A stretch of 64,000 nt of DNA from positions 800,150 through 864,149 of the forward strand of contig NW_015172563.1 in NCBI RefSeq assembly GCF_001447785.1, given 5' to 3'. Of the stretch, positions 1-64,000 are shown one piece after another; positions within the stretch are counted from its first letter, which is position 1; every line of letters begins with the position of its first letter. This DNA is from Gekko japonicus. Lineage: Eukaryota. Made by a program: the position numbers and the translations under genes. The notes below the pieces were generated by a model. The model made no database searches, was not told where the DNA came from, and saw only the letters and a list, made by a program, of their open reading frames with translations.

Positions 1-1158
1 AAACTTAACAAAAAGGCAGACGGCCTACCTGAGTGATTGTCATTTCAGAGCCCCGTGACCTCGGCTTGCCAGTCTCCCATAGGAGCAGGAAACCTCCTGC
101 TGGCAACTTTCATTGCCCTCAACTGTTCCATGAGGCTGTGGGAGAGGTAAAAAAAACAAAAAACCCCACACTGGTGTTGTTTACAACATGATGTTACTTT
201 CAGGTGAAACCAAGAGGGAACTCCTAGAGTGATGCCTATGTGACTTTCATTTTTTCCTGGAAGTGACGTCACAACACATGCAACACTGGTGCTCATCATG
301 TCCCTGTCACCTAAACCTGCCCGGCCTGGCAATCCTGACCCCGTCTCACTCTACCCCTGTTCACAACTTACAATGGAAACATGTAGAGTCCTTGTACAGT
401 GTACACTTGATTGTTCTTTGTATGTGCATTGAGCAATTCTCACATTACAGTCAATGCAGGTACAGCTGGAACATGTGATACAAACCCCGTATTTATCTAG
501 GTACTGGTACTTTATAGTTTTATTTGTAAAGTAAATGTACATTGGCTCTTTCTTACAAACAGATGTACATTCTGCTTGTATGTGTATACATGAGTTTATT
601 GTAACACGTGAACAGAGCTTCTGAGGGACCCACTTTCATTTATGAAATCTGTCTTATGTCATATGAAATCTGTCTTCACCCTCTTTCTTCCAGTTCATCT
701 TGTTGTCAATTCTCTGCAAGTTTTGAAAGAGTCATATACTTTTCCATCTAATCCATGTAGAAGGATATCATCAACACTTGGGTGCATTCTTCATATTCAT
801 ATATAAACAGGAGTCTTAAAAATCATAAAAACCAATGACATTGTTATTCAGACATAAGTTTTCCCAGACTTAAATACTTTCCTTGATAAGCAGTGAAACA
901 AGCAACAGAGTCCAGGGGCCATAGCATTAATTATCATAGCAACACCTGGGACTCCACACCCATTACAGGTGTTAACTAGGTTAGCACAACTAGTGAATGG
1001 TGTCCATATATTTTAATTTGAGTTGCATTTTTAAATAATTACATTTCACACTTCACTACCTGCATTTCATGGCAGCTTGACTCTGCTGTTTGTCTTTTCC
1101 ACACCTTCTGCATAAAAGGCCTGCATAGTGAGGATCCACTGATTGCATATGAAAAAGT

Positions 1159-1476
1159 TAAGGTTGCCAGGCAGGACCAGAAAACGCCTGGCAACTGGCT
1201 GGGGGACTTAATGATGGCAGGGGGGATTTGCTGGTCATGTAATGATGTCACTGGTGATGTGCTGACATCTCTTCCCATGCTCCTGAAAGTGCCACCAGTG
1301 CATTGCCAGGCACCGCCATGGACACACTGCCATTTGAGCAAAACTCTGTGGTCATGTCTGGGCTCATGGGGAGTGAGGTCAGTGCTGGCATTCCCTCCAT
1401 TTGCCACCTCCCCCCCACCAGCTGAGTGGTAGTGGGGAAGTGCCCATGGGGGGGGGGGTAGAGGTCTAGCAAGCTC
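1159..1476. mobile_element. Degenerate TAGGGTTGCCA-type MITE
   Basis: Starts TAAGGTTGCCAG; internal gatgtcac motifs as in the other copies. Confidence 0.5.
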
Positions 1477-2467
1477 TGGTCCACTAAAACTTATGCTGCA
1501 ATTACATTTTGTTAGTCTTTTAGGTGCCACAACACTTCTGTTTGTTTTTTCCTGCAACAGACTAACATGGCTACTCTTCTGGAATTACTGCCCTGAATGT
1601 TGTGGGGAAATGTCAGCACTGGCAACTAGCACAGGAGGCAACATTCCATAAGCAGCTCTGTTGTTCTTGGGCCTGGCTGTCCAAAACAGCCAAGTGTACT
1701 GTTGTTTCCACATTATGTTGGCTTGCATTTTCAGGTACTTTAATTCCTCAGTGTCTTTAAACCATTGTAATATGAAAAGGCCATGGCTCTGATGGAGTTA
1801 CTTAAGTACTTTTTGATTCCCCTATGTCACATGGGACTGAGTTGCAACATACCAAGACCAGGATAATTTTGTATCCAGGAAACACAGCAGGAGCAAATAA
1901 TTTCAACTTCCTCTTTTTCTTTGCCAACTACGAAACACAAGCTTCATTGAGAATACACATGGAACAAAGTGCTTCAGATTTAACTGACCTGAACAGACAA
2001 GCTTTTGGGAAGGCTTCCGTGGATGCTCACGACCTCTACAGGCTTTGGCTCTGGATAGCTATTTTGTGAGGGGGCGCAAAACCTGTATGATGGTAATGGA
2101 TGAAGAAATAGACACAAGACCAGGGAACTTATCTCAGTGACAAGGATGCCAAGCCCTCTTGCAATCATCCCTCCTTTCTCTTAAACAGGGAAGAGTAATC
2201 ACCCCGTAAATATGTGGAACAGTAGGAATGTTTAAGAACTGGCACATGTTTCAAAGTACTACTGCCCAAGTTAAAAAAGAGCATAGATGTGGGATCTCCC
2301 AACTGGGGCTGGATTGGAAGTTCATCCAAGGGGTGACTCTATGTTATTCGATCCATGTAGGTGCCCTGAAACATTAGTGTTAACCAAGAACAAAGCTGGG
2401 ACGAGGTCTACCTGAGGGCTTGAAGAACTGCTGCTGGTTAGAGTAGAATAAACTGGGCCTGTTTGGC

Positions 2468-2750
2468 CAGAGCCAGTTTGGTGTAGTGGTTAAGTGCGCA
2501 GACTCTGATCTGGGAGAACCGGGTTTGATTCCCCACTCCTCCACTTGCACCTGGCTGGATGACCTTGGGCAAGCCATAGTTCTGTCAGAGCTGTTTTTCT
2601 CAAGGACAGTTCTGGAAAGAGTTCTCTCAGCCCCACCTACCTCACAGGGTGTCTGTTGTGGGGAGGGGAAGGGAAAGGAGTTTGTAAGCCACTCTGAGAT
2701 TCTGAGTGAAGGGTGGGATATAAATCCAATCTCCTCCTCCTCCTCTTCTT
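2468..2750 (+). mobile_element. tRNA-derived SINE (Squam3-like)
   Basis: A box TGGTGTAGTGG, B-box-like GGTTTGATTCC, LINE-like tail gtaagccactctgag...gggatataaatc followed by (CTC)n. Confidence 0.8.
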
Positions 2751-3071
2751 AGTATAAGGCAGCTTCTCTCGATCTATCCTTGCAATAAATCCACCTGTTG
2801 TTCTCCATATATGTGTCGTGAGAAGTTTAGGGGAGAAAGTATGGGAACCATTGGCAGGAAGAATGCTGGAGCAACTTTTGTTGCCACATACCAGACTATT
2901 TACCACACGGTTTAAGGGTAACAGGTGGAGGCATCATGGCAGTTACTTGAACCCTTGCTTCATTGTCCTAATTTCTTTCCTGATGAGGTGTGGAGTCAGG
3001 AGTGGACTGGGAACTGAAAACAGCCCTGGAATAAGTTATGCTGAATGGTCCCTGAGGTATCACCATTGCCA

Positions 3072-4650
3072 ATTTTATTTATTTATTTATTTATTTATTT
3101 ATTTGCTTCGATTAGTACCCCGCCCTCATAAACATCTAAAAGCAATTCATCAAACAATTCTGTAACAATTTGATTAAAACTAACTTACAATATATTAAAG
3201 TGCTAGCAGTTGATATTTAATATCAAAGATGGTATTAGAGAATAAGCCCGATATTTGCTTTATGGACTGCTTATTGCTACACACAATGGACTGTGCATAT
3301 GCACATAGGCTCAGAAAGCTGTACACTTTAGGTCACCTGTTGTGATGTCACACATAGAGGGTGCCTGCACATACCTTGCATGTAAATAAGGTTTCAGCAA
3401 CACAGTTGCCCATCCTGGTGAAGAAGCACAAACCTCCATTATTGTGAGCAATGAAACAACAACTCTAGGAGAAGACAGCCCCCATGACAAAGTTGCTTGT
3501 GGTCACGTACCACCCATCACCTGCTTTGTTCCTGAGCTGGAATTTCCTGTAAGATGGACATTTGGTTATCAATGGAACTGGCCAACTTCATCAGCACGAC
3601 AATGAAGCATCCCGATGCCTGTATTTCACACCTGTCCAGATGTCCATACTTTGAGTAAGGTTTTAGGTTACAATATTGGCCATCCCTCCTAGGTAACCTC
3701 CCCTCCTTACATGCAACCAATAGGATTGTTTTTGGGACGGACTAACAGGTAGGTGGGTCAAGAGGTTGGCACAGTTTCCACCCATCTCTTGGACCCCCTA
3801 TAAAAGGAGAGAACCAGTCACCTGACTCCTCCTAGCTAGCATTCCCCCCCAAGACGACCCCTATCTGCTTTTACCCCTCTTAAGTCCCACTTGCTATCCC
3901 CAACCCTTGCCTCTACTGCCCACACGTTCTGGCTGGTTCTGGTCGTGTGGATTCCCTTTGTTTTCCATTTCTTCCCCTCCATTCTTCCTTGGAACAACCA
4001 AGCTGCAGGACAGATAAGTATTGCCCGTCATCACGCCTACCTGCTAATGCAATTGTGCTTATTTCCTACTGTAATTCTTAGGAACTTGATTGAATGTGTG
4101 AGTGCATCAGTATTGTTTGTATGAGATATATTTTTAAGTAAAAGACATCTATTTTAAATACAACAGCCTCGTTATCCTTTACTGGTAACCCTTGGTGGGA
4201 TCAGGACCTTGGTATAAATTGGCAAGAACCCATTTATAAATTGCCAATGGCTGTAAATAAAAAGCAATTCGGCTAACAATGGCCTCATACATTCTATAAG
4301 TTCAGTTGATATTCAGCTCGTTGGTCTATCTAAATCTTCGTCAGCGAGCACAGGCTATCAATAATAGACCAGGCACCAGGCTTCTATTGTTGTTAAATTG
4401 ATGATGTTACTAAGCATAGATGGAAATGCTGGACACGGTGTTAGTGGTGGCCACTCCTAGTTGAAAGCCTGGTAGAAGAGCTCTGTCTTACAGGCCCTGC
4501 AGAACTGTAAAAGGTCCCACAGGGCCTTGATCTCTTCCGAGAGCTCATTCCACCAGTGTGGAGCCATCACTGAGAAAGCTCTGGCCCTGGTTGTAGCTAG
4601 CTTGGCATCCTTGGGACTTGGGAGGGCCAATGAAGGGTGCCAAGTCAAGT
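3072..4650 (-). mobile_element. L2-clade LINE 3' fragment, split by the LTR
   Basis: RAFSVMAPHWWNEL...KTELFYQAF (4457-4648); (TAAA)n tail near 3072-3104. Confidence 0.7.
3233..4278 (+). mobile_element. Solo LTR (ERV/Gypsy-type), nested in an L2 3' end
   Basis: T(A)TTAG...CTAACA termini, 4-bp TSD ATGG, TATAAAAG at 3799. Confidence 0.75.
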
Positions 4651-5739
4651 CACCATTAAGGCACTGACAGAACTGCTGGACTGTGGCTTTGTTTGCTTCT
4701 AGATCAGAGGCCCATCAGGGAATTTCCCTGTGTTAAATGAATGGTGTCTTGGCTAATAAAAAGATTATGTTCAAGTTTCGTAGTTGCTCATTCTCCTACC
4801 AAAGAATGTTTTTGCGGTTCTGGTGCCTCCTTGTGGTCTGTTGGATTCATACACTCATTTCTCATTTCAACTTAAGAGACAACAGATAAGCTTTGGAGGC
4901 TTGGGGCTATTTTTAGAATTCATTGTGATATGAATTGGCCACTGCTTGTGGTGTGGAACTTTATCCCAGACTGGCAAACAGCTTTTGCAGGCTGTTGTAG
5001 GGCTTCAGTAAGCTGCAGAACCTGATTTAGAAGTGGTGACAGCAGGAGAATACCTTTGTCGTTCCAGTTTCAGCTCTCTTAAAACAATATGCAGTTGTTT
5101 CTCTCCAGATGGATTCACTAATAATCTTTTAATAATTTTTCTAAATGCTTGCTTGCAAATGCTTACTAAATTATCACCCTTTATTAAATTCTAGCTACAT
5201 TGTTTTGTGAAAACACAATTCATGGCAAAACCAAGCTTTTTTTTTATTTAAAGCAATGAAACCCTTTGTTTCAAGTATCCTATAGTGGTATCAGCTTTGG
5301 GACTAAACATGGGGACTCACCATTTATTACTAGAAAGTTTATTTGCAGTAGTGTACCTAGTAGCCATAAAATACAGGATGTGAAGTAGATTTTCTGAAGC
5401 ATGTAGTTAAAGATCACTATAAAATCTCTGCCCTAAATTATATTATGATTTTATTACTAGGCCCTGTAGTCAATCTGTGCTAACATCTGGGCATGGAATT
5501 GTGTTATAACTTCTTACCTTTATATTTTAATGTATTTCAAGGCAGTGTTGCCCTAGGCAGTCATGTCAGTATTTTAGGCCTGTGTTTGAAACATTAGGCT
5601 GTTCTGATATAGAAAAAGTATGAGTTTAAAGTCAAAGAGGGAAACATTGTTTATGAGTAGATCTGTGCTGGCATGCCAAGTTTTTTTTAAAAAATGGGTT
5701 GGCTCCAACGTAATATTTTTGTAGATAAAGTTCATGTAG

Positions 5740-6130
5740 TAGGGCTGCCAAATCCCCCCGGGGGGCGGATTTCCCCCCGCTTTGGAGGCCCAATTTCCGC
5801 CCCCACGGAATCGGGCCGTGGGGGAAACCCCACCCCCGCGTGCACATCACCCGGATGTGACGTCGCATGCTGGGGGCGGGGCCACAGCCATTTGAGGGGA
5901 AACATAGAGTTTTCCCCTCAAATGGCTGTGGCCCCGCCCCCAGCGTGCCCGGCGTCATGATGTCACATCCGGGTGACTTAGATGCGGCGCATGCGCGCTT
6001 CACACACGCGCGCACCGGGAGCTGCCCAGGAGTCCCCCGCCAAGGAGGTGAGTGCCATTTGGACGCCGTGAGGTGAGTAGTCTGGACGCCGTGACCCCCC
6101 CATCCCTCAAATACTTCCTGAAGCGCTGTT
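5740..6130. mobile_element. CpG-rich hAT-MITE-like element with a long central hairpin
   Basis: Starts TAGGGCTGCCA; 38-bp near-perfect inverted arms 5865-5902 / 5911-5948; right end uncertain. Confidence 0.65.
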
Positions 6131-6333
6131 CCTAGCATCTCCCAGGAGCAGCAGAGGTGTGTGTGTGTGTGGGGGGGGTAGTGGTGAGAAGTTGCACTAT
6201 ATGACTGGAACTCCTTTTGCCTGTGGAAATATTCTGCTGGATCCAGGCAAATATTGGTCGGCCCTGCGCTTTTAAATGTGTTTTGTACAGTAGAAACAAA
6301 TACTAAAATGATCTATATTATCAGACTGTCTAG

Positions 6334-6557
6334 TAGATTTGCCAACTCTGGGTTGGGAAATACCTGGAGATTTTGTTGTGGGAGGGAGACCGGAGAGGGT
6401 GGAGTTTGGGGAAGGAAGGAGCTCAACAGGGTTATAAAGCCATAGAGTCCACCCTCACAAAGCAGCCATTTTCTCCAAGGGAACTGCTCTCTGTCATCTG
6501 GAAATCAGTTATAATTCTGGGTGATCCCCAGACCCCACCTGGAGGTTGGCAACCCTA
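6334..6557. mobile_element. hAT MITE with TAGGGTTGCCA-type TIR
   Basis: TAGATTTGCCAAC...GTTGGCAACCCTA; 8-bp TSD CT(G/C)TCTAG. Confidence 0.8.
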
Positions 6558-7555
6558 CTCTCTAGGGTGGCTTTCAGGTACAAAATTTAAGTTAGTAGTT
6601 TCTTTATCTGTGTTTATTCTTGAAATTCCCTACAGAAGGCACTGCGATATGTTCAGTTTAAACAAGCTCTGTTCTGGGTAGAGTGAACACAACACATGAC
6701 TCCTGATCTCCACCTATTTACTAGAATGTTTGAACAGGACTCTCTAGGGCCCTTTTCACATTACTGTTCTAAATTGGATGTTTTTGTTGTTGGGCCAATT
6801 TCAAGTAAAGTGATATAGGGACAGGGGTTACATACAGCAAGTTTTCCCCCGTTAATGAAGCCCAGCCCCCAGCCAATATATATATTGCTACTGCTACTAC
6901 TACGATCCCACTCCTTTTACCTTCACGAATAAATATTATGCTGTTGATTGTATGAATAGGGATTTACTAAAAAAAACCCAGTCTCTCTTGCAGTCTTGCT
7001 AACCTGATAAGAGTTCTTCATTTTGTTAAATGGAATACTGTAATATTTATGCATGTGGCGTTAATTCATATCAATATTAGACAGCCCAAACCTGGGCATA
7101 CTTAAGTTGCATAAGCTGTATAGATTTAGAGTCAGTAAAGCTGTCTTCTGTTGGTTGCCTTTTTAAATCTTCAAGGATGAGTATCCTCCATTATTTTTGA
7201 AGTTTCTTGTACACGGACACATCACAGAGTACTTGTGAGTACTCTGAAAGAACAATTGTGATACACCATGCCTCCCTTTTGCTCTCCCCTGCCTTTCTCC
7301 CTCCCTCCTCCTCTTGTTGGGAGTTGATTGTTTGTACAAAAGCTTGGTGTGTTCTGACCTTTCTTTATTGTTACACACCATGTTTTCCTTCCAGCGCCCT
7401 TGTGTATTAGCAGTTTGTTTCCCATTGATAGTTTAGAATCCCTGTGTGTGTTATACAGGGCGGCCATAGAGTGACAGTAGTCTCACATCCTTTGTTCTGT
7501 TGTGTGTGTCCTGGGATTTTACAACCTTGGAGTAGGGGAAGAATCTAGTAACAAT

Positions 7556-7761
7556 CAATGCTCTCTCTAAGCCATGGAGTCTTGTGAGCAAAAATTCTAC
7601 TTTGAGAGCTATTGGCATTAAAGCTGTGAGCGAGTGATTTGGCTACTGCATCAATTAGTTTGCTCTGGAGCCATCCTTCCTGAGCTGAGACAAAAATCTC
7701 TGAGCTGTAGGCTAAAAAACCGTGAGCTGGCTCACACTAGCTCAGCTTAGAGGGAACACTG
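7556..7761. mobile_element. 206-bp hAT-type MITE
   Basis: TIR CA(G)TG(T)TC(C)CTCTAAG / CTTAGAGGGAACACTG; perfect 8-bp TSD GTAACAAT. Confidence 0.85.
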
Positions 7762-8141
7762 GTAACAATCCTATCCTCAATTTCTACAGACTCCCAGGTC
7801 ACAATGTTATCCCTATAGAGCAAGAAAATAGTTACATTCTGCAAATGCCATATGGTCAGCCATGGTGTCATGATGTCATCACACTCAGCAATATGACAGT
7901 GTTACTGACAAAAACAAATCCTCATTCTGAATTATGGGAAAACGGAATACATCTCCACTGCCTAGGGAAGCTGGGCTGGTTCTCTTGGCAACAGGGATGT
8001 GTATTCCCTTTGTTACCTGTTCACTTACCAATAGTTTCATACAGCACTGCAAAGGAATAAAATATTCGATATCCTATAGGTGGAGAAAACTGATCAGGGC
8101 AGGGGACTGGAGCTCCTTCACTGGCTAAGGAGTTTTGGGTA

Positions 8142-9862
8142 CATAAGAACATAAGAGAAGCCAATGTTGGATCAGGCCAAAGGCCCATCCAGTCCAACAC
8201 TCTGTCACACAGTGGCCAAAAATACCAGGTGCCACCAGGAGGTTCATCAGTGGGGCCAGGACATTAGAAACTCTCCCACTGTTGCCCCCCTCCCAAGCAC
8301 CAAGAATACAGAGCATCACTTGCCCCAGAGTTCCTATCTATACCTTGTGGGCGATGTTCCCTCTAAGCTGCAGAGTCTTGTGAGCAAAAATTCTACTTTG
8401 TGAGCCACGAGCAATAAAGTTGTGAGCGAGCAATTTGACTACTGCATAAATTACTTTGCCCTGGAGCCATCCTTCCTGAGCTAAGACAAAAATCTGTGAG
8501 CCGGGGGCTAAAAAATTGTGAGCTAGCTCACTCTAACTCAGCTTAGAGGGAACACTGCATGTGGCTAATAGCCACTGATGGATCTCTTCCCTCTTGAAGC
8601 CATCCATGCTTGTAGCCGCTGCCACGTCCTGTGGCAGTGGATTCTTCACTCTTTGGGTGAAGAAGTACTTCCTTTTATCTGTTCTAACCCGACCGTTCAG
8701 CAATTTCATTGAGTGCCCACGAGTCCTTGTATTGTGAGAAAGGGAGAAAAGTGCTTCTTTCTCTACCTGCTCTATCCCACGCACAATCTTATAACCCTCA
8801 ATCATGTCACCTCTCAGCCGTTATTTCTCCAAGCTAAAGAGACCTAAGCGCTTTAACCTTTCTTCATAGGGAAAGTGCTCCAACCCTTTTATCATTCTAG
8901 TTGCCCTTTTCTGCACTTTTTCCGATGCTATAATATCCTTTTTGAGGTTGCACCATTGATTTATACAGGGACATTATGATACTGGCTGATTTGTTTTCAA
9001 TTCCCTTCCTAATAATCCCCAGCAAAGCGTTGGCCTTTTTTATTGCAGTCGCACACTGTCTTGACATTTTCAGTGAGTTATCTACTACGACCCCAAGATC
9101 TCTCTCTTGGCCAGTCTCTGCCAGTTCAGACCCCATCAATGTGTATTTATAGTTAGAGGTTTTGGCTCCAATGTGCATCACCGTGCACTTGGCCACATTG
9201 AACCCCATTTGCCATGTTGACGCCCACTCGCCCATCCTAGACAGATTCCTTTGGAATGCCTCACAGTCCTCCCTGCTTTTCGCCACCCTGAACAACTTCG
9301 TGTCACCCACAAATTTAGCCACTTCACTGCTTACTCTCAACTCAAAATCATTAATGAACAAGATAAAATGCATCGGACAGAGTACTGATCCCTGCGGTAC
9401 CCCACTGCTTACCACCCTCCACTAAGAAAATTGCCCATTTATACTCACTCTCTGTTTCCTATTAATTAGCCAGTTTTTGATCCACAAAAGGACTTGTCTG
9501 CCTCAATAGTTTTTGTTCATCAATGTGCCTACTAATTCTTTCCTTAATAATGGTTTCCACCAATTTACCCGATATCAGTGTCAGACTGACTGGCCTGTAA
9601 TTTCCCGGATCTCCTCTGGAACCCTTTTTAAAGATGGGAGTGACATTAGCTACCTTCCAGTCCTCAGGAATGGAGGCAAATTTTAATGAAAGATTACAAA
9701 TTTTTGTCAGGAGATCCACAAATTCACATTTGAGTGCTTTCAGAACTCTCAGATGTATGCTATCCAGGCCTGGTGATTTATCAGTTTTTAAGTTGTTTAT
9801 CTAGCTCCTCTCTCGTCACCTCAAGCTGACTCAGGTCTTTCAACACCCCTCCCGAAACCAGC
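8142..9862 (-). mobile_element. CR1 LINE, older degraded copy (interrupted by a MITE, internally deleted)
   Basis: RT fragments PEDWKVANVTPIFKKG...NYRPVSLT and GVPQGSVL; same 3' UTR and tail. Confidence 0.9.
8352..8557. mobile_element. 206-bp hAT-type MITE of the same family, inserted in CR1
   Basis: Same internal sequence and TIR; degenerate 8-bp TSD CTTGTGGG / CATGTGGC. Confidence 0.85.
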
Positions 9863-10590
9863 ACGACAGGGAAGCGTCTGTGGTCAGGGTGATTTGGGGT
9901 GATGGAGGATGGAAAGGTGCTCCCTGGAAGAGATTGGAAGGGACAATCCACCAAAGTAATGAGTCTCGTATGTTGGGAGGAGGGGTTAGGAGGACGGTAT
10001 GTGCGTTTTTCGTTCGGACATACTTGCGGATAAACCACAGTAGTAGACGACGCATCTTTAGTCTGGCAAAGACGAGGACCGACGTAGTTGCGGCCATGAG
10101 GTCGAGAAGCCTCTGAATTTGGAAAGCCATGACTGAAGGCTGGGTAAGGACGACATTGGTTAGGGAAATGATGTCTGCCGCTCTGTCTTGTGGCAGGTAA
10201 GCCATGCATGTCTTGGAATCCAGTATAGCAGTGATGTACTGTATTCTTTGGACTGGGCGCAAGTGAGACTTTTCATGATTGACCTGGAGGCCTAAATTTT
10301 CTAATAGTGCCAACATCTCAGTGATGTTTGAGTCCAGGGCATTCTTTGAAGGTGCTACCAGGAGCCAATCGTCGATATAGGGGTAGATGGAAATACCCCT
10401 GAGACGGAGAAAGGCTGCAACGACAATCATAGTCTTTTAAAGACCCTTGGGGCGCTTGACAGGCTGAATGGCAGGACCGCATATTGGTAATGCTGTTGAC
10501 CAATTGCGAAGCGTAGGTATTGGCAGTGGGAGGGAGGGATGGTGACGTGGAAGTACGCGTCTTGGAGGTCAAGGGTGGCCATCCAGACAT

Positions 10591-10655
10591 TTATTTATTT
10601 ATTTATTTTGGGATTTATATCCCGCCCTACCCATACGGCCCAGGGCGGCATACAT
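10591..10655 (-). mobile_element. 65-bp LINE/SINE 3'-tail insertion splitting the DIRS RT
   Basis: gggcgggatataaat...(TAAA)n tail; ACAT repeated at the junctions; removing it restores the RT frame. Confidence 0.7.
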
Positions 10656-11278
10656 GTTTTTGGAGGAGCGGCATAACCTGTTGCAGGGACACCATGTGGA
10701 AACGGTGGTAGGTCACAAAACAGTTCAGTGCCCTTAGATCTAATATGGGTCGAACGCCTCCATCCCACTTTGGAACTGTAAAATAGCGGGAATAGAATCC
10801 TTTCCTCTGCAAATGAGGTGGTACCGGCTCGATGGCTCCCTTGTGCAGAAGAACGGAAACCTCTTCCAGAAGAGGTGGGGAAGGGTGTGTGGAGATGACG
10901 ACAGGAGTAATGGAGTTCTGGTGGAATTGGATACGGTAGCCTCAGGTCAAGATGGATAGTACCCATTTGTCTGAGGTGATATGACGCCAGGTGTGAAGGA
11001 AGGGTGATAGACGGGTTTGCACTGACTCGGTGAGAGGGAAGTCAAAAACCCTGTTTGGAGGGTTTTGCCTGTTTGGTGCGAGAAGAGTTTTGCCCAGATC
11101 CAAACTGTGGTTTTTGGAAGGTGGGTTTTTTGCCTCCTGAAGAAGTCCGCGGTCTTCATTGTCTGTTAGGAGACTGACGACTTGGGGTACGCCTTTGCCA
11201 GGGCCTGGACCAGGTGCAAGGATGGTATTGTTGTCTTGCAGAGGATGATACTCCCAGAGCCCAAGAAGCCTTTATACT

Positions 11279-11366
11279 NNNNNNNNNNNNNNNNNNNNNN
11301 NNNNNNNNNNNNNNNNNNNNNNNNNNNNNNNNNNNNNNNNNNNNNNNNNNNNNNNNNNNNNNNNNN
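11279..11366. other. Assembly gap
   Basis: N run. Confidence 1.
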
Positions 11367-11849
11367 CAGGCCAAGTAATTTGTGGTTTTCACTCCCAATG
11401 CTCCTGTAGAGTAGAAGCATCTGCCAAAGGCATCCAATTTCTTACTTTCCCTGTCAGAAGGTGCAGAGTGAGTTCTTTTAGATTTGGAGGAGGAGGTTAC
11501 AACCATAGAATTTGGTTGAGGGTGGGAGAATAAAAATTCAGCTCCAGTTTCCTGGACTCTGTACATGTGATCCAGGCGTCTAGTTGACACTGGGGCTGAC
11601 GAAGGCTTCTCCCACGGTGCCTTAGCGGCTTGTAGAAGGACTGTAGACATCGGTAACGCCAAAGTGGCAGAGGTATCGAGCTGTACGATATCAAAAACTG
11701 CATCAGACACTTGAGGGTCTCGTTGGACAACCGAGAGGCCTAGAGAATGGGCCATAAAAGCGAACCTATCAGACTGACGAGAAAGAGGTCTTTCCCATGG
11801 GTGTGAAGCATAGAGACCATGTCAAAGATCTTTACAATCTGCAAATCAG

Positions 11850-12270
11850 CATCTTCTGGTGGTCCCTGGCCCTATCTTGCCTCAACTAGAGCCAGGGCTT
11901 TTTTGGCCCTTGCCCCTACCTGGTGGAATGAGCTCCCATATGAGAAAACGACCCTGCGGGACCTTTTACAGTTCTGCAGAGTCTGCAAGATGGAGCTCTT
12001 CAGCCTGGCTTTTAGTTGAGGTTGCAGGCGTCCACACTCTATTGGGCCTCCCCTCCAGTGGATCAGATCTGCGCCATCATCTAGAACTCAAATTATACTA
12101 GACCTCATCTGTTGAGGAGCTGGCTAGGAATATGGGAATCAATAATGGTATTGTAACTGATGTATTTCAATTGTTTTTAACTGTCTGTATAGTATTTATG
12201 ATGGAACCTACCCTGTGCCCACTACACAGGGAGGGTGAGATACAAATCTCATAAAATAAATACATAAATA
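11850..12270 (+). mobile_element. L2-clade LINE 3' fragment
   Basis: RARAFLALAPTWWNELP...ELFSLAF; ends in an (ATAA)n-like tail. Confidence 0.7.
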
Positions 12271-15200
12271 CTCAGATGATCCTAAGGATCTTTTTTCAGA
12301 AGATATAAGTGAAGCCTTTATTGATTTCAGTCAAGTGTGCTCAGGTCACAGTTTTTGTAGCAACAAGCTCAGTCATGTGAGTATGTTCTGGATGTGTGAA
12401 GGCTGCCCACCCACGTAATGCTTAGAAATACAACTTGAAGTTTAGGTTTTGCTTTTAGTATGACAAGAGAGAACCTCTCTATACAGTTCTGACTTTACGA
12501 CTTTTAATTGCAGATGATACCAGCTTAACACCTGTTTTACACTGGCAAATCCATTCTAATTTATTCTTTCTCTTCACCTTCTCACAAGCACAACCTTTCA
12601 GTCTGGCACATGAGTAAGTTTCCAAATGCCAGCATACCTGTTGTTTGCAGAGTACTCATGTTACCTGTTAGTGGAACAGCTGCTGTGTGACAAAGGTTGA
12701 TCTCATGTGTTGTTCAGTTTATGTTTAAGAGTAAATTCTTCCCATGGATGACTGCAGTTTGGTCTGCTTTCTTGAGTCATGAAACAAGTTTAGATGGCTA
12801 CTCTTCTATACGTAAAGTCTTAATAAATGTATTATTACCTCAGCACTGTTTCATTTGATTTTTGTTCATTGTTAAAAAGACAGTGATAGTTTATCACAAA
12901 GACGCCTGACAGAGGTCAGTTTTGTAAGATTGCAATAATACTTACTTGGGGAGTAACTCCACTGAACTCAGTGGAATCTATTTACAAGTAAACATGCATG
13001 GCCTAGAGCTAAATCATGCCAAACTTCAGGTTTTGGTGAGTCTTGCCATGATGCAAGATGAAGTATTTTGGTTGAAATTCCTTTAGGGGGAAAAAAGTGA
13101 ACTAAGGGTTAAATAAAGGAGGCCTTTGGAGGAAGCTTTGAAGAAAAGCCATAAACCACAGGTGCAGGCTACATCCCATGGAAGTCACAAACGGTTTCTC
13201 TCCTTTGCACTCCAGATTTACAACACAAACCACCTTTTCCAGGCAACTTCATTTTATGTGTTATTTCTTGATTGATTGATTGATTTGACTATCCTGCTGG
13301 CTCAGGGCAGTAAACAATAAATTTTAAAACAAATATGATCTTACTAAAATTATATGTAAGTGTAATTAAGCAGCTAGAAATACAACCTCCTTTTCAGAAT
13401 GGTTCTCCAAAGCAGAATGGTTTTCCAAAGCAGCGGACAATAACCACAAAATAATTTGAAGTAGATCACAATCTAAAGCACAGGAAAACAGCTAAGCCAA
13501 AAAATTCATGTGATCAGAAAATATTTGCAACACTAGAAACAGAGGGTGAAAGCTACCTTTTGATTCGACAGGGAGCTAAATAACAGTCCATGGCAGGGCA
13601 TTATAGAGCTCTGGAGTAGTAATAGAAAAACCCACACTTGCAGAGGCTGAGGTAAATTGATAATTGAAGCAGGTACTTTCCTCTTCTGAAAGCCATTACA
13701 GGTGACAGAACTTGGTGCGTAGATAGCTTCCTGCTTCAGAACTGGCTGTTGAACTAATAAACTGAAGCAAACCTTAGAAGGCCAGGAGGAGGACTAACTA
13801 GAGCTAGTTTTCACAGATCGCAGCATAGTTTAAGAGAGGCACAGAGTTCTTGGCACTGCTGTCATCATATTTAAATCAGGTCTGAGTCTTTCTCATACAC
13901 CTGGTCGCCTGTATTTCAAGTCAATTGGGCAGAAATTTTAATCTGTTTAAAGAACTGATATAGGAAACATTAGGCTTTTAAGTATATGTTAAACTAACCA
14001 GTTGAGTAGCCCAGTTAATGGATCAGATATCTGTTCTAAAAAGAACTCTGTTTTCTTCTTTGAAGTTTTGCCTCCTGAAGAAAATTAGATGTTAGACTTC
14101 AAAGGAAAGTATACGGAGTTCCTTTCTGTAGTTGTATTGCCAAGGTTCTCCAACAGTTGGGTGTTAAACAATTCAAACTTATGTAGTTACTCTAATCTAA
14201 AACCTTTGAAATCAGTGGCATTAGACTAGAGTAACTCAGCATAGGATTACATTTTAAGAAGCCTAAATGGGGGGGGGGGAGGATAAAAAGAAGCCAATTT
14301 ATCAACTTAACATATTATTTATTTATTTATACCTCACATTTATACCCTGCCGTTTTTCATGGTTCAAGGTGGCTTACAATAATCGTAAAAAAACATTTCC
14401 TGTTAAAACCAGAACAATTTTTTTAAAACCCAATCCCATTATGTTATATTGTTAATATAAAACAACAACAACCCTGTTTAGAGTGGGTTTGAGAAGCCAG
14501 CCCTGGCTTCAGTGCAACTTTGTCACATTATTGGATCAGTCGATGGAATCAAACTAGGGTCGAAATGACAAAGGTGTGTGTCTCTCCTGCAACTATTTTG
14601 GTTATGCTTAAAAGCATACATACATACTTCAGCAATTTTTGCACTGATTGTACATGAAGGATGAAAGGGGGGGGAAACGGGGAGCAACCAGGACTGTAGA
14701 CAACTGAATAATCCTTCTGTTTATTATATTTTAGGCAGTATTTGTCCCCCCCCCCCAATACTTCCTGAAAACTAAGGAAATGCTTGGCAATTCACGCCCC
14801 TTGAAGCCTTGTGTATGCACAGAGTACTTGTCAATGTTTCCATTAACTTCAGAGGAAACTAGGGAGCTGCATAAATGCATCCTCTGATACACATGGAACT
14901 GCACCCCCCCCCCCCCCCCCCCCCCCCCCAATTCACTGCTCTCCAGCAATGTATGCAATTGCATTAGGGTCCCACTGTCCATGAGAGAATGTGACAATAT
15001 TGATAACTGTTTCTTAGGAACGCCTTGAAAGACTAAGCATGTTTCTCTGTGGAGACGTGCAACTGTTAAATATCTTGCCTGGAAAGTAATGGCAAACTCA
15101 GCCAACACAAAATCCTTCCAATAGACCTAATATGTTGCCCTGTCACAGGATTTCCCCATCAAATTATTTCCCATTCCCAAAGGGCAATGTCATGAATCAA

Positions 15201-15502
15201 TTTTGAGGGATTTATATACTTTCCTATTTGATTGCGATAAACTGTCACCAGTAAGATATTTATTAGCAAAAAGCAGAAAATGGCTACAATACAGCAAGCC
15301 CATTTATCTGTGTGCACAGCCTTCTTGTTTTGAATCTTGCTTTGCAAGACTTGGTAGTCTATAGTATATTGTGCAGAGTGTTTTCGGGACTGCTGTGCCA
15401 AAACAAGCAGAGAAAATAGAGCGGTGCTCAAAATCCAAGGTAGACGCTGATTGCGCTTTATGTATTGATCAGATTTCTAAAGAATCAAAACAGTGCCAGT
15501 AG

Positions 15503-15572
15503 CCACAAGGACCTGAAGGAGGTCCAGCTGTGATGAAAGGAGCTTACTTAACTGACAAATGGAAAGAACAAG
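15503..15572 (+). pseudogene. ARG1: Arginase-1 pseudo-exon 2
   Basis: After TAG, reads PQG-PEGGPAVMKGAYLTDKWKEQ(G), versus recalled human exon 2 [24 protein letters not shown](E). Same phase-1 end; the donor position reads GAAACT instead of GT. Confidence 0.7.
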
Positions 15573-16559
15573 GAAACTTTTCCAATGAAAAATACACCAG
15601 ATAATTGTAGTAATGTTATATCTAGGGCTGTAAACACACCCTAGGAAATGCGTCCAGGTTTCTTTTCACAAAAGGGATAAAGGAACCTGATCATCACATG
15701 GGAGTTTAACTTTTATTATCCAACATATAGATATTTGAAGTCAGCTGATTTCATTCCACAGAATATGGAAATGATCAAAAGATCAACTTCTACTCTAAAA
15801 GAGAGAAATGTTGGGTTGCCATAAAAACATGTTGTTAAAGATGAAAAGTTGTAAAAGAGTTATCCCATGCAGTGGCCATTTTGTTCTGACCCCAGTATAT
15901 GGGCAGATGAGGGTATGCCTTGCTGTATTCTCTTTGATTATGAGGTTAGTTAATGCCTGGATTTGGAGTCTAAACTTTTTGGGGGGCAATTAAAAAGGCT
16001 AAAAACTGACAGTTCAGAAACAAAAAAAGAGAAGAGGATATTGTTCATTTCTTTTGTTATTAATTATAAGTATTATGACAATAGGATAAATTATCATTAT
16101 TTATGTAAAAACAAAGCAAGTCCCCCATCTTAACAGCCTATAACAAAAAAGCCATATTTTCTGTCATTTTGTTTTGTTTTCTTTCATTATTGCAACCTCT
16201 GCCCCTACTGGTTTCACTTTTACAAGGCAGCCTGCATTACTTCTAATAAAAGGCCTAGTAAGAATGGTGTTTCTTAGGAAGAGAAGTGCTGGGCTTTTCT
16301 AGTTGTTTGCAAGCTGTAGCCACTAGGATTACATATATGTAAGAGGCATTCCAATCCTGAAGGATATAGGGTGGTACTTTGCCTTCCTGTCTCCTCCCAA
16401 TGCCTGCCCTGCTGTTACTGTTTGGAATCTCTATCAATTCTCTTCATGTTTCATTCTCTCAGAAAGGGGGGGGGAGGGGCTTCATGCTGTTTGTCTGAAA
16501 TTTGGCATTGTGGGTGTCGTTAGGGAATACCTTAATCCTCTTCCTGGGCAGGAAAGTTC

Positions 16560-17076
16560 TTGCCTCTATAGTACATGCCCTGGTAACATCTAGATTAGAT
16601 TACTGCAGTGCCCTCTCTGTGGGGCTACCCTCGAAGACTGTCTGAAAGCGACAGCCAGAGTGTTGACTGGAGTGGATTGTAGTCACCATGTCACTCCACT
16701 CCACTCTTATTCCATCTACAGTGATATTGACATTTTAAGCCCTATATGACTTGGGGCCAGCATACCTTAAGGTCCACCTTCTCCCACATGAACCTACCTA
16801 TCCCCTCTGGTTCTCTTTGGAGGCCCTGCTTCGGGTACCCCCTCCATCTGAGGCTAGACAGGTCACAACCTGAGAAAGAACTTTCTCGGTTATGGTGCCA
16901 AAACAATGGAACTCCCTCTATTGTTGTTTTCCACCAGTGGGTGAAGACTTATCTTTTGTTTGGCATACCTCCGATAACTGTTTGGCATACCTCCCTGTTT
17001 TGCATTTATATGTTTTTATTGAATTGTTTTGATGTTTGCCTCCTTATGGGCCCTATTTGAGTGAAAAGGTGGCATA
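16560..17076 (+). mobile_element. Degraded L2-like LINE fragment
   Basis: ctagattagattactgc (RLDYC-like) and a similar C-terminal region; copy A is inserted at its tail. Confidence 0.55.
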
Positions 17077-17089
17077 AAATGTTTTTATT

Positions 17090-18968
17090 TTATTTTAATT
17101 TTTTTTAAGCCCCCGGAGGGGATTTTTTATTAATTTTTTAAACACTACAAAAACTAGAACAGGAAAAAGGGAAAGGGAAAGCTACATATAAGGGAGAAAG
17201 TAAAGAACCCACAACTAACTAAAAACCCAAGAGAGGAGATCTCCAACTAGCTTTTTATACTTCATTCACTTTTCATCTTTGTACTTATGAACTGTGTCAA
17301 TCTTTTAACCCTTTTAACTATCCCCAGTTACATTTAATTGCCCAATAACAGTGCCCCCCATCATCCCCTAGAACCCAAGTTCTCAAAGGCACAATTCAGA
17401 GTCCTTCAGCCTTTACTTCTTCTTCTCTCTCTTCCGCAGTTTGTAGGAACTTTTGGGGGCTGATGCCCCCTGCTCAGACAAAGAGTCCTCACCAGACGAA
17501 CCAGTTTCCAGCTCTCCACCGGACTTATTGTCCTCTTTTTTTTCCTCTCGTCCTCTGGCCTTCCCAGCTGCTCCTTTAGAAACTCTTGAGCTTTAAGAAC
17601 AGAGTCAATCTTGACCTTCTTCTCTTTGATCTTGAATATTACGCCTTCTGGAAACAGCCATTTATATCCAATTGAGTTTGTTTGGAGGAAAAACACAAGT
17701 TCTTTGTATTTCTTTCTGCATTGTCTTACTTCAAATGGAATATCCTTTAGCGTTCTGACAGCATTCTCCCCCACCTTCAGGGGTGTCGCAGCAACTGCTT
17801 TCAGGATAGCATCCCTGACGTGCCTCTTCGAGAATCTTACTACAATTTCCCCAGGCAGATTATTTTTCTTTATGTATCCTGAATATGACCTGTAGGCCAC
17901 ATCCATGTCGTTGAGTAGCAAGTCCGCCTTTATATCTGCTACTGGGGCAAGTAGCTCACTCATAAGTTCTTTAAGATTCTCTCCTCTTTTCTCGGGCACC
18001 CCTTGGAAGCGCAGGACCATATTAGCCTTATCCATTTGCACTTGCAGCATCTGATCTTCCAAAGATACAGTTTTCTTTTCCAATTTTTGTACTTTTCCCC
18101 TCACTTTCTGCATTGTCTCAGCCATTTCCTTTACTTTCTCAGCATCCTGCTTCATTACTTACATACTTGAATCAAATCCGTTATTTGCGTTTGTTGAGCA
18201 GTAATGCTTGTTGTCACAACTTGCAGCTGCTTTTGTTGTGCAGTAATATTCGCTGTTACAACAGACATCTGTTCTTTAAAGACATTGAGCTGTTCCAGCA
18301 GAGGGCGCATGACCTCTGTCATCGCCTTCGTCGTCTCACTGGTCGTTTTGGGCTTCGGGAACTCTAGTTTCGCTTTTAAAAGTTTCTCTTTGTCTCTGTC
18401 CCTCTTCCCCGCCATTTTTCTCGTTTGTTTGCTTTCACAATAAATTTTAAAGTCTCTGAATATGCGCTTATCTGTATAGCTCGATGGGTGAGTACTTCTG
18501 GGCAATTTCGTGTTTATTCTTCCACTCCCTCCCCCTTTCACTCAATGATTTATGGGCATGGGAGGCCTCCCTCCCACTACTCGCTTCTGCCATTTTGCCG
18601 CTTCGGGTAAGGAGTGTCTTTTTGTTTAAAAATCAGTTCTCATTTGACTCACATTCATAGTTGGTCTTCCGACCCCTCTTCATTCATCATTTCAAACGCC
18701 TGATCTCCTGAGCTTGATCCGGCTAGCTTCACTTGTACCATCAGGTCTCTCAGCTGGATGGACCACTGGAGCAAGGGGGAGCCTCGATTCTCTGGCATTT
18801 GGCCAGAGAAGAGGCTACCCCCTCAAAGTTCCTTGGCCAGGTGCCCTTCTCCGGGCTCCTGGGGTGGTTACGAGCCTGCTCACCCCCTCCATCCGCCAGA
18901 GCACGGAGACACCCCCGGGAGGTCCGGGAGGTGAGTCCGTGAGCGTGCCGCCATCAACCAGAAGTTCT
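17090..18968 (-). mobile_element. ORF1-only L1-like retroposon (HAL1-like), copy A
   Basis: 13-bp TSD AAATGTTTTTATT (17077-17089 / 18969-18981); frameshifted ORF1 18415->17406 with L1 ORF1p RRM/CTD-like motifs (LRFQGVPE, KDIPFE, YKWLFPEG); AATAAA and A-tail; no ORF2. Confidence 0.85.
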
Positions 18969-19289
18969 AAATGTTTTTATTAACAGCATCAAAAACAACA
19001 AAACAGTCAATTTTGGAATTAGTAACAAAAATAAAAAACAGAGCAAATTTCCATGCACAAGTCGACTACTGTCTTGGTATTCAGTTTAAAATAGTGCTCT
19101 CCTACCATCCTTTCTCAATACTAATAAGAAAAGCCTCTAGTTTGATATCTCTTGGATAGGATAAAATAGAATGCTAATTTAGCATTTCCACATGATGTTT
19201 CATACTTTGCAATAACCAGGCATTGTCCTTTGTTTTGAATACTGTTCAGTGGCCCCTTTAAATTCAGTTACTGTTCTTTGCCTCTACAA

Positions 19290-19429
19290 GTTTAGTCTCA
19301 GCAGTGGATATAATGATCAACCCAGCTCGCGGTAAGACACCAGAACAAGTGAACACCACTATGAGCTCAGTTATGGCAATAATTCTGTCTTGTTTTGAAG
19401 CTTCATTTAGAGGATCCTCATTGTTCTAA
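19290..19429 (+). pseudogene. ARG1: Arginase-1 pseudo-exon 8 (last exon)
   Basis: LVSAVDIM-INPARGKTPEQVNTTMSSVMAIILSCFEASFRG versus recalled human [42 protein letters not shown] (about 20/42 identical). Acceptor reads CAA instead of CAG, the Glu277 codon is missing, and it is convergent with MED23 as in mammals. Confidence 0.85.
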
Positions 19430-19801
19430 TTGCCGCGTTTCATATTATCAAAGTAGACTCTGAATACATATCATGGTTTAAGCTCTAACATGTTTCTAGG
19501 AGTTCATTTTATGAACTGCTGGTTAAGTAGATAAGCTGCTAAGTAGGTAATTTTATGTTTACTACAGCCACCGTCTCTCATTTTGGTACAAATGTGGTGC
19601 AGAGCCATATGATCAATTTTTAAAAATACAAGTATAAATTTATATCCAAGGGTTTAGCTTGTGAATTCAAATGAACATTTGGATTCTGAAAAAAACTAAA
19701 CTTCAGGGCAGCATTTTGTCTTCCTCTTATATACCAGTGAATGGCCTGGACGCACTCTGTCTTACTAAACTCATGAAGCTAATAGATAAAATGAATGGTA
19801 T

Positions 19802-21053
19802 TGTTGTCCTACGAGGCCCCTATTATGCTTTTATGAACTCATAAGTTATGAAAAACCTGACCTGTGCTAGTTGTGTGCAAAAGGGACTGAACTATAAGGT
19901 CGCCATTCAGACAGCTCTTCTTCTGGCTAGCCTGGGCCAGCTGCGTCTTTCTTCTTCTATCTTCCTGTCTTCTTTGTTCTCGGGTCGCTTTGCAGCTCGC
20001 CTGAATCCGTCCTGCTGGAAGCAGGGCCGGCAAAGAACTGGATGGTCAGCATGGGGATAAGCCCCTCCCCGCCCGGATCAAAGCCTGAAGCCGACCCTGA
20101 AGGAAAGGGAGGAGCTTATCCCAGAAGTACAGAATGTACCACGACACAACCATTGGAGAACAGTGTGTCCATGGGCCCTGTATGTCACCATCCCTCTTAC
20201 TTGCAGTGAAATGAACCAGCTTCCTAGCCACACACACACACAGCATTGAAAAGCCAGGCTGTTGCCATGCCAGGCAAGAACATAGGGGACCCAGACTCCA
20301 TGAAGGATCCCCTTCCTGTGCACGTAATCAACATGTTTGTCCCCACCTAATACATCACCTAGTTGAAACCGCAGACACGAGACAACAAGAGAACAATGCC
20401 TCTGGCCAGCAGAAGACATAATCCCATCAGGATGCCATTGTTTAACTTAGTTTCCCATTAGATTCAACATTGACCAGCCCTGTGAACCTTGGACCCCAGC
20501 CCCAGTCAACATATTTGGCCAAGGCAGGTAGCCAACCTCCAGCCCACCCCTCAACCTCCCTATAAAAGAGCTGTGCAGCACCAGCTCTCTCTCTCTGCTC
20601 CCCCACCCAACCCCTTCGTACCTGAAGTGTCGGACTCTTGGTTGCGCAGCCAGAGTCTTACCGTGAGCCTGCCGGTTCAGGACATGGACCCTTCCCCCAG
20701 TTATGGATCCCTTAACCCTCTCCTTTTTCCTGAGACTCACTCCTTCCGACTACAGGACAGGTAGAGTATCACCCATCATCGAAATCTCCTGCTAATGCGA
20801 ATGTGTTCTTTGTATTCTATCTATATTTCCTAGATACTGTGTAATTGTGTGTGTGTAAGTGTTATTGTATGCCTGAAATAAAATTAGTAAACAAAATCAA
20901 TTTATACTGTCATCAGTCTCAGCGTCTATTTGGCGGGTCTGGAGAATTCTGCACCCCTGTATACATAGATTCTTGCCCCCGTATTTGCCTATTGCCTGAT
21001 TTAAGCTCATGACTCCCCAAATTAAATAACGATTCAAGGCAATTTGGCTAACA
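19802..21053 (+). mobile_element. Solo LTR related to the 3.2-kb LTR
   Basis: TGTT...AACA termini, 4-bp TSD GTAT, TATAAAAG at 20561, AATAAA at 20877; shared GCAATT(T/C)GGCTAACA end. Confidence 0.82.
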
Positions 21054-21100
21054 GTATTACCCTCAAATAATTTGGATGAACTATGCATAAATAAATAATT

Positions 21101-21106
21101 TTTATT
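21101..21106 (-). terminator. Candidate MED23 polyadenylation signal
   Basis: AATAAA on the minus strand ~900 nt past the stop, at the end of an AT-rich, repeat-free 3' UTR-like stretch. Confidence 0.55.
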
Positions 21107-22005
21107 AAACAATGTTATCAGTGCTACCATATATGAACAATATTTTACAAATCTTTACATTTTCATTAGATACCAAACAACATCTCATTAAAAAAAAGCC
21201 ACCAGACCAAAAAAAATAAAATGTGAAAAGTAGTACTACAAATCTAAATTAAAGTTCAGTTATTGCTAAAATTCAATAGCTGGGTAACAAATTGTAACAA
21301 CAGTAATAAAGGCCCCAGAAATAAAACTCTTAAATATATGTATTTTATACATAATTACACTTCAGAACTTGGAGGGGATATGAAAGAGGCCTGTTCATCC
21401 AGCAGATTTATTGTCCTTGATTTGCACAGCCAGTGTCTTTACTACCATGTACTGTCCTGGTCTTCAGGAAGGCTGTTGGAAAAGGTTACGGTCGGCATAA
21501 TCAAAATCTGACCCCGCAGGATTCCAAGTCTACCTTAAACCAGTTCCCAAAGATACTGCAACTAGTTGGATTTAAATCAGCCTGCTAGTCAATGGGATTT
21601 TAACATATTCTTGTTAAAATCTGAGGATCTCAGTCTTTGCAAAATGATGTCAGTGGAACAAGAAAAGTGCACATGTTGTTCGCAGTTTGTATTGTAAAGA
21701 TTTGCAAGATTAAAAGTGAACACTGCTGAACAATAGTACCATTGACAAGAAAAGTGAGGAACAAATAAGGAAAATAACTCCTGGCATTTTTTTTACAGCA
21801 GTCAGCTATTCAGATATCCACTGATTGAGTTCCTTTGATCAGACTAGTGGTAGAACATGCATATGCAGAAGTCAGCAAGGAACGCTGCAGTGGAATTTGT
21901 TCTGAATGCACTGTTGCTCTTCAAAATGGACTCACATTGGGTCAACTTTCATCTTGGATAACATCAGATTTCCTTGGCACAAGAGACACAAGTTGGAGCC
22001 TCATT

Positions 22006-22176
22006 TTACTGAGACACTGGCAAAGCAACATTAACCGGCACCTGATTAGGCTGAGGTGCTGGAGACACATTGCTTATAGGTTGCTGGGAAACAGAAGACG
22101 ATTCCATTTTGGTGATATGCATGAACCGTAGGCGAAGTTTCAAAGCGGGTCTCAAGTTGCAAATGATTTTCTCAAC
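22006..22176 (-). CDS. MED23: MED23 terminal coding exon (VEKIICNLRP...ALPVSQ*)
   Basis: AAG acceptor, TAA stop at 22006-22008. Confidence 0.95.
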   Translation of the reverse strand, partial: VEKIICNLRPALKLRLRFMHITKMESSSVSQQPISNVSPAPQPNQVPVNVALPVSQ

Positions 22177-25100
22177 CTTTAATATAAGCAGAGATTAAAA
22201 GGTTACAGAGCAAAATATAGATCATGCAAAGATTATTTGATAGCGAATATTACTAGTAGTTTAATTTTCATCCTGTTCTTTGTTGAAAGCTCTGGAAGAG
22301 CTACCAAAAGATTTTTTTTAAAAAAATACAGCAATATAATTTCATTGGCAATGTTTTGCTGAAAACATTTAGTCTGTTTTTCTGCATGATTTCTATACTT
22401 AAACGAAATAGAGAAAAAACCCTAAAAAATTCCAGCAAGACACCCCAATATATTCCAAAATCACCACCTGCTTCTATAAACCTCACATATGATGAAGTCT
22501 CTACCCTCTAGCTAGCTTCTTGTTCTCCCATCATTAACAACTTTTCCCTTTCAACCTTTAGAGTACTTTTGATAAGTGTATCAACATGGAATTCTGGTGA
22601 ATATTATTTAACTGAAAAGTCCTGAAGTTTAAGTTTCCCATGTTTCTGTGGCATCTCCAGACAACTTAGGGTCCTGCTGGAGCTGTCTGCTGCTTCTGTT
22701 CAACTTCGCTTGGGATCTGTAGCCCCAAATCAACTGTGAGCTGAAGGCATACATGGTAGAAACAGGTGAGAAAGACAGGTAGAGGGCAGCAGTCGATAAC
22801 TTTTCTCTCAGTGGTCCCTTTAAGAGGCAATCTACACATTGCTTGTCCCCTCCCACACCCTATGTCTTGTCAAGTGCTGAATGTTTCTCAAATGGCATAG
22901 TTTGGCTCCATATCTACCATGCTTAGGGTGCATTTTGGTGCTCATGGTAAGGAAGCAGGGACACAAAAATACATGGCCCAACCACAACCAAGCAGAATTA
23001 ATGTTAACTAGGGACAGGCTGAGCGCCGAAGAATAGATTCTTTTTAATTATGGTGGTGGAGAAGACTCTTGAGAGTCTCCTGGACTGCAATGAGATCAAA
23101 TCAGTCAATCCTAAAGGAAATCAACACTAACTGTTCCCTGGAAGGCCAGATACTGAAGCTGAAGCTCAAATACTTTAGCCACCAAATGAGAAGGGAGCAC
23201 TCACTGGAGAAGACCTTGATGCTGGGAAAAATTGAAGGTCAAAGAAGAAGAGGATGGCAAAGGATGAGATGGTTAGACAGTGTTATCGAGGCAACAAACA
23301 TGAAATTAAGCAAACAAAGGAATACAGGAGGGCCTGGCGTGATGTGGTCCATGGGGTCGCGAACAGTCGGACAACAACAACAGGGACAGTCCACCTAATT
23401 TCCAATTGTTTATCCACATCATGAAAAAGCTTACATGACTATTTAAGAATTTTTCCTTGAATGAAGAAGAGGTAAACAATTGGGGGGAGGGTCCTGAGCA
23501 ACCTGCCTGGGAGGATTATCTATTAGAGTCAATCCTAGCTCAACTGCCTGATTCCTAAACAAACCTCGGCACACAAAGGCACAACCAAAGTACAATTCAA
23601 AACTTGATTTAATTATTTGAATTGTGGGATGTTTTGCCACAGAAGCAGACTATGTTTTACTAAAGTGTAAGAAGAAAAATAAGAACTCGGGAGTCTTCAA
23701 GTTGATGTCTAATAATGTTAACAAAAGAACTGGTTTCTTTCAAGTGAGGTTTGTCATTCACTTACTTGGTCTTTCACACTGTCTCCAGTAAACATATATT
23801 TCACATGATAGAGAAAATCACATATGGGATCCATGTAGTTAAGATGAGTGTTGCACTGGTCTACCTCCAGGAGCATTTCGTAAAAAGCTACTCCAATCTA
23901 TTGTCACAAAAAAAATAAATGCAATTTAAACTGAAACAGCCAGGAAAATAATATTATGTATTCTAGTACCTTTCGAAAGCAAGAAATTGCAAGAAGATAA
24001 ATAGGTAACAGCGTTCTGTGCACCTTGGTATCTAGTCATGCCGGCCACATGACCACGGAAATGTCTTTGGACGGCGCTGCCTCTTTGGCTTGGAAACGGA
24101 GATGAGCACCGCATCCCTAGCAAAATTGCCTTACAAAGGAGTTTGTAAGCCGCTCTGAGTGAAGGGCAGGGTATAAATCTAATCTCTTCTCTTCTTCTTC
24201 AAGACCAAGTTTAAAGCTCGCTTTCTTTTGTTACGTACTGCATAAGCACAATTTTATGACCTCCAAAATATCCTAGACAGTTTATTTTAAAATTTGTTCA
24301 TTGTGCTTAAAGAGATAAGTTTGTGAATGCCAGCATTCAATGTGCTCTCATTTCTGCTTGGACTTGATTTTAAATTCTCAAAAGTGCTTTGCAAGCGTAC
24401 CAGAAAGTAAATTCAATTTTGTTAATACAAAAATGTGCCAGGAAAGGGACTGGGTGATCTTTTTACAAGAAACAATTTAGTGTTTTGATTAAGAGAAGCA
24501 ATTGAAACTCCAAACATTAACCACAAAAACAGCAAGGTTCTCATGAAGCTACTGAGCTATATAATACACGTATTCACATGACCTATGTTGATGGTATAGC
24601 CGCACTCAAAACTCACAGTGTTTAACTCCATTGTAAAAAGGCTGGAACAAGATAAGAAGCAAGAGTTCTGCTATTATTATCTCTATTAGCACTCCTACCT
24701 AGTCACTTTCATGATCTCGGAAGGGTTGCTAGGGGAGGTGGACATTTTAATCCCTTTCTTTCCATTCCTCTTCCACAATTTAAATTCTCCCCAAGCTACA
24801 ATGAGTTCTGTGCAAAGGAAAAGACTTTCCCCCTTCTACATAGCTAACTGCAGTTTGGAGGGTGAGTTAAATCACTGAAGGGGCATGGATAGAAAAGGTT
24901 ATACATTCAGGAAAAGGATACCAAATGCAGCTTTACTGGACCGATTCTGTTGGCAGGATAGGAAAACAAGTTTGCAGTTTGTTCACAACTCCTGTTTGGA
25001 CAGGAAGCATTCCACACAGTTCAAAGACTTGCTCTCCTTCCAATAAATAGCTGGGAGTTTTCTTGGAATAACCTACCTCTAACATACACCTTGTCCTCTC

Positions 25101-28100
25101 TTGATTAAACCGCTGTAGGAATGGGCCGACAAGATGATAAACGTAGAGTAACTGGAATTCAGTCTTGACTATTGGTATCAGTACTTCAGTGAGGAACCTG
25201 TTGTGTTTCAGAAACTAGAATAAGTAATCTCTCCTTATATATAATCCTGTTTTGGGGTGAACGTTCCACATGCTCCGTCAGCATTTGGCTCGCTGACCTG
25301 TAACTCCAATGATGTGCCAATCCAGTGGCTGCATTGCTGGACTTAGCGTATTGGCCATTTCTAGCTCTCCCATTGGCTGTGCAGAGTGGTTCCATCAGCC
25401 ATTGGGCTATTGGCCACCACTCAAGAGTACTCGTGTGCCATTGGCCAGGTGCTGGGTCTGCTCCTCTTCCCCGCCCATTTTCACTTCAGCCCCTGCTCCC
25501 TGTCAGATTTGCTGGCAGACTGCTCTCTCTACTGAGGAATACACTTCTCTTGGCTCCTGTGTGGGACGAACTCTCCCCTCAGTGGCTGTTGGTAGGCAAC
25601 CAAGCTTGCTACTGTCAGTAAAAAGACAAAGGATAACCCCCTCCCACTGCCAGCTTGGCCACTTTCCTGTCAGAATAAATTGAAATCAGCTCTCTCTCCT
25701 TTTTGGTTTTGCCATGGCTGGCTGGCTAATGAGGTGGACCAGCAGCCATCAAACCATTCCCTTCAACCCCCTGGTTTTTTGGCTGACTTTCCCCTAGGGT
25801 TGCCAGTCTCCAGGTGGGACCTGGAGATCTCCCGCTGCTACAATTGATCTCCAGATGACAAACGTCAGTTCCCCTGGAGAAAAGGGCTGCTTTGGAAGGT
25901 AGACCCTATGGCATTATACCCTGCTGAGTCCTTCCACCCCCCCAGTGCTGCCCTCCATAGGATCCACCCCCCAAATCTCCAGGTATTTCCCTAATCAGAG
26001 CTGGCAACTGTACTTTCTCCTCAGTGCCTGTTGCTAGGCAACCAAGCTTGGTTCTGTGAGTAAAAGGCCCTTTCCACACCTATGTTGGCCTTTGGGAGAA
26101 AACTAATTGGGGCCAGTCCTGATAGGGTAGCCAACTCCAGGTGGGAAATTCCTGGAGATTTGAAGGATGGAGCCTGGAGAGGGTGAGGCTTGAGGAGGGG
26201 TGGGACCTCAGACAGGGTCAATGCCATAGACGCCAAACTCCAAACCAGCTATTCCCTGATGGGGAAACATTGTTGCCAATCTCCAGGTGGGGGATGGAGA
26301 TCAGTCAGAATTAGAACTGCTCTCTAGGAGGGAGGAGATGTAAAGCTGAAGCCAGGGGACAGATAACAGTAGGTTGATGGTTGGCCATGAGGGAGATACA
26401 GTTGCCAACTCCAGGTTGGAAAATTCCTGGAGATTTGAGGGGTGGAGCCTGGAGAAGGTGAGGTTTGAGGAGGGGTAGGACCTCAGACAGGTACAGTGCC
26501 ATAGACTCCACCCTCCAAACCAGCCATTCCCTCCTGGGGAAAGCCTGTTGCCAATCTCCAGGTGAGGGCTAGAGATCACTCAAAATTACAACTGCTCTTC
26601 AGGTAGCAGAGATCAGTTCCTGGGGAGAAACTGGTGGGCTCTGTGTCATTATACCCTGCCGAGGTCGCCACAGCAAATTGTCATTTAGTGCCCAAAGCCG
26701 GGGCACTCTCCCAGAGCCTCTTTCTAGTGCTCACTGTATTTATTTCCACAACGGGCCTTATTCCTAGTTACACTATAAACCAAAATTAATACAAAGCTCT
26801 TCATTTTATACCCTGAATTCTGGCAAGAGTCCTCAAATTAACAATTGACTTATATGCTTAATCATTGGCATAAATTTAAGGGAGAATATTTATCTATTTG
26901 TTGTGCCCTGTGTTTAAGACGTGACACATATTATTTAGGTGAAATTAGTATGCATAGATAACAGAAAATACCCACTACACATACTTTGGAATGAGGGAAA
27001 GCTGGCCAATGCTTGAATGGTGCCAGACAGCATGCGCCAATGCCAATGTGTAGCTACAGCACATCTCCGAGTAAGACTGGTGGCAAGCTGTGAAGTCAAA
27101 GAGCTGGAATGGGTAACCAACCCATTCAGTCTCTGAGGTCAAGCTAGGACTGTTGACAACACTCACAATCCGTTCATGGAGAACAATCCAGTAGGGCTCC
27201 TGCAAAATAAAGCCACCCCATGACAAATTATTAGCATACTTGGGACATTCAAGTACACAGACAAATATCAATCATAGACAGTGACTGTGACCCATCATGA
27301 AACTGAGGACCAGTTGTTAGTTATAAATACCAGTCTTTCAAGGTGCTGTCCCTTACAGCTCTAGTAACACAGGAATGAAAAAGCCATCAGACAAGAGGGA
27401 AATAATCTGAGAATATGTTGGCATCACCCACACAATCTCTCCTCTCCCTTGTGGTTACGCCATTCTTATGTTACAAAAGCAGAGCAGAACAGAATCACCA
27501 ACCAGGCCTACTCTATAATGAAAGAGCTGGGACTGGGATATTGAGGTTTCTAATGATCCAATGCTAATGCAGGAAGTTGCTCAATCTTTTCAAACAGATA
27601 GCTTTGTGTTATATGATTTCTGGCCCCACTGGTGGACTTCCTGATGGTACCTGGGTTTTGGCCACTGTGTGACACTGACAACGGATGGGCCATTGAAATG
27701 ATTCAACACGGCTTCTCTTATGTTTTTAACTGAACAATTAAGTTAGTCTACAAATGCTTCATAATCAGTCTATGAAACTGTTTCACAGTCACAACAATCT
27801 AAGTAAACATTACTCCACATTACAGAATATTTGGTTTTAAAAAGGCTGCATTTGTCTAAACTCATAAGGAGGGCACAGGAGGAGCTGGATACATGTCATG
27901 TGCTCCTCAGTTTTCATTTAAAAATACCACAAACTTAACTTGTGCATCTATAGTGTTTGCTGAAAGCTCATATAGTACAAAGCTAAATGTTTAGTGGTCT
28001 ATAGACAAGTCTTGGTACCTCCCATCCAAAATGGTTCCAATTACTCCTCTTCCTATATTAACAGTTTGCCTTTCTTGTTGAGACTCAAGGTGGATTACAA

Positions 28101-31100
28101 TGCAATAAAAACCAGCACAATAACACAGGAAACAATGCAATACTATTTGTTTAAAAGCTGCCTAATTTTTTTCACAGACATTACAATGACAGACCAGTTC
28201 CCTGTATAAGAAGTGCTCTGCTGATCAACTCCATTTTACAACAGTCCTTTTTCCTCTACAAAAATATCCTGAACAGCTCATTTTTACACATTCGGCAGTA
28301 AAAAAAGTAAAATGGAAAAGGTCATATCCTCCCCACCCTAATTTTCCTATTATATTTGTTAGCATTTTAGCGTCTCATTTTAAACATTATTTTCATCAGT
28401 GGTACAGGATTACTTGTCTTTTCAATTAGTCAGAATCAAGGCAACTTACAGGCAAGAATCAAGGCAACTTACAGGCAAGGCAGTGATAATCAGTCCAATT
28501 GCATTCATCCATGCTGTTATATTGTCTCTAGGAACTAATGGCTGACTGGAGAAAGTGAGATAAAAAAGGACTCATGTACTTAATATCAGCAGTTTATGGT
28601 AGAGATACATACCATTTTTAACATAAAACTGTCTCTATTTTTCAGAAGAACTTCAACCTACCTTTTCAGCACAACATTCAGAAGGGCATTTCCTACATCC
28701 TTTCCTGGAACAGCCAATGCCATGAGTTCAACACAGGTAACATGCAGTGCATGGGCAGCTGGGTTAGGAAACTCATTGAACCTCCAGTCACAGTTTGGGA
28801 ATGGTGACTTGCCAGCCATCGGTGAGAACGATTAAGGTAATCAACTGATATGACATAGGAAGCAGCTGCCATTACAGGGGCTGTTTCTTTTTTGGAGAAC
28901 TGCAGTGGTACAGGCTAGAGCTTCCATTTGGTCCTTAATATGTAGGAACAGACTGTAAGCTCAAAAATCATGGGATAGAAGGACAAGTCCTTTTATGGAT
29001 CAAAAACTGGCTAGTTCATAGAAAACAGAGAGTGAGTGTAGGTGGGCAATTTTCTCAGTGGAGGGTGGTAAGCAGTGGGGTACCGCAGGGATCAGTACTT
29101 GGTCCACTGCTTTTTAACTTGTTCATTAATGATTTGGAGATGGGAGTAAGCAGTGAAGTGGCTAAATTTGCGGATGATACAAAGTTGTTCAGGGTGGTGA
29201 AAACCAGTGAGGATTGTGAGGCACTCCAAGGGGATCTGTCAAGGATGGGCGAGTGGGCGTCAACATGGCAAATGGGGTTCAATGTGGCCAAGTGCAAGGT
29301 GATGCACATTGGAGCCAAAAATCCTAAATATAAATACACATTGATGGGGTCTGAACTGGCAGAGACTGAGCAAGAGAGAGATCTTGGAGTTGTAGTGGAT
29401 AACTCACTGAAAATGTCGAGACAGTGTGTGACTGCAATAAAGAAGGCCAATGCTATGCTGGGGATTATTAGGAAGGGTATTGAAAACAGATCAGCCAATA
29501 TAATAATGCCCCTATATAAATCAATGGTGAGACCTCATTTGGAATACTGTGTGCAGTTCTGGTCACCACACCTTAAAAAGGATATTATAGCTTTGGAAAA
29601 AGTGCAGAAAAGGGCAACTCGAATGATAAAAGGGTTGGAACACTTTCCCTATGAGGAAAGGTTAAAGCGCTTAGGGCTCTTTAGCTTGGAGAAAAGACGA
29701 CTGAGGGGTGACATGATCGAGGTTTATAAGATTATGCATGGGAAAGAGCAGGTAAAGAAAGAGGTACTTTTCTCCCTTTCTCACAATACAAGAACTCGTG
29801 GGCACTCCATGAAACTGCAGAGCGGTCGGGTTAGAACGGATAAAAGGAAGTACTTCTTCACCCAAAGAGTGATTAACACATGGAATTCACTGCCACAGGA
29901 AGTGGTGGGTGCTACAAGCATGGACGGCTTCAAAAGGGAATTAGATAAGCATATGGAGCAGAGGTCCATCAGTGGCTATTAGCCACAAGGTATAGCTAGG
30001 GGCTCTGGGGCAAGTGATGCTCTGTCTTCTTGGTGCTTGGGGGGGGGTCAACAGTGGGAGGGCTTCTAATGTCCTGGCCCCACTGCTGGACCTCCTGATG
30101 GCACTGGTATTTCTGGCCACTGTGTGACACAGAGTGTTGGACTGGATGGGCCTTTGGCCTGATCCAACATTGGCGTCTCTTATGTTCTTATGTTCTTATG
30201 TTCTTATTAACTATTATGTTGTATGTTCAGGCCATTCATGCATGGCTCATATATGCAGATCTGAGCAAAACACAGTGCAGAAACCTAGGTTACATAGTGT
30301 CTGCTGCTATTTTCTCTTCTAGTCATTTGAGCACCTTGGTACTATAGCGTAATCAATGTAGAGATTATGCATTTTCAAACAAATAATGATACGTATTATA
30401 CATTCTTAACATGTTTCCTCCACCCAAGATATTCCAGGTGGCTTGTTAAGAAAATGATTTGCCCCTGCTTCACATCCTTGATTTTTTTCTTGGCTAACAA
30501 TAATAATCTGAATGCCGCTCCTGAAAAGACAAAACTATGAATGGGTGGAGCGCAAAAAAAAGAAAAGCATCACAGCACAGCCAACTACAGATTAATTACA
30601 ATGCAAACAGGTGTCTCAATGGTTTTCTGATATTTTACCTACACTCACTATTATAAAAAAGGATATTATCGACCAGCCTTGCAATCAGTTTACAGTAATA
30701 TATGTCATCAGGGATCCATGGATTATCTTCTCGTGCATTCATAGCACATTTGAGGTAAATGTCACTCAAGCACCATCCTAGAGGCCGATTATCCTTAAGG
30801 GAACCAATGATGGCATGGACCAGTTTCCGTTTGAGGTTTGGACGGTCCCGGAGATGTCCTTCGTAGTAGTGAAGTGTATTGTACAAGTAGGTTACTGGAC
30901 GATCTGCAAGGAGACAACAGGGGTATTCACAAACTCAAAGCCAGGGTCGAGTACAGTCTGCACTACAAAAATGAAAATTCTGTACACAGGCAATTCAAAT
31001 AACACGACAAGGAATGCTCAATTTGTTGCTCTATAAATTACTAGCCTGATACCTGTGCTTCGCTATGGTATTTAACTTCCGTAAATCCAGTTATAATACT

Positions 31101-34100
31101 GATGATGTAAAGTTTGAAATGTAACATTTGTTGTAGGAATTCTAATGGAGAAGACTGTAGTGTAAAAAATGAAGTGAGACATACGTACTTTTTTTCTCTC
31201 TACTGAAGGACCTTTCTGTAGACTGCTGGGGCAGGCTCCCTCATGGCTTTAAGTACCCTGCCACCGCTGCTGCACCTGACAGACAACGGCCTGTTAGGTG
31301 TAGGAGGTGGGGGGAGTGTGTTGGAAGCCATCAGAGGGGCTGGGCCAGCAGCATCGTTAAGGTGATCTTGCTGGGGCAGTGTCCCTGATGTATTAAAGTA
31401 CCCTGCTCCTGCTCCTACACCTGACAGACACCCGCCTGTCTGGTGTTGGGGGGATTATGTTTAAAGGCATCAGGGAGGCTGGGCCAGCAGCAGAGCTAAG
31501 GCAATCTTGCTGAGCAAACCTCCCCAGGGGCTGTAAGCATCCCACCTCCTCTCCTACACCTGACAGACAGCTGCCTGTCCAGTGTAGGAGGGGGAGGGGG
31601 GAGGAGTATTGGAAAGCACTGTGGAGTTGGGGCTGACAGGATCACTAAGGCGTTACTGCTGGCGCAGGTTCCCTTGTGGCTTTAAGCACCCTGCAACCGC
31701 TGCTGCACCTGACAGACAACTGCCTGTCAGGTGTAGGAGGGGGGAGCATGTTTGAAGCCATAGGGAGGCTGGGCCAGCAGCTCACAGGTGGTTGGCCACT
31801 CCTGATTTCCTCAACTGTCATTAGCTCTCTGTAGTCCCCTGTAACTGTTTTTTTTAACCTCAGAACACTGAGCTCTGCAGTTGACCAATCAGAGAGTAGG
31901 GGGTGCAAGGAGGCAGCCCCTGGCAGCCACGTAGGAATCAATGGGGGAGCACATTTTACCCCTTTTGACTCCCTTAGGGGTCGAATTTCTAAAAATCCCT
32001 TTTTAGTGAGCATCTACGTCATGGTAGGAGTGCTCTCCCTGAATTTGGTGTTTCTAGGTTCAGCGGTTTGGCCTGGGCGTTGATTTTACGGTGAGGGGAC
32101 TTTCTTTTATATATATAGATGTAAATTGATCAAATTAGTATGATTGGATTTTGTACAACAGCTTATTCTGCAAGTTTTACTATTTCATGTTTGGTAGCTG
32201 TGGGAAGAGGAAGTACTGTATACTAAAGCCTGCCCCAATTACTGAAATCTTATGTATAACTTCCAAGATTTCATTTGACACTGCTCATGACTTTTCAAGT
32301 ATCCATCTGAAACCACAAGAACTAGAAACCTGTAGAAATTTTTTTTTTAAGTGAAGATGTTCTCAGGAAGCTGGATTCTGTGTTCAGTACTAGATGCCAC
32401 CACACTTTCTGTGAATGTCCCCAGTATTGTTGACACACATACAGCCCTACTCTTAGCATGAACACAAGGTCAGAGGCTAGAGTCCCTTTGAGGAGAAAAT
32501 CAGGTCAGAAATTTAACAAATAAAATAAAAACAATTAAGTACAGAAGTCCAACTGAAAAAATTTAGAATTATTTCTGAACCACAGGGGATTACTTTCTTA
32601 ATCCTTATTCTAAAGAAAGGGCGAGACAGAGGGAAGGTATTGCATTCTTATTAGTGTTCTGCTCAGCCTGCTGAATGTTGCCATTCAGGTACTTCTTCAG
32701 CACTGAGCTATCAATCTGTGCAGCCTTTCCTCAGACCTGGGCTTCTTTGTTTGAAAGGATATGTGAAGATACATTTTTTAAAATGCCATCCTGACAGCTA
32801 TGTGGGCATCTAACCTTAAGCCCCTAATCCAAACATTAGCAAGCACTTCCAGGTAGACATAGAGCTCCTACATGAGTGGGCTTGCCTGTTCACATTACGA
32901 AGAAACTTTCAAGTGCAATGCAAATATGCATGTACAGAGCTACCCCCTGCCTTTGAAGTAAAGGGTGTACACCTGAACTCCATGAATGCTTCATTGCAGG
33001 GACACTCCCTTACTAATAATACCTGTGAAGATAATGTGACAATTGAATATGAACATTCTAGGGTGCTCATAGATTACATTGACAGGTAGGACCTCTATGT
33101 CAACCCTGAAGTGTTTGCCAATGTTTGAACCAGGGACTTAAGGTTAGATGCCCCATAGCATTTTTTTTTAAATGTACCTTCACATAGCCTTCAAACGAAC
33201 AGATCCAGGTCTTCTTAGGATTAGTTTCCCAACTATAAGTGTGACAAAGTCTTATTCTGACATTTCTATACTAGATTGGTGAGACAAGCAAAATCAGGGT
33301 TTTATGAACATGAAGCCTGACTTGAGGAATTTTTTTTTTTTAATTACCATCTTGTTCTGTGGAAGAATTCAGTGATCTTACAAGCAAGACACACCAATGT
33401 CCTGTTTGGAACTCACCATGGAATTTGTATAAGCCCCCTAGATGATCCAGCAGAGTCTCCAGTGACTTGGACACTGGAAGCAGTTCTAAAAATCTGTGAA
33501 TCACAATGTCAAACACTGGTAGGAAACGGAGGCAAACATTCCCAAAGTATATCGGTAAGTACTGGGGTTGGATCTGAACAGGAGGATTAACTTGCTCTGC
33601 TAAGCCTTCAAAATACAGCTTTTCAGGATATTTCTGGGGGAGAAAGTTTGAACAACATTAAGTTACCTGTCTAATCTTCACAATGCTTCAAAGATGTTTG
33701 ATTCTATTCAGAATCCTCCCCCCCTCCCCGATATATACACTGCAACCCTATACACTCTTGTAAGCCCATTGACTTTAATGGACTTAGACGTCAATGGACT
33801 TAGAAGAGTGCAACTCTGATTAGGTTATACTGTCAACGCTCTTGCTTTACATTCATATTTAATTGAAACCTTTTGCAAAAACTGGAGTTATATAGTAAGA
33901 AACCTATATATAGAGTTAACAGAATTAGAAAAAGACCCAGGCTCCAAATCATGCACACATTTAGGCTTTGGAACAGACAAAGGTGATTTTTAGAGTTTCT
34001 GATCTCCAATCTCCAAGAAGACTGAATCTGGACTTACCTACAAGATTATACATGCACGATAGTGCTTTCTGAACCAGGCACCACTGGAGGTGACTGAGTG

Positions 34101-37100
34101 ATTCAGTTTCACTTTACACACATGCAAGGAGCCATAATGTCTAAATCCTGACCTGTTCTGAATGCTATCAAAGCTGCTTCATTCCCCCATTCGCTGATCA
34201 GCTAATATCTAGATATTACCCATGATGAAGATACTGTGTGATCTTCTCTGTGCATCAGTCCTTCCCACTGTCAGAACACACTCCCAGTTCAGTTTCAATG
34301 CTAAAATGCTACAAGCTGAGCTATAATATCTTCTCTTTACATCTGACATAATAACATTACTGTACTTATACTAAACACATCCCTCTATCATGCAAAAAGG
34401 AATAAGGAGTACCATAAATATTCCGTAACAAGTATTTGTGACTACTCAGTTTATAGAGTTTAAAGTACCTTGTGGTAAGTCATGTGCTTAGTATGCCAGT
34501 CATTCTGTAGCCAATGCTCTGGGGAGTTCTCCTTCACAAAATCACTCACTCTGTTTCGGAAATCATTCGGTTTAAGTAAAAGCAACTGGATGATGAAGTA
34601 GCACACCTGAGCTTCATTTCCTTCATGACTGCGCATAGCCTGTAATGAAACAAAGATAGTACTGCAAAGCGATAAGAGACAAAGTCTTCAGTTACATTAC
34701 TGCAGTTAAACACTTCAACTTGTTACACTGAAATATAATGTGGGATCCACTTAAGAAAAATGGGAACCAGGTTACATCTAAGAAACCTGGCAATAATGCA
34801 TAATTTCTCTTTAATAGCCTATATCTAATGCTGAACTTGGCCTCAAAGTACAGATCAAAAAGTCTGATCAACAGAGCCAGGCACAGAAAACAGAGGTGCA
34901 AATGTGGAGAACACCCCCGGGTTTGTTGACCGCCCTTGAAACCCACAAAAGCAAATGTTTGCAGCTGCAGACATTGTAACTAAAACAACAAATCACTATC
35001 TCACACCACTACATGGTGAGACCCCAGTGGTAACTTCACTGGACATGGTTTGATGTAGAAAATGCAACAAAGGTGCTTTCCTCTTCAAGCCCCTATCCCA
35101 TCAGCTGTCTAATGATGACTGATGGAGTGGGGCTTGGAAGGGAAAGTAGGTCTGGCTTGTCTTCTGCTCCATGCCCCCACACCGCTCGCTAACCCACTGA
35201 TGGGGACGCTTGGGGTGGAAAGCACGCCACATACATTTTTGGTTATGAGATTCAGCAGTGTTTTGTATTTTAGATTCAGAAATTCTGTAGAATACTTGTA
35301 TAAGCATCCTACATCCAGTGAATCAGAAAAGGACTACTACTTTTGGAGTAACTTTACAAGGAGACAATATATGTTAAGGCATTCCTTACCAAACATAGTA
35401 TCAGCCTGTCCAGTGTCACAATATTGTATTTCCACACCATGTCATTGAGAATCTCAATACATTTGTTGAGCTGCTGTCCTCCTGCTGATGTGGAAAATTC
35501 ATAGACCAGGAAATCTGCAAATGTCCTAACATGAGCAACCAGAGCTCTGGCACCAATTCTTTCTAGCACTCTAAGAAACAGGAAAGAACAGAAAAGTGAC
35601 TGTAGCAGTTATGCAATTAATTAATTTAATAATGGAACCTCAAGGGCAGCTATTCAGTCTATGTTTCCTATTAGCAATCAACCAATATCTGAAGTCGCAC
35701 TACTACATAGAATACTGAAGCAAGATAAAACTTGCAGAAAACTCTCAGTAAAATGAGTGGCTATGCAGACTCTTAGATGTCTTCTGAATTACTAGACAGG
35801 ACTGTTAAGAGTTCTGTGGTATATTTTGTGTTGATTTGCTGTGACAGCACTGGTTACAAAGTCTGGCTTTCAGCGAATGCCTGGCAGCACCTTTACTTCT
35901 ACTTAGCCCTATTCATAATGCATGCTAGAGAAAGAGGCAACCACTGACCAATGCAGAAAATACCAGTGCCTCAGGAAACAAAGCATATGCTGACTGAATG
36001 ATGACTCCATGTGGAAGATAACTCTGTACTAATCTAATATTCCAGAAATTGATTTTACAGTTCCATATACCACGAGGTACAGTTTAATCTTGAAAAGACT
36101 TACCGGTAGCCAATTTGGTTGATGTGATCGGTCTCCAGCAGCATCTTCCAGAGAAGACAGAGGAAGAGCGGAGGGGAACCCTGCATGGAAAAATGGGTGA
36201 TGATGTCATTCTCAATGGTCATCGACTTCCACTTTCGGTATTCCTCCTCCACATTCTTCTTCAGGTTGAAGCGGCTCTCTTGAGGTACATTGTTTTGTTT
36301 GAAGAAAGCCTGAAATACAGTAGCTTTGTTATGAACAGATCTGAATGCAACATTCATATTTTCATCTGCAGATAACTAACTGTGGTGGGTTACTCTGACT
36401 CCAGTGTTTTCCTTTGCAACTAGAAACAGTAAGAGCTTAAGGGGCTGAACATACACTGTTCATTTCAAAAGATTAGAAAACCCAGGTTTACCTAGGGTTG
36501 CTAGGTCCCCTTGTTGCTCTAGCAGGGGGATTTTGGGTGGGGGGCGTTCTGGGACGTCCCCGATGTGATGATGTTACCCAGAATTGATGGCATCACACTG
36601 GGGACATTGTGTGTGGATGCTCTGGTTTAAGGACAAAACTCTATGGTAAAACTGGCTTAAAACCATGGAGTTTTGCCCGTAAACCAGAACGTCCCCACTT
36701 CCAGGTGACGTCATCATGTTGGAGAAGTCATGCGGGGATGTGGCTGTTTGGGGGCAGGGTTCTCCCTGCTAGCCAGCAGGCCAGTGGTGGGGAGAAGCCC
36801 CCAAAACTGGGGGAAACCCCTGCCCCGCCCTGTGGACTGGCAAGTCTAGGTTTACCTGCCATGTATTACTTTAGGTTCAAGGCTTATTTCTGTCAATATC
36901 ATTACTAAGGGTTGCATTCAGTTTATTTTTCTAAAACTTAATTTCATTTATTTTCCTCCACTATTATCTAACATCGTTCCTTCAAGAAATTATTCTGAAG
37001 TGAGCTTAATGTAGCATATTTTTCTTTCATAGCAACCTGCTTTTATGTGTAAGCATTAGTGGACTACATTTGTGAAAATTACCTGCAGTGGAGCTGGAAA

Positions 37101-40100
37101 ACAACTCAGGGTATGTGAAGCCCAGTTATGAGGGGTAAAGCTCATGATAGTCTGAAGTATATCTTTGCACCAAGTTCCCTGAATAGAATCTGATCCTGTG
37201 AAAAAATCTGAAAAAGAACATGTAAAAGTAATAGAGTCTTCGTTTCATATAGCTTAAACATATACAATGAATTAGTAAAATGCCATTTCCACATTCTATT
37301 GACACCATATGCATGATTATTGTTCTGACTGTATTCCACCAGTTTCCATTGTTTGAATTTAAGTCTTGTGTTTCCAAAAGGCTCAAGATTCAGCTGAACT
37401 GAATCCAGAACACTCTACACAAAATCCACAGCACCATTTTATTCCAATCACAATGCCTTTACTGAAAGGCGGGGTTTCGGCGAGCTGATGGCGGCTGTGT
37501 CTCCTGGGATCTCCCAGGGAGGCGGCTCACAAACCAGCAGTTAGAGAGGGGGTGCGAATGTCCGCGCCCCCCAGGGACCCTTGCGAAGGGTCTCTAGTCA
37601 TGGAGCGCTGAGGGTCGCCTCTTTCCCGGCACGCTGTCGGGAAATTGAGGCGTCTCTTTGCTCCAATGGTCTCTCTGCTGTGTTCCGGCAAGGACTAAGC
37701 TACGCACACCCCATCAAGCGAGGGGCGGTCAAGCGGCAAATAAGCATATCTGTCGGCGAGATCTACTTGATCTACATATGAAGAGTGAGTAAAGTTGAAA
37801 CGAAACAACAAAGCGAAAGCCCCCCCCCCCCGGGGAAAAGTGAGGGGAGAGAGGGGACTCTCCTCCGCTAAGAACTGTTTATAAGCGTTACAGAGGTAGA
37901 AGAAAGGGGGGACATGTTTAAAAGCAGCAATGGACTATACGGAGAGATTCCAGGAGGCAGTTAAGCGTTGAAGCAAGTTTTCGGGACTTTGGTAAACTTT
38001 GTAAAAGTAAACATCCTTAAAAATGGTGATGGACAACGTAGTAAGAACAAGCAGTGATATCCAAGCTTTCTCCAGGAAGTGGAAGAGCTGCTGGTTAACC
38101 ACCTGACTGGAAATAATCATAGACTCTTGCAAACTGTGTCTTAAGCCTTTGTTCCCTGTTGGTATAAACGAGGTACTATGCAAGAACTGTGCTACATGTC
38201 AGCTGTTGCTTTTAAAAGGACTGTGTTAATATTGGAGAAGCGTCTAACCAATGATCATAGGGGCTTCCAGGATCGAAGAGGAGAGTCAAATGGGCATTTG
38301 CAATTCAAAGGGCCTGTATGCAGACCATAAGCAAGACTTAAAGCGAAGGAGTATTCTCCATGGTTATATCCTGATTAAGTCTGCTGGGCAATAAGGTGAC
38401 GAGACTCTCTTCAAGTCGGCCAGTGAAAAGCAAATTGGAATGACCCCTATGATTGAAGGCAAGAATTTAAGCGGAACAGTCCTGGAAAAAGGAGAAGGGA
38501 CTTTGTTTTGAGATGGCCAGTTCCTGATACAGCAAGATGGTGCCACAGGGAAGAAGAAAGAGAAAAACAGCAATGGAAGAGAAAATGAGATTGTGTAATA
38601 TCTACTGAGGGAGATTTATTGTTAATTTGCTTTTAATGGTGGAGGGAAAAATAATGGTTAAATGAGATGCCATTGTTCTCTGTAATGTGTGTCTAAGTTA
38701 AATAGCGATTCTCCTGGACTACTCTTCATATAGTCAGATTTGTTAGGATGTTTTTACAAGCTATGATGATGACTGATCACTCTCAATGTTAAAGAAAGCA
38801 AATTTTTTACAAGCTGCATGTGACCTCCAACCCTTGGGTTTTTAGTGGGTTTTCTTTTCTTTCTCCTATAGTGTGTAGATTCCCTCCCTAATTTCACTGT
38901 AGTTTTTAGTAAATGCAAATAAAAAATCCCTTACAGGGGGCCATTAAAAAAACACAATGCCTTTACTGAAAACTGAAATACATGGGGGGGGGGATCTAAC
39001 CTTACATCACAGTAGGAAATCAAGAATATTCATGTTGTAAGCCACTTTGAGTTCCACGTGGGAGAAAGTTGGTTAATAAATGGTTTAGATATAAATACAG
39101 CTCTTTGTATAATGAGTAAAAGACTAGCCTTCACCCCACTTGCTCAGGAGCATCTCTGTTGTTTCTCCACTGTAAGAATAATGGATGTGGATTTCTTTTT
39201 CAAATCTGAATACCACTGTCAAACATTCAGACTCTTCGAGGTTTTATGCTTTTTTACCTTTTTCATTTACTAAAACAAATAAGAACTTTGTTAATAAATT
39301 GGAGAGAATTTTATAATTTCATCTGGGTAACCTTTATTATTGTGAAAACTTTTGTGAACAATCAGTTCTGCTTATGCTGTTTTCCTTTAGTTGGTTATAA
39401 CTGAAAAACAACTTTCTTGATCTAGACAGGATGTATCATTAGGCTGCAAACATGTACCACTTCCTGGATTAGAAGCTGGAAGCACAAATCAGTTATGCAT
39501 AGATATAGGTGCCAAATAAGAATGCAATCACACTGCGCTGCTTTTGGTTTGAGAATGGGATGTGCACTCAAATGGGTATTCAAATATTCATTCTCACACA
39601 ACTAGTAAAATATTAACACTTTATGTTTAGCTACAGTTGAATGGAGGCAAAGTTTTTCTTATCCTGAAACATTAACTTGGCTAATTCATCTTGTTAAGTA
39701 TAACGTGCCGTATTAATGAACTACATTAATCATTTTAATAATGTAGAGAAAACATCAATGACTAAAAAAAAATTGAAATGATTTTTATTGCTTTTATCTC
39801 TACATCCTACATTCTACACACTACAACCTAAAATACAGAGTAGGCAAGGATCATTGATGGTCTAATTTCGATTTTTTGATATTTCCCTAGTACTTAAGAT
39901 TACAGTATAATAGCTTTGTAGAGAGAAAGCATACAAAAAAAGTAAAATTAAATAGAATAACATAAATGTGTATTATTACGCATAAAGTACAAAGGAGATT
40001 CTCAGATCTTCATTTCGTTGCTTTCTTTCCTTTACGTTTCTTCTTCTTCTCCCAGGGGAGTTTAACTTTATATGATCTAGGGGCGGCTGCCCCCAGTTCA

Positions 40101-43100
40101 GATTCAGAGTCAAAAATCTCGCCAATAGATGAAGATGAGCTTATCTCATCTTGTTTGCCTTTATCTTCTATGGCGTTGTTGTCCTCTGCTTTTCCTTTTT
40201 CCTTCGCTGGGCTTTGATGGTGCTTCAGAAATAGCTCAGCCTTAGTAAGAGAGTCAATCTTTTCTTTTATCCCTTTAAAGTTGAAAATAAGTCCTTCTGG
40301 AATAATCCATCGATAAAGAATTGAATTTCCCTGTAAAAATGATGTGACATTTCTATATTGCTTCCTCTTCTTCTGTATCTCAAATGGAACATCTTTTAAA
40401 ATTTTTATTTCTTCTCCTTGGATTTTTAGGGCTATCCCATTAGTCACTTTAAGTATCAAGTCTCTTGTTGATCTTTTAGAAAATTTTACAAACATTTTCC
40501 CTGGCAGATTATTTTTCTTGACAAATTCTGGATACGTTCGATAAACCATGTCCATATCTGCTTGTAATAATTCACTTTTACAGTTTGCCAGGGGAGCCAA
40601 TGCTTCACTTAAGATCTCTTTTAGATTTTCATCTTTCTTTTCTGGGATGCCTTGAAATCTTAAAACATAATGATCTTTCCACTTGTAGCTGTAATAGTTA
40701 TTTTTCGGAAGCCCTTTCTTTATCCGCTGATTCCATTCTTTGGTCCAATGCTTTTGTCTTATGGTCAACCTTTTTCAGCTTTTTGGCTGTCTTCTCTGTT
40801 TTTATCTTAGTTTCTTTAAGTTCTTTCTGTAGAGCATCAAAGTTCTTGTTGAGGTTAGTCATCTGGTCCAGCAGAGGGCACAGTGCTTCAGAAATCGTAT
40901 CGGCTATGTCTGTAGCTGGTTCCGGTCTGGTGACTGGTGATGTTAAGCTGGTAGTTCCTGTAGACGATTTCCCTCTGGGTGACATTTCCCCCCTCGATGA
41001 GACATTGTTTATGTTAAAGGTAAAAGTTCATAGAAGTTCTGAGATTCTTCTCTGCAATATAAGATATAGCCCTCTGCACTCGGCGTGGGTTAGGTGACAT
41101 TCTTGCTTCAAAATTTCGGCTTACCTTTTACATTTTGTTACTTTTCTTGCTGTTATGTCTAGGATAGGGTTGTTCCTCCCCCTCTGGGAGGGTTCCCCCC
41201 CCTTCTCTAGATTTAGGGTTTCGCCATCTCTTTGCCGGTTCCCACTTTAGCGCTTATTATTTTACAGTTTCATCACTCACATTTCTTGTTGATAGTTGTC
41301 AGTAGTATAGAGAAGGTCTCTGTTGCTTAGATCCTTTGCTCGCTCTGGTTCCAGAAAGCGCCTCTGAGCGCCATTGCTGGCCTCGGGACGGCGGAACCTA
41401 ATGGGGCAAAAAGGAGCCTCAATCCCTTAGCCGCGGCTCTGGGAGTGGCTCCTTTCGTGCCCCAGGCTAGAAGCCCCCTACAAGTGCTCCAGGGGAGGCT
41501 GAAAACGTCTGGTCTCCCACCCTGCCACCCTGATACGGATTGCACCCATCGGAGCTCGATGAGGTGTGTCCGTGCACAGGTCACCAAAACCGGAAGTCCT
41601 CAATAACTCTCAAAATTTTGAAAGATCTCAGTACTGCATTAATCTTTTGCTCTTTTTATACCTTCAAGAATTTTTCTGTTAGTGTTTATAACATTGTGAA
41701 AGAGTGTTACCTGTAACATGAGTCGCTCTTGCCAAAGTCAAAATAAGTGCCCTGTTGAGTTCCTCCGATTCTGCTGAAAGTACTGTTTTTGGTTCATTAA
41801 GGAAGCGAGTAAATTGTGGCTGGACCTCAGAGCTACCCAAGGCTGTGATCAGCCTCAGAGCTGTACTTTCAACACTGTAAAGAGAAGGTATGAGCACAAA
41901 ATGTATTTATTTTGACAAATGCAGGTAAAAAAGAGTAGCATTTTGGAGTCATTGTTTCAAATAAGATTTCAGTGTTGTGGCTTATATGAATTCACTCTGA
42001 GATGACCAGGACACATTTCTCTCTGTTTATATTATTATTTTCCCCCAATTGAAAAAAGAATATGTAAGGCACAACCAAGTCAGTGCTAAGAGAATTGGTA
42101 GAGGTCATTTCACACTCAGCCCAAACCACAGAGTACAGTCAACTGGTTGCTCAACTGATCCCTACTTACTGATAAGTATATTTCTATCATATGCTGACAA
42201 ACATCAATTGGTCTCATTTACAATTTCTATATTTTAAGGGTTTGCATTCCAGGTATTTTAAGTGCATACAAAAAAATTAGCTCAGTGATTTGCCTGTAGA
42301 AGAGCACTAAGAATCAGGCTTCACTGTAAATGACATTCTACTTTCCACTTTGCATGTCTGCTTACTATTTGTAAGTGGTATATGAAGTTGAGTGATGTTT
42401 TAGTAACAGACTGAAGAAAAGTACTTTCTTTACCTGCCCTTAAACAGTCCTGGCTCCATCCAAATGAGTATATTACAGCTCGTTACTATGGGAATTAGTC
42501 TTGCTAACAGAGCATTCAAGCCTTTTTTCTAGTCTTGTCTGCTTTTGATAATCTGAGCTTTTATCACTGCAATCGTAAACAGAGATACACACTTCTTAGT
42601 CCATTGAAGTCAGTGGGCTTAGAAGGGTGTAACTCTGTTTAAGACTGCATTGTATAACAATTCAAAATGTTATTTCCCCACCCTCTTCTATAGTCTGCAA
42701 AAAATGCTTTCACACATTGGGAGACTACATTGTCTAGAGGGTATGGGTCTGAATGCAGGAAATCCAGGTTGAAATTGCAGTCATAAATCTTAGTCGGTAG
42801 GATTTCTCACATTCTAAGTGGCTCTATGCTTTCACATGCAAGAGGTTTTCAGAAGCCCCCAGCACAGGATCTGTAGTGTTTGAACTGTTTTATTCTTGTT
42901 CCTCTCCCACCAGTCTCCTGATGTGTGCTGTGCCTCCAAAACAGAAATGGCAGTTTGTGGAGACAATACTTACCACAGATGAAGCTGATTCTGGTTGGTC
43001 TGTGGCACTGCAGCTAGAGAATGAAGATTACTCAGCAGCTGGACCCTGTAATGAGGCTGGATGTGGTGCATGCGATAGCTGAACATCTCCAATAGAGTGT

Positions 43101-46100
43101 GCAAGATTCCCCAAGCATGAGACTTAAAGACAGTGGGCAGAAGCTGACCTAAGAAGAATACACTAATGTCAACTGTGTTCTAAAGGCAGCATTTGAGCAA
43201 AAGTTATCATTTTTACAAGCACGAACATACAGAGCCTGGCAAAATCTGCTTAGCATTATAATATTCATAATCTACAACTGTAGTAAAATCTCAGCATAAG
43301 AAAGTTGCAATCCATCCAATAAGTAGCTTATTATCATGCAATTAAACTGAATTCATTAATACCATCAAGTTTCCTGCACAGGATCAGAAAACAGGAGATC
43401 CAGTTTAAAGATAAATCCGTTCCAACACAAAGCCACAAACATGCTGTCCCCAATGTCTGTAGCTGTTAGCAGAATAAACCCTGGAAACAAGTTGCTTGTT
43501 CAAGTCTTAGCCCACAAATTCAGTCAGGTGGCTAGGGAAGTCACTAGCTCTCAGCCTGCCCTATCTGATGAAGACGGGGGGCAGATAAATTCAGTTGGCG
43601 GATCCATGAGAAGGAGAAGAAAGCAGGAAAAAGGGAGAGGCTATGGGGACATTCTGGGAAGGGAAGGAGGAAATACTGGAGAAGGGGGAAAAGAGATGCA
43701 CCTTGCATGTCCTTGTGGGTTCTCTGCTTTCAATTTTATATTAGGCATTTTCCAAAGTGTATACCAGAGAAAAAAATTTTATTTGCATGTGCAAATTAGC
43801 ACTCTACTAAGACTGGTTCATTTATAGCTTCCAGTTGACAGCAGAAATCAAATAATCAAATGCTCTTACTGATAAAACCTTTGATGCCCAAAGATTCTAT
43901 TTCCATATAAACTAGCAGACGACTGTATGTTTCCACAAGAGCTGGAGCCAAGGCCAAACTGGATTTTGCATGAGCCAGTTTGATCACTCTGGTAGCTATG
44001 CTGTGAATAAGGCTGGAAGAAAAAAATATTTTATTTTCAAAAACATATCTCTGAAGCTACCAAGAAGTTAGTATTATTATGGATAGGTTTGTAGCAAAAC
44101 AAAATAAACCTAGCTTGTCCGTAGCTAACACTACCGTACCTCATCTTGGCATGAACTGTAAGCGAATCCAAGAGATTCATTGGCAAGGGTGTGATGGACC
44201 CTGAAGCCATGCAGTTGGTTCCTGGGAGAGGGATCCTCATGTTGCCATTCCCATAAATTGTTTCTACTAGAACACCCATGGGTAGCGTGAAGCATTCCGA
44301 ATTGGTGGAATAAGCATTGCACAGCAAAGCAATCTTGTAGTCATTCATCTGCAAGCTTTTATTCCTTAGGCTCTGTTGCAAGAATCTGCACACCCAAAGA
44401 AAGAAAGGGGAAAAAATGATTATAACATAAAATGTTTGTGTTAAGAGTTCCAGCTGGGTGATCAAATCATACATGAGAATTAAGGCAAACTCCACTTTAT
44501 TTTGAAGAAGCCTACTGGTATACAGCTATTAAGAGTGAATTATGCAATCCTGGCTTATATTCAAATGGCATATAAAAACCTTTATTCTGCTACATCTCTG
44601 CTTAGATTCACCACTTTTATGGTGACACACATTCAAGTTGTTACATTTTTCACTGTGCTGCTTCCCCCCCCCCCCCCCCCCATTGCAGTGATTTCTTAGC
44701 TTCCAGTCTTGACGAGCGTTGCTGTAAAAATATTAGCAAGGTAAGAATCACCAGAAGGCTGCCATTCATCCAGTAAATGCATTATCAGCCAAAGCTTACT
44801 CTGTATGCTGCCTGCTTGGCTGCTATTGGTCAGCTGCAATAAACGGAAGGGACCTGAGTAACGGAGCCCAGGGCAAGGCAAACTGCTGTAAAATGAGCCA
44901 ACTGCCAGGCTGTTTTGCTTCATTTCCTAAACTGTATTCTGAAATAAAACAGATCTTTTACAGCTTGCACCCCCGCTTTCTCTTTTGCCACATTCCAGAA
45001 ACTTGTTCTTGCTCAGAAAGAGGGGGTGGCGGAGAGCTTGGAAAAAAGCACACAATCATACCAAGGTCATTTACTCATTCAGTCTTCCCTGGATATAAAG
45101 TGAGAGTGCTCTTTACGGGGAGAAAGGTATGACCGATTATAGGTGAGTCATGAACTGCTTTTGACTGTAACAATGTAGAGCAATTTCTACTACATATGCT
45201 GGAAAAGAGAATAATAGCACACCATTAAGTAACTTTGTTTGTCCTTTTGCCCCTTAGAATTACCCTGGAGTTGCAGTCCTGCTTGTTGAGCTATCAGTAC
45301 ATGGGTTGGGAGATGTGGAGATAAGGGAGTAAGGGCAGTGTCCTGAGAAAGCACCGTCAACAGCTGAATGCTATTACTATTTCTGCCTGCAAGACGAGGG
45401 ACTGTAACGGAACAAACTGGGATCACTGCATTATGGTCCCAATGTAAACCATTGTTAGTTGTTCAGGTACAAGGAATCCCAGTTTCATACCTATCACACA
45501 AACGAGTTTGTTTGGCAGCTGACATTCTGATGCGGTTTAATCCAAACATGGTTTCACCATACCTTCTGAATGCACCCTTCTTGTATTTTAAGCCACCTTC
45601 CACAGTGGGATTTCTTTTATTATAAAGCACTGAGCGTGGTCTTATGGAAAAACAGCATAGAACTGCCGTAAATTAAATGAAGCTATTCATATTCTGTTAC
45701 CTTTAATACTCTGCCTCCCTCCAGTCCTCCACACCCACCACTATTTGTTACTTTCTCCCCACTCCTCAGTTTGCAATTAAAATGGAAAAGTGTATACTCC
45801 CTTGGGACAGGGACCCAGCTTCAGTGCTTTATGTCTGTGAGAGAGCTGTCTCTGTTTAAGTAGGACCAGGAAAAAGACTTCTGTGCTAGGACAGCAGCTG
45901 GCAGGAAGGAGCAGGCTTTGAAAGTTGCCAGTGGATCAGGGCACCATGGATACTGTCTGCTGAACAGCTACAATATTTTCTCATCCTACTTTTACAGACG
46001 GAGTGCACAGTACACTAAATTCCTGTGCGCCTTCTACTATACGTTCCGGGGATTTCACCCAGGAATAAGAAACAGCACTTACTCATGGTGAAGCTTGAGA

Positions 46101-49100
46101 GAATGAGGGATAGGAATCTGAAGTTTGGAATTGTCACTGTGAGCCTTTCTGTTCAGATGTATCCAGATACAGGTCATTGCAAAAGCATGCGTAGACTGGG
46201 GTTTGTTAATATCAGGCACAGGAATACACTGAGGAAAGAAGAAAAATGAATTCATTCTATTCAACTAGCATGATGCTAAGAATTCCCACGTAGGTATTTG
46301 GAATTGGTAAATCTTAATTTAGCAATGAACCGAGTTTGGAGACTGTACATCTGTGCAGGCAACTGTCCTTGGAAATTAGTAGGCATGTACTTACAGGCCT
46401 CTGCCTCACAGATCTTTCCAGTGACTAATTTTCAACCACTCTGCACAAGAATCAAGTGTCATAAGAACATAAGAACATAAGAGATGCCAATGTTGGATCA
46501 GGCCAAAGGCCCATCCAGTCCAACACTCTGTATCACACAGTGGCCAGAAATACCAGTGCCATCAGAAGGTCCACCAGTGGGGCCAGGACATTAGAAGCCC
46601 TCCCACTGTTGACCCCCCCAAGCACCAAGATGACAGAGCATCACTTGCCCCAGAGTCCCTATCTATACCTTGTGGCTAATAGCCACTGATGGACCTCTGC
46701 TCCATATGCTTATCTAATTCCCTTTTGAAGCCGTCCATGCTTGTAGCACCCACCACTTCCTGTGGCAGTGAATTCCATGTGTTAATCACTCTTTGGGTGA
46801 AGAAGTACTTCCTTTTATCCGTTCTAACCCGACCGCTCAGCAATTTCATGGAGTGCCCACGGGTTCTTGTATTGTGAGAAAGGGAGAAAAGTACCTCTTT
46901 CTTTACCTGCTCTTTCCCATGCATAATCTTATAAACCTCAATCATGTCACCCCTCAGTCGTCGTTTCTCCAAGCTAAAGAGCCCTAAGCGCCTTAACCTT
47001 TCCTCATAGGGAAAGTGTTCCAACCCTTTTATCATTTGAGTTGCCCTTTTCTGCACTTTTTCCAAAGCTATAATATCCTTTTTAAGGTGTGGTGACCAGA
47101 ATTGCACACAGTATTCCAAATGAGGTCTCACCATTGATTTATATAGGGGCATTATTATATTGGCTGATCTGTTTTCAATACCCTTCCTAATAATCCCCAG
47201 CATAGCATTTGCCTTCTTTATTGCAGTCACACACTGTCTCGACATTTTCAGTGAGTTATCTACTACAACTCCAAGATCTCTCTCTTGATCAGTCTCTGCC
47301 AGTTCAGACCCCATCAACGTGTATTTATATTTAGGATTTTTGGCTCCAATGTGCATCACCTTGCACTTGGCCACATTGAACCCCATTTCCCATGTTGACC
47401 CCCACTCGCCCATCTTTGACAGATCCCTTTGGAGTGCCTCACAATCTTCACTGGTTTTCACCACCCTGAACAACTTCGTATCATCTGCAAATTTAGCCAC
47501 TTCACTGCTTACTCCCAACTCCAAATCATTAATGAACAAGTTAAAAAGTGTCAGAGGCAAATCTGCATAAAAAGCAAACCGGGATCGGCATACCTTGTGT
47601 GTTAATGATACTTGCAGTGGTTTGCAGGGTAAAATTACTTACTGAAATATTAAATCCTGACCATATTTCAATACAACAGCACTATGGCAGAACCCAAGTT
47701 CACATGATTATTCTGAAAAATCCCAGCAACACAAAATGTAGGATTCAGATCAGAACAGTGTTTATTCAGCAAGTGATACAACCTTACATAGTCATGAGCA
47801 AGTTGCATTCAAGAGGGAAAAAGAGAGAGTAAAAAGCTCTTTTCATCCTCAGTCAGGATGGCACCCTAAACCACACCGCCTTCTGTCTGGAACTGCTACC
47901 CAATCCATTTCTATTAAGCCACAGCCTTCTCATTTTTCAAATGTCTCCCCAAACACTTCTTCTTTAGCAAAACCTGTTCTGCACTATCACAACTTTTCCT
48001 ACCCTGTAAACTGATCTGGCTTTATCCAAAGAAGGAAGGTGTGAAAATAAGCAGACCAAGCTCCACCAACAGAATGTTATTAAGAACAACGTGTTCATCA
48101 GTAAACAAAACCCCAAGAGGATCAGCTGCACTATTTATGACCTGAAACACAACAAACCTTTCTGAACATTGTTCTTGCATCGAGTCAACAGCAAATGCTC
48201 CACTCTTAGCTACACGAGTATCTAGCCTTTTGTCATAACAGCTTTGTTGTCTTTATTCCTTCTTCATACATGTTGAAAATTCTACAATTCATTTTTGTTC
48301 TTTACAAACTAACTTGTGCTCTTTACAAACTAACTGAAGTTTAGAAGGGTCAGGTCTGAATTCCTGTTTTGGTGTTTGTTTACCTGTAGAGAGAAGGCAT
48401 TATGCTAGATTTCTCTACACACACAAACTACTGACCAAGATGGCAGTCATCTGGCATGTCTAGCAATATCCTTTCTACAGTTTAACTGCTCTACCTAGAA
48501 CCAGAGTTCTGCACCTTTTCCTAATTTATTTTAAGGCTTTCTTTTTTACAAGAGGGGGACATCTTATAATTCCTCTTTCCCTTTTCTGAAAACCCCCACA
48601 GCCTTGCCCCTTTTCCTGCTTCCTTCTCTTCTTCCCACACACCAGCCAATCTACCTTTATTTGTCCCCATTTTCAACTTTCTTTTCGTCTCTCCCGGCAG
48701 CCTCTCCCTGGGAAAATGCTGGATGGTTCCAGCTGCTGGGCCATCTGGACTGCAGCCAGTTGCATGGTGCTGGCCCCTAGGCCAGGCCTTATTGAGAATT
48801 AGATTAAATACTGAAGAAACNNNNNNNNNNNNNNNNNNNNNNNNNNNNNNNNNNNNNTCTAACACGATTTTGATTCACTGCATCTTTCTTTGTTACTGTT
48901 CTATGCATTCTGATGAACTATCATTTGGGACGCATTTACAAATACTGGCTCTGACCTTTAGATACAGCTATGAATGTAATTGTTTCTCCTGCCTTAAAGA
49001 TACTCTTGACACATGTCCTGTCACCTACCTGTAGCTATCTAAATTTAATAGTGTTCCTTTTTATGTTGCCAAGACTGCTTTGCTTCTGGTTTTTCTTGGC

Positions 49101-51730
49101 ATTAATGGGGTGGATCAAACCCCTATCTTACCAATCCACCAAGCAAAACCTGAAGAGCCACTTAAATTGGAGGAAAGCTCCTGGGGGATAGTTGGATCTA
49201 CCCCAATATCTAACACTTGGTTAGCACCTCACCTGGCTACTTTTGCCAGTTTTGGAATGGTCTGCCAGATTTTATAGAAATATATCGACCAGAATTGAGG
49301 GGGGCTGACAACAGAATTAGCCACTCTGAATGATCATTATGCCGATCAGATCCCGTCTTTTTTTAAAAAATTATTGCTTGGAATTACTGCTGGCTTGTCC
49401 ACCTGCGCCTCCCCCCCCACACACACTCTGATTGTTCTTAACCTCTTCCCCTTGTTCTGCTTCAAGAGTTATATGGCCTTCTGCTATTAATCTACTTTTT
49501 CACTCCCCTCATTCAATTGCTCTAATGTTTTGGATTCAGTATAAATGTTATGCCAATGAAATAAACTTTACCATTATAATTCAAATTCCTACTTTCTATC
49601 ATATCTCTGTCAGGTATAGCTACCTTGTTTTATCAGTACTACCTCAAGTTTCATAAGAATAAAATTACTTTCCTTTTGATGAATCATTCTCCCCTTAGTC
49701 TATTTAAGAAGTATCTATCCAGATTCACACTCCACAGTAATATTCTCTACTGTCCCTTCCCTGGCTCAAATTTAAATCACTTTCCATGGTGCTCAGAATT
49801 TTGTTATATTTTTCACCCCTTGGCTTCTCTTTAGGCTCCAGTCTAGGGTCTTCACTCACTCTATTATTTTATTAACTCAGGTGGGTAGCCATGTTGGTCT
49901 AAAGCAGCAGAACAAAGTTGGAGTCCAGTGGCATCTTTAAGACCAACCAAATTTTATTCAAAGTATCAGCTTTCCTGTGCACACACACTTCTATGAAATG
50001 GAAATTATCAATCCATACATATAGGTAGAGGGTGAACAGAAAATTAGCATACAGCATAACAAAGATGTTTAACAGATTCAAGGATCAAACAGGAATAATA
50101 AGCTTAGTTTATATGGTTACCATTTGTTTGGGTTCAATTCCGGGGGGAAACATAGTGAAGGAAATAAATATGTCAAAATCGCTGTATGCAAATTTACTGC
50201 TCACCCTCCACCTATATGTATGGTAATTTCTGATCTTTTATTAAGTTTACTACATTGAGATTTTATTACTGTTTTTTATTTTTAGTGCCTTTTAAAGCAT
50301 GTGGTGTGATATAAACAGAAATTTAAAGAGATTTCCTTTTTCTATCAAACATCTGTTATTTTGTTCTTGTTCTTCTTAGCCTTGAAATGATCTTTTGATT
50401 CTTTCCCAGTCCTTTCAGCCCTTATCTAGCTGAAGAACTGATTAACCCCTTAAAGCAAGGGCCTGTATAAGTTATTTTACCTCTGGAGATAGTTCTAGGT
50501 GAAATGTACATAGTACATAGTCATAATCATGTTTCACAGAAACTACTCACTTCCTTCTCAGGGTATAAGAGGTCAAAGAGCTTCATAACAGGGAGGAAGT
50601 CAGCCAGTGCATTTTTCTGTATGCTGCCGGAGATGAACTGCAGTAAAACCCACATCAGATGGTCTCTGCCTTTGATTAGGCCTCGTCCTGCCAACTGTAA
50701 GACACATTAATGAGCAAGGCCACATTCTAAAAATAACAACTTCCTCCCAAAAACATCACTGAGAATCCATTCTAATTTTCTAAAAATTCTACACTCTCAT
50801 ACCTGGTAAATTAAAATGTTTTTTAGTTGCTGTAGATTTTCCGGGTTGTGTGGCCATGGTCTTGGCATTGTAGAACCACACAACCCGGGAAATCTACAGC
50901 AACTAATGAACTCCGGCTGAGAAAGTCTTCGACAACATAAAATGTTTTTGTTTCCCATAAGATGTCATGGGATATTGACTTGCATTTGCATAAGTGTGTT
51001 AGTATTTCCACAATAGAAGCAGAAATCTGAGACATGAAAAAAAATGTGACTACTATGGGTGGGTCAACAAATATTAGTAACTCAAGCATCAAAATCTGGA
51101 AGGTGTTTCCTTCCTTTAAGGACTGGAGCCAAAACACACAGATTTAAAATGTCATCTGGAAAGAGAAGTCACCATCAAATATTGGCTGTCAAAGTAGGGC
51201 AGAGCACAATAGCTGCTTGAAAAGAGCACTGCATAGTCATAATGTGTTACAACATACTACTATCTATTATTACCTCCGCAAGTAGGGCCACACAGCAAAT
51301 TTTCTACAGCATGTGTTGCCCCTCTTAATTGCTTCCCTCGCACTCACTACTAAGCTTAATTTAAATAACCTTCTACACGTCTTTGTGTGCTCCGAATCTC
51401 CACACACTGGAACACAAAACTGAGGTTGGTTCAAGGCTGGGAGGAAGGAATGTGTGGGCCTTTACTGTGGAGTAAATTCCAAATGATATATTATAATACC
51501 CTGATTTTTATATGTGGCAGGTAATCTACCTTTTGATGAAGAGACAGGACCATGTGAGGGAAGCTTGCAAACTGAAAAAGTACAAAGAAGATAAGCTGGC
51601 TGGAAAGATGCTGCCATAACAACTGGCTGGTTCCCCCATCGTCAAACTTCTCCTCAGTCTCTGAACGCTCCATGGCATATACCACGAGATCCACCAACTG
51701 GTCTTCCAGCACAGGGCATCGTTGTTTGTG
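22006..51730 (-). CDS. MED23: Mediator complex subunit 23, 3' 19 coding exons (5'-partial; 3228 nt including stop, 1075 aa)
   Basis: Exon translations match vertebrate MED23 from HKQRCPVLEDQLV to ...QVPVNVALPVSQ*. All junction phases are compatible; 17 GT-AG introns plus one AT-AC intron. Confidence 0.98.
23018..23381 (+). mobile_element. BovB/RTE LINE 3' end
   Basis: SNQSILKEIN...SLEKTLMLGKIEG.RRRG.QRMRWLD; (CAA)n tail; AGGGACAG flanking repeat. Confidence 0.88.
23766..23897 (-). CDS. MED23: MED23 exon (IGVAFYEM...GDSVKDQ)
   Basis: 132 nt, TAG / GTAAGT. Confidence 0.95.
23995..24200 (+). mobile_element. Sauria-SINE-like fragment followed by a Squam3-like tail
   Basis: agtcatgccggccacatgacc...ttggcttggaaacggagatgagcacc; then a tail matching 2676-2750. 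Confidence 0.6.
25077..25197 (-). CDS. MED23: MED23 exon (FLTEVLIPIVK...RTRCMLE)
   Basis: 121 nt, CAG / GTAGGT. Confidence 0.95.
25795..26012. mobile_element. hAT MITE with TAGGGTTGCCA-type TIR
   Basis: TIRs plus 8-bp TSD CTTTC(C/T)CC. Confidence 0.8.
26123..26660. mobile_element. Two tandem partial copies of the same MITE family
   Basis: Direct repeat gccaactccaggt.ggaaattcctggagatttga... at ~26123 and ~26398. Confidence 0.7.
26985..27199 (-). CDS. MED23: MED23 exon (EPYWIVLHE...QLSLIP)
   Basis: 215 nt, CAG / GTATGT. Confidence 0.96.
27615..27725 (+). mobile_element. CR1 3' UTR fragment
   Basis: Similar to the 3' UTR of the other CR1 copies (ctggccccactggtgga...gccactgtgtgacac). Confidence 0.7.
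28432..28479. repeat. 23-bp tandem duplication spanning a MED23 splice donor
   Basis: AGAATCAAGGCAACTTACAGGCA twice. Confidence 0.95.
28473..28545 (-). CDS. MED23: MED23 exon (QPLVPRDNIT...IITALP)
   Basis: 73 nt, CAG / GTAAGT (donor tandemly duplicated). Confidence 0.94.
28662..28821 (-). CDS. MED23: MED23 exon (MAGKSPFPNCDW...LNVVLK)
   Basis: 160 nt, AC acceptor, GTAGGT donor. Confidence 0.94.
28822..30666 (-). other. U12-type (minor spliceosome) AT-AC intron of MED23
   Basis: 5' end ATATCCTTT; branch-site-like TACCTTAAT 10 nt before the terminal AC; joining gives GAT A|CG ATG = D-T-M, as in MED23. Confidence 0.93.
28956..30207 (+). mobile_element. CR1 LINE, 5'-truncated young copy
   Basis: Open RT C-terminal ORF 29032-29982 (GVPQGSVLGP, KFADDTKL, RPHLEYC); (TTCTTATG)n tail. 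Confidence 0.95.
30667..30903 (-). CDS. MED23: MED23 exon (RPVTYLYNT...IARLVD), followed by a U12 donor
   Basis: 237 nt, CAG acceptor, ATATCCTTT donor. Confidence 0.94.
31041..32119 (-). mobile_element. Non-autonomous Helitron with internal ~140-bp tandem repeats
   Basis: Minus strand A|TCTATATATATAAAAG...GCGAAGCACAGGT (decayed hairpin)...CTAG|T; no TSD; about four imperfect repeats in 31250-31790. Confidence 0.78.
32728..33219. mobile_element. MITE-like element with ~150-bp imperfect terminal inverted repeats
   Basis: gggcatctaaccttaag...aagcacttc...gacatagag is mirrored by ctctatgtc...gaagtgttt...cttaaggttagatgccc. Confidence 0.7.
33417..33633 (-). CDS. MED23: MED23 exon (KYPEKLYFEG...GLYKFH)
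   Basis: 217 nt, CAG / GTGAGT. Confidence 0.95.
34469..34639 (-). CDS. MED23: MED23 exon (AMRSHEGNEAQ...HMTYHK)
   Basis: 171 nt, CAG / GTACTT. Confidence 0.95.
35390..35570 (-). CDS. MED23: MED23 exon (VLERIGARA...RLILCL)
   Basis: 181 nt, TAG / GTAAGG. Confidence 0.96.
36104..36309 (-). CDS. MED23: MED23 exon (AFFKQNNV...INQIGY)
   Basis: 206 nt, CAG / GTAAGT. Confidence 0.96.
36493..36848. mobile_element. hAT MITE, palindromic
   Basis: TAGGGTTGC...GGCAAGTCTA; perfect 8-bp TSD GGTTTACC; internal inverted symmetry. Confidence 0.8.
37083..37207 (-). CDS. MED23: MED23 exon (FFTGSDSIQG...CFPAPLQ)
   Basis: 125 nt, CAG / GTAATT. Confidence 0.95.
37468..38952 (+). mobile_element. Related non-autonomous retroposon, copy D (decayed or different ORF)
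   Basis: Perfect 19-bp TSD CACAATGCCTTTACTGAAA (37449-37467 / 38953-38971); CpG-rich 5' end with GATGGCGGC; 3' end AATAAAAAATCCCTTACAGGGGGCCATTAAAAAAA resembles that of copy A. Confidence 0.75.
39764..41599 (-). mobile_element. ORF1-only L1-like retroposon (HAL1-like), copy B
   Basis: Starts GGACTTCCGGTTT; frameshifted ORF1 40985->40010; AATAAA at 39784-39789; imperfect TSD TCAAT(G/A)ACT. Confidence 0.8.
41711..41874 (-). CDS. MED23: MED23 exon (VESTALRL...ARATHVT)
   Basis: 164 nt, CAG / GTAACA. Confidence 0.96.
42974..43148 (-). CDS. MED23: MED23 exon (QLLPTVFKSHAW...NQLHL)
   Basis: 175 nt, TAG / GTAAGT. Confidence 0.95.
43870..44012 (-). CDS. MED23: MED23 exon (LIHSIATRV...GIKGFI)
   Basis: 143 nt, CAG / GTAAGA. 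Confidence 0.95.
44140..44385 (-). CDS. MED23: MED23 exon (FLQQSLRNK...TVHAKM)
   Basis: 246 nt, CAG / GTACGG. Confidence 0.96.
46083..46228 (-). CDS. MED23: MED23 exon (CIPVPDINK...LKLHHE)
   Basis: 146 nt, CAG / GTAAGT. Confidence 0.96.
46462..47545 (-). mobile_element. CR1 LINE, 5'-truncated young copy
   Basis: ORF 46676-47560 nearly identical to the 29-kb copy; same tail; AAGTGTCA repeated at both junctions. Confidence 0.95.
48821..48857. other. Assembly gap
   Basis: N run. Confidence 1.
49880..50225. repeat. Penelope-like remnant with an inverted duplication
   Basis: gtagccatgttggtct...gagtccagtggcatctttaagaccaac (reverse copy at 57730-57850); inverted arms at 50013-50055 and 50181-50223. 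Confidence 0.5.
50551..50694 (-). CDS. MED23: MED23 exon (LAGRGLIKG...LYPEKE)
   Basis: 144 nt, CAG acceptor, GTGAGT donor. Confidence 0.96.
50823..50935. repeat. Short hairpin-forming Penelope-like remnant
   Basis: gttgctgtagattttccgggttgtgtgg ... ccacacaacccgggaaatctacagcaac. Confidence 0.5.
51530..51730 (-). CDS. MED23: MED23 exon (HKQRCPV...VLSLHQK)
   Basis: 201 nt, AG/GT flanks, phase 0/0. Confidence 0.96.
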
Positions 51731-54700
51731 CTGCAAAGCAGAAGTCAGATACAGTATTCCAAAGACTAGCAACGAGTGTCTTTAATTATATTCATTTCAG
51801 TATGGTTTCTTTGACAGAAGCTTGGGAAGCATGAAATGAAGTCTAAACATAAAGGTTTACAAGGTAAGCTAAGACATTAAAACTGTGTTATGTTACAGGT
51901 CACAGTATATGTATTTATATATTTTAAATTTCATAGCCTTTAGAAGAGACACAGCTGTGAGGAATTATAGTTCATTAAGCATATACTTTACCCTCATCTC
52001 AGCATTCATAGAATATCTAAAAAGACTACATTTTAGAAAGGTCTGTTTGCATACCTAATGTTTTAAGGCTAATATACCTATGGACTTGGATTTGAGAAAT
52101 GATTTTGCAATTAATGGGCTTCAGATAGATCATCTCCAGATGCTTTGGCAGCTCAGGTACAAAAAGGCATTCCGTGGGAACCCTGACTCCCACTTTTGGG
52201 CTACCGCTCATCAGTTAACACACCTTCCTTGGTTTGCAATGTTTACCAATTAGGAAACTGGTGGCTCCCCTTAATTTCACTCTTCATCTAGCCAGACTAT
52301 GTCATGTGTGTAGTTCCTCTGTACTTTGGCTATGGATATCTGAGCCATTTCTGAACGTGCCATTTTAAGATATGGTTTCAGAGTTTTCCATGGTATATCT
52401 GTAACATAACACAGCCTTAATAGAAAGAAAAGGTATTATTTTCAAAAGACAGACACAGAAAAGGAACTGAGCTGCTCAGAATCTAACCATGAAAATGCTG
52501 GGTCCCTTTCTAGAGGCAAAAAAGGGGATTTGTTGTTTTTTTTAAAAAAAGCAAAATTTGCCAAGATACCCAAATATGATTTCAATATATTTTTGTGCTC
52601 CTCTTAACAAATGGCAGGCAAACTAAAAAGCCCCTTTGAATTGCCAAAAAGGAAAAAGAAGATTGCAGAAAGGAGATACATATTCTAACCTCAACCAACG
52701 TGGGTTGCTTTTTGCCATGAAAAAGGGATTATGTTTCTAAATTAACAATACAATGCAAGAATGGCAAAACTCTGGACAAACTCTAAGAACAGCACTCCCT
52801 CTTTCACATGCTCTTTGCCAGCTCAAAACTGCCAAGCTATAAATCTAGCTGTGCTTTCTTGAAGCATGCTTAAAACAGAAGACTTCTAACCAAAAGGAAA
52901 GCATTAGTTGCTTTTGACCCTCTCTGTCAAAAATACAATGCCGTTATCACAGATCAACCACATTACAGATTTACAAAGAGCAATATTAACACCACCAGTT
53001 GAGAATACTTTTTTCCAAATGCAACTAATTATGAAGCAGAGCAGAATGCAACAGACAACACTACAAACTATTTCATGATCCAGCATGCAAAACTACAGTG
53101 TACAGGGCTTGAAATTCACTATGATTTGATAGGCAGAGGGCAACTCTCCAAGTCCCCAACAATGCAAAGCTATATCAGTTTTAAATCAAGTTATATAGAA
53201 GGACAGTTAATGTAAATATCAGAGAGATGGTATTTCTAATGAAAAAGAAAATTAAACTTGTTCTTAAAATTTTAACAGTTATGGACTATAAAAACATTCT
53301 TGGCTTTTGAAGCACTCTAGCCTGACCAGGAAATGGGAATCAGAAACAGGAAATGTAAGTAGGAGCAGGCCAAATTCTCAGTTTTTCTCAGCAAAATCTA
53401 CAGGACAAAATATAAAGCCGGTCAAAACTGCAAGATTGGTAGAGCAACATACTCACTACACAACAACTATGGTTACTGCGAGCAGATTTAACACTGGTGT
53501 GTGAGACAGCCCCCCACTGCTCAGATACCTCCCCCTCCCCTGTAATGGGTTCTTCCTTATCTGACGCTGAACTGCCAAGTATCAAGGCTGGGTTCATGTA
53601 TTATGCTGAATGCAGTGATGACACTATAATTTCTATAAAATAAGTGAAAGCTTCCACTAACTCCTATGAGGGAAAATAAATAAAAGACTGCACTTGGGGA
53701 GAACACTGTACTGGTGGCAGCACCCCCCCCAAAAAAAAAAACACACACACCCCAACACCCCACAGAGACGCACTTTGAGCAGCCCAACATCCATGCAAGT
53801 ATAATATGCCTTCTGGAGCAGAACACTTGCCCCATCTTTTATAATTATACACATTAGAGTAGGGTTTTTTTTAAAAAGGGGGCTATATGACAATAGTTTC
53901 TAAAGTGACTATCAGTATAATCATAAGCTGGTCTACTTAGAATCCTACTTAAATCTACTCAGTGGGGCTTACTTCTAAGCAAAGTGTTCTTAGGACTGCA
54001 CTGTAAATCAATGAAGTTTCAAAATTATATGTACAGAAAGCTGAAAAGGTAAAGTCTTCACAAGGCAGTATAATTTCACCCAAGGAGCATCTAATAATTA
54101 TGGAAGCAAATAGCATATACTAACGTTCTTGCCATTTTCTATAGCACCAATCTGTCTAGAGAAAGCTAGCTGCCATATACTTAATTCTATAACTCAATTC
54201 ACGTGGCGCTATGAAGGGCAAAATCAACAAACTGCTGCAGTGTTTACACAACTGTCTTGCATGGCTCTGGCCTGCTTTCCTATATTGCATGACAGATCTT
54301 GGAAGAATAATGTGACCTGAACAGCCCATGAGCAGCGGCACTGATACCAACTTACAAATGGCTATGGTCCCAGAAGTACAACACACTGAAGAAGAAAAAA
54401 TCTACCAGGGACATATTTCCTATATATCACAGAGAAACGACCTGCGAAATACGTCAAGGAGAAACCAATGGACTGATTGTTTACTGAGACAGAGAGGAAT
54501 TCACCAGCTCATAACTGTATCAATCAGTACAGCGGTTTTTGCTAACAATTGAGATAGCTCAGCTGCTTCTACATTTGGTTGCCTGAACCAATATTACAGT
54601 ATTATTACTGCAGGATCCATCACAGAACGTAACAAGAAAGAAAAAGTAAAGCTAGCAACTGACAAAGTTATGCCCACAGCTGTAAGTATGTTGCATTTCT

Positions 54701-54764
54701 ATAGGAGTGCAGGAAAACCAGAGAAAGTGACGTTGGTGCAGAACTTGGCTTCCATTTATAATTT

Positions 54765-54765
<1 letters not shown>

Positions 54766-54822
<57 letters not shown>
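54766..54822. repeat. (TA)n(CA)n microsatellite
   Basis: Seen directly; lies inside the TSD of copy C. Confidence 0.95.
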
Positions 54823-54825
<3 letters not shown>

Positions 54826-55084
54826 CTAAAAAGGAGAGAATTTTATTGCTTTTAATTTTCAGAAAAAAAGGGGGGTATATAGTGGGGTTAAGAAAAGAGT
54901 GAGTGATGCTCATATTAGTATGTTAATCTTTTGTTAGTAGTAATCATATCTTCTTTGGCTTCTTCCGTGAGTTGATCAATCGTCTTTCATCTTAACCAGT
55001 AAAAAATAAAAATGTTAATGTGTTAATAGTGTCCTCTTGGTTTATTGTTAATAAAGTCTTTTTATGCGCTTTCTGAACCAATCT

Positions 55085-56047
55085 TCATGTTCTGGGCTGT
55101 CTTCCTTTTACATCTCTCAGATTGTAAGATGGACCCTTCGCTGCTCCTTCATCTTCTGGATTCTTGTCTCCCTTCTCTGAGCCGCTGTCTTCTTCGTTGC
55201 TAAGTACTTCCCCTTTAGCGAGTGCTGCTTCCTCTGGACTGGCGTGTCTCTTCAAAAAGTCTTGAGCTTTGAAAATGGAGTCAATCTTTTCCCTTTTATC
55301 TTTAAACTTGAAGATAAGTCCTTCTGGAATCAACCATCTATAGCTAATTTGATGGTTTTGTAAGAACAAGGTCAGTCCTTTATAGGCCTTCCGCTTCATC
55401 CGAATTTCAAATGGAACATCTTTTAAGATTCTAACTGTCTGCTCTTCAATCTTCAAAGGCATTGATGAAGACGCTCTTAAGATTTGATCTCTGATCCTCT
55501 GCTTAGTAAACTTGACCACCACTTCTGCCGGCAAATTATTCATCTTTGTAAAATTGGAGAAGGCTCTGTACACCACATCCATCTCCTTGCTTAATTTATC
55601 CGCTTCCCAGCTGGTAAGTAATGCCAAAGCCTTTGCTAGCATACTTCTGAGATCTTCTTTTTCAATTTCTTTTATGCCTTGAAATCGGAGAGTTAAGTTT
55701 GTCTTTTCCATTTGAAGCATCAATAATTTTTTATCTTGCATTTCTTGATGTTTCTCAATTTTATTGACCACCTTCTTGACTTTTAGAGTCTCTTCCGTTG
55801 AAACCAGACATTTCTGCGCGATTTCCTCCATCTTCTTGGCTGTATCAGTCAACTGTCTCTGCTGGTTGCTGAGAACACTTTCCATGCTCGACAACGTTTG
55901 ATTTATTTTTTGCATTTGCTCCAGCAGAGGGCGCAGTATCTCGCTTTCCTGTTGATTGACAGCCGGCTCCACAAGGAGGGAGCCAGAACCGGAAGTTCCT
56001 CCCAGCTTCTTCGGCAGCTTCTCCGGGAACTTTTTTTGCCCCGACAT
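55085..56047 (-). CDS. Intact 320-aa L1 ORF1p-like RNA-binding protein (coiled coil, RRM, CTD)
   Basis: Heptad-like N-terminal half, then LRFQGIKE...MDVVYR...VVVKF...LKDVPFE...YRWLIPEG; homologous to the ORFs of copies A and B. Confidence 0.8.
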   Translation of the reverse strand: MSGQKKFPEKLPKKLGGTSGSGSLLVEPAVNQQESEILRPLLEQMQKINQTLSSMESVLSNQQRQLTDTAKKMEEIAQKCLVSTEETLKVKKVVNKIEKHQEMQDKKLLMLQMEKTNLTLRFQGIKEIEKEDLRSMLAKALALLTSWEADKLSKEMDVVYRAFSNFTKMNNLPAEVVVKFTKQRIRDQILRASSSMPLKIEEQTVRILKDVPFEIRMKRKAYKGLTLFLQNHQISYRWLIPEGLIFKFKDKREKIDSIFKAQDFLKRHASPEEAALAKGEVLSNEEDSGSEKGDKNPEDEGAAKGPSYNLRDVKGRQPRT

Positions 56048-57869
56048 CTTTGTTTTATTGTTTACTTTTAAAAGTTCATGCCGCGCAGCTTAAGAATGAG
56101 TCTTTCTGCCTCTCCTTAAACAATTCACCAAAAGGTAACACCACTCTTCCAAAATCTCACTCCCCCCTTCTTCTTTCTGGTAATACAATCTCAATTTGTT
56201 TGGGAGGGGGGCTCCCCCCTCCTCCCTTGCACTTTTTCGATAGGGGGGAATGCGCTTTATCTCTTTTCCCACTTTTCCGATCGTCAACTCACGGTTTCAG
56301 CCGTTCACTTTCTCTTTTAAATGTTCTTCCGCTTCATCACTCTGCGATGTCTGGCAGCTCTGCTAGTCCCTGTGCAGGGCACAAACACGGCAGGGCCATT
56401 GGGGCATGGGGCGAGCCTCAATTTCCGACCTTCGGGCCGGTAAAGAGGCACCTCCCCTGTGCGCCCCAGTTCGGAGCCTTACTCTAAGGCTCCTTAGGGT
56501 CTCCGCTTGTGCAGATTCCCCCCCTTAACCGCGCGTGGGCGAATCACCTCCGGGAGCATCCCAAAGTTGCGACCGCCATTCGCAGAGACCAAACCGGAAG
56601 CCGGCTTCCATTTATAATTTCTACCAGTTACGTAAGCTTGAGAGCATGTGGGCAATGCCTGCTAAAACCTGAATCTATAGAGGTGCTTGAATCAGATTTT
56701 CAGTGGTGATGCATGACTTTGGATTGGGTCCACGGCAGCATTTCCATGAGCCCAAGGACTTCCGCCTGCAGAACACAACTCTCTCACCTCCCCAACACTG
56801 CAAACCCAAATACATCCAGAAGCAAAGCCGAGTCAACATCCATACCTTTTTATGACTAGCAAACCCAGAATAAATTATGCAGAAAAATACATATTCAATT
56901 ATGCAAACTGAAAGAAATCTGCTCACAGAATCCTGCATTTCTAATAATAAAATTAGGACTAGGGATGGGCACGATTTGGACCACAAACCAAATTTTGTCA
57001 CAGACTGGGGTCTGGTCCATGGTTCATTTGCAGTAAGACACAGGGACGGGAAAACAAACCTGCCCCAAAAACTGGAATCAAGAACCAAAAGGGTGAGAAG
57101 AAAGTCTAATGAAGGGCCAATATTAAAAACCTAGTTAAAACTTATAATATATAAAAATACACGCATTTATTAGAAAGACAGTTAAAAACATACATAAGGG
57201 CCCAATGAAAGCCTTGTAAAAAAAGTGTAGCCTAAACACAAGGGCCAATAAACATGACCTGACACGTTTCTGCACTATTGGGGCCTTCTTCAGAGGTCAA
57301 ACAATATTGAGGTACATGTAACAATAATACATATTGCAATAAGATAACCAATAAGTGAATATTGGACTAAGAAGAGGAAGGTTAAGCAGCAAGAGCTAAA
57401 GACACATGACAAAGATGTTTGTGAGGCCTCAAAAGGTGAAAGTCATGTGTCTAGTGCCAAACGCACAGTTATTGAATTAGAACATCTTCCAATTTAGTTC
57501 CAAAAAGCACCTGTGTGGCTATCAAAGTCAGAGCTAGAGTGTCCTCAAGCAAACAGCTGGCAGCAGCTCCAAGGCCAGCAGAATAGAAAGGGGGAAGATC
57601 TGATATCTTCCTTCCCCTCCTTTCTGCTGGCAGCAGCTTCCCAAAGCCAGCAGAATGGAAGGGGAGGGAAGATCTGACCCCCCCTTCCTCTTTCTATATG
57701 TAATGCTTGAGGAAATTCTGTTTCACTGTATCTGAAGAAGTGTGCTTGCACACAAAGACTTATACCTTGAATAAAACTCTGCTGATCTTAAAGGTGCCAC
57801 TGGACTCAAACTTGGTTCTACTGTGTCAGACCAACACAGCTGCCTACCTGGATCTAGCATTAACTATGT

Positions 57870-59350
57870 GTGTGTTTGTTAAGTGCCATCAAATTGCTTC
57901 TGACTTACGGCGATCTTATGAATGATTGACCTCCAAAACATCTTATCATTAACAGCCTTGCTTAAGTCTTGCAAACTGAGGGCTGTGGCTTCCTTGATTA
58001 AGTCAATCCATCTCACGTTGGGTCTTCCTCTTTTCCTTCCCTGCTGCTTTTCCTAACATTAGTGTCTTTTCCAGTAAGTCTTATCTTCTCATAATGTGTA
58101 CAATAGCCTCAGCTGGTTCATTTTAGCTTCTAGGGAGAGTTCAAGCTTAATTTTATCTAGAACACACTTATCTGTCATTTTGCAGTCCACAGTATCCTTA
58201 AAACTCTCCTCCAACACCACACTGCAAATGAATCAACTTTCTTCCCATCAGCTTTCTTCATTATCCAGCTTTCTCACCCATACATAGTAATGGGGAATAT
58301 TAGAGTATGAATTATCATGATCTCCAGTGACACATCTGTACGTTTAAGGTCTTTTCTAGCTTCTTCATGGCTGCCCTTCCTGTCTCAATCTCCCTTTTGG
58401 TTGATGACTGAGCCAAGGAATAGAATATCGTTTAACAATTTCATTTCTCCATTGTCAACCTTAAAGTAGTCATTACTTTTGTCTTCTTGATGTTCAACTG
58501 TAAACCTGCTCTGGCACCTTCTGCTTTACCATTCATCAGAAGTCATTTCAATTCTTCACTGTTTTCTGCCAGTAATGTGATATCATCTGTATATCTCAAA
58601 TGGTTCCTTCCACCAATTTTTACCCCATCTTCATCTAAATCTAATTCAGGGCTCCTTACAATATATTCTACATACAGATTAAAGAGACTGGGAGATAAAA
58701 TGCATCCTTGTCTGACCGCTTTGCCAACTGGAAACCATTTTATCCTAACAGTAGCCTCTTGTCCAGAGTACATCTTGCACATCAAAACAACCAGATGTTG
58801 TGGCACACCTATTTCTTTTCAAACCAACCATAGCTTTTCATGATTCACAGTCTCAAATGCTTCACTGTAATCTATGATATACATGCTGATTTTCTTCTGA
58901 AATTCTCTTGTCTACTCCAGTAACCAACATATATTTGCAGTATGGTCACAAGTGCTTCTTCCCTTTTCTAAATCCAGTTGGAACATCTGTCATTTCTCAT
59001 TCCACATATTGTAACAGTCTTTGCTCTAACATTTTGATCACTTTACTTGCATGAGAAATTAATCCAATGGTCCGATGGTGCTACTCATACATCCTCTGCT
59101 CTTCCCCAGTAGCTGACTGAGTGTCATCCAACTAGAGGCGCTCCTGTCTTCCAGCACTGTATTTTTTGGGGGGGGATTGTCTCACCCAAGTGTCACTTCT
59201 GCTTTCTATGATAGATCCTCTGCCATTGTTATCTTCCAGTACTGCTGCCGCCCAGGAGTTGCCTTTCAAGGATTCCTCTGTCCCATCACTACTGAAACTG
59301 TCCATTCTCGTCTGCTGATGTGGCCACTGATTCCTGAAGGGGGTGGATAC
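57870..59350 (-). mobile_element. Degraded RTE/BovB-like LINE
   Basis: VRQGCILSPSLFNLY...LRYTDDITLLAE RT motifs in 58543-58806; boundaries approximate. Confidence 0.75.
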
Positions 59351-62300
59351 ATCTTAGTCTGGCATTAACTGCTGGCTGTTTATATTAATTTACCCACAAT
59401 ACTGTTTTTCAGGAGCAGTACATACTGAATAGTTATTCTAGGCAGACATTTTGTGTTGACCTGTATGCAAATATACCAAGCCCTGCGTACTTTGTTTGGG
59501 CACCATCATATGAGCACTTCCAGGCTGATACTTAATTACCTGTTTGAAATTTGAGCATACAAATTTGCAGAAAAATTACAAAAAATACCCAATCTGACAC
59601 ATCCAGCATAACAGCACTCCTCCCGCCAGGAACATCTCAATCCAGCCACTGATTCCATGTGGAATCAGATCTTGCCTAAACACCATATGTGTTTCAGCAT
59701 GTGACATCCAAGTCCAAGAACTTCTTATATTAAATATATTAAAGCAGGACAGATACATTTGTTTGAGTAAGAATGACCAGACATGTCCTGTATCGACTGA
59801 TTTAAAAGCCGATGGTAACAGGAAGATTAGTTAGATTGAAACTTTTATGGAAGAAGCTTTTGCTTGTTCATATGTAAACAGCTGATGAGAATGGGAGGGG
59901 AAATGTTCAACAATGGACCCCCCTCTCTTCTAAGCAATGAATATGGGTCTTCAGTGCTTGGAAGAAATGAAGGGGGTGTCTTGAAATTTCTGTGAAATCA
60001 TACATCTCCAGAACCTTTTAAAACTACGATGTTCCAAATGCATTTGAGACAAATGTACAGCCTGAACAGATGATGTGCAGAATCATTCTCTTTACTGAAA
60101 AACATATCTATCCTAAGGAGCCATCTTCCAATCTGGAAAATGGAGGCGTTGGAAAGGAAGCATCATTCAGTGCAGACAGGATAGGAAAGTGGTCATTACT
60201 GTGAGCTGAATACTGAACGCAGATACTAATAGGGGAGAATGTCCTCTGAAGAGTTCCTTAAAGAGCAATTTTTCTGAGATTCCAGGGGAGGAAGAAGGAG
60301 GTAGCAAGAACAACATAGAGAGAGAATGAATGGTAGAATATAATGAAGGGGAAAAATGTTTCTCCTGACAGCATGGTTAAACATAAAAATGATTTGTGTC
60401 TACTAGCAAACTGTGTCTCCAGTCACCATCTACTCAAAATAAAACCAAGATATAGATATCCCTAAGCAAATGCAAAGTCAAACACAAACATCAGGTGACA
60501 AGTAGGTATGCCCCAGGGGTAGACTGGTACAATTCTGATCCCCCACCATGGGGGATTATAGTTTTAAAGTTTGTTTCTACTGAATTATTTGTGAACCACA
60601 CATGACATCCAATTAGTGCGTGGGAGCTATAACCAGTTGTTCCAGTGGAAAGCTATGGTTTAAAGTAGCTAGACAGCACATTTCTGAACAGATTAATCTA
60701 AATTCAAAAGAATTTACATAATTTGAATACTAATTCGCAGCATCAGCCTTGAATTCCCACCAAGCAATGTCACACACAATCCTCTCATGCTTTTTCACCA
60801 ACAAATGAACAGAAATTCCACAGACTGTTGTTGTTATGGCAGCACACCTACAATTCATAGTCTGTCAGCATTTCCATTAAAAACCAATAATTTCAAAGTT
60901 TTGTTACTTGGCCATAAAAGTTTGCTTTGGGTTGAAACAGTAATCATGGTCAGCATTATGGTTAAACTGGAAATAATGTTGCAATTATTTGAAATTAATA
61001 TTATCTAGGATACCGTTTAATTACACATAAGTTATTTATACCCGTCAATGATTTGAGGATAATGAATGCGATAAAGCTCTTCACTATATTTACTGAAGGA
61101 TATAATATAAGGCTTACTTTTCAGCAGTGCTTTAATAATTTATTACAGCAGTTGTTGGAAGAAGATCTTTGGTGGTCATTTACCTTTATATTTTCAGTAA
61201 AACTATTAGTATTGTTTTGTTCTGCTTTTCATGTAAATGGCCACATAACAGGACACAATACATACTTGTTTGTATAAAATGGCCAAACTGTTTGTATTTA
61301 TTATTTAATAATGCTTTTAAAAAACTGGAAATATTTCACAAATCTTGTTCTGTCACCTTACATATAGACAGTTTTTACTATATTTACAGAACAATATTAA
61401 AAGTTTCTTTTAAATTTAATTTCATAAAACTTTTGACAATTTTCTCAAAAAAATATTTATTCTTCCTTCACAGACAGTAATAGGTTGGGAGGCTCAAACT
61501 AAATGTAAAGCAGCAGGCTACAGAATGTTTTAAATTCAGAACAGCAAGTTGTATCTCATCAGCTTCTTCATCTCACACAATTCTCATCCTTACTAGAGCT
61601 CCTCTCGCACATGCGGCTATTCCCATGATCCCCAGCACATCCTTCTAGGGTGGTCAGAGGGAATCCCTTCTTCCTCTTTCAGCAACGTAAAGGTAGGCTA
61701 TATCTAAGCCAGCCATTTTGCTAAATACCCCATGCAGAACTTGCATTCCTTGATAGAACGGATATAAATCTCCCATTCTCCATTAACAGACTGGTGTGGT
61801 GTTTCCACATGTTTCAAGAGAAGCCTCATGGTGAATTATCTGCCTGTTAAGAAGGAGCGGTCTGTTAATTTGATATGCTTTGCAGGATGTTTTTTTTAAA
61901 AATCACTACAGCCACTCTGTTGCATAGTAGAACTATTACTCCTGTTTATCAGATGAGATGAGAAGCAGAAGACAGTAGCCTTTTCAGACAAGCTTGCACA
62001 CATTTGAATCCAGCCATTCCAGTCTGAGGTTCAATTTAGATTTAAAAAGCAAAGTTTGTTTGCTATATATAAAGCATTTTTTGCAGCACTAAATAACATA
62101 AAACTGAAAGGGAGATATTTATTTGCAAACACTGGCAGACATTCAGGGAACAAGGGGTGCACAGTTCCTCATCATACTCTATGACAGTCAGTAAAAACAG
62201 GTGTGCTATGGCAGTACAGTATGAATCAGTCTTTAATCCAGCAACATATCCTGTTTTCATAACGGAGTCCTATTACATACACCTCAGTGAAAACAAAACT

Positions 62301-63390
62301 GTGTGTGTGATCCAAAGATGGTAGGTTTCTTCATATACTACAATGGAAACGCTCTGAACAACCAAAGGGTGAACGTGCAGAACAGTCTCTATCACTAAAG
62401 TGAATGTGAAATCCCTTACAGCTAGGGAAACTTGATGTTCACACTGTAGGATCTACACCAAGAGTTCATTAAATTAGGGCAGTTATACAGTAATAATTTA
62501 ATGAAGGTGTACATACTGTGCACTGAAAACTGGTTTTCCTGCTGCTGGGAAAGAATTATTTTTACTCACAGAGAGTCTACCTCAAGGAGGCCACAGTAAG
62601 AATCCCAGTGTATTTCAGCTCAAGGCCTTAAAATGTACCCAAACACTTAGAAAGTATCAGCAGTGCAGATTATTTTACAATTTAATCTTATTAGTGGCAA
62701 ATAATGAAAGCAGACACTTCTCTCTGTCTCTAATATATATCCATCTCTTTGCAAAGGCAACATGTGTAAGGGTTTAAAAATTGTGGAAATATAGATATAA
62801 GTGGGTTTTTTTAATGCATCAACCAAAGTATTAGCATCAAGCAAATGTTATGGTCAAGGTACAAATCCCTGAAATGAGAGTTTTTAATAAATGAAAACAC
62901 TGACACAACCTTCACTATAGTATTGCAAACATCAACGCTATTTTACTTTGCTTAAATATCACCTAAGACTACAACAAGCCAATAATTAATTATAGAAACA
63001 TACAAATGAGGATAACAAATTAGTTGTAAATGTAATCTTTCCTTCTTCTCTTTCAGCCCATTTGAAGACACTTGAAAGGGAACTGGAGGCTAAGAATAAT
63101 CATTCCGTCACAGGTTTATAAATCTTAAGCATTCTTTCAGTGGGAAAACTCATTTTCATACAAACAAATAATTTAAGGCAAGAAACGGTCGGAATAAAAA
63201 CAGCTATGGCAAGTTGGTAGGTCAGGCAAGCAATGGGTCACTCAAGCCAATTATTGAACTGATTCTTTTTAAATTGAGAAGCATTCTTATAACCTCAGAA
63301 TTTTAATAGGAAGTTGACCTTAACTTAGCACGTGATGGTCCCACCAATTTCAAGCCCTGGCCAGACGTGTATTCTCGAACTGGAATCAGT

Positions 63391-63579
63391 NNNNNNNNNN
63401 NNNNNNNNNNNNNNNNNNNNNNNNNNNNNNNNNNNNNNNNNNNNNNNNNNNNNNNNNNNNNNNNNNNNNNNNNNNNNNNNNNNNNNNNNNNNNNNNNNNN
63501 NNNNNNNNNNNNNNNNNNNNNNNNNNNNNNNNNNNNNNNNNNNNNNNNNNNNNNNNNNNNNNNNNNNNNNNNNNNNNNN
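63391..63579. other. Assembly gap
   Basis: N run. Confidence 1.
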
Positions 63580-64000
63580 AGACCAGGCCCTCCCACTTGG
63601 TAAGGCAAAAAACCCCAAAAAACCTTTATTAAACCAATCATTACCACTTAAGGTAATGAAAACATGCCAAGGCATTTAACACAAAAGTTCTAAAGGTCAC
63701 TGATCTAAACAATTCATCTATCACTATTATGGCCTCCCTTCACAAAAAAGAAAACACTATGTCTATTGTAGTTAATATCTGTCTAGGGTATATTTGAGGC
63801 TGGCCTTATAGAGAAAAAAAGCAATGCCAAAATATCATTCTTTTTTTTAAAAAATCTCTATTTTTCAATTTAGACATCTTTAATGCAATATGTAAATGAT
63901 AGGAAAAATAGTGCCCAATTAACCTATATTGGGGGGGGGGGAATCATGATCTGATCCTCAACTGTTTTGCTTAGTTAGCTACAGCAAAGAAAAAGAGAAA

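What the first reader, a model, noticed from the sequence alone, without database searches (positions are those of the whole stretch)
15503..19429. Unitary ARG1 (arginase-1) pseudogene convergent with MED23
Seen: two + strand segments align to recalled human ARG1 exon 2 (15503-15572) and exon 8 (19290-19429) in the right order and phase. The exon 2 donor reads GA instead of GT, the exon 8 acceptor reads AA instead of AG, and the codon for Glu277 is deleted (DIMEVNP becomes DIM-INP). Exons 3-7, which include the Mn-binding ligands, are not recognisable in the ~1.3 kb of non-repeat sequence between them. Established: ARG1 lies tail-to-tail with MED23 in mammals, Glu277 binds the substrate guanidinium, GKTPE is ARG1-like rather than ARG2-like, and squamates are uricotelic. 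Inference: a molecular fossil of the loss of the cytosolic urea-cycle arginase, missed by the ORF track.
Basis: partly seen in the sequence, partly recalled or inferred. Interest (0 to 1): 0.8.

Follow-up and report, generated by a model that had tools for sequence, protein, structure and literature searches.

The report
Dead arginase-1 gene beside MED23
Next to the intact MED23 gene this lizard genome keeps only the broken first and last pieces of ARG1, the liver enzyme that makes urea; this fits an animal that excretes uric acid, and the same gene is already known to be missing from the chicken genome.

Summary
The last-exon remnant is real. Window 19292-19426 (+) matches only arginase-1 chains in the Protein Data Bank (E about 5e-6), and the alignment needs a one-residue gap exactly at Glu277. 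It lies tail-to-tail with a colinear MED23 gene, as in human.

The exon-2 remnant (15503-15572) is at the stated place, with an AG in front and GA where the donor GT should be. At 23 residues it reaches no threshold in any search. Its identity rests on my recalled human sequence (about 22 bits by hand).

No trace of exons 3-7 or of the manganese-binding motifs was found by Pfam, NCBIfam, PDB searches of stop-free pieces or a six-frame motif scan. There is no assembly gap between the two remnants. The 1.9-kb LINE-like element between them is a clean insertion with a 13-bp target-site duplication, so it is not an assembly collapse.

DNA contigs from two other samples carry the same lesions. Two RNA runs give no reads on either remnant but cover the nearby MED23 3' UTR.

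Verdict: a decayed ARG1 relic at the orthologous locus. "Unitary", the timing of the loss and the link to uricotely could not be tested, because no vertebrate ARG1 sequence or other squamate genome was reachable. This is an ordinary kind of finding and modestly interesting.

The parts
15132..15188 (+). Speculative ARG1 exon-1 remnant. ATG plus 19 codons (MLPCHRISPSNYFPFPKGN), followed directly by GT at 15189-90.
   Evidence: Read. It has the same codon count and phase as human exon 1 as I recall it, with about 6 of 19 residues identical. No tool support: PDB search of piece 15090-15203 gave no arginase and Pfam gave none.
15503..15572 (+). Probable ARG1 exon-2 remnant: 23 codons plus one base (phase 1). 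AG acceptor at 15501-02. GA at 15573-74 where the GT donor should be.
   Evidence: Sequence. No hit in PDB, Pfam or NCBIfam. The match to ARG1 residues 20-43 is from memory only. The X1 DNA contig covering 15400-15736 is identical.
16829..16987 (+). Old copy of an interspersed repeat that also occurs at 4460-4648 (-) and 11810-12016 (+).
   Evidence: tblastn within the window, E 6e-6. Depth is raised across 16200-16999.
17077..17089 (.). Left copy of the 13-bp target-site duplication AAATGTTTTTATT.
   Evidence: Exact match with 18969-18981.
17090..18968 (-). High-copy LINE-like element that encodes only an ORF1-type protein (frameshifted ORFs 18541-18155 and 18155-17406), with an A-rich tail at its low-coordinate end. 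It inserted between the ARG1 remnants.
   Evidence: Word depth of 1e5-6e5 against about 60 in the flanks. 46-49% amino-acid identity to two other copies in the window. Best PDB hits are LINE-1 ORF1p at E about 0.1 only.
18969..18981 (.). Right copy of the 13-bp target-site duplication.
19290..19429 (+). ARG1 last-exon (exon 8) remnant: 2 bases of a split Gly codon, 45 codons and a TAA stop. AA at 19288-89 where the AG acceptor should be. The Glu277 codon is missing between 19315 and 19316. The C-terminus is about 13 residues shorter than in rat or human.
   Evidence: PDB phmmer E 4e-6, arginase-1 chains only. X2 contigs are identical. The X1 contig differs at 19291 (T>G, silent) and 19328 (C>T, Arg>Cys) and repairs neither lesion.
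22009..51772 (-). Convergent MED23 gene. The putative last coding exon is at 22009-22194, assigned by position and reading only (no Pfam hit). Nine further exon pieces were tested up to 51.7 kb.
   Evidence: Pfam PF11573 hits are colinear, from profile positions 294-365 at 51.5 kb to 1268-1304 at 23.8 kb, E 1e-6 to 1e-32. RNA reads cover the 3' UTR at 21000-21399.

Best explanation
This is the decayed remnant of the arginase-1 gene (ARG1) at its ancestral position, tail-to-tail with MED23.

Only the ends survive: a clear last exon, a probable exon 2 and possibly exon 1. The roughly 225 codons of exons 3-7 carry all the manganese ligands, and they have been removed by deletion or eroded beyond recognition. 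The space is now about 1.1-1.3 kb of single-copy DNA plus two transposable-element copies.

What remains carries further lesions:
- the exon-2 donor reads GA;
- the exon-8 acceptor reads AA;
- the codon for the substrate-binding Glu277 is lost;
- the C-terminus is shortened.

The locus makes no arginase and is not detectably transcribed. It has no function; it records the loss of the cytosolic, urea-forming arginase in this lineage.

Shown: ARG1 identity of the last exon, synteny, missing Glu277, absence of detectable middle exons, absence of RNA in two runs.

Inferred: exon 1 and exon 2 identity, deletion as the mechanism, relaxed selection because the animal is uricotelic.
For: - PDB phmmer of 19292-19426 hits only arginase-1 chains (E 4e-6), with a gap at Glu277.
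- MED23 exons are colinear on the opposite strand, and its putative last coding exon (assigned by reading, no Pfam hit) would end about 2.6 kb from the ARG1 stop.
- In human, ARG1 and MED23 both lie at distance 0 from one SNP, with ENPP3 50 kb away (PMC4581711).
- No arginase hit in 30 stop-free + strand pieces by Pfam, in 10 pieces by NCBIfam or in 7 pieces by PDB phmmer.
- No GGDH, DAHxD, DxDxxDP or GGLT motif in any of six frames of the whole 64 kb.
- No N run between the remnants.
- The LINE-like element between them has a 13-bp target-site duplication, so both of its junctions belong to one insertion.
- Contigs from two other DNA samples carry the same lesions.
- RNA runs X21 and X22 give zero reads on 15400-16399 and 19000-19799, but reads on the MED23 3' UTR.
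Against: - Exon 2 is not significant in any database search.
- No vertebrate ARG1 protein could be fetched, so no tblastn or exonerate was run. Badly eroded exon 3-7 fragments could have been missed. The family models were not even sensitive enough to recognise the true exon 8.
- The tissue of the RNA runs is unknown, and only 3% and 12% of them were read.
- Short contigs do not bridge 16340-16386, 16790-16916 or the LINE interior.
- An intact ARG1 copy elsewhere in the genome is not excluded.
Confidence: 0.85

Rival explanations
1. The relic is real but not unitary. An intact, expressed ARG1 copy exists elsewhere in this genome (a translocated or duplicated gene), so the animal still has a cytosolic arginase.
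For: Nothing positive. The rest of the genome could not be searched. A word search of the scan's notes on this genome found no note on arginase, which says little.
Against: - The relic sits at the ancestral position beside MED23.
- Vertebrate ARG1 is a single-copy gene in most lineages (my knowledge).
- Arginase I is also missing from the chicken genome (PMC2566978).
Confidence: 0.08
2. Assembly artefact. ARG1 is intact in the animal, and the middle exons were dropped by a collapse or mis-join at repeats in this assembly.
For: The Logan contigs of X1 and X2 break at the repeats and do not bridge 16340-16386, 16790-16916 or 17125-18936.
Against: - No N run in the interval.
- The largest repeat is flanked by a matching 13-bp target-site duplication, which a collapse between two different copies would not give.
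- The point lesions (GA donor, AA acceptor, lost Glu277 codon) lie in single-copy sequence and recur in two other samples.
- No RNA reads on either exon.
Confidence: 0.04
3. Only the last exon is an ARG1 relic. The exon-2 (and exon-1) resemblances are chance, and the 5' part of the gene is wholly gone.
For: No database support for 15503-15571 or 15090-15203. The hand estimate is about 22 bits only.
Against: - Right strand, right order and 3.7 kb upstream.
- AG immediately before, and the exon ends in the same phase.
- A possible 19-codon ATG exon with a GT donor lies 314 nt upstream.
- All of these comparisons rest on the recalled human sequence.
Confidence: 0.2

Closest known systems
Absence of arginase I (ARG1) from the chicken genome
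   Same: A uricotelic sauropsid lacks a working cytosolic arginase. Caldovic and co-workers found no sequence similar to human arginase I in the chicken genome, while four other urea-cycle genes were present (PMC2566978).
   Different: In chicken nothing similar was found. Here a recognisable relic with one to three exons survives at the ancestral locus, in a squamate. Whether the two losses are independent is not known.
Functional vertebrate ARG1 (rat and human arginase-1, e.g. PDB 1rla, 2aeb)
   Same: The last exon aligns to residues 269-310 with about 49% identity, including DIM, NP, GKTPE and LSCF. The neighbour and orientation relative to MED23 are the same.
   Different: - Glu277 is missing.
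- No Mn-ligand motifs are found anywhere in the window.
- The splice sites are mutated.
- The C-terminal tail is shorter.
- No transcription is seen in two runs.
Classic unitary pseudogenes tied to a change in physiology (GULO in primates, urate oxidase in hominoids)
   Same: A single-copy metabolic gene is disabled in place, with conserved neighbours, in a lineage whose physiology no longer needs the step (my knowledge).
   Different: Those cases keep most exons and are dated by shared lesions across species. Here most of the gene is gone and no cross-species comparison was possible.

Membership tests
ARG1 orthologue (as opposed to ARG2 or another ureohydrolase) | Sequence closer to arginase-1 than to arginase-2 | tested here: met
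   All 26 PDB hits at E<=10 are arginase-1 chains. No arginase-2 chain is listed. That ARG2 structures are in the PDB is my own knowledge.
ARG1 orthologue (as opposed to ARG2 or another ureohydrolase) | Conserved position, convergent with MED23 | tested here: met
   MED23 exons on the minus strand are colinear. Human ARG1 and MED23 are adjacent. Unchecked notes of the scan place AKAP7 before and ENPP3 after the window.
ARG1 orthologue (as opposed to ARG2 or another ureohydrolase) | Conserved exon boundaries and phases | tested here: inconclusive
   The boundaries of the exon-2 and exon-8 pieces fit the human gene as I recall it. No reference gene structure could be fetched.
Functional arginase (ureohydrolase fold, Pfam PF00491) | Binuclear-Mn ligand motifs (GGDHS, DAHxD, SxDxDxxDP) | tested here: not met
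   The regex scan of all six frames of the window found none. No PF00491 hit in 30 pieces.
Functional arginase (ureohydrolase fold, Pfam PF00491) | Glu277, which binds the substrate guanidinium | tested here: not met
   There is a one-residue gap at this position in the HMMER alignment. The role of the residue is my own knowledge.
Functional arginase (ureohydrolase fold, Pfam PF00491) | Transcribed and spliced | tested here: not met
   Zero reads on both remnants in RNA runs X21 and X22, while the MED23 3' UTR is covered. Tissue is unknown and only part of each run was read.
Unitary pseudogene | Disabled at the orthologous locus | tested here: met
Unitary pseudogene | No functional copy elsewhere in the same genome | not testable with these tools
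Unitary pseudogene | Functional in outgroup lineages | not tested
   Mammalian ARG1 structures exist. The status in turtles, tuatara and other squamates could not be checked.

The most novel reading that the evidence does not exclude
ARG1 was inactivated in the squamate (or lepidosaur) stem, independently of the loss in birds, as a convergent genomic signature of uricotely. This gecko-type genome would then hold one of the few surviving relics (exons 1, 2 and 8), with lesions that could be compared across squamates and tuatara to date the loss.
Probability: 0.35. Interest if true: 0.5.

Novelty: new member of a known kind. Interest (0 to 1): 0.35.

Why it matters
It gives a concrete genomic trace for something long known from physiology: lizards and snakes excrete uric acid and do not run a hepatic urea cycle.

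If the same lesions are shared across squamates, the relic would date the loss of cytosolic arginase. It would also show whether birds and squamates lost ARG1 independently.

It warns annotators and immunologists that ARG1, a standard marker of M2 macrophages in mammals, cannot be assumed to exist in this lineage.

In itself it is one more metabolic pseudogene, and ARG1 absence in a uricotelic sauropsid (chicken) has been reported since 2008.

Tried and rejected
- **Fetching a vertebrate ARG1 protein for tblastn failed by every route.**
  - The full-library HMMER search with the exon-8 peptide returned only two tandem-repeat artefact proteins, P0001 and P0002. Their scores are inflated by summed repeats.
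  - The word search found no candidate sharing three 5-mers.
  - The ESM Atlas gave no usable hit.
- **No exonerate or tblastn with turtle, frog or human ARG1 was run.** I did not type the recalled sequence into any tool.
The exons were searched one by one, by reference.
- **Family models were weak controls.** Pfam and NCBIfam did not even recognise the true exon 8, so their silence on other pieces is weak evidence. PDB phmmer is the better control.
- **A possible exon-3 start was rejected.** Acceptor ttcattccacag at 15750-61, followed by AA that would complete Glu44, then Tyr-Gly-Asn-Asp. PDB, Pfam and NCBIfam give nothing for 15749-15835, and beyond YG the resemblance is nil.
- **The idea that the LINE insertion caused the exon loss was rejected.** It has intact target-site duplications.
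- **Ten literature searches found no paper on a squamate ARG1 pseudogene**.

Full report
**The observation.** The + strand at 19292-19426 translates without a stop to LVSAVDIMINPARGKTPEQVNTTMSSVMAIILSCFEASFRGSSLF, followed by TAA. phmmer of this 45-residue piece against all 177,635 distinct PDB sequences returns 26 hits. Every one is rat or human arginase-1 (E 4e-6 to 1e-4), aligned to residues 269-310 of the full-length chains. About 20 of 41 positions are identical, and there is a single gap opposite Glu277 (DIMeVNP against DIM-INP). Allowing for the roughly 2,800 pieces of this size in a six-frame translation of 64 kb, the match is still unlikely by chance. The context removes the remaining doubt.

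The bases in front of the exon are AA (19288-89), not AG. An in-frame AG lies 6 nt further in (19294-95), so this lesion alone would not disable the exon. The open frame ends about 13 residues earlier than in the mammalian proteins.

**The exon-2 piece.** Positions 15503-15571 read PQGPEGGPAVMKGAYLTDKWKEQ, preceded by AG (15501-02). They are followed by one G and then GA where a GT donor is expected. This piece gives no hit in PDB at E<=10, in Pfam or in NCBIfam. Against my recollection of human ARG1 residues 20-43 it has 13 identities in 24 columns with one gap. By hand this is about 22 bits, which gives E of about 0.05 if only exon 2 is placed within 10 kb upstream, and about 0.6 if the whole protein is allowed. 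I rate it probable, not shown.

Reading upstream, I noticed an ATG at 15132 that opens 19 codons (MLPCHRISPSNYFPFPKGN), followed at once by GT. This leaves a 314-nt GT-AG intron to the exon-2 piece. The codon count and phase are those of human exon 1 as I recall it, but only about 6 of 19 residues agree, and no tool supports it.

**The middle of the gene.** I could not fetch any vertebrate ARG1 sequence, so tblastn was not possible. Instead I did the following:
- Pfam on 30 stop-free + strand pieces from 15090 to 17057 and from 18943 to 19426.
- NCBIfam on ten pieces.
- PDB phmmer on the longest single-copy pieces.

None hit an arginase. A regular-expression scan of all six frames of the whole window for the family's Mn-ligand and substrate motifs (GGDH, DAHxD, DxDxxDP, GGLT) found nothing. 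The scan recovered only the DIM-INP and GKTPE motifs of exon 8 itself, plus one stray match to a looser pattern at 59703-59720 on the minus strand.

These searches have limits. The family models did not recognise even the true exon 8, and short, frame-broken fragments could escape. Exons with the same level of decay as exon 8 would, however, have been seen by the PDB searches.

**What fills the gap.** There is no N run between 15503 and 19429. Read depth from two DNA runs marks three zones:
- 15400-16200 and 19000-19800 are single-copy (about 55-90).
- 16200-17000 is moderately repeated.
- 17000-19000 is extremely repeated (1e5 to 6e5).

The big repeat (17090-18968, minus strand) carries a frameshifted ORF1-type reading frame. 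This frame is 46-49% identical to two other copies in the window. Its best PDB matches are LINE-1 ORF1p, at E about 0.1 only. The element ends in an A-rich tail and is flanked by an exact 13-bp direct repeat, AAATGTTTTTATT, at 17077-89 and 18969-81. It is therefore a clean retrotransposition. It did not remove the exons, and it is not a collapse between two repeat copies.

Positions 16829-16987 are an old copy of another interspersed repeat. Without the LINE, exon 2 and exon 8 would be about 1.8 kb apart. That is too short for five exons (about 675 coding bases by my recollection) with their introns. One or more deletions are the likeliest cause; this is inference.

**Independent samples and expression.**
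- The contig of DNA run X1 covering 15400-15736 is identical to the window.
- The contigs of run X2 covering 18939-19464 are identical.
- The X1 contig covering 18936-19837 differs at four positions. These include 19291 (silent) and 19328 (Arg to Cys), and none restores the acceptor or the Glu codon.
- The lesions are therefore not base-calling errors of one assembly.
- RNA runs X21 and X22 (raw reads; 3% and 12% of the runs read; tissue not known) give zero reads over 15400-16399 and 19000-19799.
- The same runs do cover the MED23 3' UTR at 21000-21399, up to about 36-fold in X22.
- Reads on 17000-19000 come from the repeat family at large.

**Context.** Nine of ten tested minus-strand pieces hit Pfam Med23 (PF11573) in colinear order, from profile positions 294-365 at 51.5 kb to 1268-1304 at 23.8 kb (E 5e-6 to 1e-32). 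The tenth piece, the putative C-terminal exon at 22009-22194, gave no Pfam hit and is assigned by reading only. On that reading the two genes converge, with stop codons about 2.6 kb apart.

In human, one SNP at 6q23.2 lies at distance 0 from both ARG1 and MED23, with ENPP3 50 kb away (PMC4581711). Unchecked notes of this scan place AKAP7 about 166 kb before the window and ENPP3 about 43 kb after it. They call the genome a gecko. I did not verify these, and organism names were coded.

**Interpretation.** This is the relic of ARG1 at its ancestral locus. It lacks the catalytic core and a substrate-binding residue, its splice sites are mutated and it is transcriptionally silent in the data available.

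**Rivals.**
- An intact copy elsewhere in the genome: untestable here, about 0.08.
- An assembly artefact: made unlikely by the target-site duplication, the absence of gaps and the shared point lesions, about 0.04.
- Only exon 8 is genuine: about 0.2. This is compatible with the main reading.

**Comparison with what is known.** Arginase I was reported as absent from the chicken genome in 2008 (PMC2566978). That lizards and snakes excrete uric acid is textbook knowledge (same paper). Ten full-text searches found no report of a squamate ARG1 pseudogene, but the library is incomplete. I class the finding as a new member of a known kind: a pseudogene of a metabolic enzyme that the lineage's physiology made dispensable.

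Noticed in passing
window 17090-18968 (-), 40010-40985 (-), 55085-56047 (-): Three copies of a very high-copy LINE-like element that carries only an ORF1-type protein (coiled coil plus an LRFQGIPEK-type domain), with no ORF2 behind any copy. One copy has an intact 320-aa ORF. Another is flanked by a 13-bp TSD and an A-rich tail, so it looks like a complete, non-autonomous 'half-LINE'. RNA reads map to the family. There is no Pfam hit, and the best PDB match is LINE-1 ORF1p at E about 0.1.
   Followed up: partly
window 15132-15190 (+): Possible ARG1 exon 1: ATG, 19 codons ending PFPKGN, then GT. A 314-nt GT-AG intron would lead to the exon-2 piece. This is based on the recalled human sequence only.
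   Followed up: partly
window 15572 / 19290: The exon-2 piece ends in phase 1 and the exon-8 piece starts in the matching phase (G + GT = Gly). A direct 2-to-8 splice would therefore be in frame. No RNA supports it, and the donor is GA.
   Followed up: partly
window 4460-4648 (-), 11810-12016 (+), 16829-16987 (+): An interspersed repeat whose translation carries a conserved ...RAFSV.AP.WWNELP...LLQFCR.CK.ELF..AF motif. Three copies of different ages lie in the window.
   Followed up: partly
window 16061-16070, 19291, 19328, 19434, 19523: Polymorphisms between the window and the DNA runs: a 10-nt deletion at 16061 in both runs, and four SNPs in X1 around exon 8, including Arg>Cys at 19328.
   Followed up: no
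window 11279-11366: An 88-base N run sits inside an open reading frame (11156-11755, minus strand) that continues in frame on both sides. It lies beside reverse-transcriptase ORFs (Pfam RVT_1, 9843-10430).
   Followed up: no
P0001, P0002: The full-library HMMER search with a 45-aa query returned only two long tandem-repeat proteins, with E of 1e-12 to 1e-16 produced by summing many weak repeats. These are artefacts, not relatives.
   Followed up: yes

Follow-up and report, generated by a model that had tools for sequence, protein, structure and literature searches.

Insertions of L1 type are recognized by target site duplications (TSDs) of about 7–20 bp around a copy that carries a poly(A) signal and ends in an A-rich tail. 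Among non-autonomous derivatives of L1, the closest described system is the mammalian HAL1 (half-L1) element, which, according to the portions of PMC5753468 and PMC5786205 that cite Smit 1999 and Bao and Jurka 2010, encodes ORF1p only, keeps its 5′ and 3′ ends and presumably uses the ORF2p of L1. Other non-autonomous LINEs with an ORF1 include HeT-A (Jockey clade) of Drosophila and Ag-Sponge (CR1 clade) of mosquito (PMC5786205), both of which retain an ORF1/Gag-like gene and require the reverse transcriptase of a partner. An ORF1-derived protein without ORF2 is also produced by L1TD1, a single-copy mammalian host gene domesticated from L1 ORF1 (PMC4161310). In a 64,000-nt stretch of the Gekko japonicus genome (the window), we found three ORF1-only elements, A, B and C, which are likely non-autonomous L1-derived retroposons of half-L1 (HAL1-like) design; this ORF1-only reading was drawn from three to four copies. 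Such elements are a known kind, and squamates are a new host group for them: no HAL1-type element described in squamates was found in the literature searched. Unlike mammalian HAL1, at least three deeply diverged lineages with one architecture are present here in a squamate host. HeT-A and Ag-Sponge belong to other LINE clades and hosts, and HeT-A is telomere-specific; unlike single-copy L1TD1, elements A–C are dispersed, each with TSDs of its own.

All three elements lie on the reverse strand. Element A (17090–18968, 1879 nt) has an A-rich tail, an ORF interrupted by two frame breaks (near 18156 and in an A-run near 17540) and an exact 13-bp TSD (3′ copy 17077–17089, partner 18969–18981). Element C (54766–56602, 1837 nt) is the sole intact copy, with an ORF1 of 320 aa (55085–56047, reverse strand), a tail (54766–54822) composed of (TG)25 and (TA)4, and an exact 19-bp TSD (3′ copy 54747–54765, partner 56603–56621). 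Element B begins with the letters GGACTTCCGGTT, the consensus for zebrafish L1 starts (PMC5381506), and its ORF is broken by an in-frame stop near 40698 and by frame breaks, so that two of the three ORF1 copies (A and B) are dead. The preliminary description had ended B at 39764 with a TSD of about 9 bp. Its end was moved to 39779 (element 39779–41599), directly past AATAAA at 39784–39789 with almost no tail, and its TSD became an imperfect one of 24 nt (18 of 24 matching; 3′ copy 39755–39778, partner 41600–41623), a match level equalled by only 4 of 198,216 random pairs. The bounds of the other copies and their exact TSDs (13 bp in A, 19 bp in both C and D, an ORF-less relative discussed below) held. 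Thus all four elements have TSDs of 13–24 bp and a terminal AATAAA; the tails, which had also been ascribed to every copy, proved to be mixed, A-rich only in A and D. The L1 TT/AAAA preference is matched only loosely, by the target sites of A and C. On the original bounds A, B and C measured 1879, 1836 and 1837 nt, and with the new end of B the range is 1.82–1.88 kb.

The absence of a reverse transcriptase from these copies was borne out, as neither endonuclease nor reverse transcriptase was detected inside A, B or C with a snake L1 endonuclease segment as query and an RVT_1 check of the ORFs. The last AATAAA follows the stop codon by about 275 nt in A, 221 nt in B and 238 nt in C, in agreement with the 220–280 nt first proposed, and therefore there is no space for ORF2. 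Together with the TSDs, these observations support the view that each of A, B and C is a whole unit with ORF1 alone, inserted with marks largely of L1 type. Compared with autonomous lizard and other vertebrate L1 (PMC5381506), they are similar in the coiled coil/RRM/CTD layout of ORF1p, the A-rich ORF, the GC- and CpG-rich 5′ UTR conserved among divergent families and the pyrimidine-rich 3′ UTR ending in AATAAA, and different in the lack of ORF2 and in size (1.8 kb versus 5.4–6.4 kb).

The protein of A–C is, on the basis of profile and predicted fold, of the L1 ORF1p type, with coiled coil, RRM and CTD. In the predicted layout of the C protein, a disordered N-terminus is followed by a helix at residues 29–116 (coiled coil), the RRM, the CTD and a disordered acidic/basic tail. 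An ORF1 profile matched human L1 ORF1p in the PDB (2ykp) with an E value of 4.7e-7; the profile was needed since a single-sequence PDB search reached L1 ORF1p only at E 0.12–0.16. The AlphaFold model (pLDDT 71.5) has a secondary structure that fits this domain order, and a Foldseek search with the predicted fold returned the human ORF1p trimer (2yko) for all of the top ten matches (E 2e-10). Modelled as a homotrimer, the protein scored 0.71 versus 0.01 for the best control, and the runs agreed in at least 91% of contacts with partner pLDDT of at least 81, although this may reflect memory of the solved trimer; among proteins of solved structure, 21 of 30 that are pairs of one chain came up to the mark used, and none of 23 that are single chains did. 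The resemblance to L1 ORF1p noted earlier was thereby strengthened. The Pfam check suggested for ORF 55085–56047 failed: PF02994 (Transposase_22) did not match A, B or C even at E 10. Among relatives, this family matched P0006 at 24.4 bits (gathering threshold 22.4), with P0003 and P0009 just below the threshold. Homology of the protein stands on profile and fold, not on Pfam.

The ORF1 proteins of A, B and C are 46–50% identical to each other, close to the estimate by eye of about half of the residues. Over an RRM-CTD block of 147 codons there were no indels; synonymous differences were saturated (pS 0.76–0.83), so that dN/dS takes no value, and pN was 0.28–0.30. Comparison of these sequences shows A, B and C as deeply diverged copies whose protein has been held under constraint, and supports the earlier proposal that they are separate old lineages rather than recent duplicates. 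In the tree they formed one clade (SH-aLRT 96%).

Relatives of the A–C ORF1 are present across squamates, where the protein type rather than the ORF1-only layout was traced. NCBI gene models for related proteins were found in Gekko and snakes, and in a Pantherophis gene model this ORF1 type is fused to an Exo_endo_phos domain, an L1 endonuclease. The homologous-protein search gave two matches only, both short Logan contigs. RNA-seq reads from the same species covered the body of C; the flanks were barely covered, with depth up to 1.6 in one bin on the 3′ side. Most reads covering C were 90–95% alike to it and few were at least 99% alike, which shows transcription of copies related to C, and read cover of these related transcripts was unbroken from ORF1 through the 3′ UTR. 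One might suppose from the gene models that A–C are not transposable elements at all but processed pseudogenes, derived from one or several host genes that, like L1TD1, were domesticated from L1 ORF1; retrocopies of uniform length would likewise arise from a gene whose transcription start and poly(A) site are fixed. However, protein divergence of about 50% with a common architecture would need several old parent genes, each copy carries a CpG-rich promoter-like region, and the depth of related contigs was tens to hundreds inside C versus about 2 in the flank, by a rough measure. In addition, the names given to squamate ORF1 relatives (apolipoprotein A-IV-like, myosin-6-like and PRDM9) are evidently mis-annotations. 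We regard a pseudogene origin as very improbable.

The 5′ UTR is about 550–590 nt long, between the 0.23 and 1.3 kb of the two Anolis L1 clades (PMC5381506), and can be aligned among A, B, C and D through conserved blocks. As had been described, each copy has a CpG-rich 5′ end: the first 300 nt are 59–61% GC, with a CpG observed/expected ratio of 0.49–0.79 versus 0.27 in the window. Each 5′ UTR contains GTGAGT, which resembles a 5′ splice site, exactly once, at element positions 317 (A), 320 (B), 311 (C) and 318 (D) (18647–18652, 41275–41280, 56287–56292 on the reverse strand and 37785–37790, respectively). Raw RNA reads showed no joints at this motif, where depth was below 1. Two contig joints (55279–56118 and 55888–56527; X1) had no splice-site ends and were taken as relatives or mis-joins. 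Candidate promoter features seen by eye were CTTCCGG, which is ETS-like, at the 5′ start, the YY1-like GATGGCGG some 15–25 nt in, present in A, C and D, and a conserved block that ends with CCAATGG near +200. The 3′ UTRs of A–C share patchy homology, and C has five AATAAA sites. Just past the last AATAAA of C is a hairpin with stem CTCCT/AGGAG (54823–54836, reverse strand); equivalent hairpins with different stems were located in A (17110–17121, CCCC/GGGG) and D (38927–38940), and B ends before this point. The conserved 5′ UTR with its fixed GTGAGT (A–D) and the small hairpin past the poly(A) signal differ from mammalian HAL1.

Element D (37468–38952, forward strand, 1485 nt) has an A-rich tail and is flanked by an exact 19-bp TSD (5′ copy 37449–37467, partner 38953–38971). 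D shares homology with A–C in the 5′ UTR and matches A with 71% identity in the 3′ end; about 700–900 nt of interior lie between these shared modules. The preliminary description had counted D among the ORF1-bearing copies, a view that we abandoned: its longest plus-strand ORF (66 aa) is within the 5′ UTR, the interior maximum is 50 aa, and no ORF1 remnant was found by tblastn, with two ORF1 HMM profiles or with 151 related proteins. Similarly, an Rfam search of D gave no match above threshold. The perfect 19-bp TSDs bound its divergence since insertion to about 8% at most (95% bound), yet no trace of ORF1 is left, and D was therefore already ORF-less when inserted, which argues for mobilization in trans. 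D is an insertion of a non-coding RNA, a further reduced relative keeping only the 5′ and 3′ modules.

The rest of the window contained no further copies by blastn, no L1 endonuclease and neither a complete L1 nor an L1 ORF2 fragment, hence no partner was seen in it. An assembly gap (48821–48857) is outside all four elements, at distances of about 7.2 kb (to B) and 5.9 kb (to C), and bears only on the spacing given for the copies. Two larger reverse transcriptase ORFs (29032–29982 and 46676–47560) had no match in a PDB search; judged from their octamer tails, these fragments look CR1-like. The frequency of CR1-like copies in the window, the hairpins just before the tails of A, C and D (despite differing stems) and the (TG)n tail of C would be in line with mobilization by a non-L1 LINE (CR1, L2 or RTE type) that recognizes a 3′ hairpin and microsatellite-like tail. 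We give this little credence, as the 13–24 bp TSDs, the final AATAAA and the A-rich tails of A and D are marks of L1 type, the local CR1-like copies end in another octamer repeat, TTCTTATG, and the encoded protein is of L1 type.

A different origin from L1 itself also has to be weighed, namely that A–C are by-products of complete L1s, in which a strong poly(A) site in the ORF1-ORF2 spacer of several families gives short ORF1-only mRNAs that are occasionally retrotransposed with no self-sustaining lineage. In lizard L1, premature poly(A) signals abound within the ORFs, and the spacers of clade 2 are 270–384 nt long (PMC5381506); the five AATAAA sites of C and the occurrence of this ORF1 type in an endonuclease-bearing L1 are also compatible with such an origin. 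Nevertheless, three deeply diverged lineages that stop at equal distance past ORF1 with patchy 3′ UTR homology, the hairpin past AATAAA in A and C, the two ORF1 copies whose 3′ end is complete, the use of the same 3′ module by ORF-less D, the presence of three ORF1-only units and zero L1 ORF2 pieces in the window and the grouping of A, B and C in one clade make it unlikely.

In the half-L1 design that we favor, transcription would start from the internal CpG-rich region, acting as a promoter, and the RNA would be polyadenylated about 220–275 nt past ORF1. This RNA would code for an ORF1p of its own, a coiled-coil/RRM/CTD trimer that presumably coats the same RNA, and ORF2p of complete L1s, with its endonuclease and reverse transcriptase, would be used in trans to insert it by target-primed reverse transcription, leaving TSDs of 13–24 bp. 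D would have moved as a non-coding RNA with only the 5′ and 3′ modules. A squamate-wide ORF1-only radiation is conceivable. A tentative proposal, which may well prove wrong, is that elements with ORF1 alone have long sustained themselves, one squamate half-L1 lineage having split into synonymously saturated families. If true, this lineage kept ORF1p by purifying selection together with a conserved internal promoter, a fixed U1-type GTGAGT and a 3′ hairpin, and bred ORF-less parasites of its own, such as D; such a lineage would form a long-lived "half-LINE" clade beside L1, unlike the short-lived deletion derivative in mammals.

HAL1 has so far been treated as a mammalian oddity, and if squamates have a diverse and seemingly abundant group of ORF1-only elements, this would show that such a design can arise and last in any setting where L1 ORF2p works in trans. 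With regard to annotation, gene names on squamate ORF1 relatives probably mislabel transposon ORFs. For the role of ORF1p toward its RNA, the window offers natural contrasts, as one copy with an intact ORF1 and others with a dead one occur alongside a sibling that has the same ends and no ORF.

Four retroposed units were found at the places named in the preliminary description. Elements A (17090–18968, 1879 nt) and C (54766–56602, 1837 nt), both on the minus strand, are flanked by exact target-site duplications (TSDs) of 13 and 19 bp, respectively, and D (37468–38952, plus strand, 1485 nt) by a 19-bp TSD whose two copies are identical. For B, a minus-strand element ending at 41599, the TSD of ~9 bp proposed earlier gave way to a 24-nt imperfect duplication (41600–41623 versus 39755–39778, 18 of 24 positions matching); among 198,216 random 24-mer pairs drawn from the window at the spacing of the B TSD, only 4 matched as well or better. 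Read in this way, B stops near 39779, straight after AATAAA, and is almost tailless. Its length is then 1821 nt (1836 nt by the original boundary), and A–C are indeed nearly equal in length. An assembly gap between B and C (48821–48857) is several kb from each and interrupts no element; its one effect is that the B–C spacing is an estimate. We consider it likely that A–C are half-L1 (HAL1-like) non-autonomous retroposons and D an ORF-less derivative, all of which would be mobilized by ORF2p of L1.

The ORF1 of C (55085–56047, minus strand) is intact and encodes 320 aa. The same gene is present but broken in A, with frame breaks near 18156 and within an A-run near 17540, and in B, where frame breaks accompany an in-frame stop near 40698. 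The Pfam Transposase_22 domain, which had been suggested as a check of this ORF, had no match in A, B or C even at E 10, and a single-sequence PDB search gave only weak similarity (E ~0.1). A profile that combined A–C with two Logan proteins matched human L1 ORF1p (2ykp) in PDB with an E-value of 4.7e-7, from the last part of the coiled coil through RRM and CTD. In the AlphaFold model of C ORF1 (pLDDT 71.5), a helix of 88 residues precedes two alpha/beta domains, and the ten top-ranking Foldseek matches of this model are all chains from the human ORF1p trimer (E 2e-10). When residues 29–285 were modelled in three copies, the score was 0.71 versus 0.01 for the best control; the runs showed contact agreement of at least 91% and partner pLDDT of at least 81, and contacts were in register at intervals of 3–4 residues between residues 37 and 115. 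Of 30 proteins solved as one-chain pairs, 21 reached the mark used for such models, versus 0 of 23 solved as single chains; this calibration was on two copies, not three, and the source of the pass may be memory of the solved trimer. Judged by the PDB profile, the predicted fold and the trimer model, the gene of A–C is an L1-type ORF1, as had been suspected by eye. The coiled coil of A ORF1 has an extra tandem duplication of ~14 residues (18180–18290, minus strand; two similar ‘...ITAQQ.Q’ units) that is missing in B and C and is in keeping with the coiled-coil instability known for L1.

The earlier view that A–C are without ORF2 was borne out. The distance from the stop codon to the last AATAAA was ~275 nt in A, 221 nt in B and 238 nt in C, a snake L1 endonuclease segment used as query matched nothing within the window, and all RVT_1-bearing ORFs of the window were outside A–C. 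The two larger of these ORFs belong to 3′ parts of LINEs, one at 29032–30207 (plus strand; ORF 29032–29982, RVT_1 E 1.3e-13) and the other at 46460–47560 (minus strand; ORF 46676–47560, RVT_1 E 1e-5). Each is followed after ~200 nt by a common octamer repeat, (TTCTTATG)n, and neither matched L1 ORF2p in PDB; based on these two features, they probably represent one CR1-like family. Further reverse transcriptase fragments at 8897–10430 (minus strand; RVT_1 E 3.4e-8 and 1.4e-6) adjoin an assembly gap (11279–11366). Mobilization of A–D by a LINE other than L1 fits the evidence less well than the half-L1 reading and is very improbable. A more serious alternative is that these units are by-products of complete L1s, polyadenylated within the inter-ORF spacer. 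This is unlikely, since three old lineages have a common end point, D uses the same 3′ module, and no L1 ORF2 piece occurs in the window despite three such units.

Element D was expected to contain an ORF region, and this expectation failed: the longest plus-strand ORF in its interior is 50 aa, and neither tblastn, nor two profile HMMs run unfiltered, nor comparison with 151 related proteins revealed any similarity to ORF1. Its 5′ UTR can be aligned with those of A–C, and its final 120 nt are 71% identical to the 3′ end of A. As calculated from the identical 19-bp TSDs, divergence of D since insertion is at most ~8% (95% bound), which is too little for ORF1 to have decayed beyond detection; thus, D was non-coding already when inserted. 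Of all that the window contains, D gives the best indirect evidence for mobilization in trans of RNAs that have such ends.

Other non-coding features are also shared. Over their first 300 nt, the four elements show a GC content of 59–61% and a CpG o/e of 0.49–0.79 versus 0.27 window-wide, in agreement with the CpG-rich 5′ ends noticed before. B starts with GGACTTCCGGTT, of which A and C carry decayed or near versions; zebrafish L1s have exactly this string as their conserved 5′ end (PMC5381506). In A, C and D, GATGGCGG is located ~15–25 nt from the 5′ start and, by eye, is similar to the YY1 site found in L1s of mammals, and a block ending in CCAATGG near +200 is common to all four elements (degenerate in A and B). 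All such transcription-factor readings of the 5′ motifs are by-eye candidates. The hexamer GTGAGT, the consensus U1/5′ splice-site sequence, is present a single time in each element, at position 317 (A), 320 (B), 311 (C) or 318 (D), and this position was held while the surrounding sequence diverged; RNA-seq read depth at the hexamer was <1, and its splice role is putative. A few nt after AATAAA, A, C and D have a hairpin of 4–5 bp (CCCC/GGGG, CTCCT/AGGAG and CCCT/AGGG) with predicted energies of −7.7, −8.5 and −4.9 kcal/mol, respectively, a candidate conserved structure for whose proof three sequences are too few. Homology of the 3′ UTRs is patchy: A resembles D, and B resembles A/D immediately ahead of AATAAA and C in the stretch around this signal. 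Three of these features merit further attention, namely GTGAGT at its fixed position, the hairpin at the 3′ end and D as an ORF-less sibling. Between its hairpin and exact TSD, C has (TG)25(TA)4 (54766–54822) in place of poly(A); tail replacement, 3′ transduction or slippage may account for this. Just upstream of the 5′ flank of C, a 70-nt unit is present in two copies (57556–57695, 79% matches).

The A, B and C proteins are 46–50% identical, close to the half estimated by eye, and their DNA can be aligned only in the RRM-CTD region (68–76%). A 147-codon block of this region contains no indels; synonymous differences (pS) are saturated at 0.76–0.83, and non-synonymous differences (pN) are 0.28–0.30. 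The proposed dN/dS comparison thus yielded no ratio because of saturated dS, and the pN and pS values, together with the lack of indels, argue that ORF1p was under purifying selection through a long divergence. When 1.84 billion representatives were searched with a profile, 931 proteins were identified at E ≤1e-3, the named relatives being all squamate (Gekko, Varanus, Micrurus, Pseudonaja, Pituophis and Pantherophis); one Micrurus protein (P0006) clears the Pfam Transposase_22 threshold. Five squamate RefSeq/GenBank gene models containing this L1 ORF1 (P0004, P0011, P0016, P0043 and P0065) go under the host-gene names apolipoprotein A-IV-like, myosin-6-like, UBE2E2 isoform and PRDM9, probably annotation artefacts from transposon ORFs. 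That A–C are retrocopies of a domesticated gene is a poorer fit to the evidence than half-L1 elements, and we give it very little weight. The Pantherophis gene model P0043 unites the same ORF1 type with an Exo_endo_phos domain, indicating that this ORF1 type is also present in L1s with ORF2. In a quick ML tree of 57 sequences, made from the best 70 of the 931 matches (those <240 aa or >600 aa left out, P0043 trimmed to its first 345 residues), A, B, C and the Logan protein P0001 formed one clade (96% SH-aLRT) separate from that of P0043. The phylogeny proposed in advance was obtained in part: it contains no ORF1s of complete L1s from the same genome, so that the clade with A, B and C may reflect species signal alone.

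Same-species sequencing runs were used to assess transcription. RNA-seq raw reads (X21–X23) cover the body of C from ~54835 to 56575, unbroken from ORF1 through the 3′ UTR, with flanks near zero (at most 1.6 in one 3′-side bin). Most of these reads are 90–95% alike to C and few are ≥99%; relatives of C are thus transcribed, and C itself hardly or not at all. Depth of contigs from run X1 was tens to hundreds inside C versus ~2 in the flank, a rough sign of a repeated family, and one X1 contig spans the 5′ junction of C without differences, which shows that this sample likewise carries the insertion.

ORF 44037–44495 (minus strand) matches Pfam Med23 strongly (E 8.7e-24, profile positions 460–541), which places the window in MED23, encoded on the minus strand. 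This is also the strand of A, B and C, so that at least B and C would be intronic insertions in sense orientation that carry strong poly(A) signals. Sense insertions are usually under negative selection.

HAL1 is a mammalian L1 derivative of several origins whose only product is ORF1p, according to a published account (PMC5753468), and HeT-A and Ag-Sponge are functional analogues in other clades (PMC5786205). A–C likewise code for ORF1p only, whereas their host is a squamate rather than a mammal. Full-text literature searches yielded no description of a half-L1 element in squamates; Repbase and Dfam were outside this search, and earlier cataloguing is possible. We regard elements A–C as a known kind of retroposon in a new host group.

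What the first reader, a model, noticed from the sequence alone, without database searches (positions are those of the whole stretch)
18647..56292. Positionally conserved 5' splice-site motif (GTGAGT) 310-319 nt inside all four retroposons
Seen: a consensus donor GTGAGT lies 316 nt (A, 18652), 319 nt (B, 41280), 310 nt (C, 56292) and 317 nt (D, 37785) from the 5' end, although the 5' UTRs are otherwise hard to align; each is followed by a G/C-run stretch. These copies passed through an RNA intermediate yet kept the donor unspliced. Inference: a selected U1 snRNP-binding site (boosting promoter-proximal transcription or protecting against premature polyadenylation), or a regulated intron that separates translated RNA from retrotransposing RNA. 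This points to an undescribed cis-regulatory design.
Basis: partly seen in the sequence, partly recalled or inferred. Interest (0 to 1): 0.8.

Follow-up and report, generated by a model that had tools for sequence, protein, structure and literature searches.

The report
Conserved splice-donor motif in lizard half-L1s
Four very diverged ORF1-only L1-type jumping genes in this lizard-type genome all keep the hexamer GTGAGT, a perfect splice-donor/U1-binding consensus, about 310-320 bases into their leader. This is far more than chance allows, but I found no evidence that it is actually spliced.

Summary
GTGAGT lies at 18647-18652(-), 41275-41280(-), 56287-56292(-) and 37785-37790(+), 310-319 nt from the 5' ends of four retroposons bounded by target-site duplications.

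They are 1.5-1.9 kb ORF1-only ("half-L1") elements. Their 5' terminus matches the published lizard L1 clade-1 consensus. The leaders have diverged almost to random similarity. GTGAGT is still the only hexamer all four share at the same offset (4-9 of 2000 shuffles give any such hexamer). It is also the only GTRAGT on the sense strand of three of them. It sits where a CpG-rich first 300 nt gives way to an A-rich body. It is one of about six positional islands, so the leaders are not otherwise unalignable.

Function is unproven. About 3.3 Gb of RNA reads showed no junction, at low depth. No good acceptor precedes the ORF1 stop. No spliced DNA copy was seen.

The best reading is a selected, mostly unspliced U1-type site, parallel to the conserved donor in the human L1 5'UTR. 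A DNA-level factor site or a rarely used intron remains open. The assembly gap at 48821-48857 lies outside all four elements.

The parts
17090..18971 (-). Element A: ORF1-only L1-type retroposon. The 5' end reads (AG)AACTTCTGGTTGATGGCGG. ORF1 starts at ATG 18415 and is broken near 18155 (pieces 18541-18155 and 18155-17406). A-rich tail.
   Evidence: TSD about AATAAAAACATTT at 18972-18984 and 17077-17089, read from sequence. The boundary is uncertain by a few nt because the tail is A-rich.
18647..18652 (-). GTGAGT of element A, context AAT|GTGAGTCA, 317-319 nt from the 5' end.
39764..41599 (-). Element B: ORF1-only retroposon. The 5' end reads GGACTTCCGGTTTTGG. ORF1 is frameshifted (ATG about 41005; long piece 40768-40010). 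3' end and TSD are uncertain.
   Evidence: Only a weak 9-10 nt TSD candidate (..ATTGA) was read from sequence.
41275..41280 (-). GTGAGT of element B, context AAT|GTGAGTGA, 319 nt from the 5' end.
54766..56602 (-). Element C: ORF1-only retroposon with an open 320-aa ORF1 (56047-55085). The 5' end reads GGCTTCCGGTTTGG. (GT)n(TA)n tail. Perfect 19-bp TSD GAAATTATAAATGGAAGCC at 56603-56621 and 54747-54765.
   Evidence: ORF1p homology (profile against PDB 2ykp/2yko, E 5e-7).
56287..56292 (-). GTGAGT of element C, context ACC|GTGAGTTG, 310 nt from the 5' end.
   Evidence: RNA reads cross it unspliced at about 13 reads of depth.
37468..38952 (+). Element D: 1.48-kb relative with no open frame left. 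The 5' end reads GGCGGGGTTTCGG..ATGGCGG. Perfect 19-bp TSD CACAATGCCTTTACTGAAA at 37449-37467 and 38953-38971. Its 3' end is homologous to A's.
   Evidence: (71% identity to A's tail).
37785..37790 (+). GTGAGT of element D, context AGA|GTGAGTAA, 317 nt from the 5' end.
56203..56227 (-). G-run/C-run palindrome downstream of the hexamer in C (GGGAGGAGGGGGGAGCCCCCCTCCC). Counterparts: A about 18560-18575, B about 41165-41200, D about 37822-37868.
   Evidence: There is a 6-bp consensus hairpin with no compensatory changes, and fold z-scores of only -0.8 to -2.2.
56294..56602 (-). CpG-rich, GC-rich (55-66% GC) first ~310 nt of the leader, shown here for C. It carries the shared islands ATGGCGG, AGGGGG, GCCTCTT and ATTGAGGCTC and ends at the hexamer.
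   Evidence: The terminus matches the lizard L1 clade-1 consensus GACTTCCGGTGN8ATGGCG (PMC5381506).

Best explanation
The four elements are independent insertions of four deeply diverged lineages of ORF1-only (half-L1) retroposons. They carry a squamate L1 clade-1-type leader. GTGAGT is a selectively maintained island of that leader. It lies about 315 nt from the transcript start, at the 3' edge of the CpG-rich promoter segment, where the A-rich body begins. I infer that it works at the RNA level as a U1 snRNP-complementary 5' splice-site motif that is mostly not spliced. U1 recruited close to the promoter would favour productive transcription or shield the A-rich transcript from premature cleavage and polyadenylation, and the genomic (retrotransposing) RNA stays unspliced. 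Shown: presence, position, non-random conservation, uniqueness as a donor consensus, and the first-exon-like anatomy. Inferred: selection, U1 binding and the functional effect.
For: The hexamer is in all four copies at 310-319 nt. It is the only hexamer shared by all four within +/-10 nt. Any such hexamer arises in 0.2-0.45% of shuffles. Outside the islands, pairwise identity of the leaders is 0.52-0.64 against about 0.54 for shuffled sequence, and ORF1 proteins are only 41-43% identical. Neutral retention in four lineages is therefore implausible. There are about six conserved islands, and only 2 of 4096 hexamers are GTRAGT, so one island matching that consensus by accident has a probability of roughly 0.3% (my arithmetic). 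GTRAGT occurs once on the sense strand in B, C and D and twice in A. It sits at the switch from 55-66% GC to an A-rich body, like a first-exon/intron boundary of a CpG-island gene. G-runs follow it; from general knowledge, G-runs are typical intronic enhancers just downstream of 5' splice sites. AATAAA/ATTAAA hexamers lie downstream within the body in A (453) and C (544, 696, 838). RNA reads cross the site unspliced. Precedent: the human L1 5'UTR keeps a donor for about 46 MY, most transcripts stay unspliced, and mutating it lowers L1 RNA about 5-fold (PMC5860796).
Against: There are only four copies, one per lineage, so no within-family conservation profile could be made. All four have G at +3, although GTAAGT would bind U1 at least as well. 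This hints at a constraint other than U1 pairing (weak: about 1 in 8 by chance). The exon-side positions -3 to -1 are not consensus in any copy (AAT, AAT, ACC, AGA). Internal poly(A) hexamers are absent downstream in B (none until 1191) and D (none until 1450), so protection from premature polyadenylation cannot be universal. MAFFT does not consistently put the four hexamers in one column, so positional homology is by offset, not by context. The motif has no CpG, so it decays more slowly after insertion than the CpG-rich islands around it. There is no direct evidence of U1 binding.
Confidence: 0.4

Rival explanations
1. It is a DNA-level element, such as a transcription-factor or promoter-architecture site at a fixed distance from the start site, that merely coincides with a splice-donor consensus. 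This is what was argued for the human L1 donor inside the RUNX3 site.
For: The leader is an internal promoter with several other fixed-offset islands (ATGGCGG, ATTGAGGCTC, AAGGGGGA). These are presumably factor sites. Boissinot and Sookdeo 2016 argue that lizard L1 families depend on a shared host factor. All four copies keep G at +3 rather than alternating with GTAAGT. There is no splicing evidence. The human precedent was explained this way.
Against: The chance that one of about six islands equals GTRAGT is roughly 0.3%. No known factor motif was identified: an AP-1-like TGAGTCA occurs only in A. The flanks around the hexamer are not conserved, which is unusual for a site longer than 6 bp.
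Confidence: 0.25
2. It is the donor of a real, regulated intron. The only strong acceptor-like sites lie in the 3'UTR, so splicing would remove ORF1 and separate a short non-coding RNA from the full-length coding and retrotransposing RNA.
For: There is a single consensus donor per element. In every element the only Y-tract+YAG sites downstream of the donor lie 30-110 nt before the poly(A) signal: A 1752/1789/1817, B 1772, C 1777, D 1377/1403/1434 in sense coordinates. G-runs follow the donor.
Against: There are no junction reads in two RNA runs. The DNA contigs of X4 and the contigs of X1 (whose kind is only guessed) showed no joint starting at the donor. However, C's 3'UTR acceptor (about 54826) lay just outside the laid stretch, so this particular junction was not testable. 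No short spliced-form copy exists in the 64-kb window. The acceptor-like sites are T-rich/TGTAG repeats just upstream of AATAAA, which are as well explained as UGUA-type polyadenylation enhancers (general knowledge). No acceptor is conserved within the leader.
Confidence: 0.15
3. It is a relic or a coincidence, for example the fossil exon-1/intron-1 boundary of a host promoter captured by an ancestral L1 leader. It would be kept by inheritance, by its lack of CpG, and possibly by leader exchange between lineages, without a present function.
For: The first-exon-like anatomy fits capture of a host promoter. L1 leaders are known to be exchanged and replaced (PMC5381506). The hexamer is CpG-free. 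The sample is four copies.
Against: The rest of the leader is at near-random similarity, while six contiguous bases are invariant in all four. Shuffle probability is 0.2-0.45%. Recent leader exchange is contradicted by that same near-random similarity.
Confidence: 0.15

Closest known systems
Human L1 5'UTR splice donor G98U99 and SpIREs (Larson et al. 2018, PLoS Biol, PMC5860796)
   Same: A splice-donor sequence inside the leader of an L1-type element is conserved over long evolutionary time. It is retained unspliced in nearly all retrotransposed copies, and most transcripts are unspliced.
   Different: The human donor is at nt 97-99 and is embedded in a RUNX3 core site. Its acceptors (622, 790, 976) and its spliced genomic copies (about 2% of full-length copies) are documented. 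Here the motif is at ~315 nt, no acceptor or spliced copy has been found, no overlapping factor site is recognised, and the carriers are ORF1-only elements of a squamate.
Lizard (Anolis) L1 clade-1 5'UTR (Boissinot and Sookdeo 2016, PMC5381506)
   Same: The 5' terminus follows GACTTCCGGTG-N8-ATGGCG, the start is CpG-rich, and leaders keep conserved motifs across very diverged families.
   Different: The published leaders are about 1.3 kb with two CpG islands. These are 555-594 nt with one CpG-rich segment. The paper describes conservation of the first ~120 bp and does not mention splicing, introns or a motif near 315 (0 hits for 'splic' and 'intron').
Half-L1 (HAL1) ORF1-only non-autonomous L1 derivatives of mammals (mentioned in PMC5753468 and PMC4161310; not read in detail)
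   Same: The elements have a leader, ORF1 and tail without ORF2, and TSDs showing mobilisation by LINE machinery.
   Different: The host is a squamate. There are four lineages with 41-43% ORF1 identity. HAL1 is not known to me to carry a conserved donor motif.
Retroviral major splice donor in the 5' leader, e.g. HIV-1, where U1 binding also silences the 5' LTR poly(A) site
   Same: A GGTGAGT-type donor lies roughly 300 nt from the cap. It is kept in the unspliced genomic RNA and has a U1-dependent function apart from splicing.
   Different: Retroviruses have defined acceptors and spliced subgenomic mRNAs. None is shown here.
Promoter-proximal 5' splice-site effects, U1 telescripting and the U1-PAS axis (my own knowledge; cited as references 41-42 in PMC10915761)
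   Same: A U1 site within the first few hundred nt of a Pol II transcript, upstream of an A-rich body that contains poly(A) hexamers.
   Different: That mechanism was described for host genes with introns. It is not demonstrated for any LINE leader, and it is untested here.

Membership tests
ORF1-only (half-L1 / HAL1-like) L1-derived retroposon | Encodes an L1-type ORF1p (coiled coil, RRM, CTD) | tested here: met
   A profile of the A, B and C ORF1s plus P0001 and P0002 hits human LINE-1 ORF1p structures 2ykp/2yko at E 4.7e-7 to 5.7e-7 over profile positions 55-237. The single sequence gives only E about 0.1. Pfam gave no hit. D has no open frame.
ORF1-only (half-L1 / HAL1-like) L1-derived retroposon | No endonuclease/reverse-transcriptase ORF between ORF1 and the tail | tested here: met
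   The elements are 1.48-1.88 kb between TSDs, with 260-350 nt from the ORF1 stop to the tail. The RVT_1 hits in the window lie elsewhere, at 29032-29982 and 46676-47560.
ORF1-only (half-L1 / HAL1-like) L1-derived retroposon | Target-site duplication and an A-rich or simple-repeat tail (target-primed reverse transcription) | tested here: met
   C and D have perfect 19-bp TSDs and A has one of about 13 bp. B is unclear.
Squamate L1 clade-1 leader (Boissinot and Sookdeo 2016) | 5' terminus GACTTCCGGTG-N8-ATGGCG | tested here: met
   B reads GGACTTCCGGTT, C GGCTTCCGGTT, A AACTTCTGGTT (CpG>TpG), and D is degenerate. ATGGCGG is at 17-24 in A, C and D (consensus).
Squamate L1 clade-1 leader (Boissinot and Sookdeo 2016) | Long (~1.3 kb) leader with two CpG islands 300-400 bp apart | tested here: not met
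   The leader is 555/556 nt in A, C and D and about 594 nt in B. There are 13-22 CpG in the first 320 nt and only 6-9 in the next 280.
Functional spliceosomal 5' splice site (intron donor) | GT plus U1-complementary consensus at +1 to +6 | tested here: met
   GTGAGT is in all four copies. Positions -3 to -1 are non-consensus.
Functional spliceosomal 5' splice site (intron donor) | Downstream polypyrimidine tract and YAG acceptor at a conserved place | tested here: inconclusive
   There is none between the donor and the ORF1 stop. Acceptor-like sites occur only in the T-rich 3'UTR just before the poly(A) signal.
Functional spliceosomal 5' splice site (intron donor) | Junction reads in RNA | tested here: inconclusive
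   No joint appeared in RNA runs X21 and X22 (about 1.68 and 1.63 Gb read) over window 54850-57100. Depth at the leader was about 5-25 reads, mostly under 90% alike, and the two directions were equal. C's 3'UTR acceptor lay outside the stretch.
Functional spliceosomal 5' splice site (intron donor) | Spliced retrotransposed copies (SpIRE-like) in DNA | tested here: inconclusive
   No joint with the donor boundary appeared in the contigs of X4 or X1 within the laid stretch. The window holds no extra leader copy. Only one element and one window were examined.
U1 snRNP telescripting / promoter-proximal U1 site | U1 snRNP bound at the site, and cryptic poly(A) sites downstream that become used when U1 is blocked | not testable with these tools
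   Only sequence is available. AATAAA/ATTAAA hexamers lie downstream in A (453) and C (544, 696, 838), but none before 1191 in B or before 1450 in D.

The most novel reading that the evidence does not exclude
Squamate retroelements of unrelated classes may have converged on carrying an unspliced U1-complementary motif at a fixed place in their RNA. Here it is the L1/half-L1 leaders, and per an unchecked note of this scan also DIRS right ends. The distance from the transcript start, rather than the homologous position, would be what selection keeps: alternative alignments place B's hexamer about 20 columns away from C's, with an offsetting upstream insertion. The motif would make an intronless retroelement transcript look like a host pre-mRNA to co-transcriptional surveillance (premature termination, HUSH-type silencing of intronless units) while the RNA stays unspliced for retrotransposition.
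Probability: 0.1. Interest if true: 0.75.

Novelty: new member of a known kind. Interest (0 to 1): 0.42.

Why it matters
L1-type elements must be transcribed in full and exported unspliced, although their A-rich bodies invite premature polyadenylation and their intronless state marks them for silencing. If lineages that have otherwise diverged to random similarity keep a U1 site at a fixed distance from the start, that site would be a simple, testable cis-element by which LINEs use the host splicing machinery without being spliced. It would also offer a second reading of why the human L1 keeps its own 5'UTR donor. If instead it is a factor-binding site, it marks a shared host dependency of many squamate L1 lineages. 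Boissinot and Sookdeo predicted such a dependency but did not locate it beyond the first ~120 bp.

Tried and rejected

2. An unbiased leader pattern, without the hexamer, scanned in metagenome contigs gave six hits, all bacterial chance matches.

3. The ORF1 profile in viral contigs found no relative.

4. Supplementary sequences of Boissinot and Sookdeo 2016 are not held.

5. An nhmmer profile and sensitive blastn for further leader copies in the window found only the four.

6. Rfam found no family anywhere in the window.

7. A conserved RNA structure involving the hexamer was rejected. RNAalifold finds only a 6-bp G/C hairpin without covariation and leaves the hexamer unpaired. Folds of single copies have z-scores of -0.8 to -2.2.

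8. An upstream ORF ending at the TGA inside GTGAGT was rejected, because the frames disagree between A and D (and reading of the sequence).

9. An AP-1 site (TGAGTCA) is present only in A.

10. HUSH evasion by a bare donor is weakened. Seczynska et al. report that a spliced stuffer with 5'ss, branch point and 3'ss did not protect, whereas intron sequence did (PMC8770142).

11. The family-wide variant profile from read laying showed only 40 of 928 differences. None lay in 56287-56292, which proves nothing.

Full report
**Observation.** The hexamer GTGAGT is present at all four stated places: 18647-18652 (-), 41275-41280 (-), 56287-56292 (-) and 37785-37790 (+) (sequence). The hexamer is not enriched in the window as a whole: 37 hits against 29.8 +/- 5.3 expected.

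I fixed the element ends independently.
- C starts at 56602. It is flanked by a perfect 19-bp duplication, GAAATTATAAATGGAAGCC, at 56603-56621 and 54747-54765.
- D starts at 37468. Its perfect 19-bp duplication, CACAATGCCTTTACTGAAA, is at 37449-37467 and 38953-38971.
- A starts at about 18969-18971, with a duplication of about 13 bp.
- B starts at 41599 with GGACTTCCGG. Its 3' end is uncertain.

**The assembly gap.** The gap at 48821-48857 lies between B and C, 6-7 kb from either and inside none of the elements. The finding's long span is only the envelope of four separate sites, so continuity across the gap has no bearing on it. I did not try to fill it.

**What the four retroposons are.** They are not full L1s. 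Each is 1.48-1.88 kb from duplication to duplication and consists of four parts: a leader of 555/556 nt (A, C, D) or about 594 nt (B), one ORF, a 3'UTR of 260-350 nt, and an A-rich or (GT)n(TA)n tail.
- The ORF is open in C (320 aa), broken in A and B, and gone in D.
- A profile of these ORFs plus two database relatives matches the human LINE-1 ORF1p structures 2ykp/2yko at E about 5e-7.
- The reverse-transcriptase hits in the window lie elsewhere.

They are therefore ORF1-only "half-L1" elements. Several earlier notes of this scan describe such elements for the same lizard-type genome, and I re-derived the structure here. The four are deeply diverged: ORF1 proteins are 41-43% identical, and blastn finds only 150-180 nt of similarity between them. 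Their 5' termini fit the published consensus of lizard L1 clade 1, GACTTCCGGTG-N8-ATGGCG. Their leaders are less than half as long as the ~1.3 kb reported for that clade (PMC5381506).

**Is the conservation more than chance?** Yes.
- An exhaustive scan of all hexamers in the first 600 nt found GTGAGT to be the only one present in all four leaders within +/-10 nt of the same offset.
- With a tighter 560-nt cut, at least one such hexamer arose in 4 of 2000 dinucleotide-preserving shuffles and 9 of 2000 block-wise shuffles.
- The leaders are otherwise almost saturated. Global pairwise identity is 0.58-0.63 upstream of the hexamer. Downstream it is 0.52-0.57, except 0.64 for the C-D pair. Shuffled partners give about 0.54.

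Six invariant contiguous bases in four such lineages therefore argue for purifying selection in the master elements.

Two qualifications apply. First, GTGAGT is not the only landmark. ATGGCGG (~20), AGGGGG (~80), GCCTCTT (~152), ATTGAGGCTC (~180) and AAGGGGGA (~435) are each shared by three of the four copies at fixed offsets, and the ORF1 ATG is fixed at 555/556. The leader is a length-conserved mosaic of islands, and "otherwise hard to align" is only partly true. Second, the hexamer has no CpG, so it decays more slowly after insertion than the CpG-rich islands. For example, CTTCCGG has become CTTCTGG in A.

**Does it look like a splice donor?**
- GTRAGT occurs once on the sense strand in B, C and D and twice in A.
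- With about six islands and 2 of 4096 hexamers being GTRAGT, an accidental match has a probability of about 0.3% (my arithmetic).
- The hexamer lies exactly where the composition switches from 55-66% GC and CpG-rich to an A-rich body. This is the arrangement of a first-exon/first-intron boundary in a CpG-island gene.
- G-runs and a G/C palindrome follow at +36 to +126.

Against a classical donor:
- The exon-side positions are non-consensus in every copy.
- All four copies carry G at +3.
- MAFFT does not reliably place the four hexamers in one column. One alternative alignment pairs B's GTGAGT with GTGAAC in C, and C's GTGAGT with GTAAAA in B.

**Is it spliced?** I found no evidence that it is.
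- Scanning for a pyrimidine tract plus YAG found no acceptor-like site between the donor and the ORF1 stop in any element.
- The only such sites lie in the T-rich 3'UTR, 30-110 nt before the poly(A) signal. There they form T-runs and TGTAG repeats, which are as well explained as polyadenylation enhancers (general knowledge).
- My single read-laying run covered element C (window 54850-57100) with two raw RNA-seq runs of the same species, one DNA contig set and one contig set whose kind is only guessed.
- The RNA runs (about 1.68 and 1.63 Gb read) gave no joint anywhere. About 13 reads cross the hexamer unspliced in X21.
- Depth over the leader was only 5-25 reads. Most reads were under 90% alike, so they come from relatives. 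Both directions were equally represented, so neither strand nor a true RNA origin is certain.
- The contig joints listed for X4 and X1 do not start at the donor and do not have GT..AG ends on the element's strand.
- A limitation of my own making: I started the stretch at 54850 to avoid the microsatellite tail. C's 3'UTR acceptor-like site (about 54826) therefore lay outside it, and a donor-to-3'UTR junction could not have been reported as a joint.
- The summed contig word depth of X4, the contig set guessed to be DNA, is lowest of the whole element in the bin holding the hexamer (3,425, against 43,000-130,000 in the first 230 nt). One related contig shows a same-length but diverged replacement of 56258-56324. 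The hexamer thus sits in the most variable part of the leader.

**Structure.** RNAalifold on the -60 to +140 region finds only a 6-bp G/C hairpin without compensatory changes, and the hexamer is unpaired. Single-sequence folds are not unusual (z -0.8 to -2.2). Rfam finds nothing in the window.

**Comparison with what is known.** The nearest documented case is the human L1 5'UTR donor G98U99. It has been conserved about 46 MY, is unspliced in most transcripts, and spliced copies (SpIREs) are about 2% of full-length insertions. Its mutation lowers L1 RNA about 5-fold. The authors attribute its retention to an overlapping RUNX3 site (PMC5860796). Boissinot and Sookdeo (PMC5381506) describe conserved 5' termini and alignable leaders in lizard L1 and infer a shared host factor, but they do not mention splicing or a motif near 315. 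HUSH-type silencing of intronless units is counteracted by intron sequence even without splicing, but not by a stuffer carrying only splice signals (PMC8770142). This weakens a simple "intron mimic" reading. An unchecked note of this scan reports a U1-complementary motif at DIRS right ends in the same genome, also without spliced reads. I use it only as a lead.

**Verdict.** The most likely reading (about 0.4) is a selected, mostly unspliced U1-type site at the end of a first-exon-like promoter segment. The rivals are a DNA-level factor site that coincides with the donor consensus (0.25), a genuine but rarely used intron whose acceptor lies in the 3'UTR (0.15), and a functionless relic (0.15). 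The claim of an undescribed design is too strong given the human L1 precedent. For squamate L1-type elements, the motif appears undescribed in the literature I could search.

Noticed in passing
window 17154-17219 (A), 39828 (B), 54826 (C), 38845-38902 (D): In every element the only strong acceptor-like sites (T-rich tract + TAG) lie in the 3'UTR just before the poly(A) signal. A and D share CTTGGGTTTTTAG, and TGTAG recurs 2-4 times in A, B and D. They may be UGUA-type polyadenylation enhancers or real acceptors.
   Followed up: partly
window 17100-17135 (A, -) and 38915-38945 (D, +): A and D share a C-run/G-run hairpin directly after AATAAAAAAT (CCCCTCCGGGGG and CCCTTACAGGGGG). This is a candidate 3' recognition stem for the reverse transcriptase. 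Their last ~130 nt are 71% identical, although the rest of the elements is barely alignable.
   Followed up: partly
window 37468-38952: Element D has no open frame of 90 aa or more on its sense strand. It nevertheless has a perfect 19-bp TSD and the highest CpG count in its first 320 nt (22). It may belong to a non-coding derivative lineage rather than being an old decayed copy.
   Followed up: no
window 18415, 56047, 38022 (ORF1 ATG positions): Leader length is fixed at 555/556 nt in A, C and D despite near-random sequence similarity. A block just upstream of the ATG is also shared, roughly TTGTAAAAGTAAACA, but I read it by eye from the sequences and did not test it.
   Followed up: partly
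window 56258-56324: A contig of run X1 from a related copy aligns on both sides of this 67-nt segment, which holds the hexamer. It replaces the segment with a same-length, diverged sequence. This is the fastest-evolving part of the leader, and the sequence of the replacement was not available.
   Followed up: no
window 29110-30200 vs 46460-47548; also 8141-9498: Two L1 reverse-transcriptase fragments in opposite orientation are 97% identical over 1.09 kb. A third is 84-85% identical. These are 5'-truncated copies of a younger full-length L1 family, and none carries a leader.
   Followed up: no
window 15503-19429: Another first-stage note calls this span a unitary ARG1 pseudogene convergent with MED23. 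Element A (17090-18971) lies inside that span, so part of it is retroposon.
   Followed up: no
window 57054-57100 and 55230-55305: Very high summed contig depth appears at the right edge of the laid stretch, indicating another abundant repeat starting near 57000. The same is seen in the RRM part of ORF1, which is shared by many L1 lineages at 80% likeness or more.
   Followed up: no
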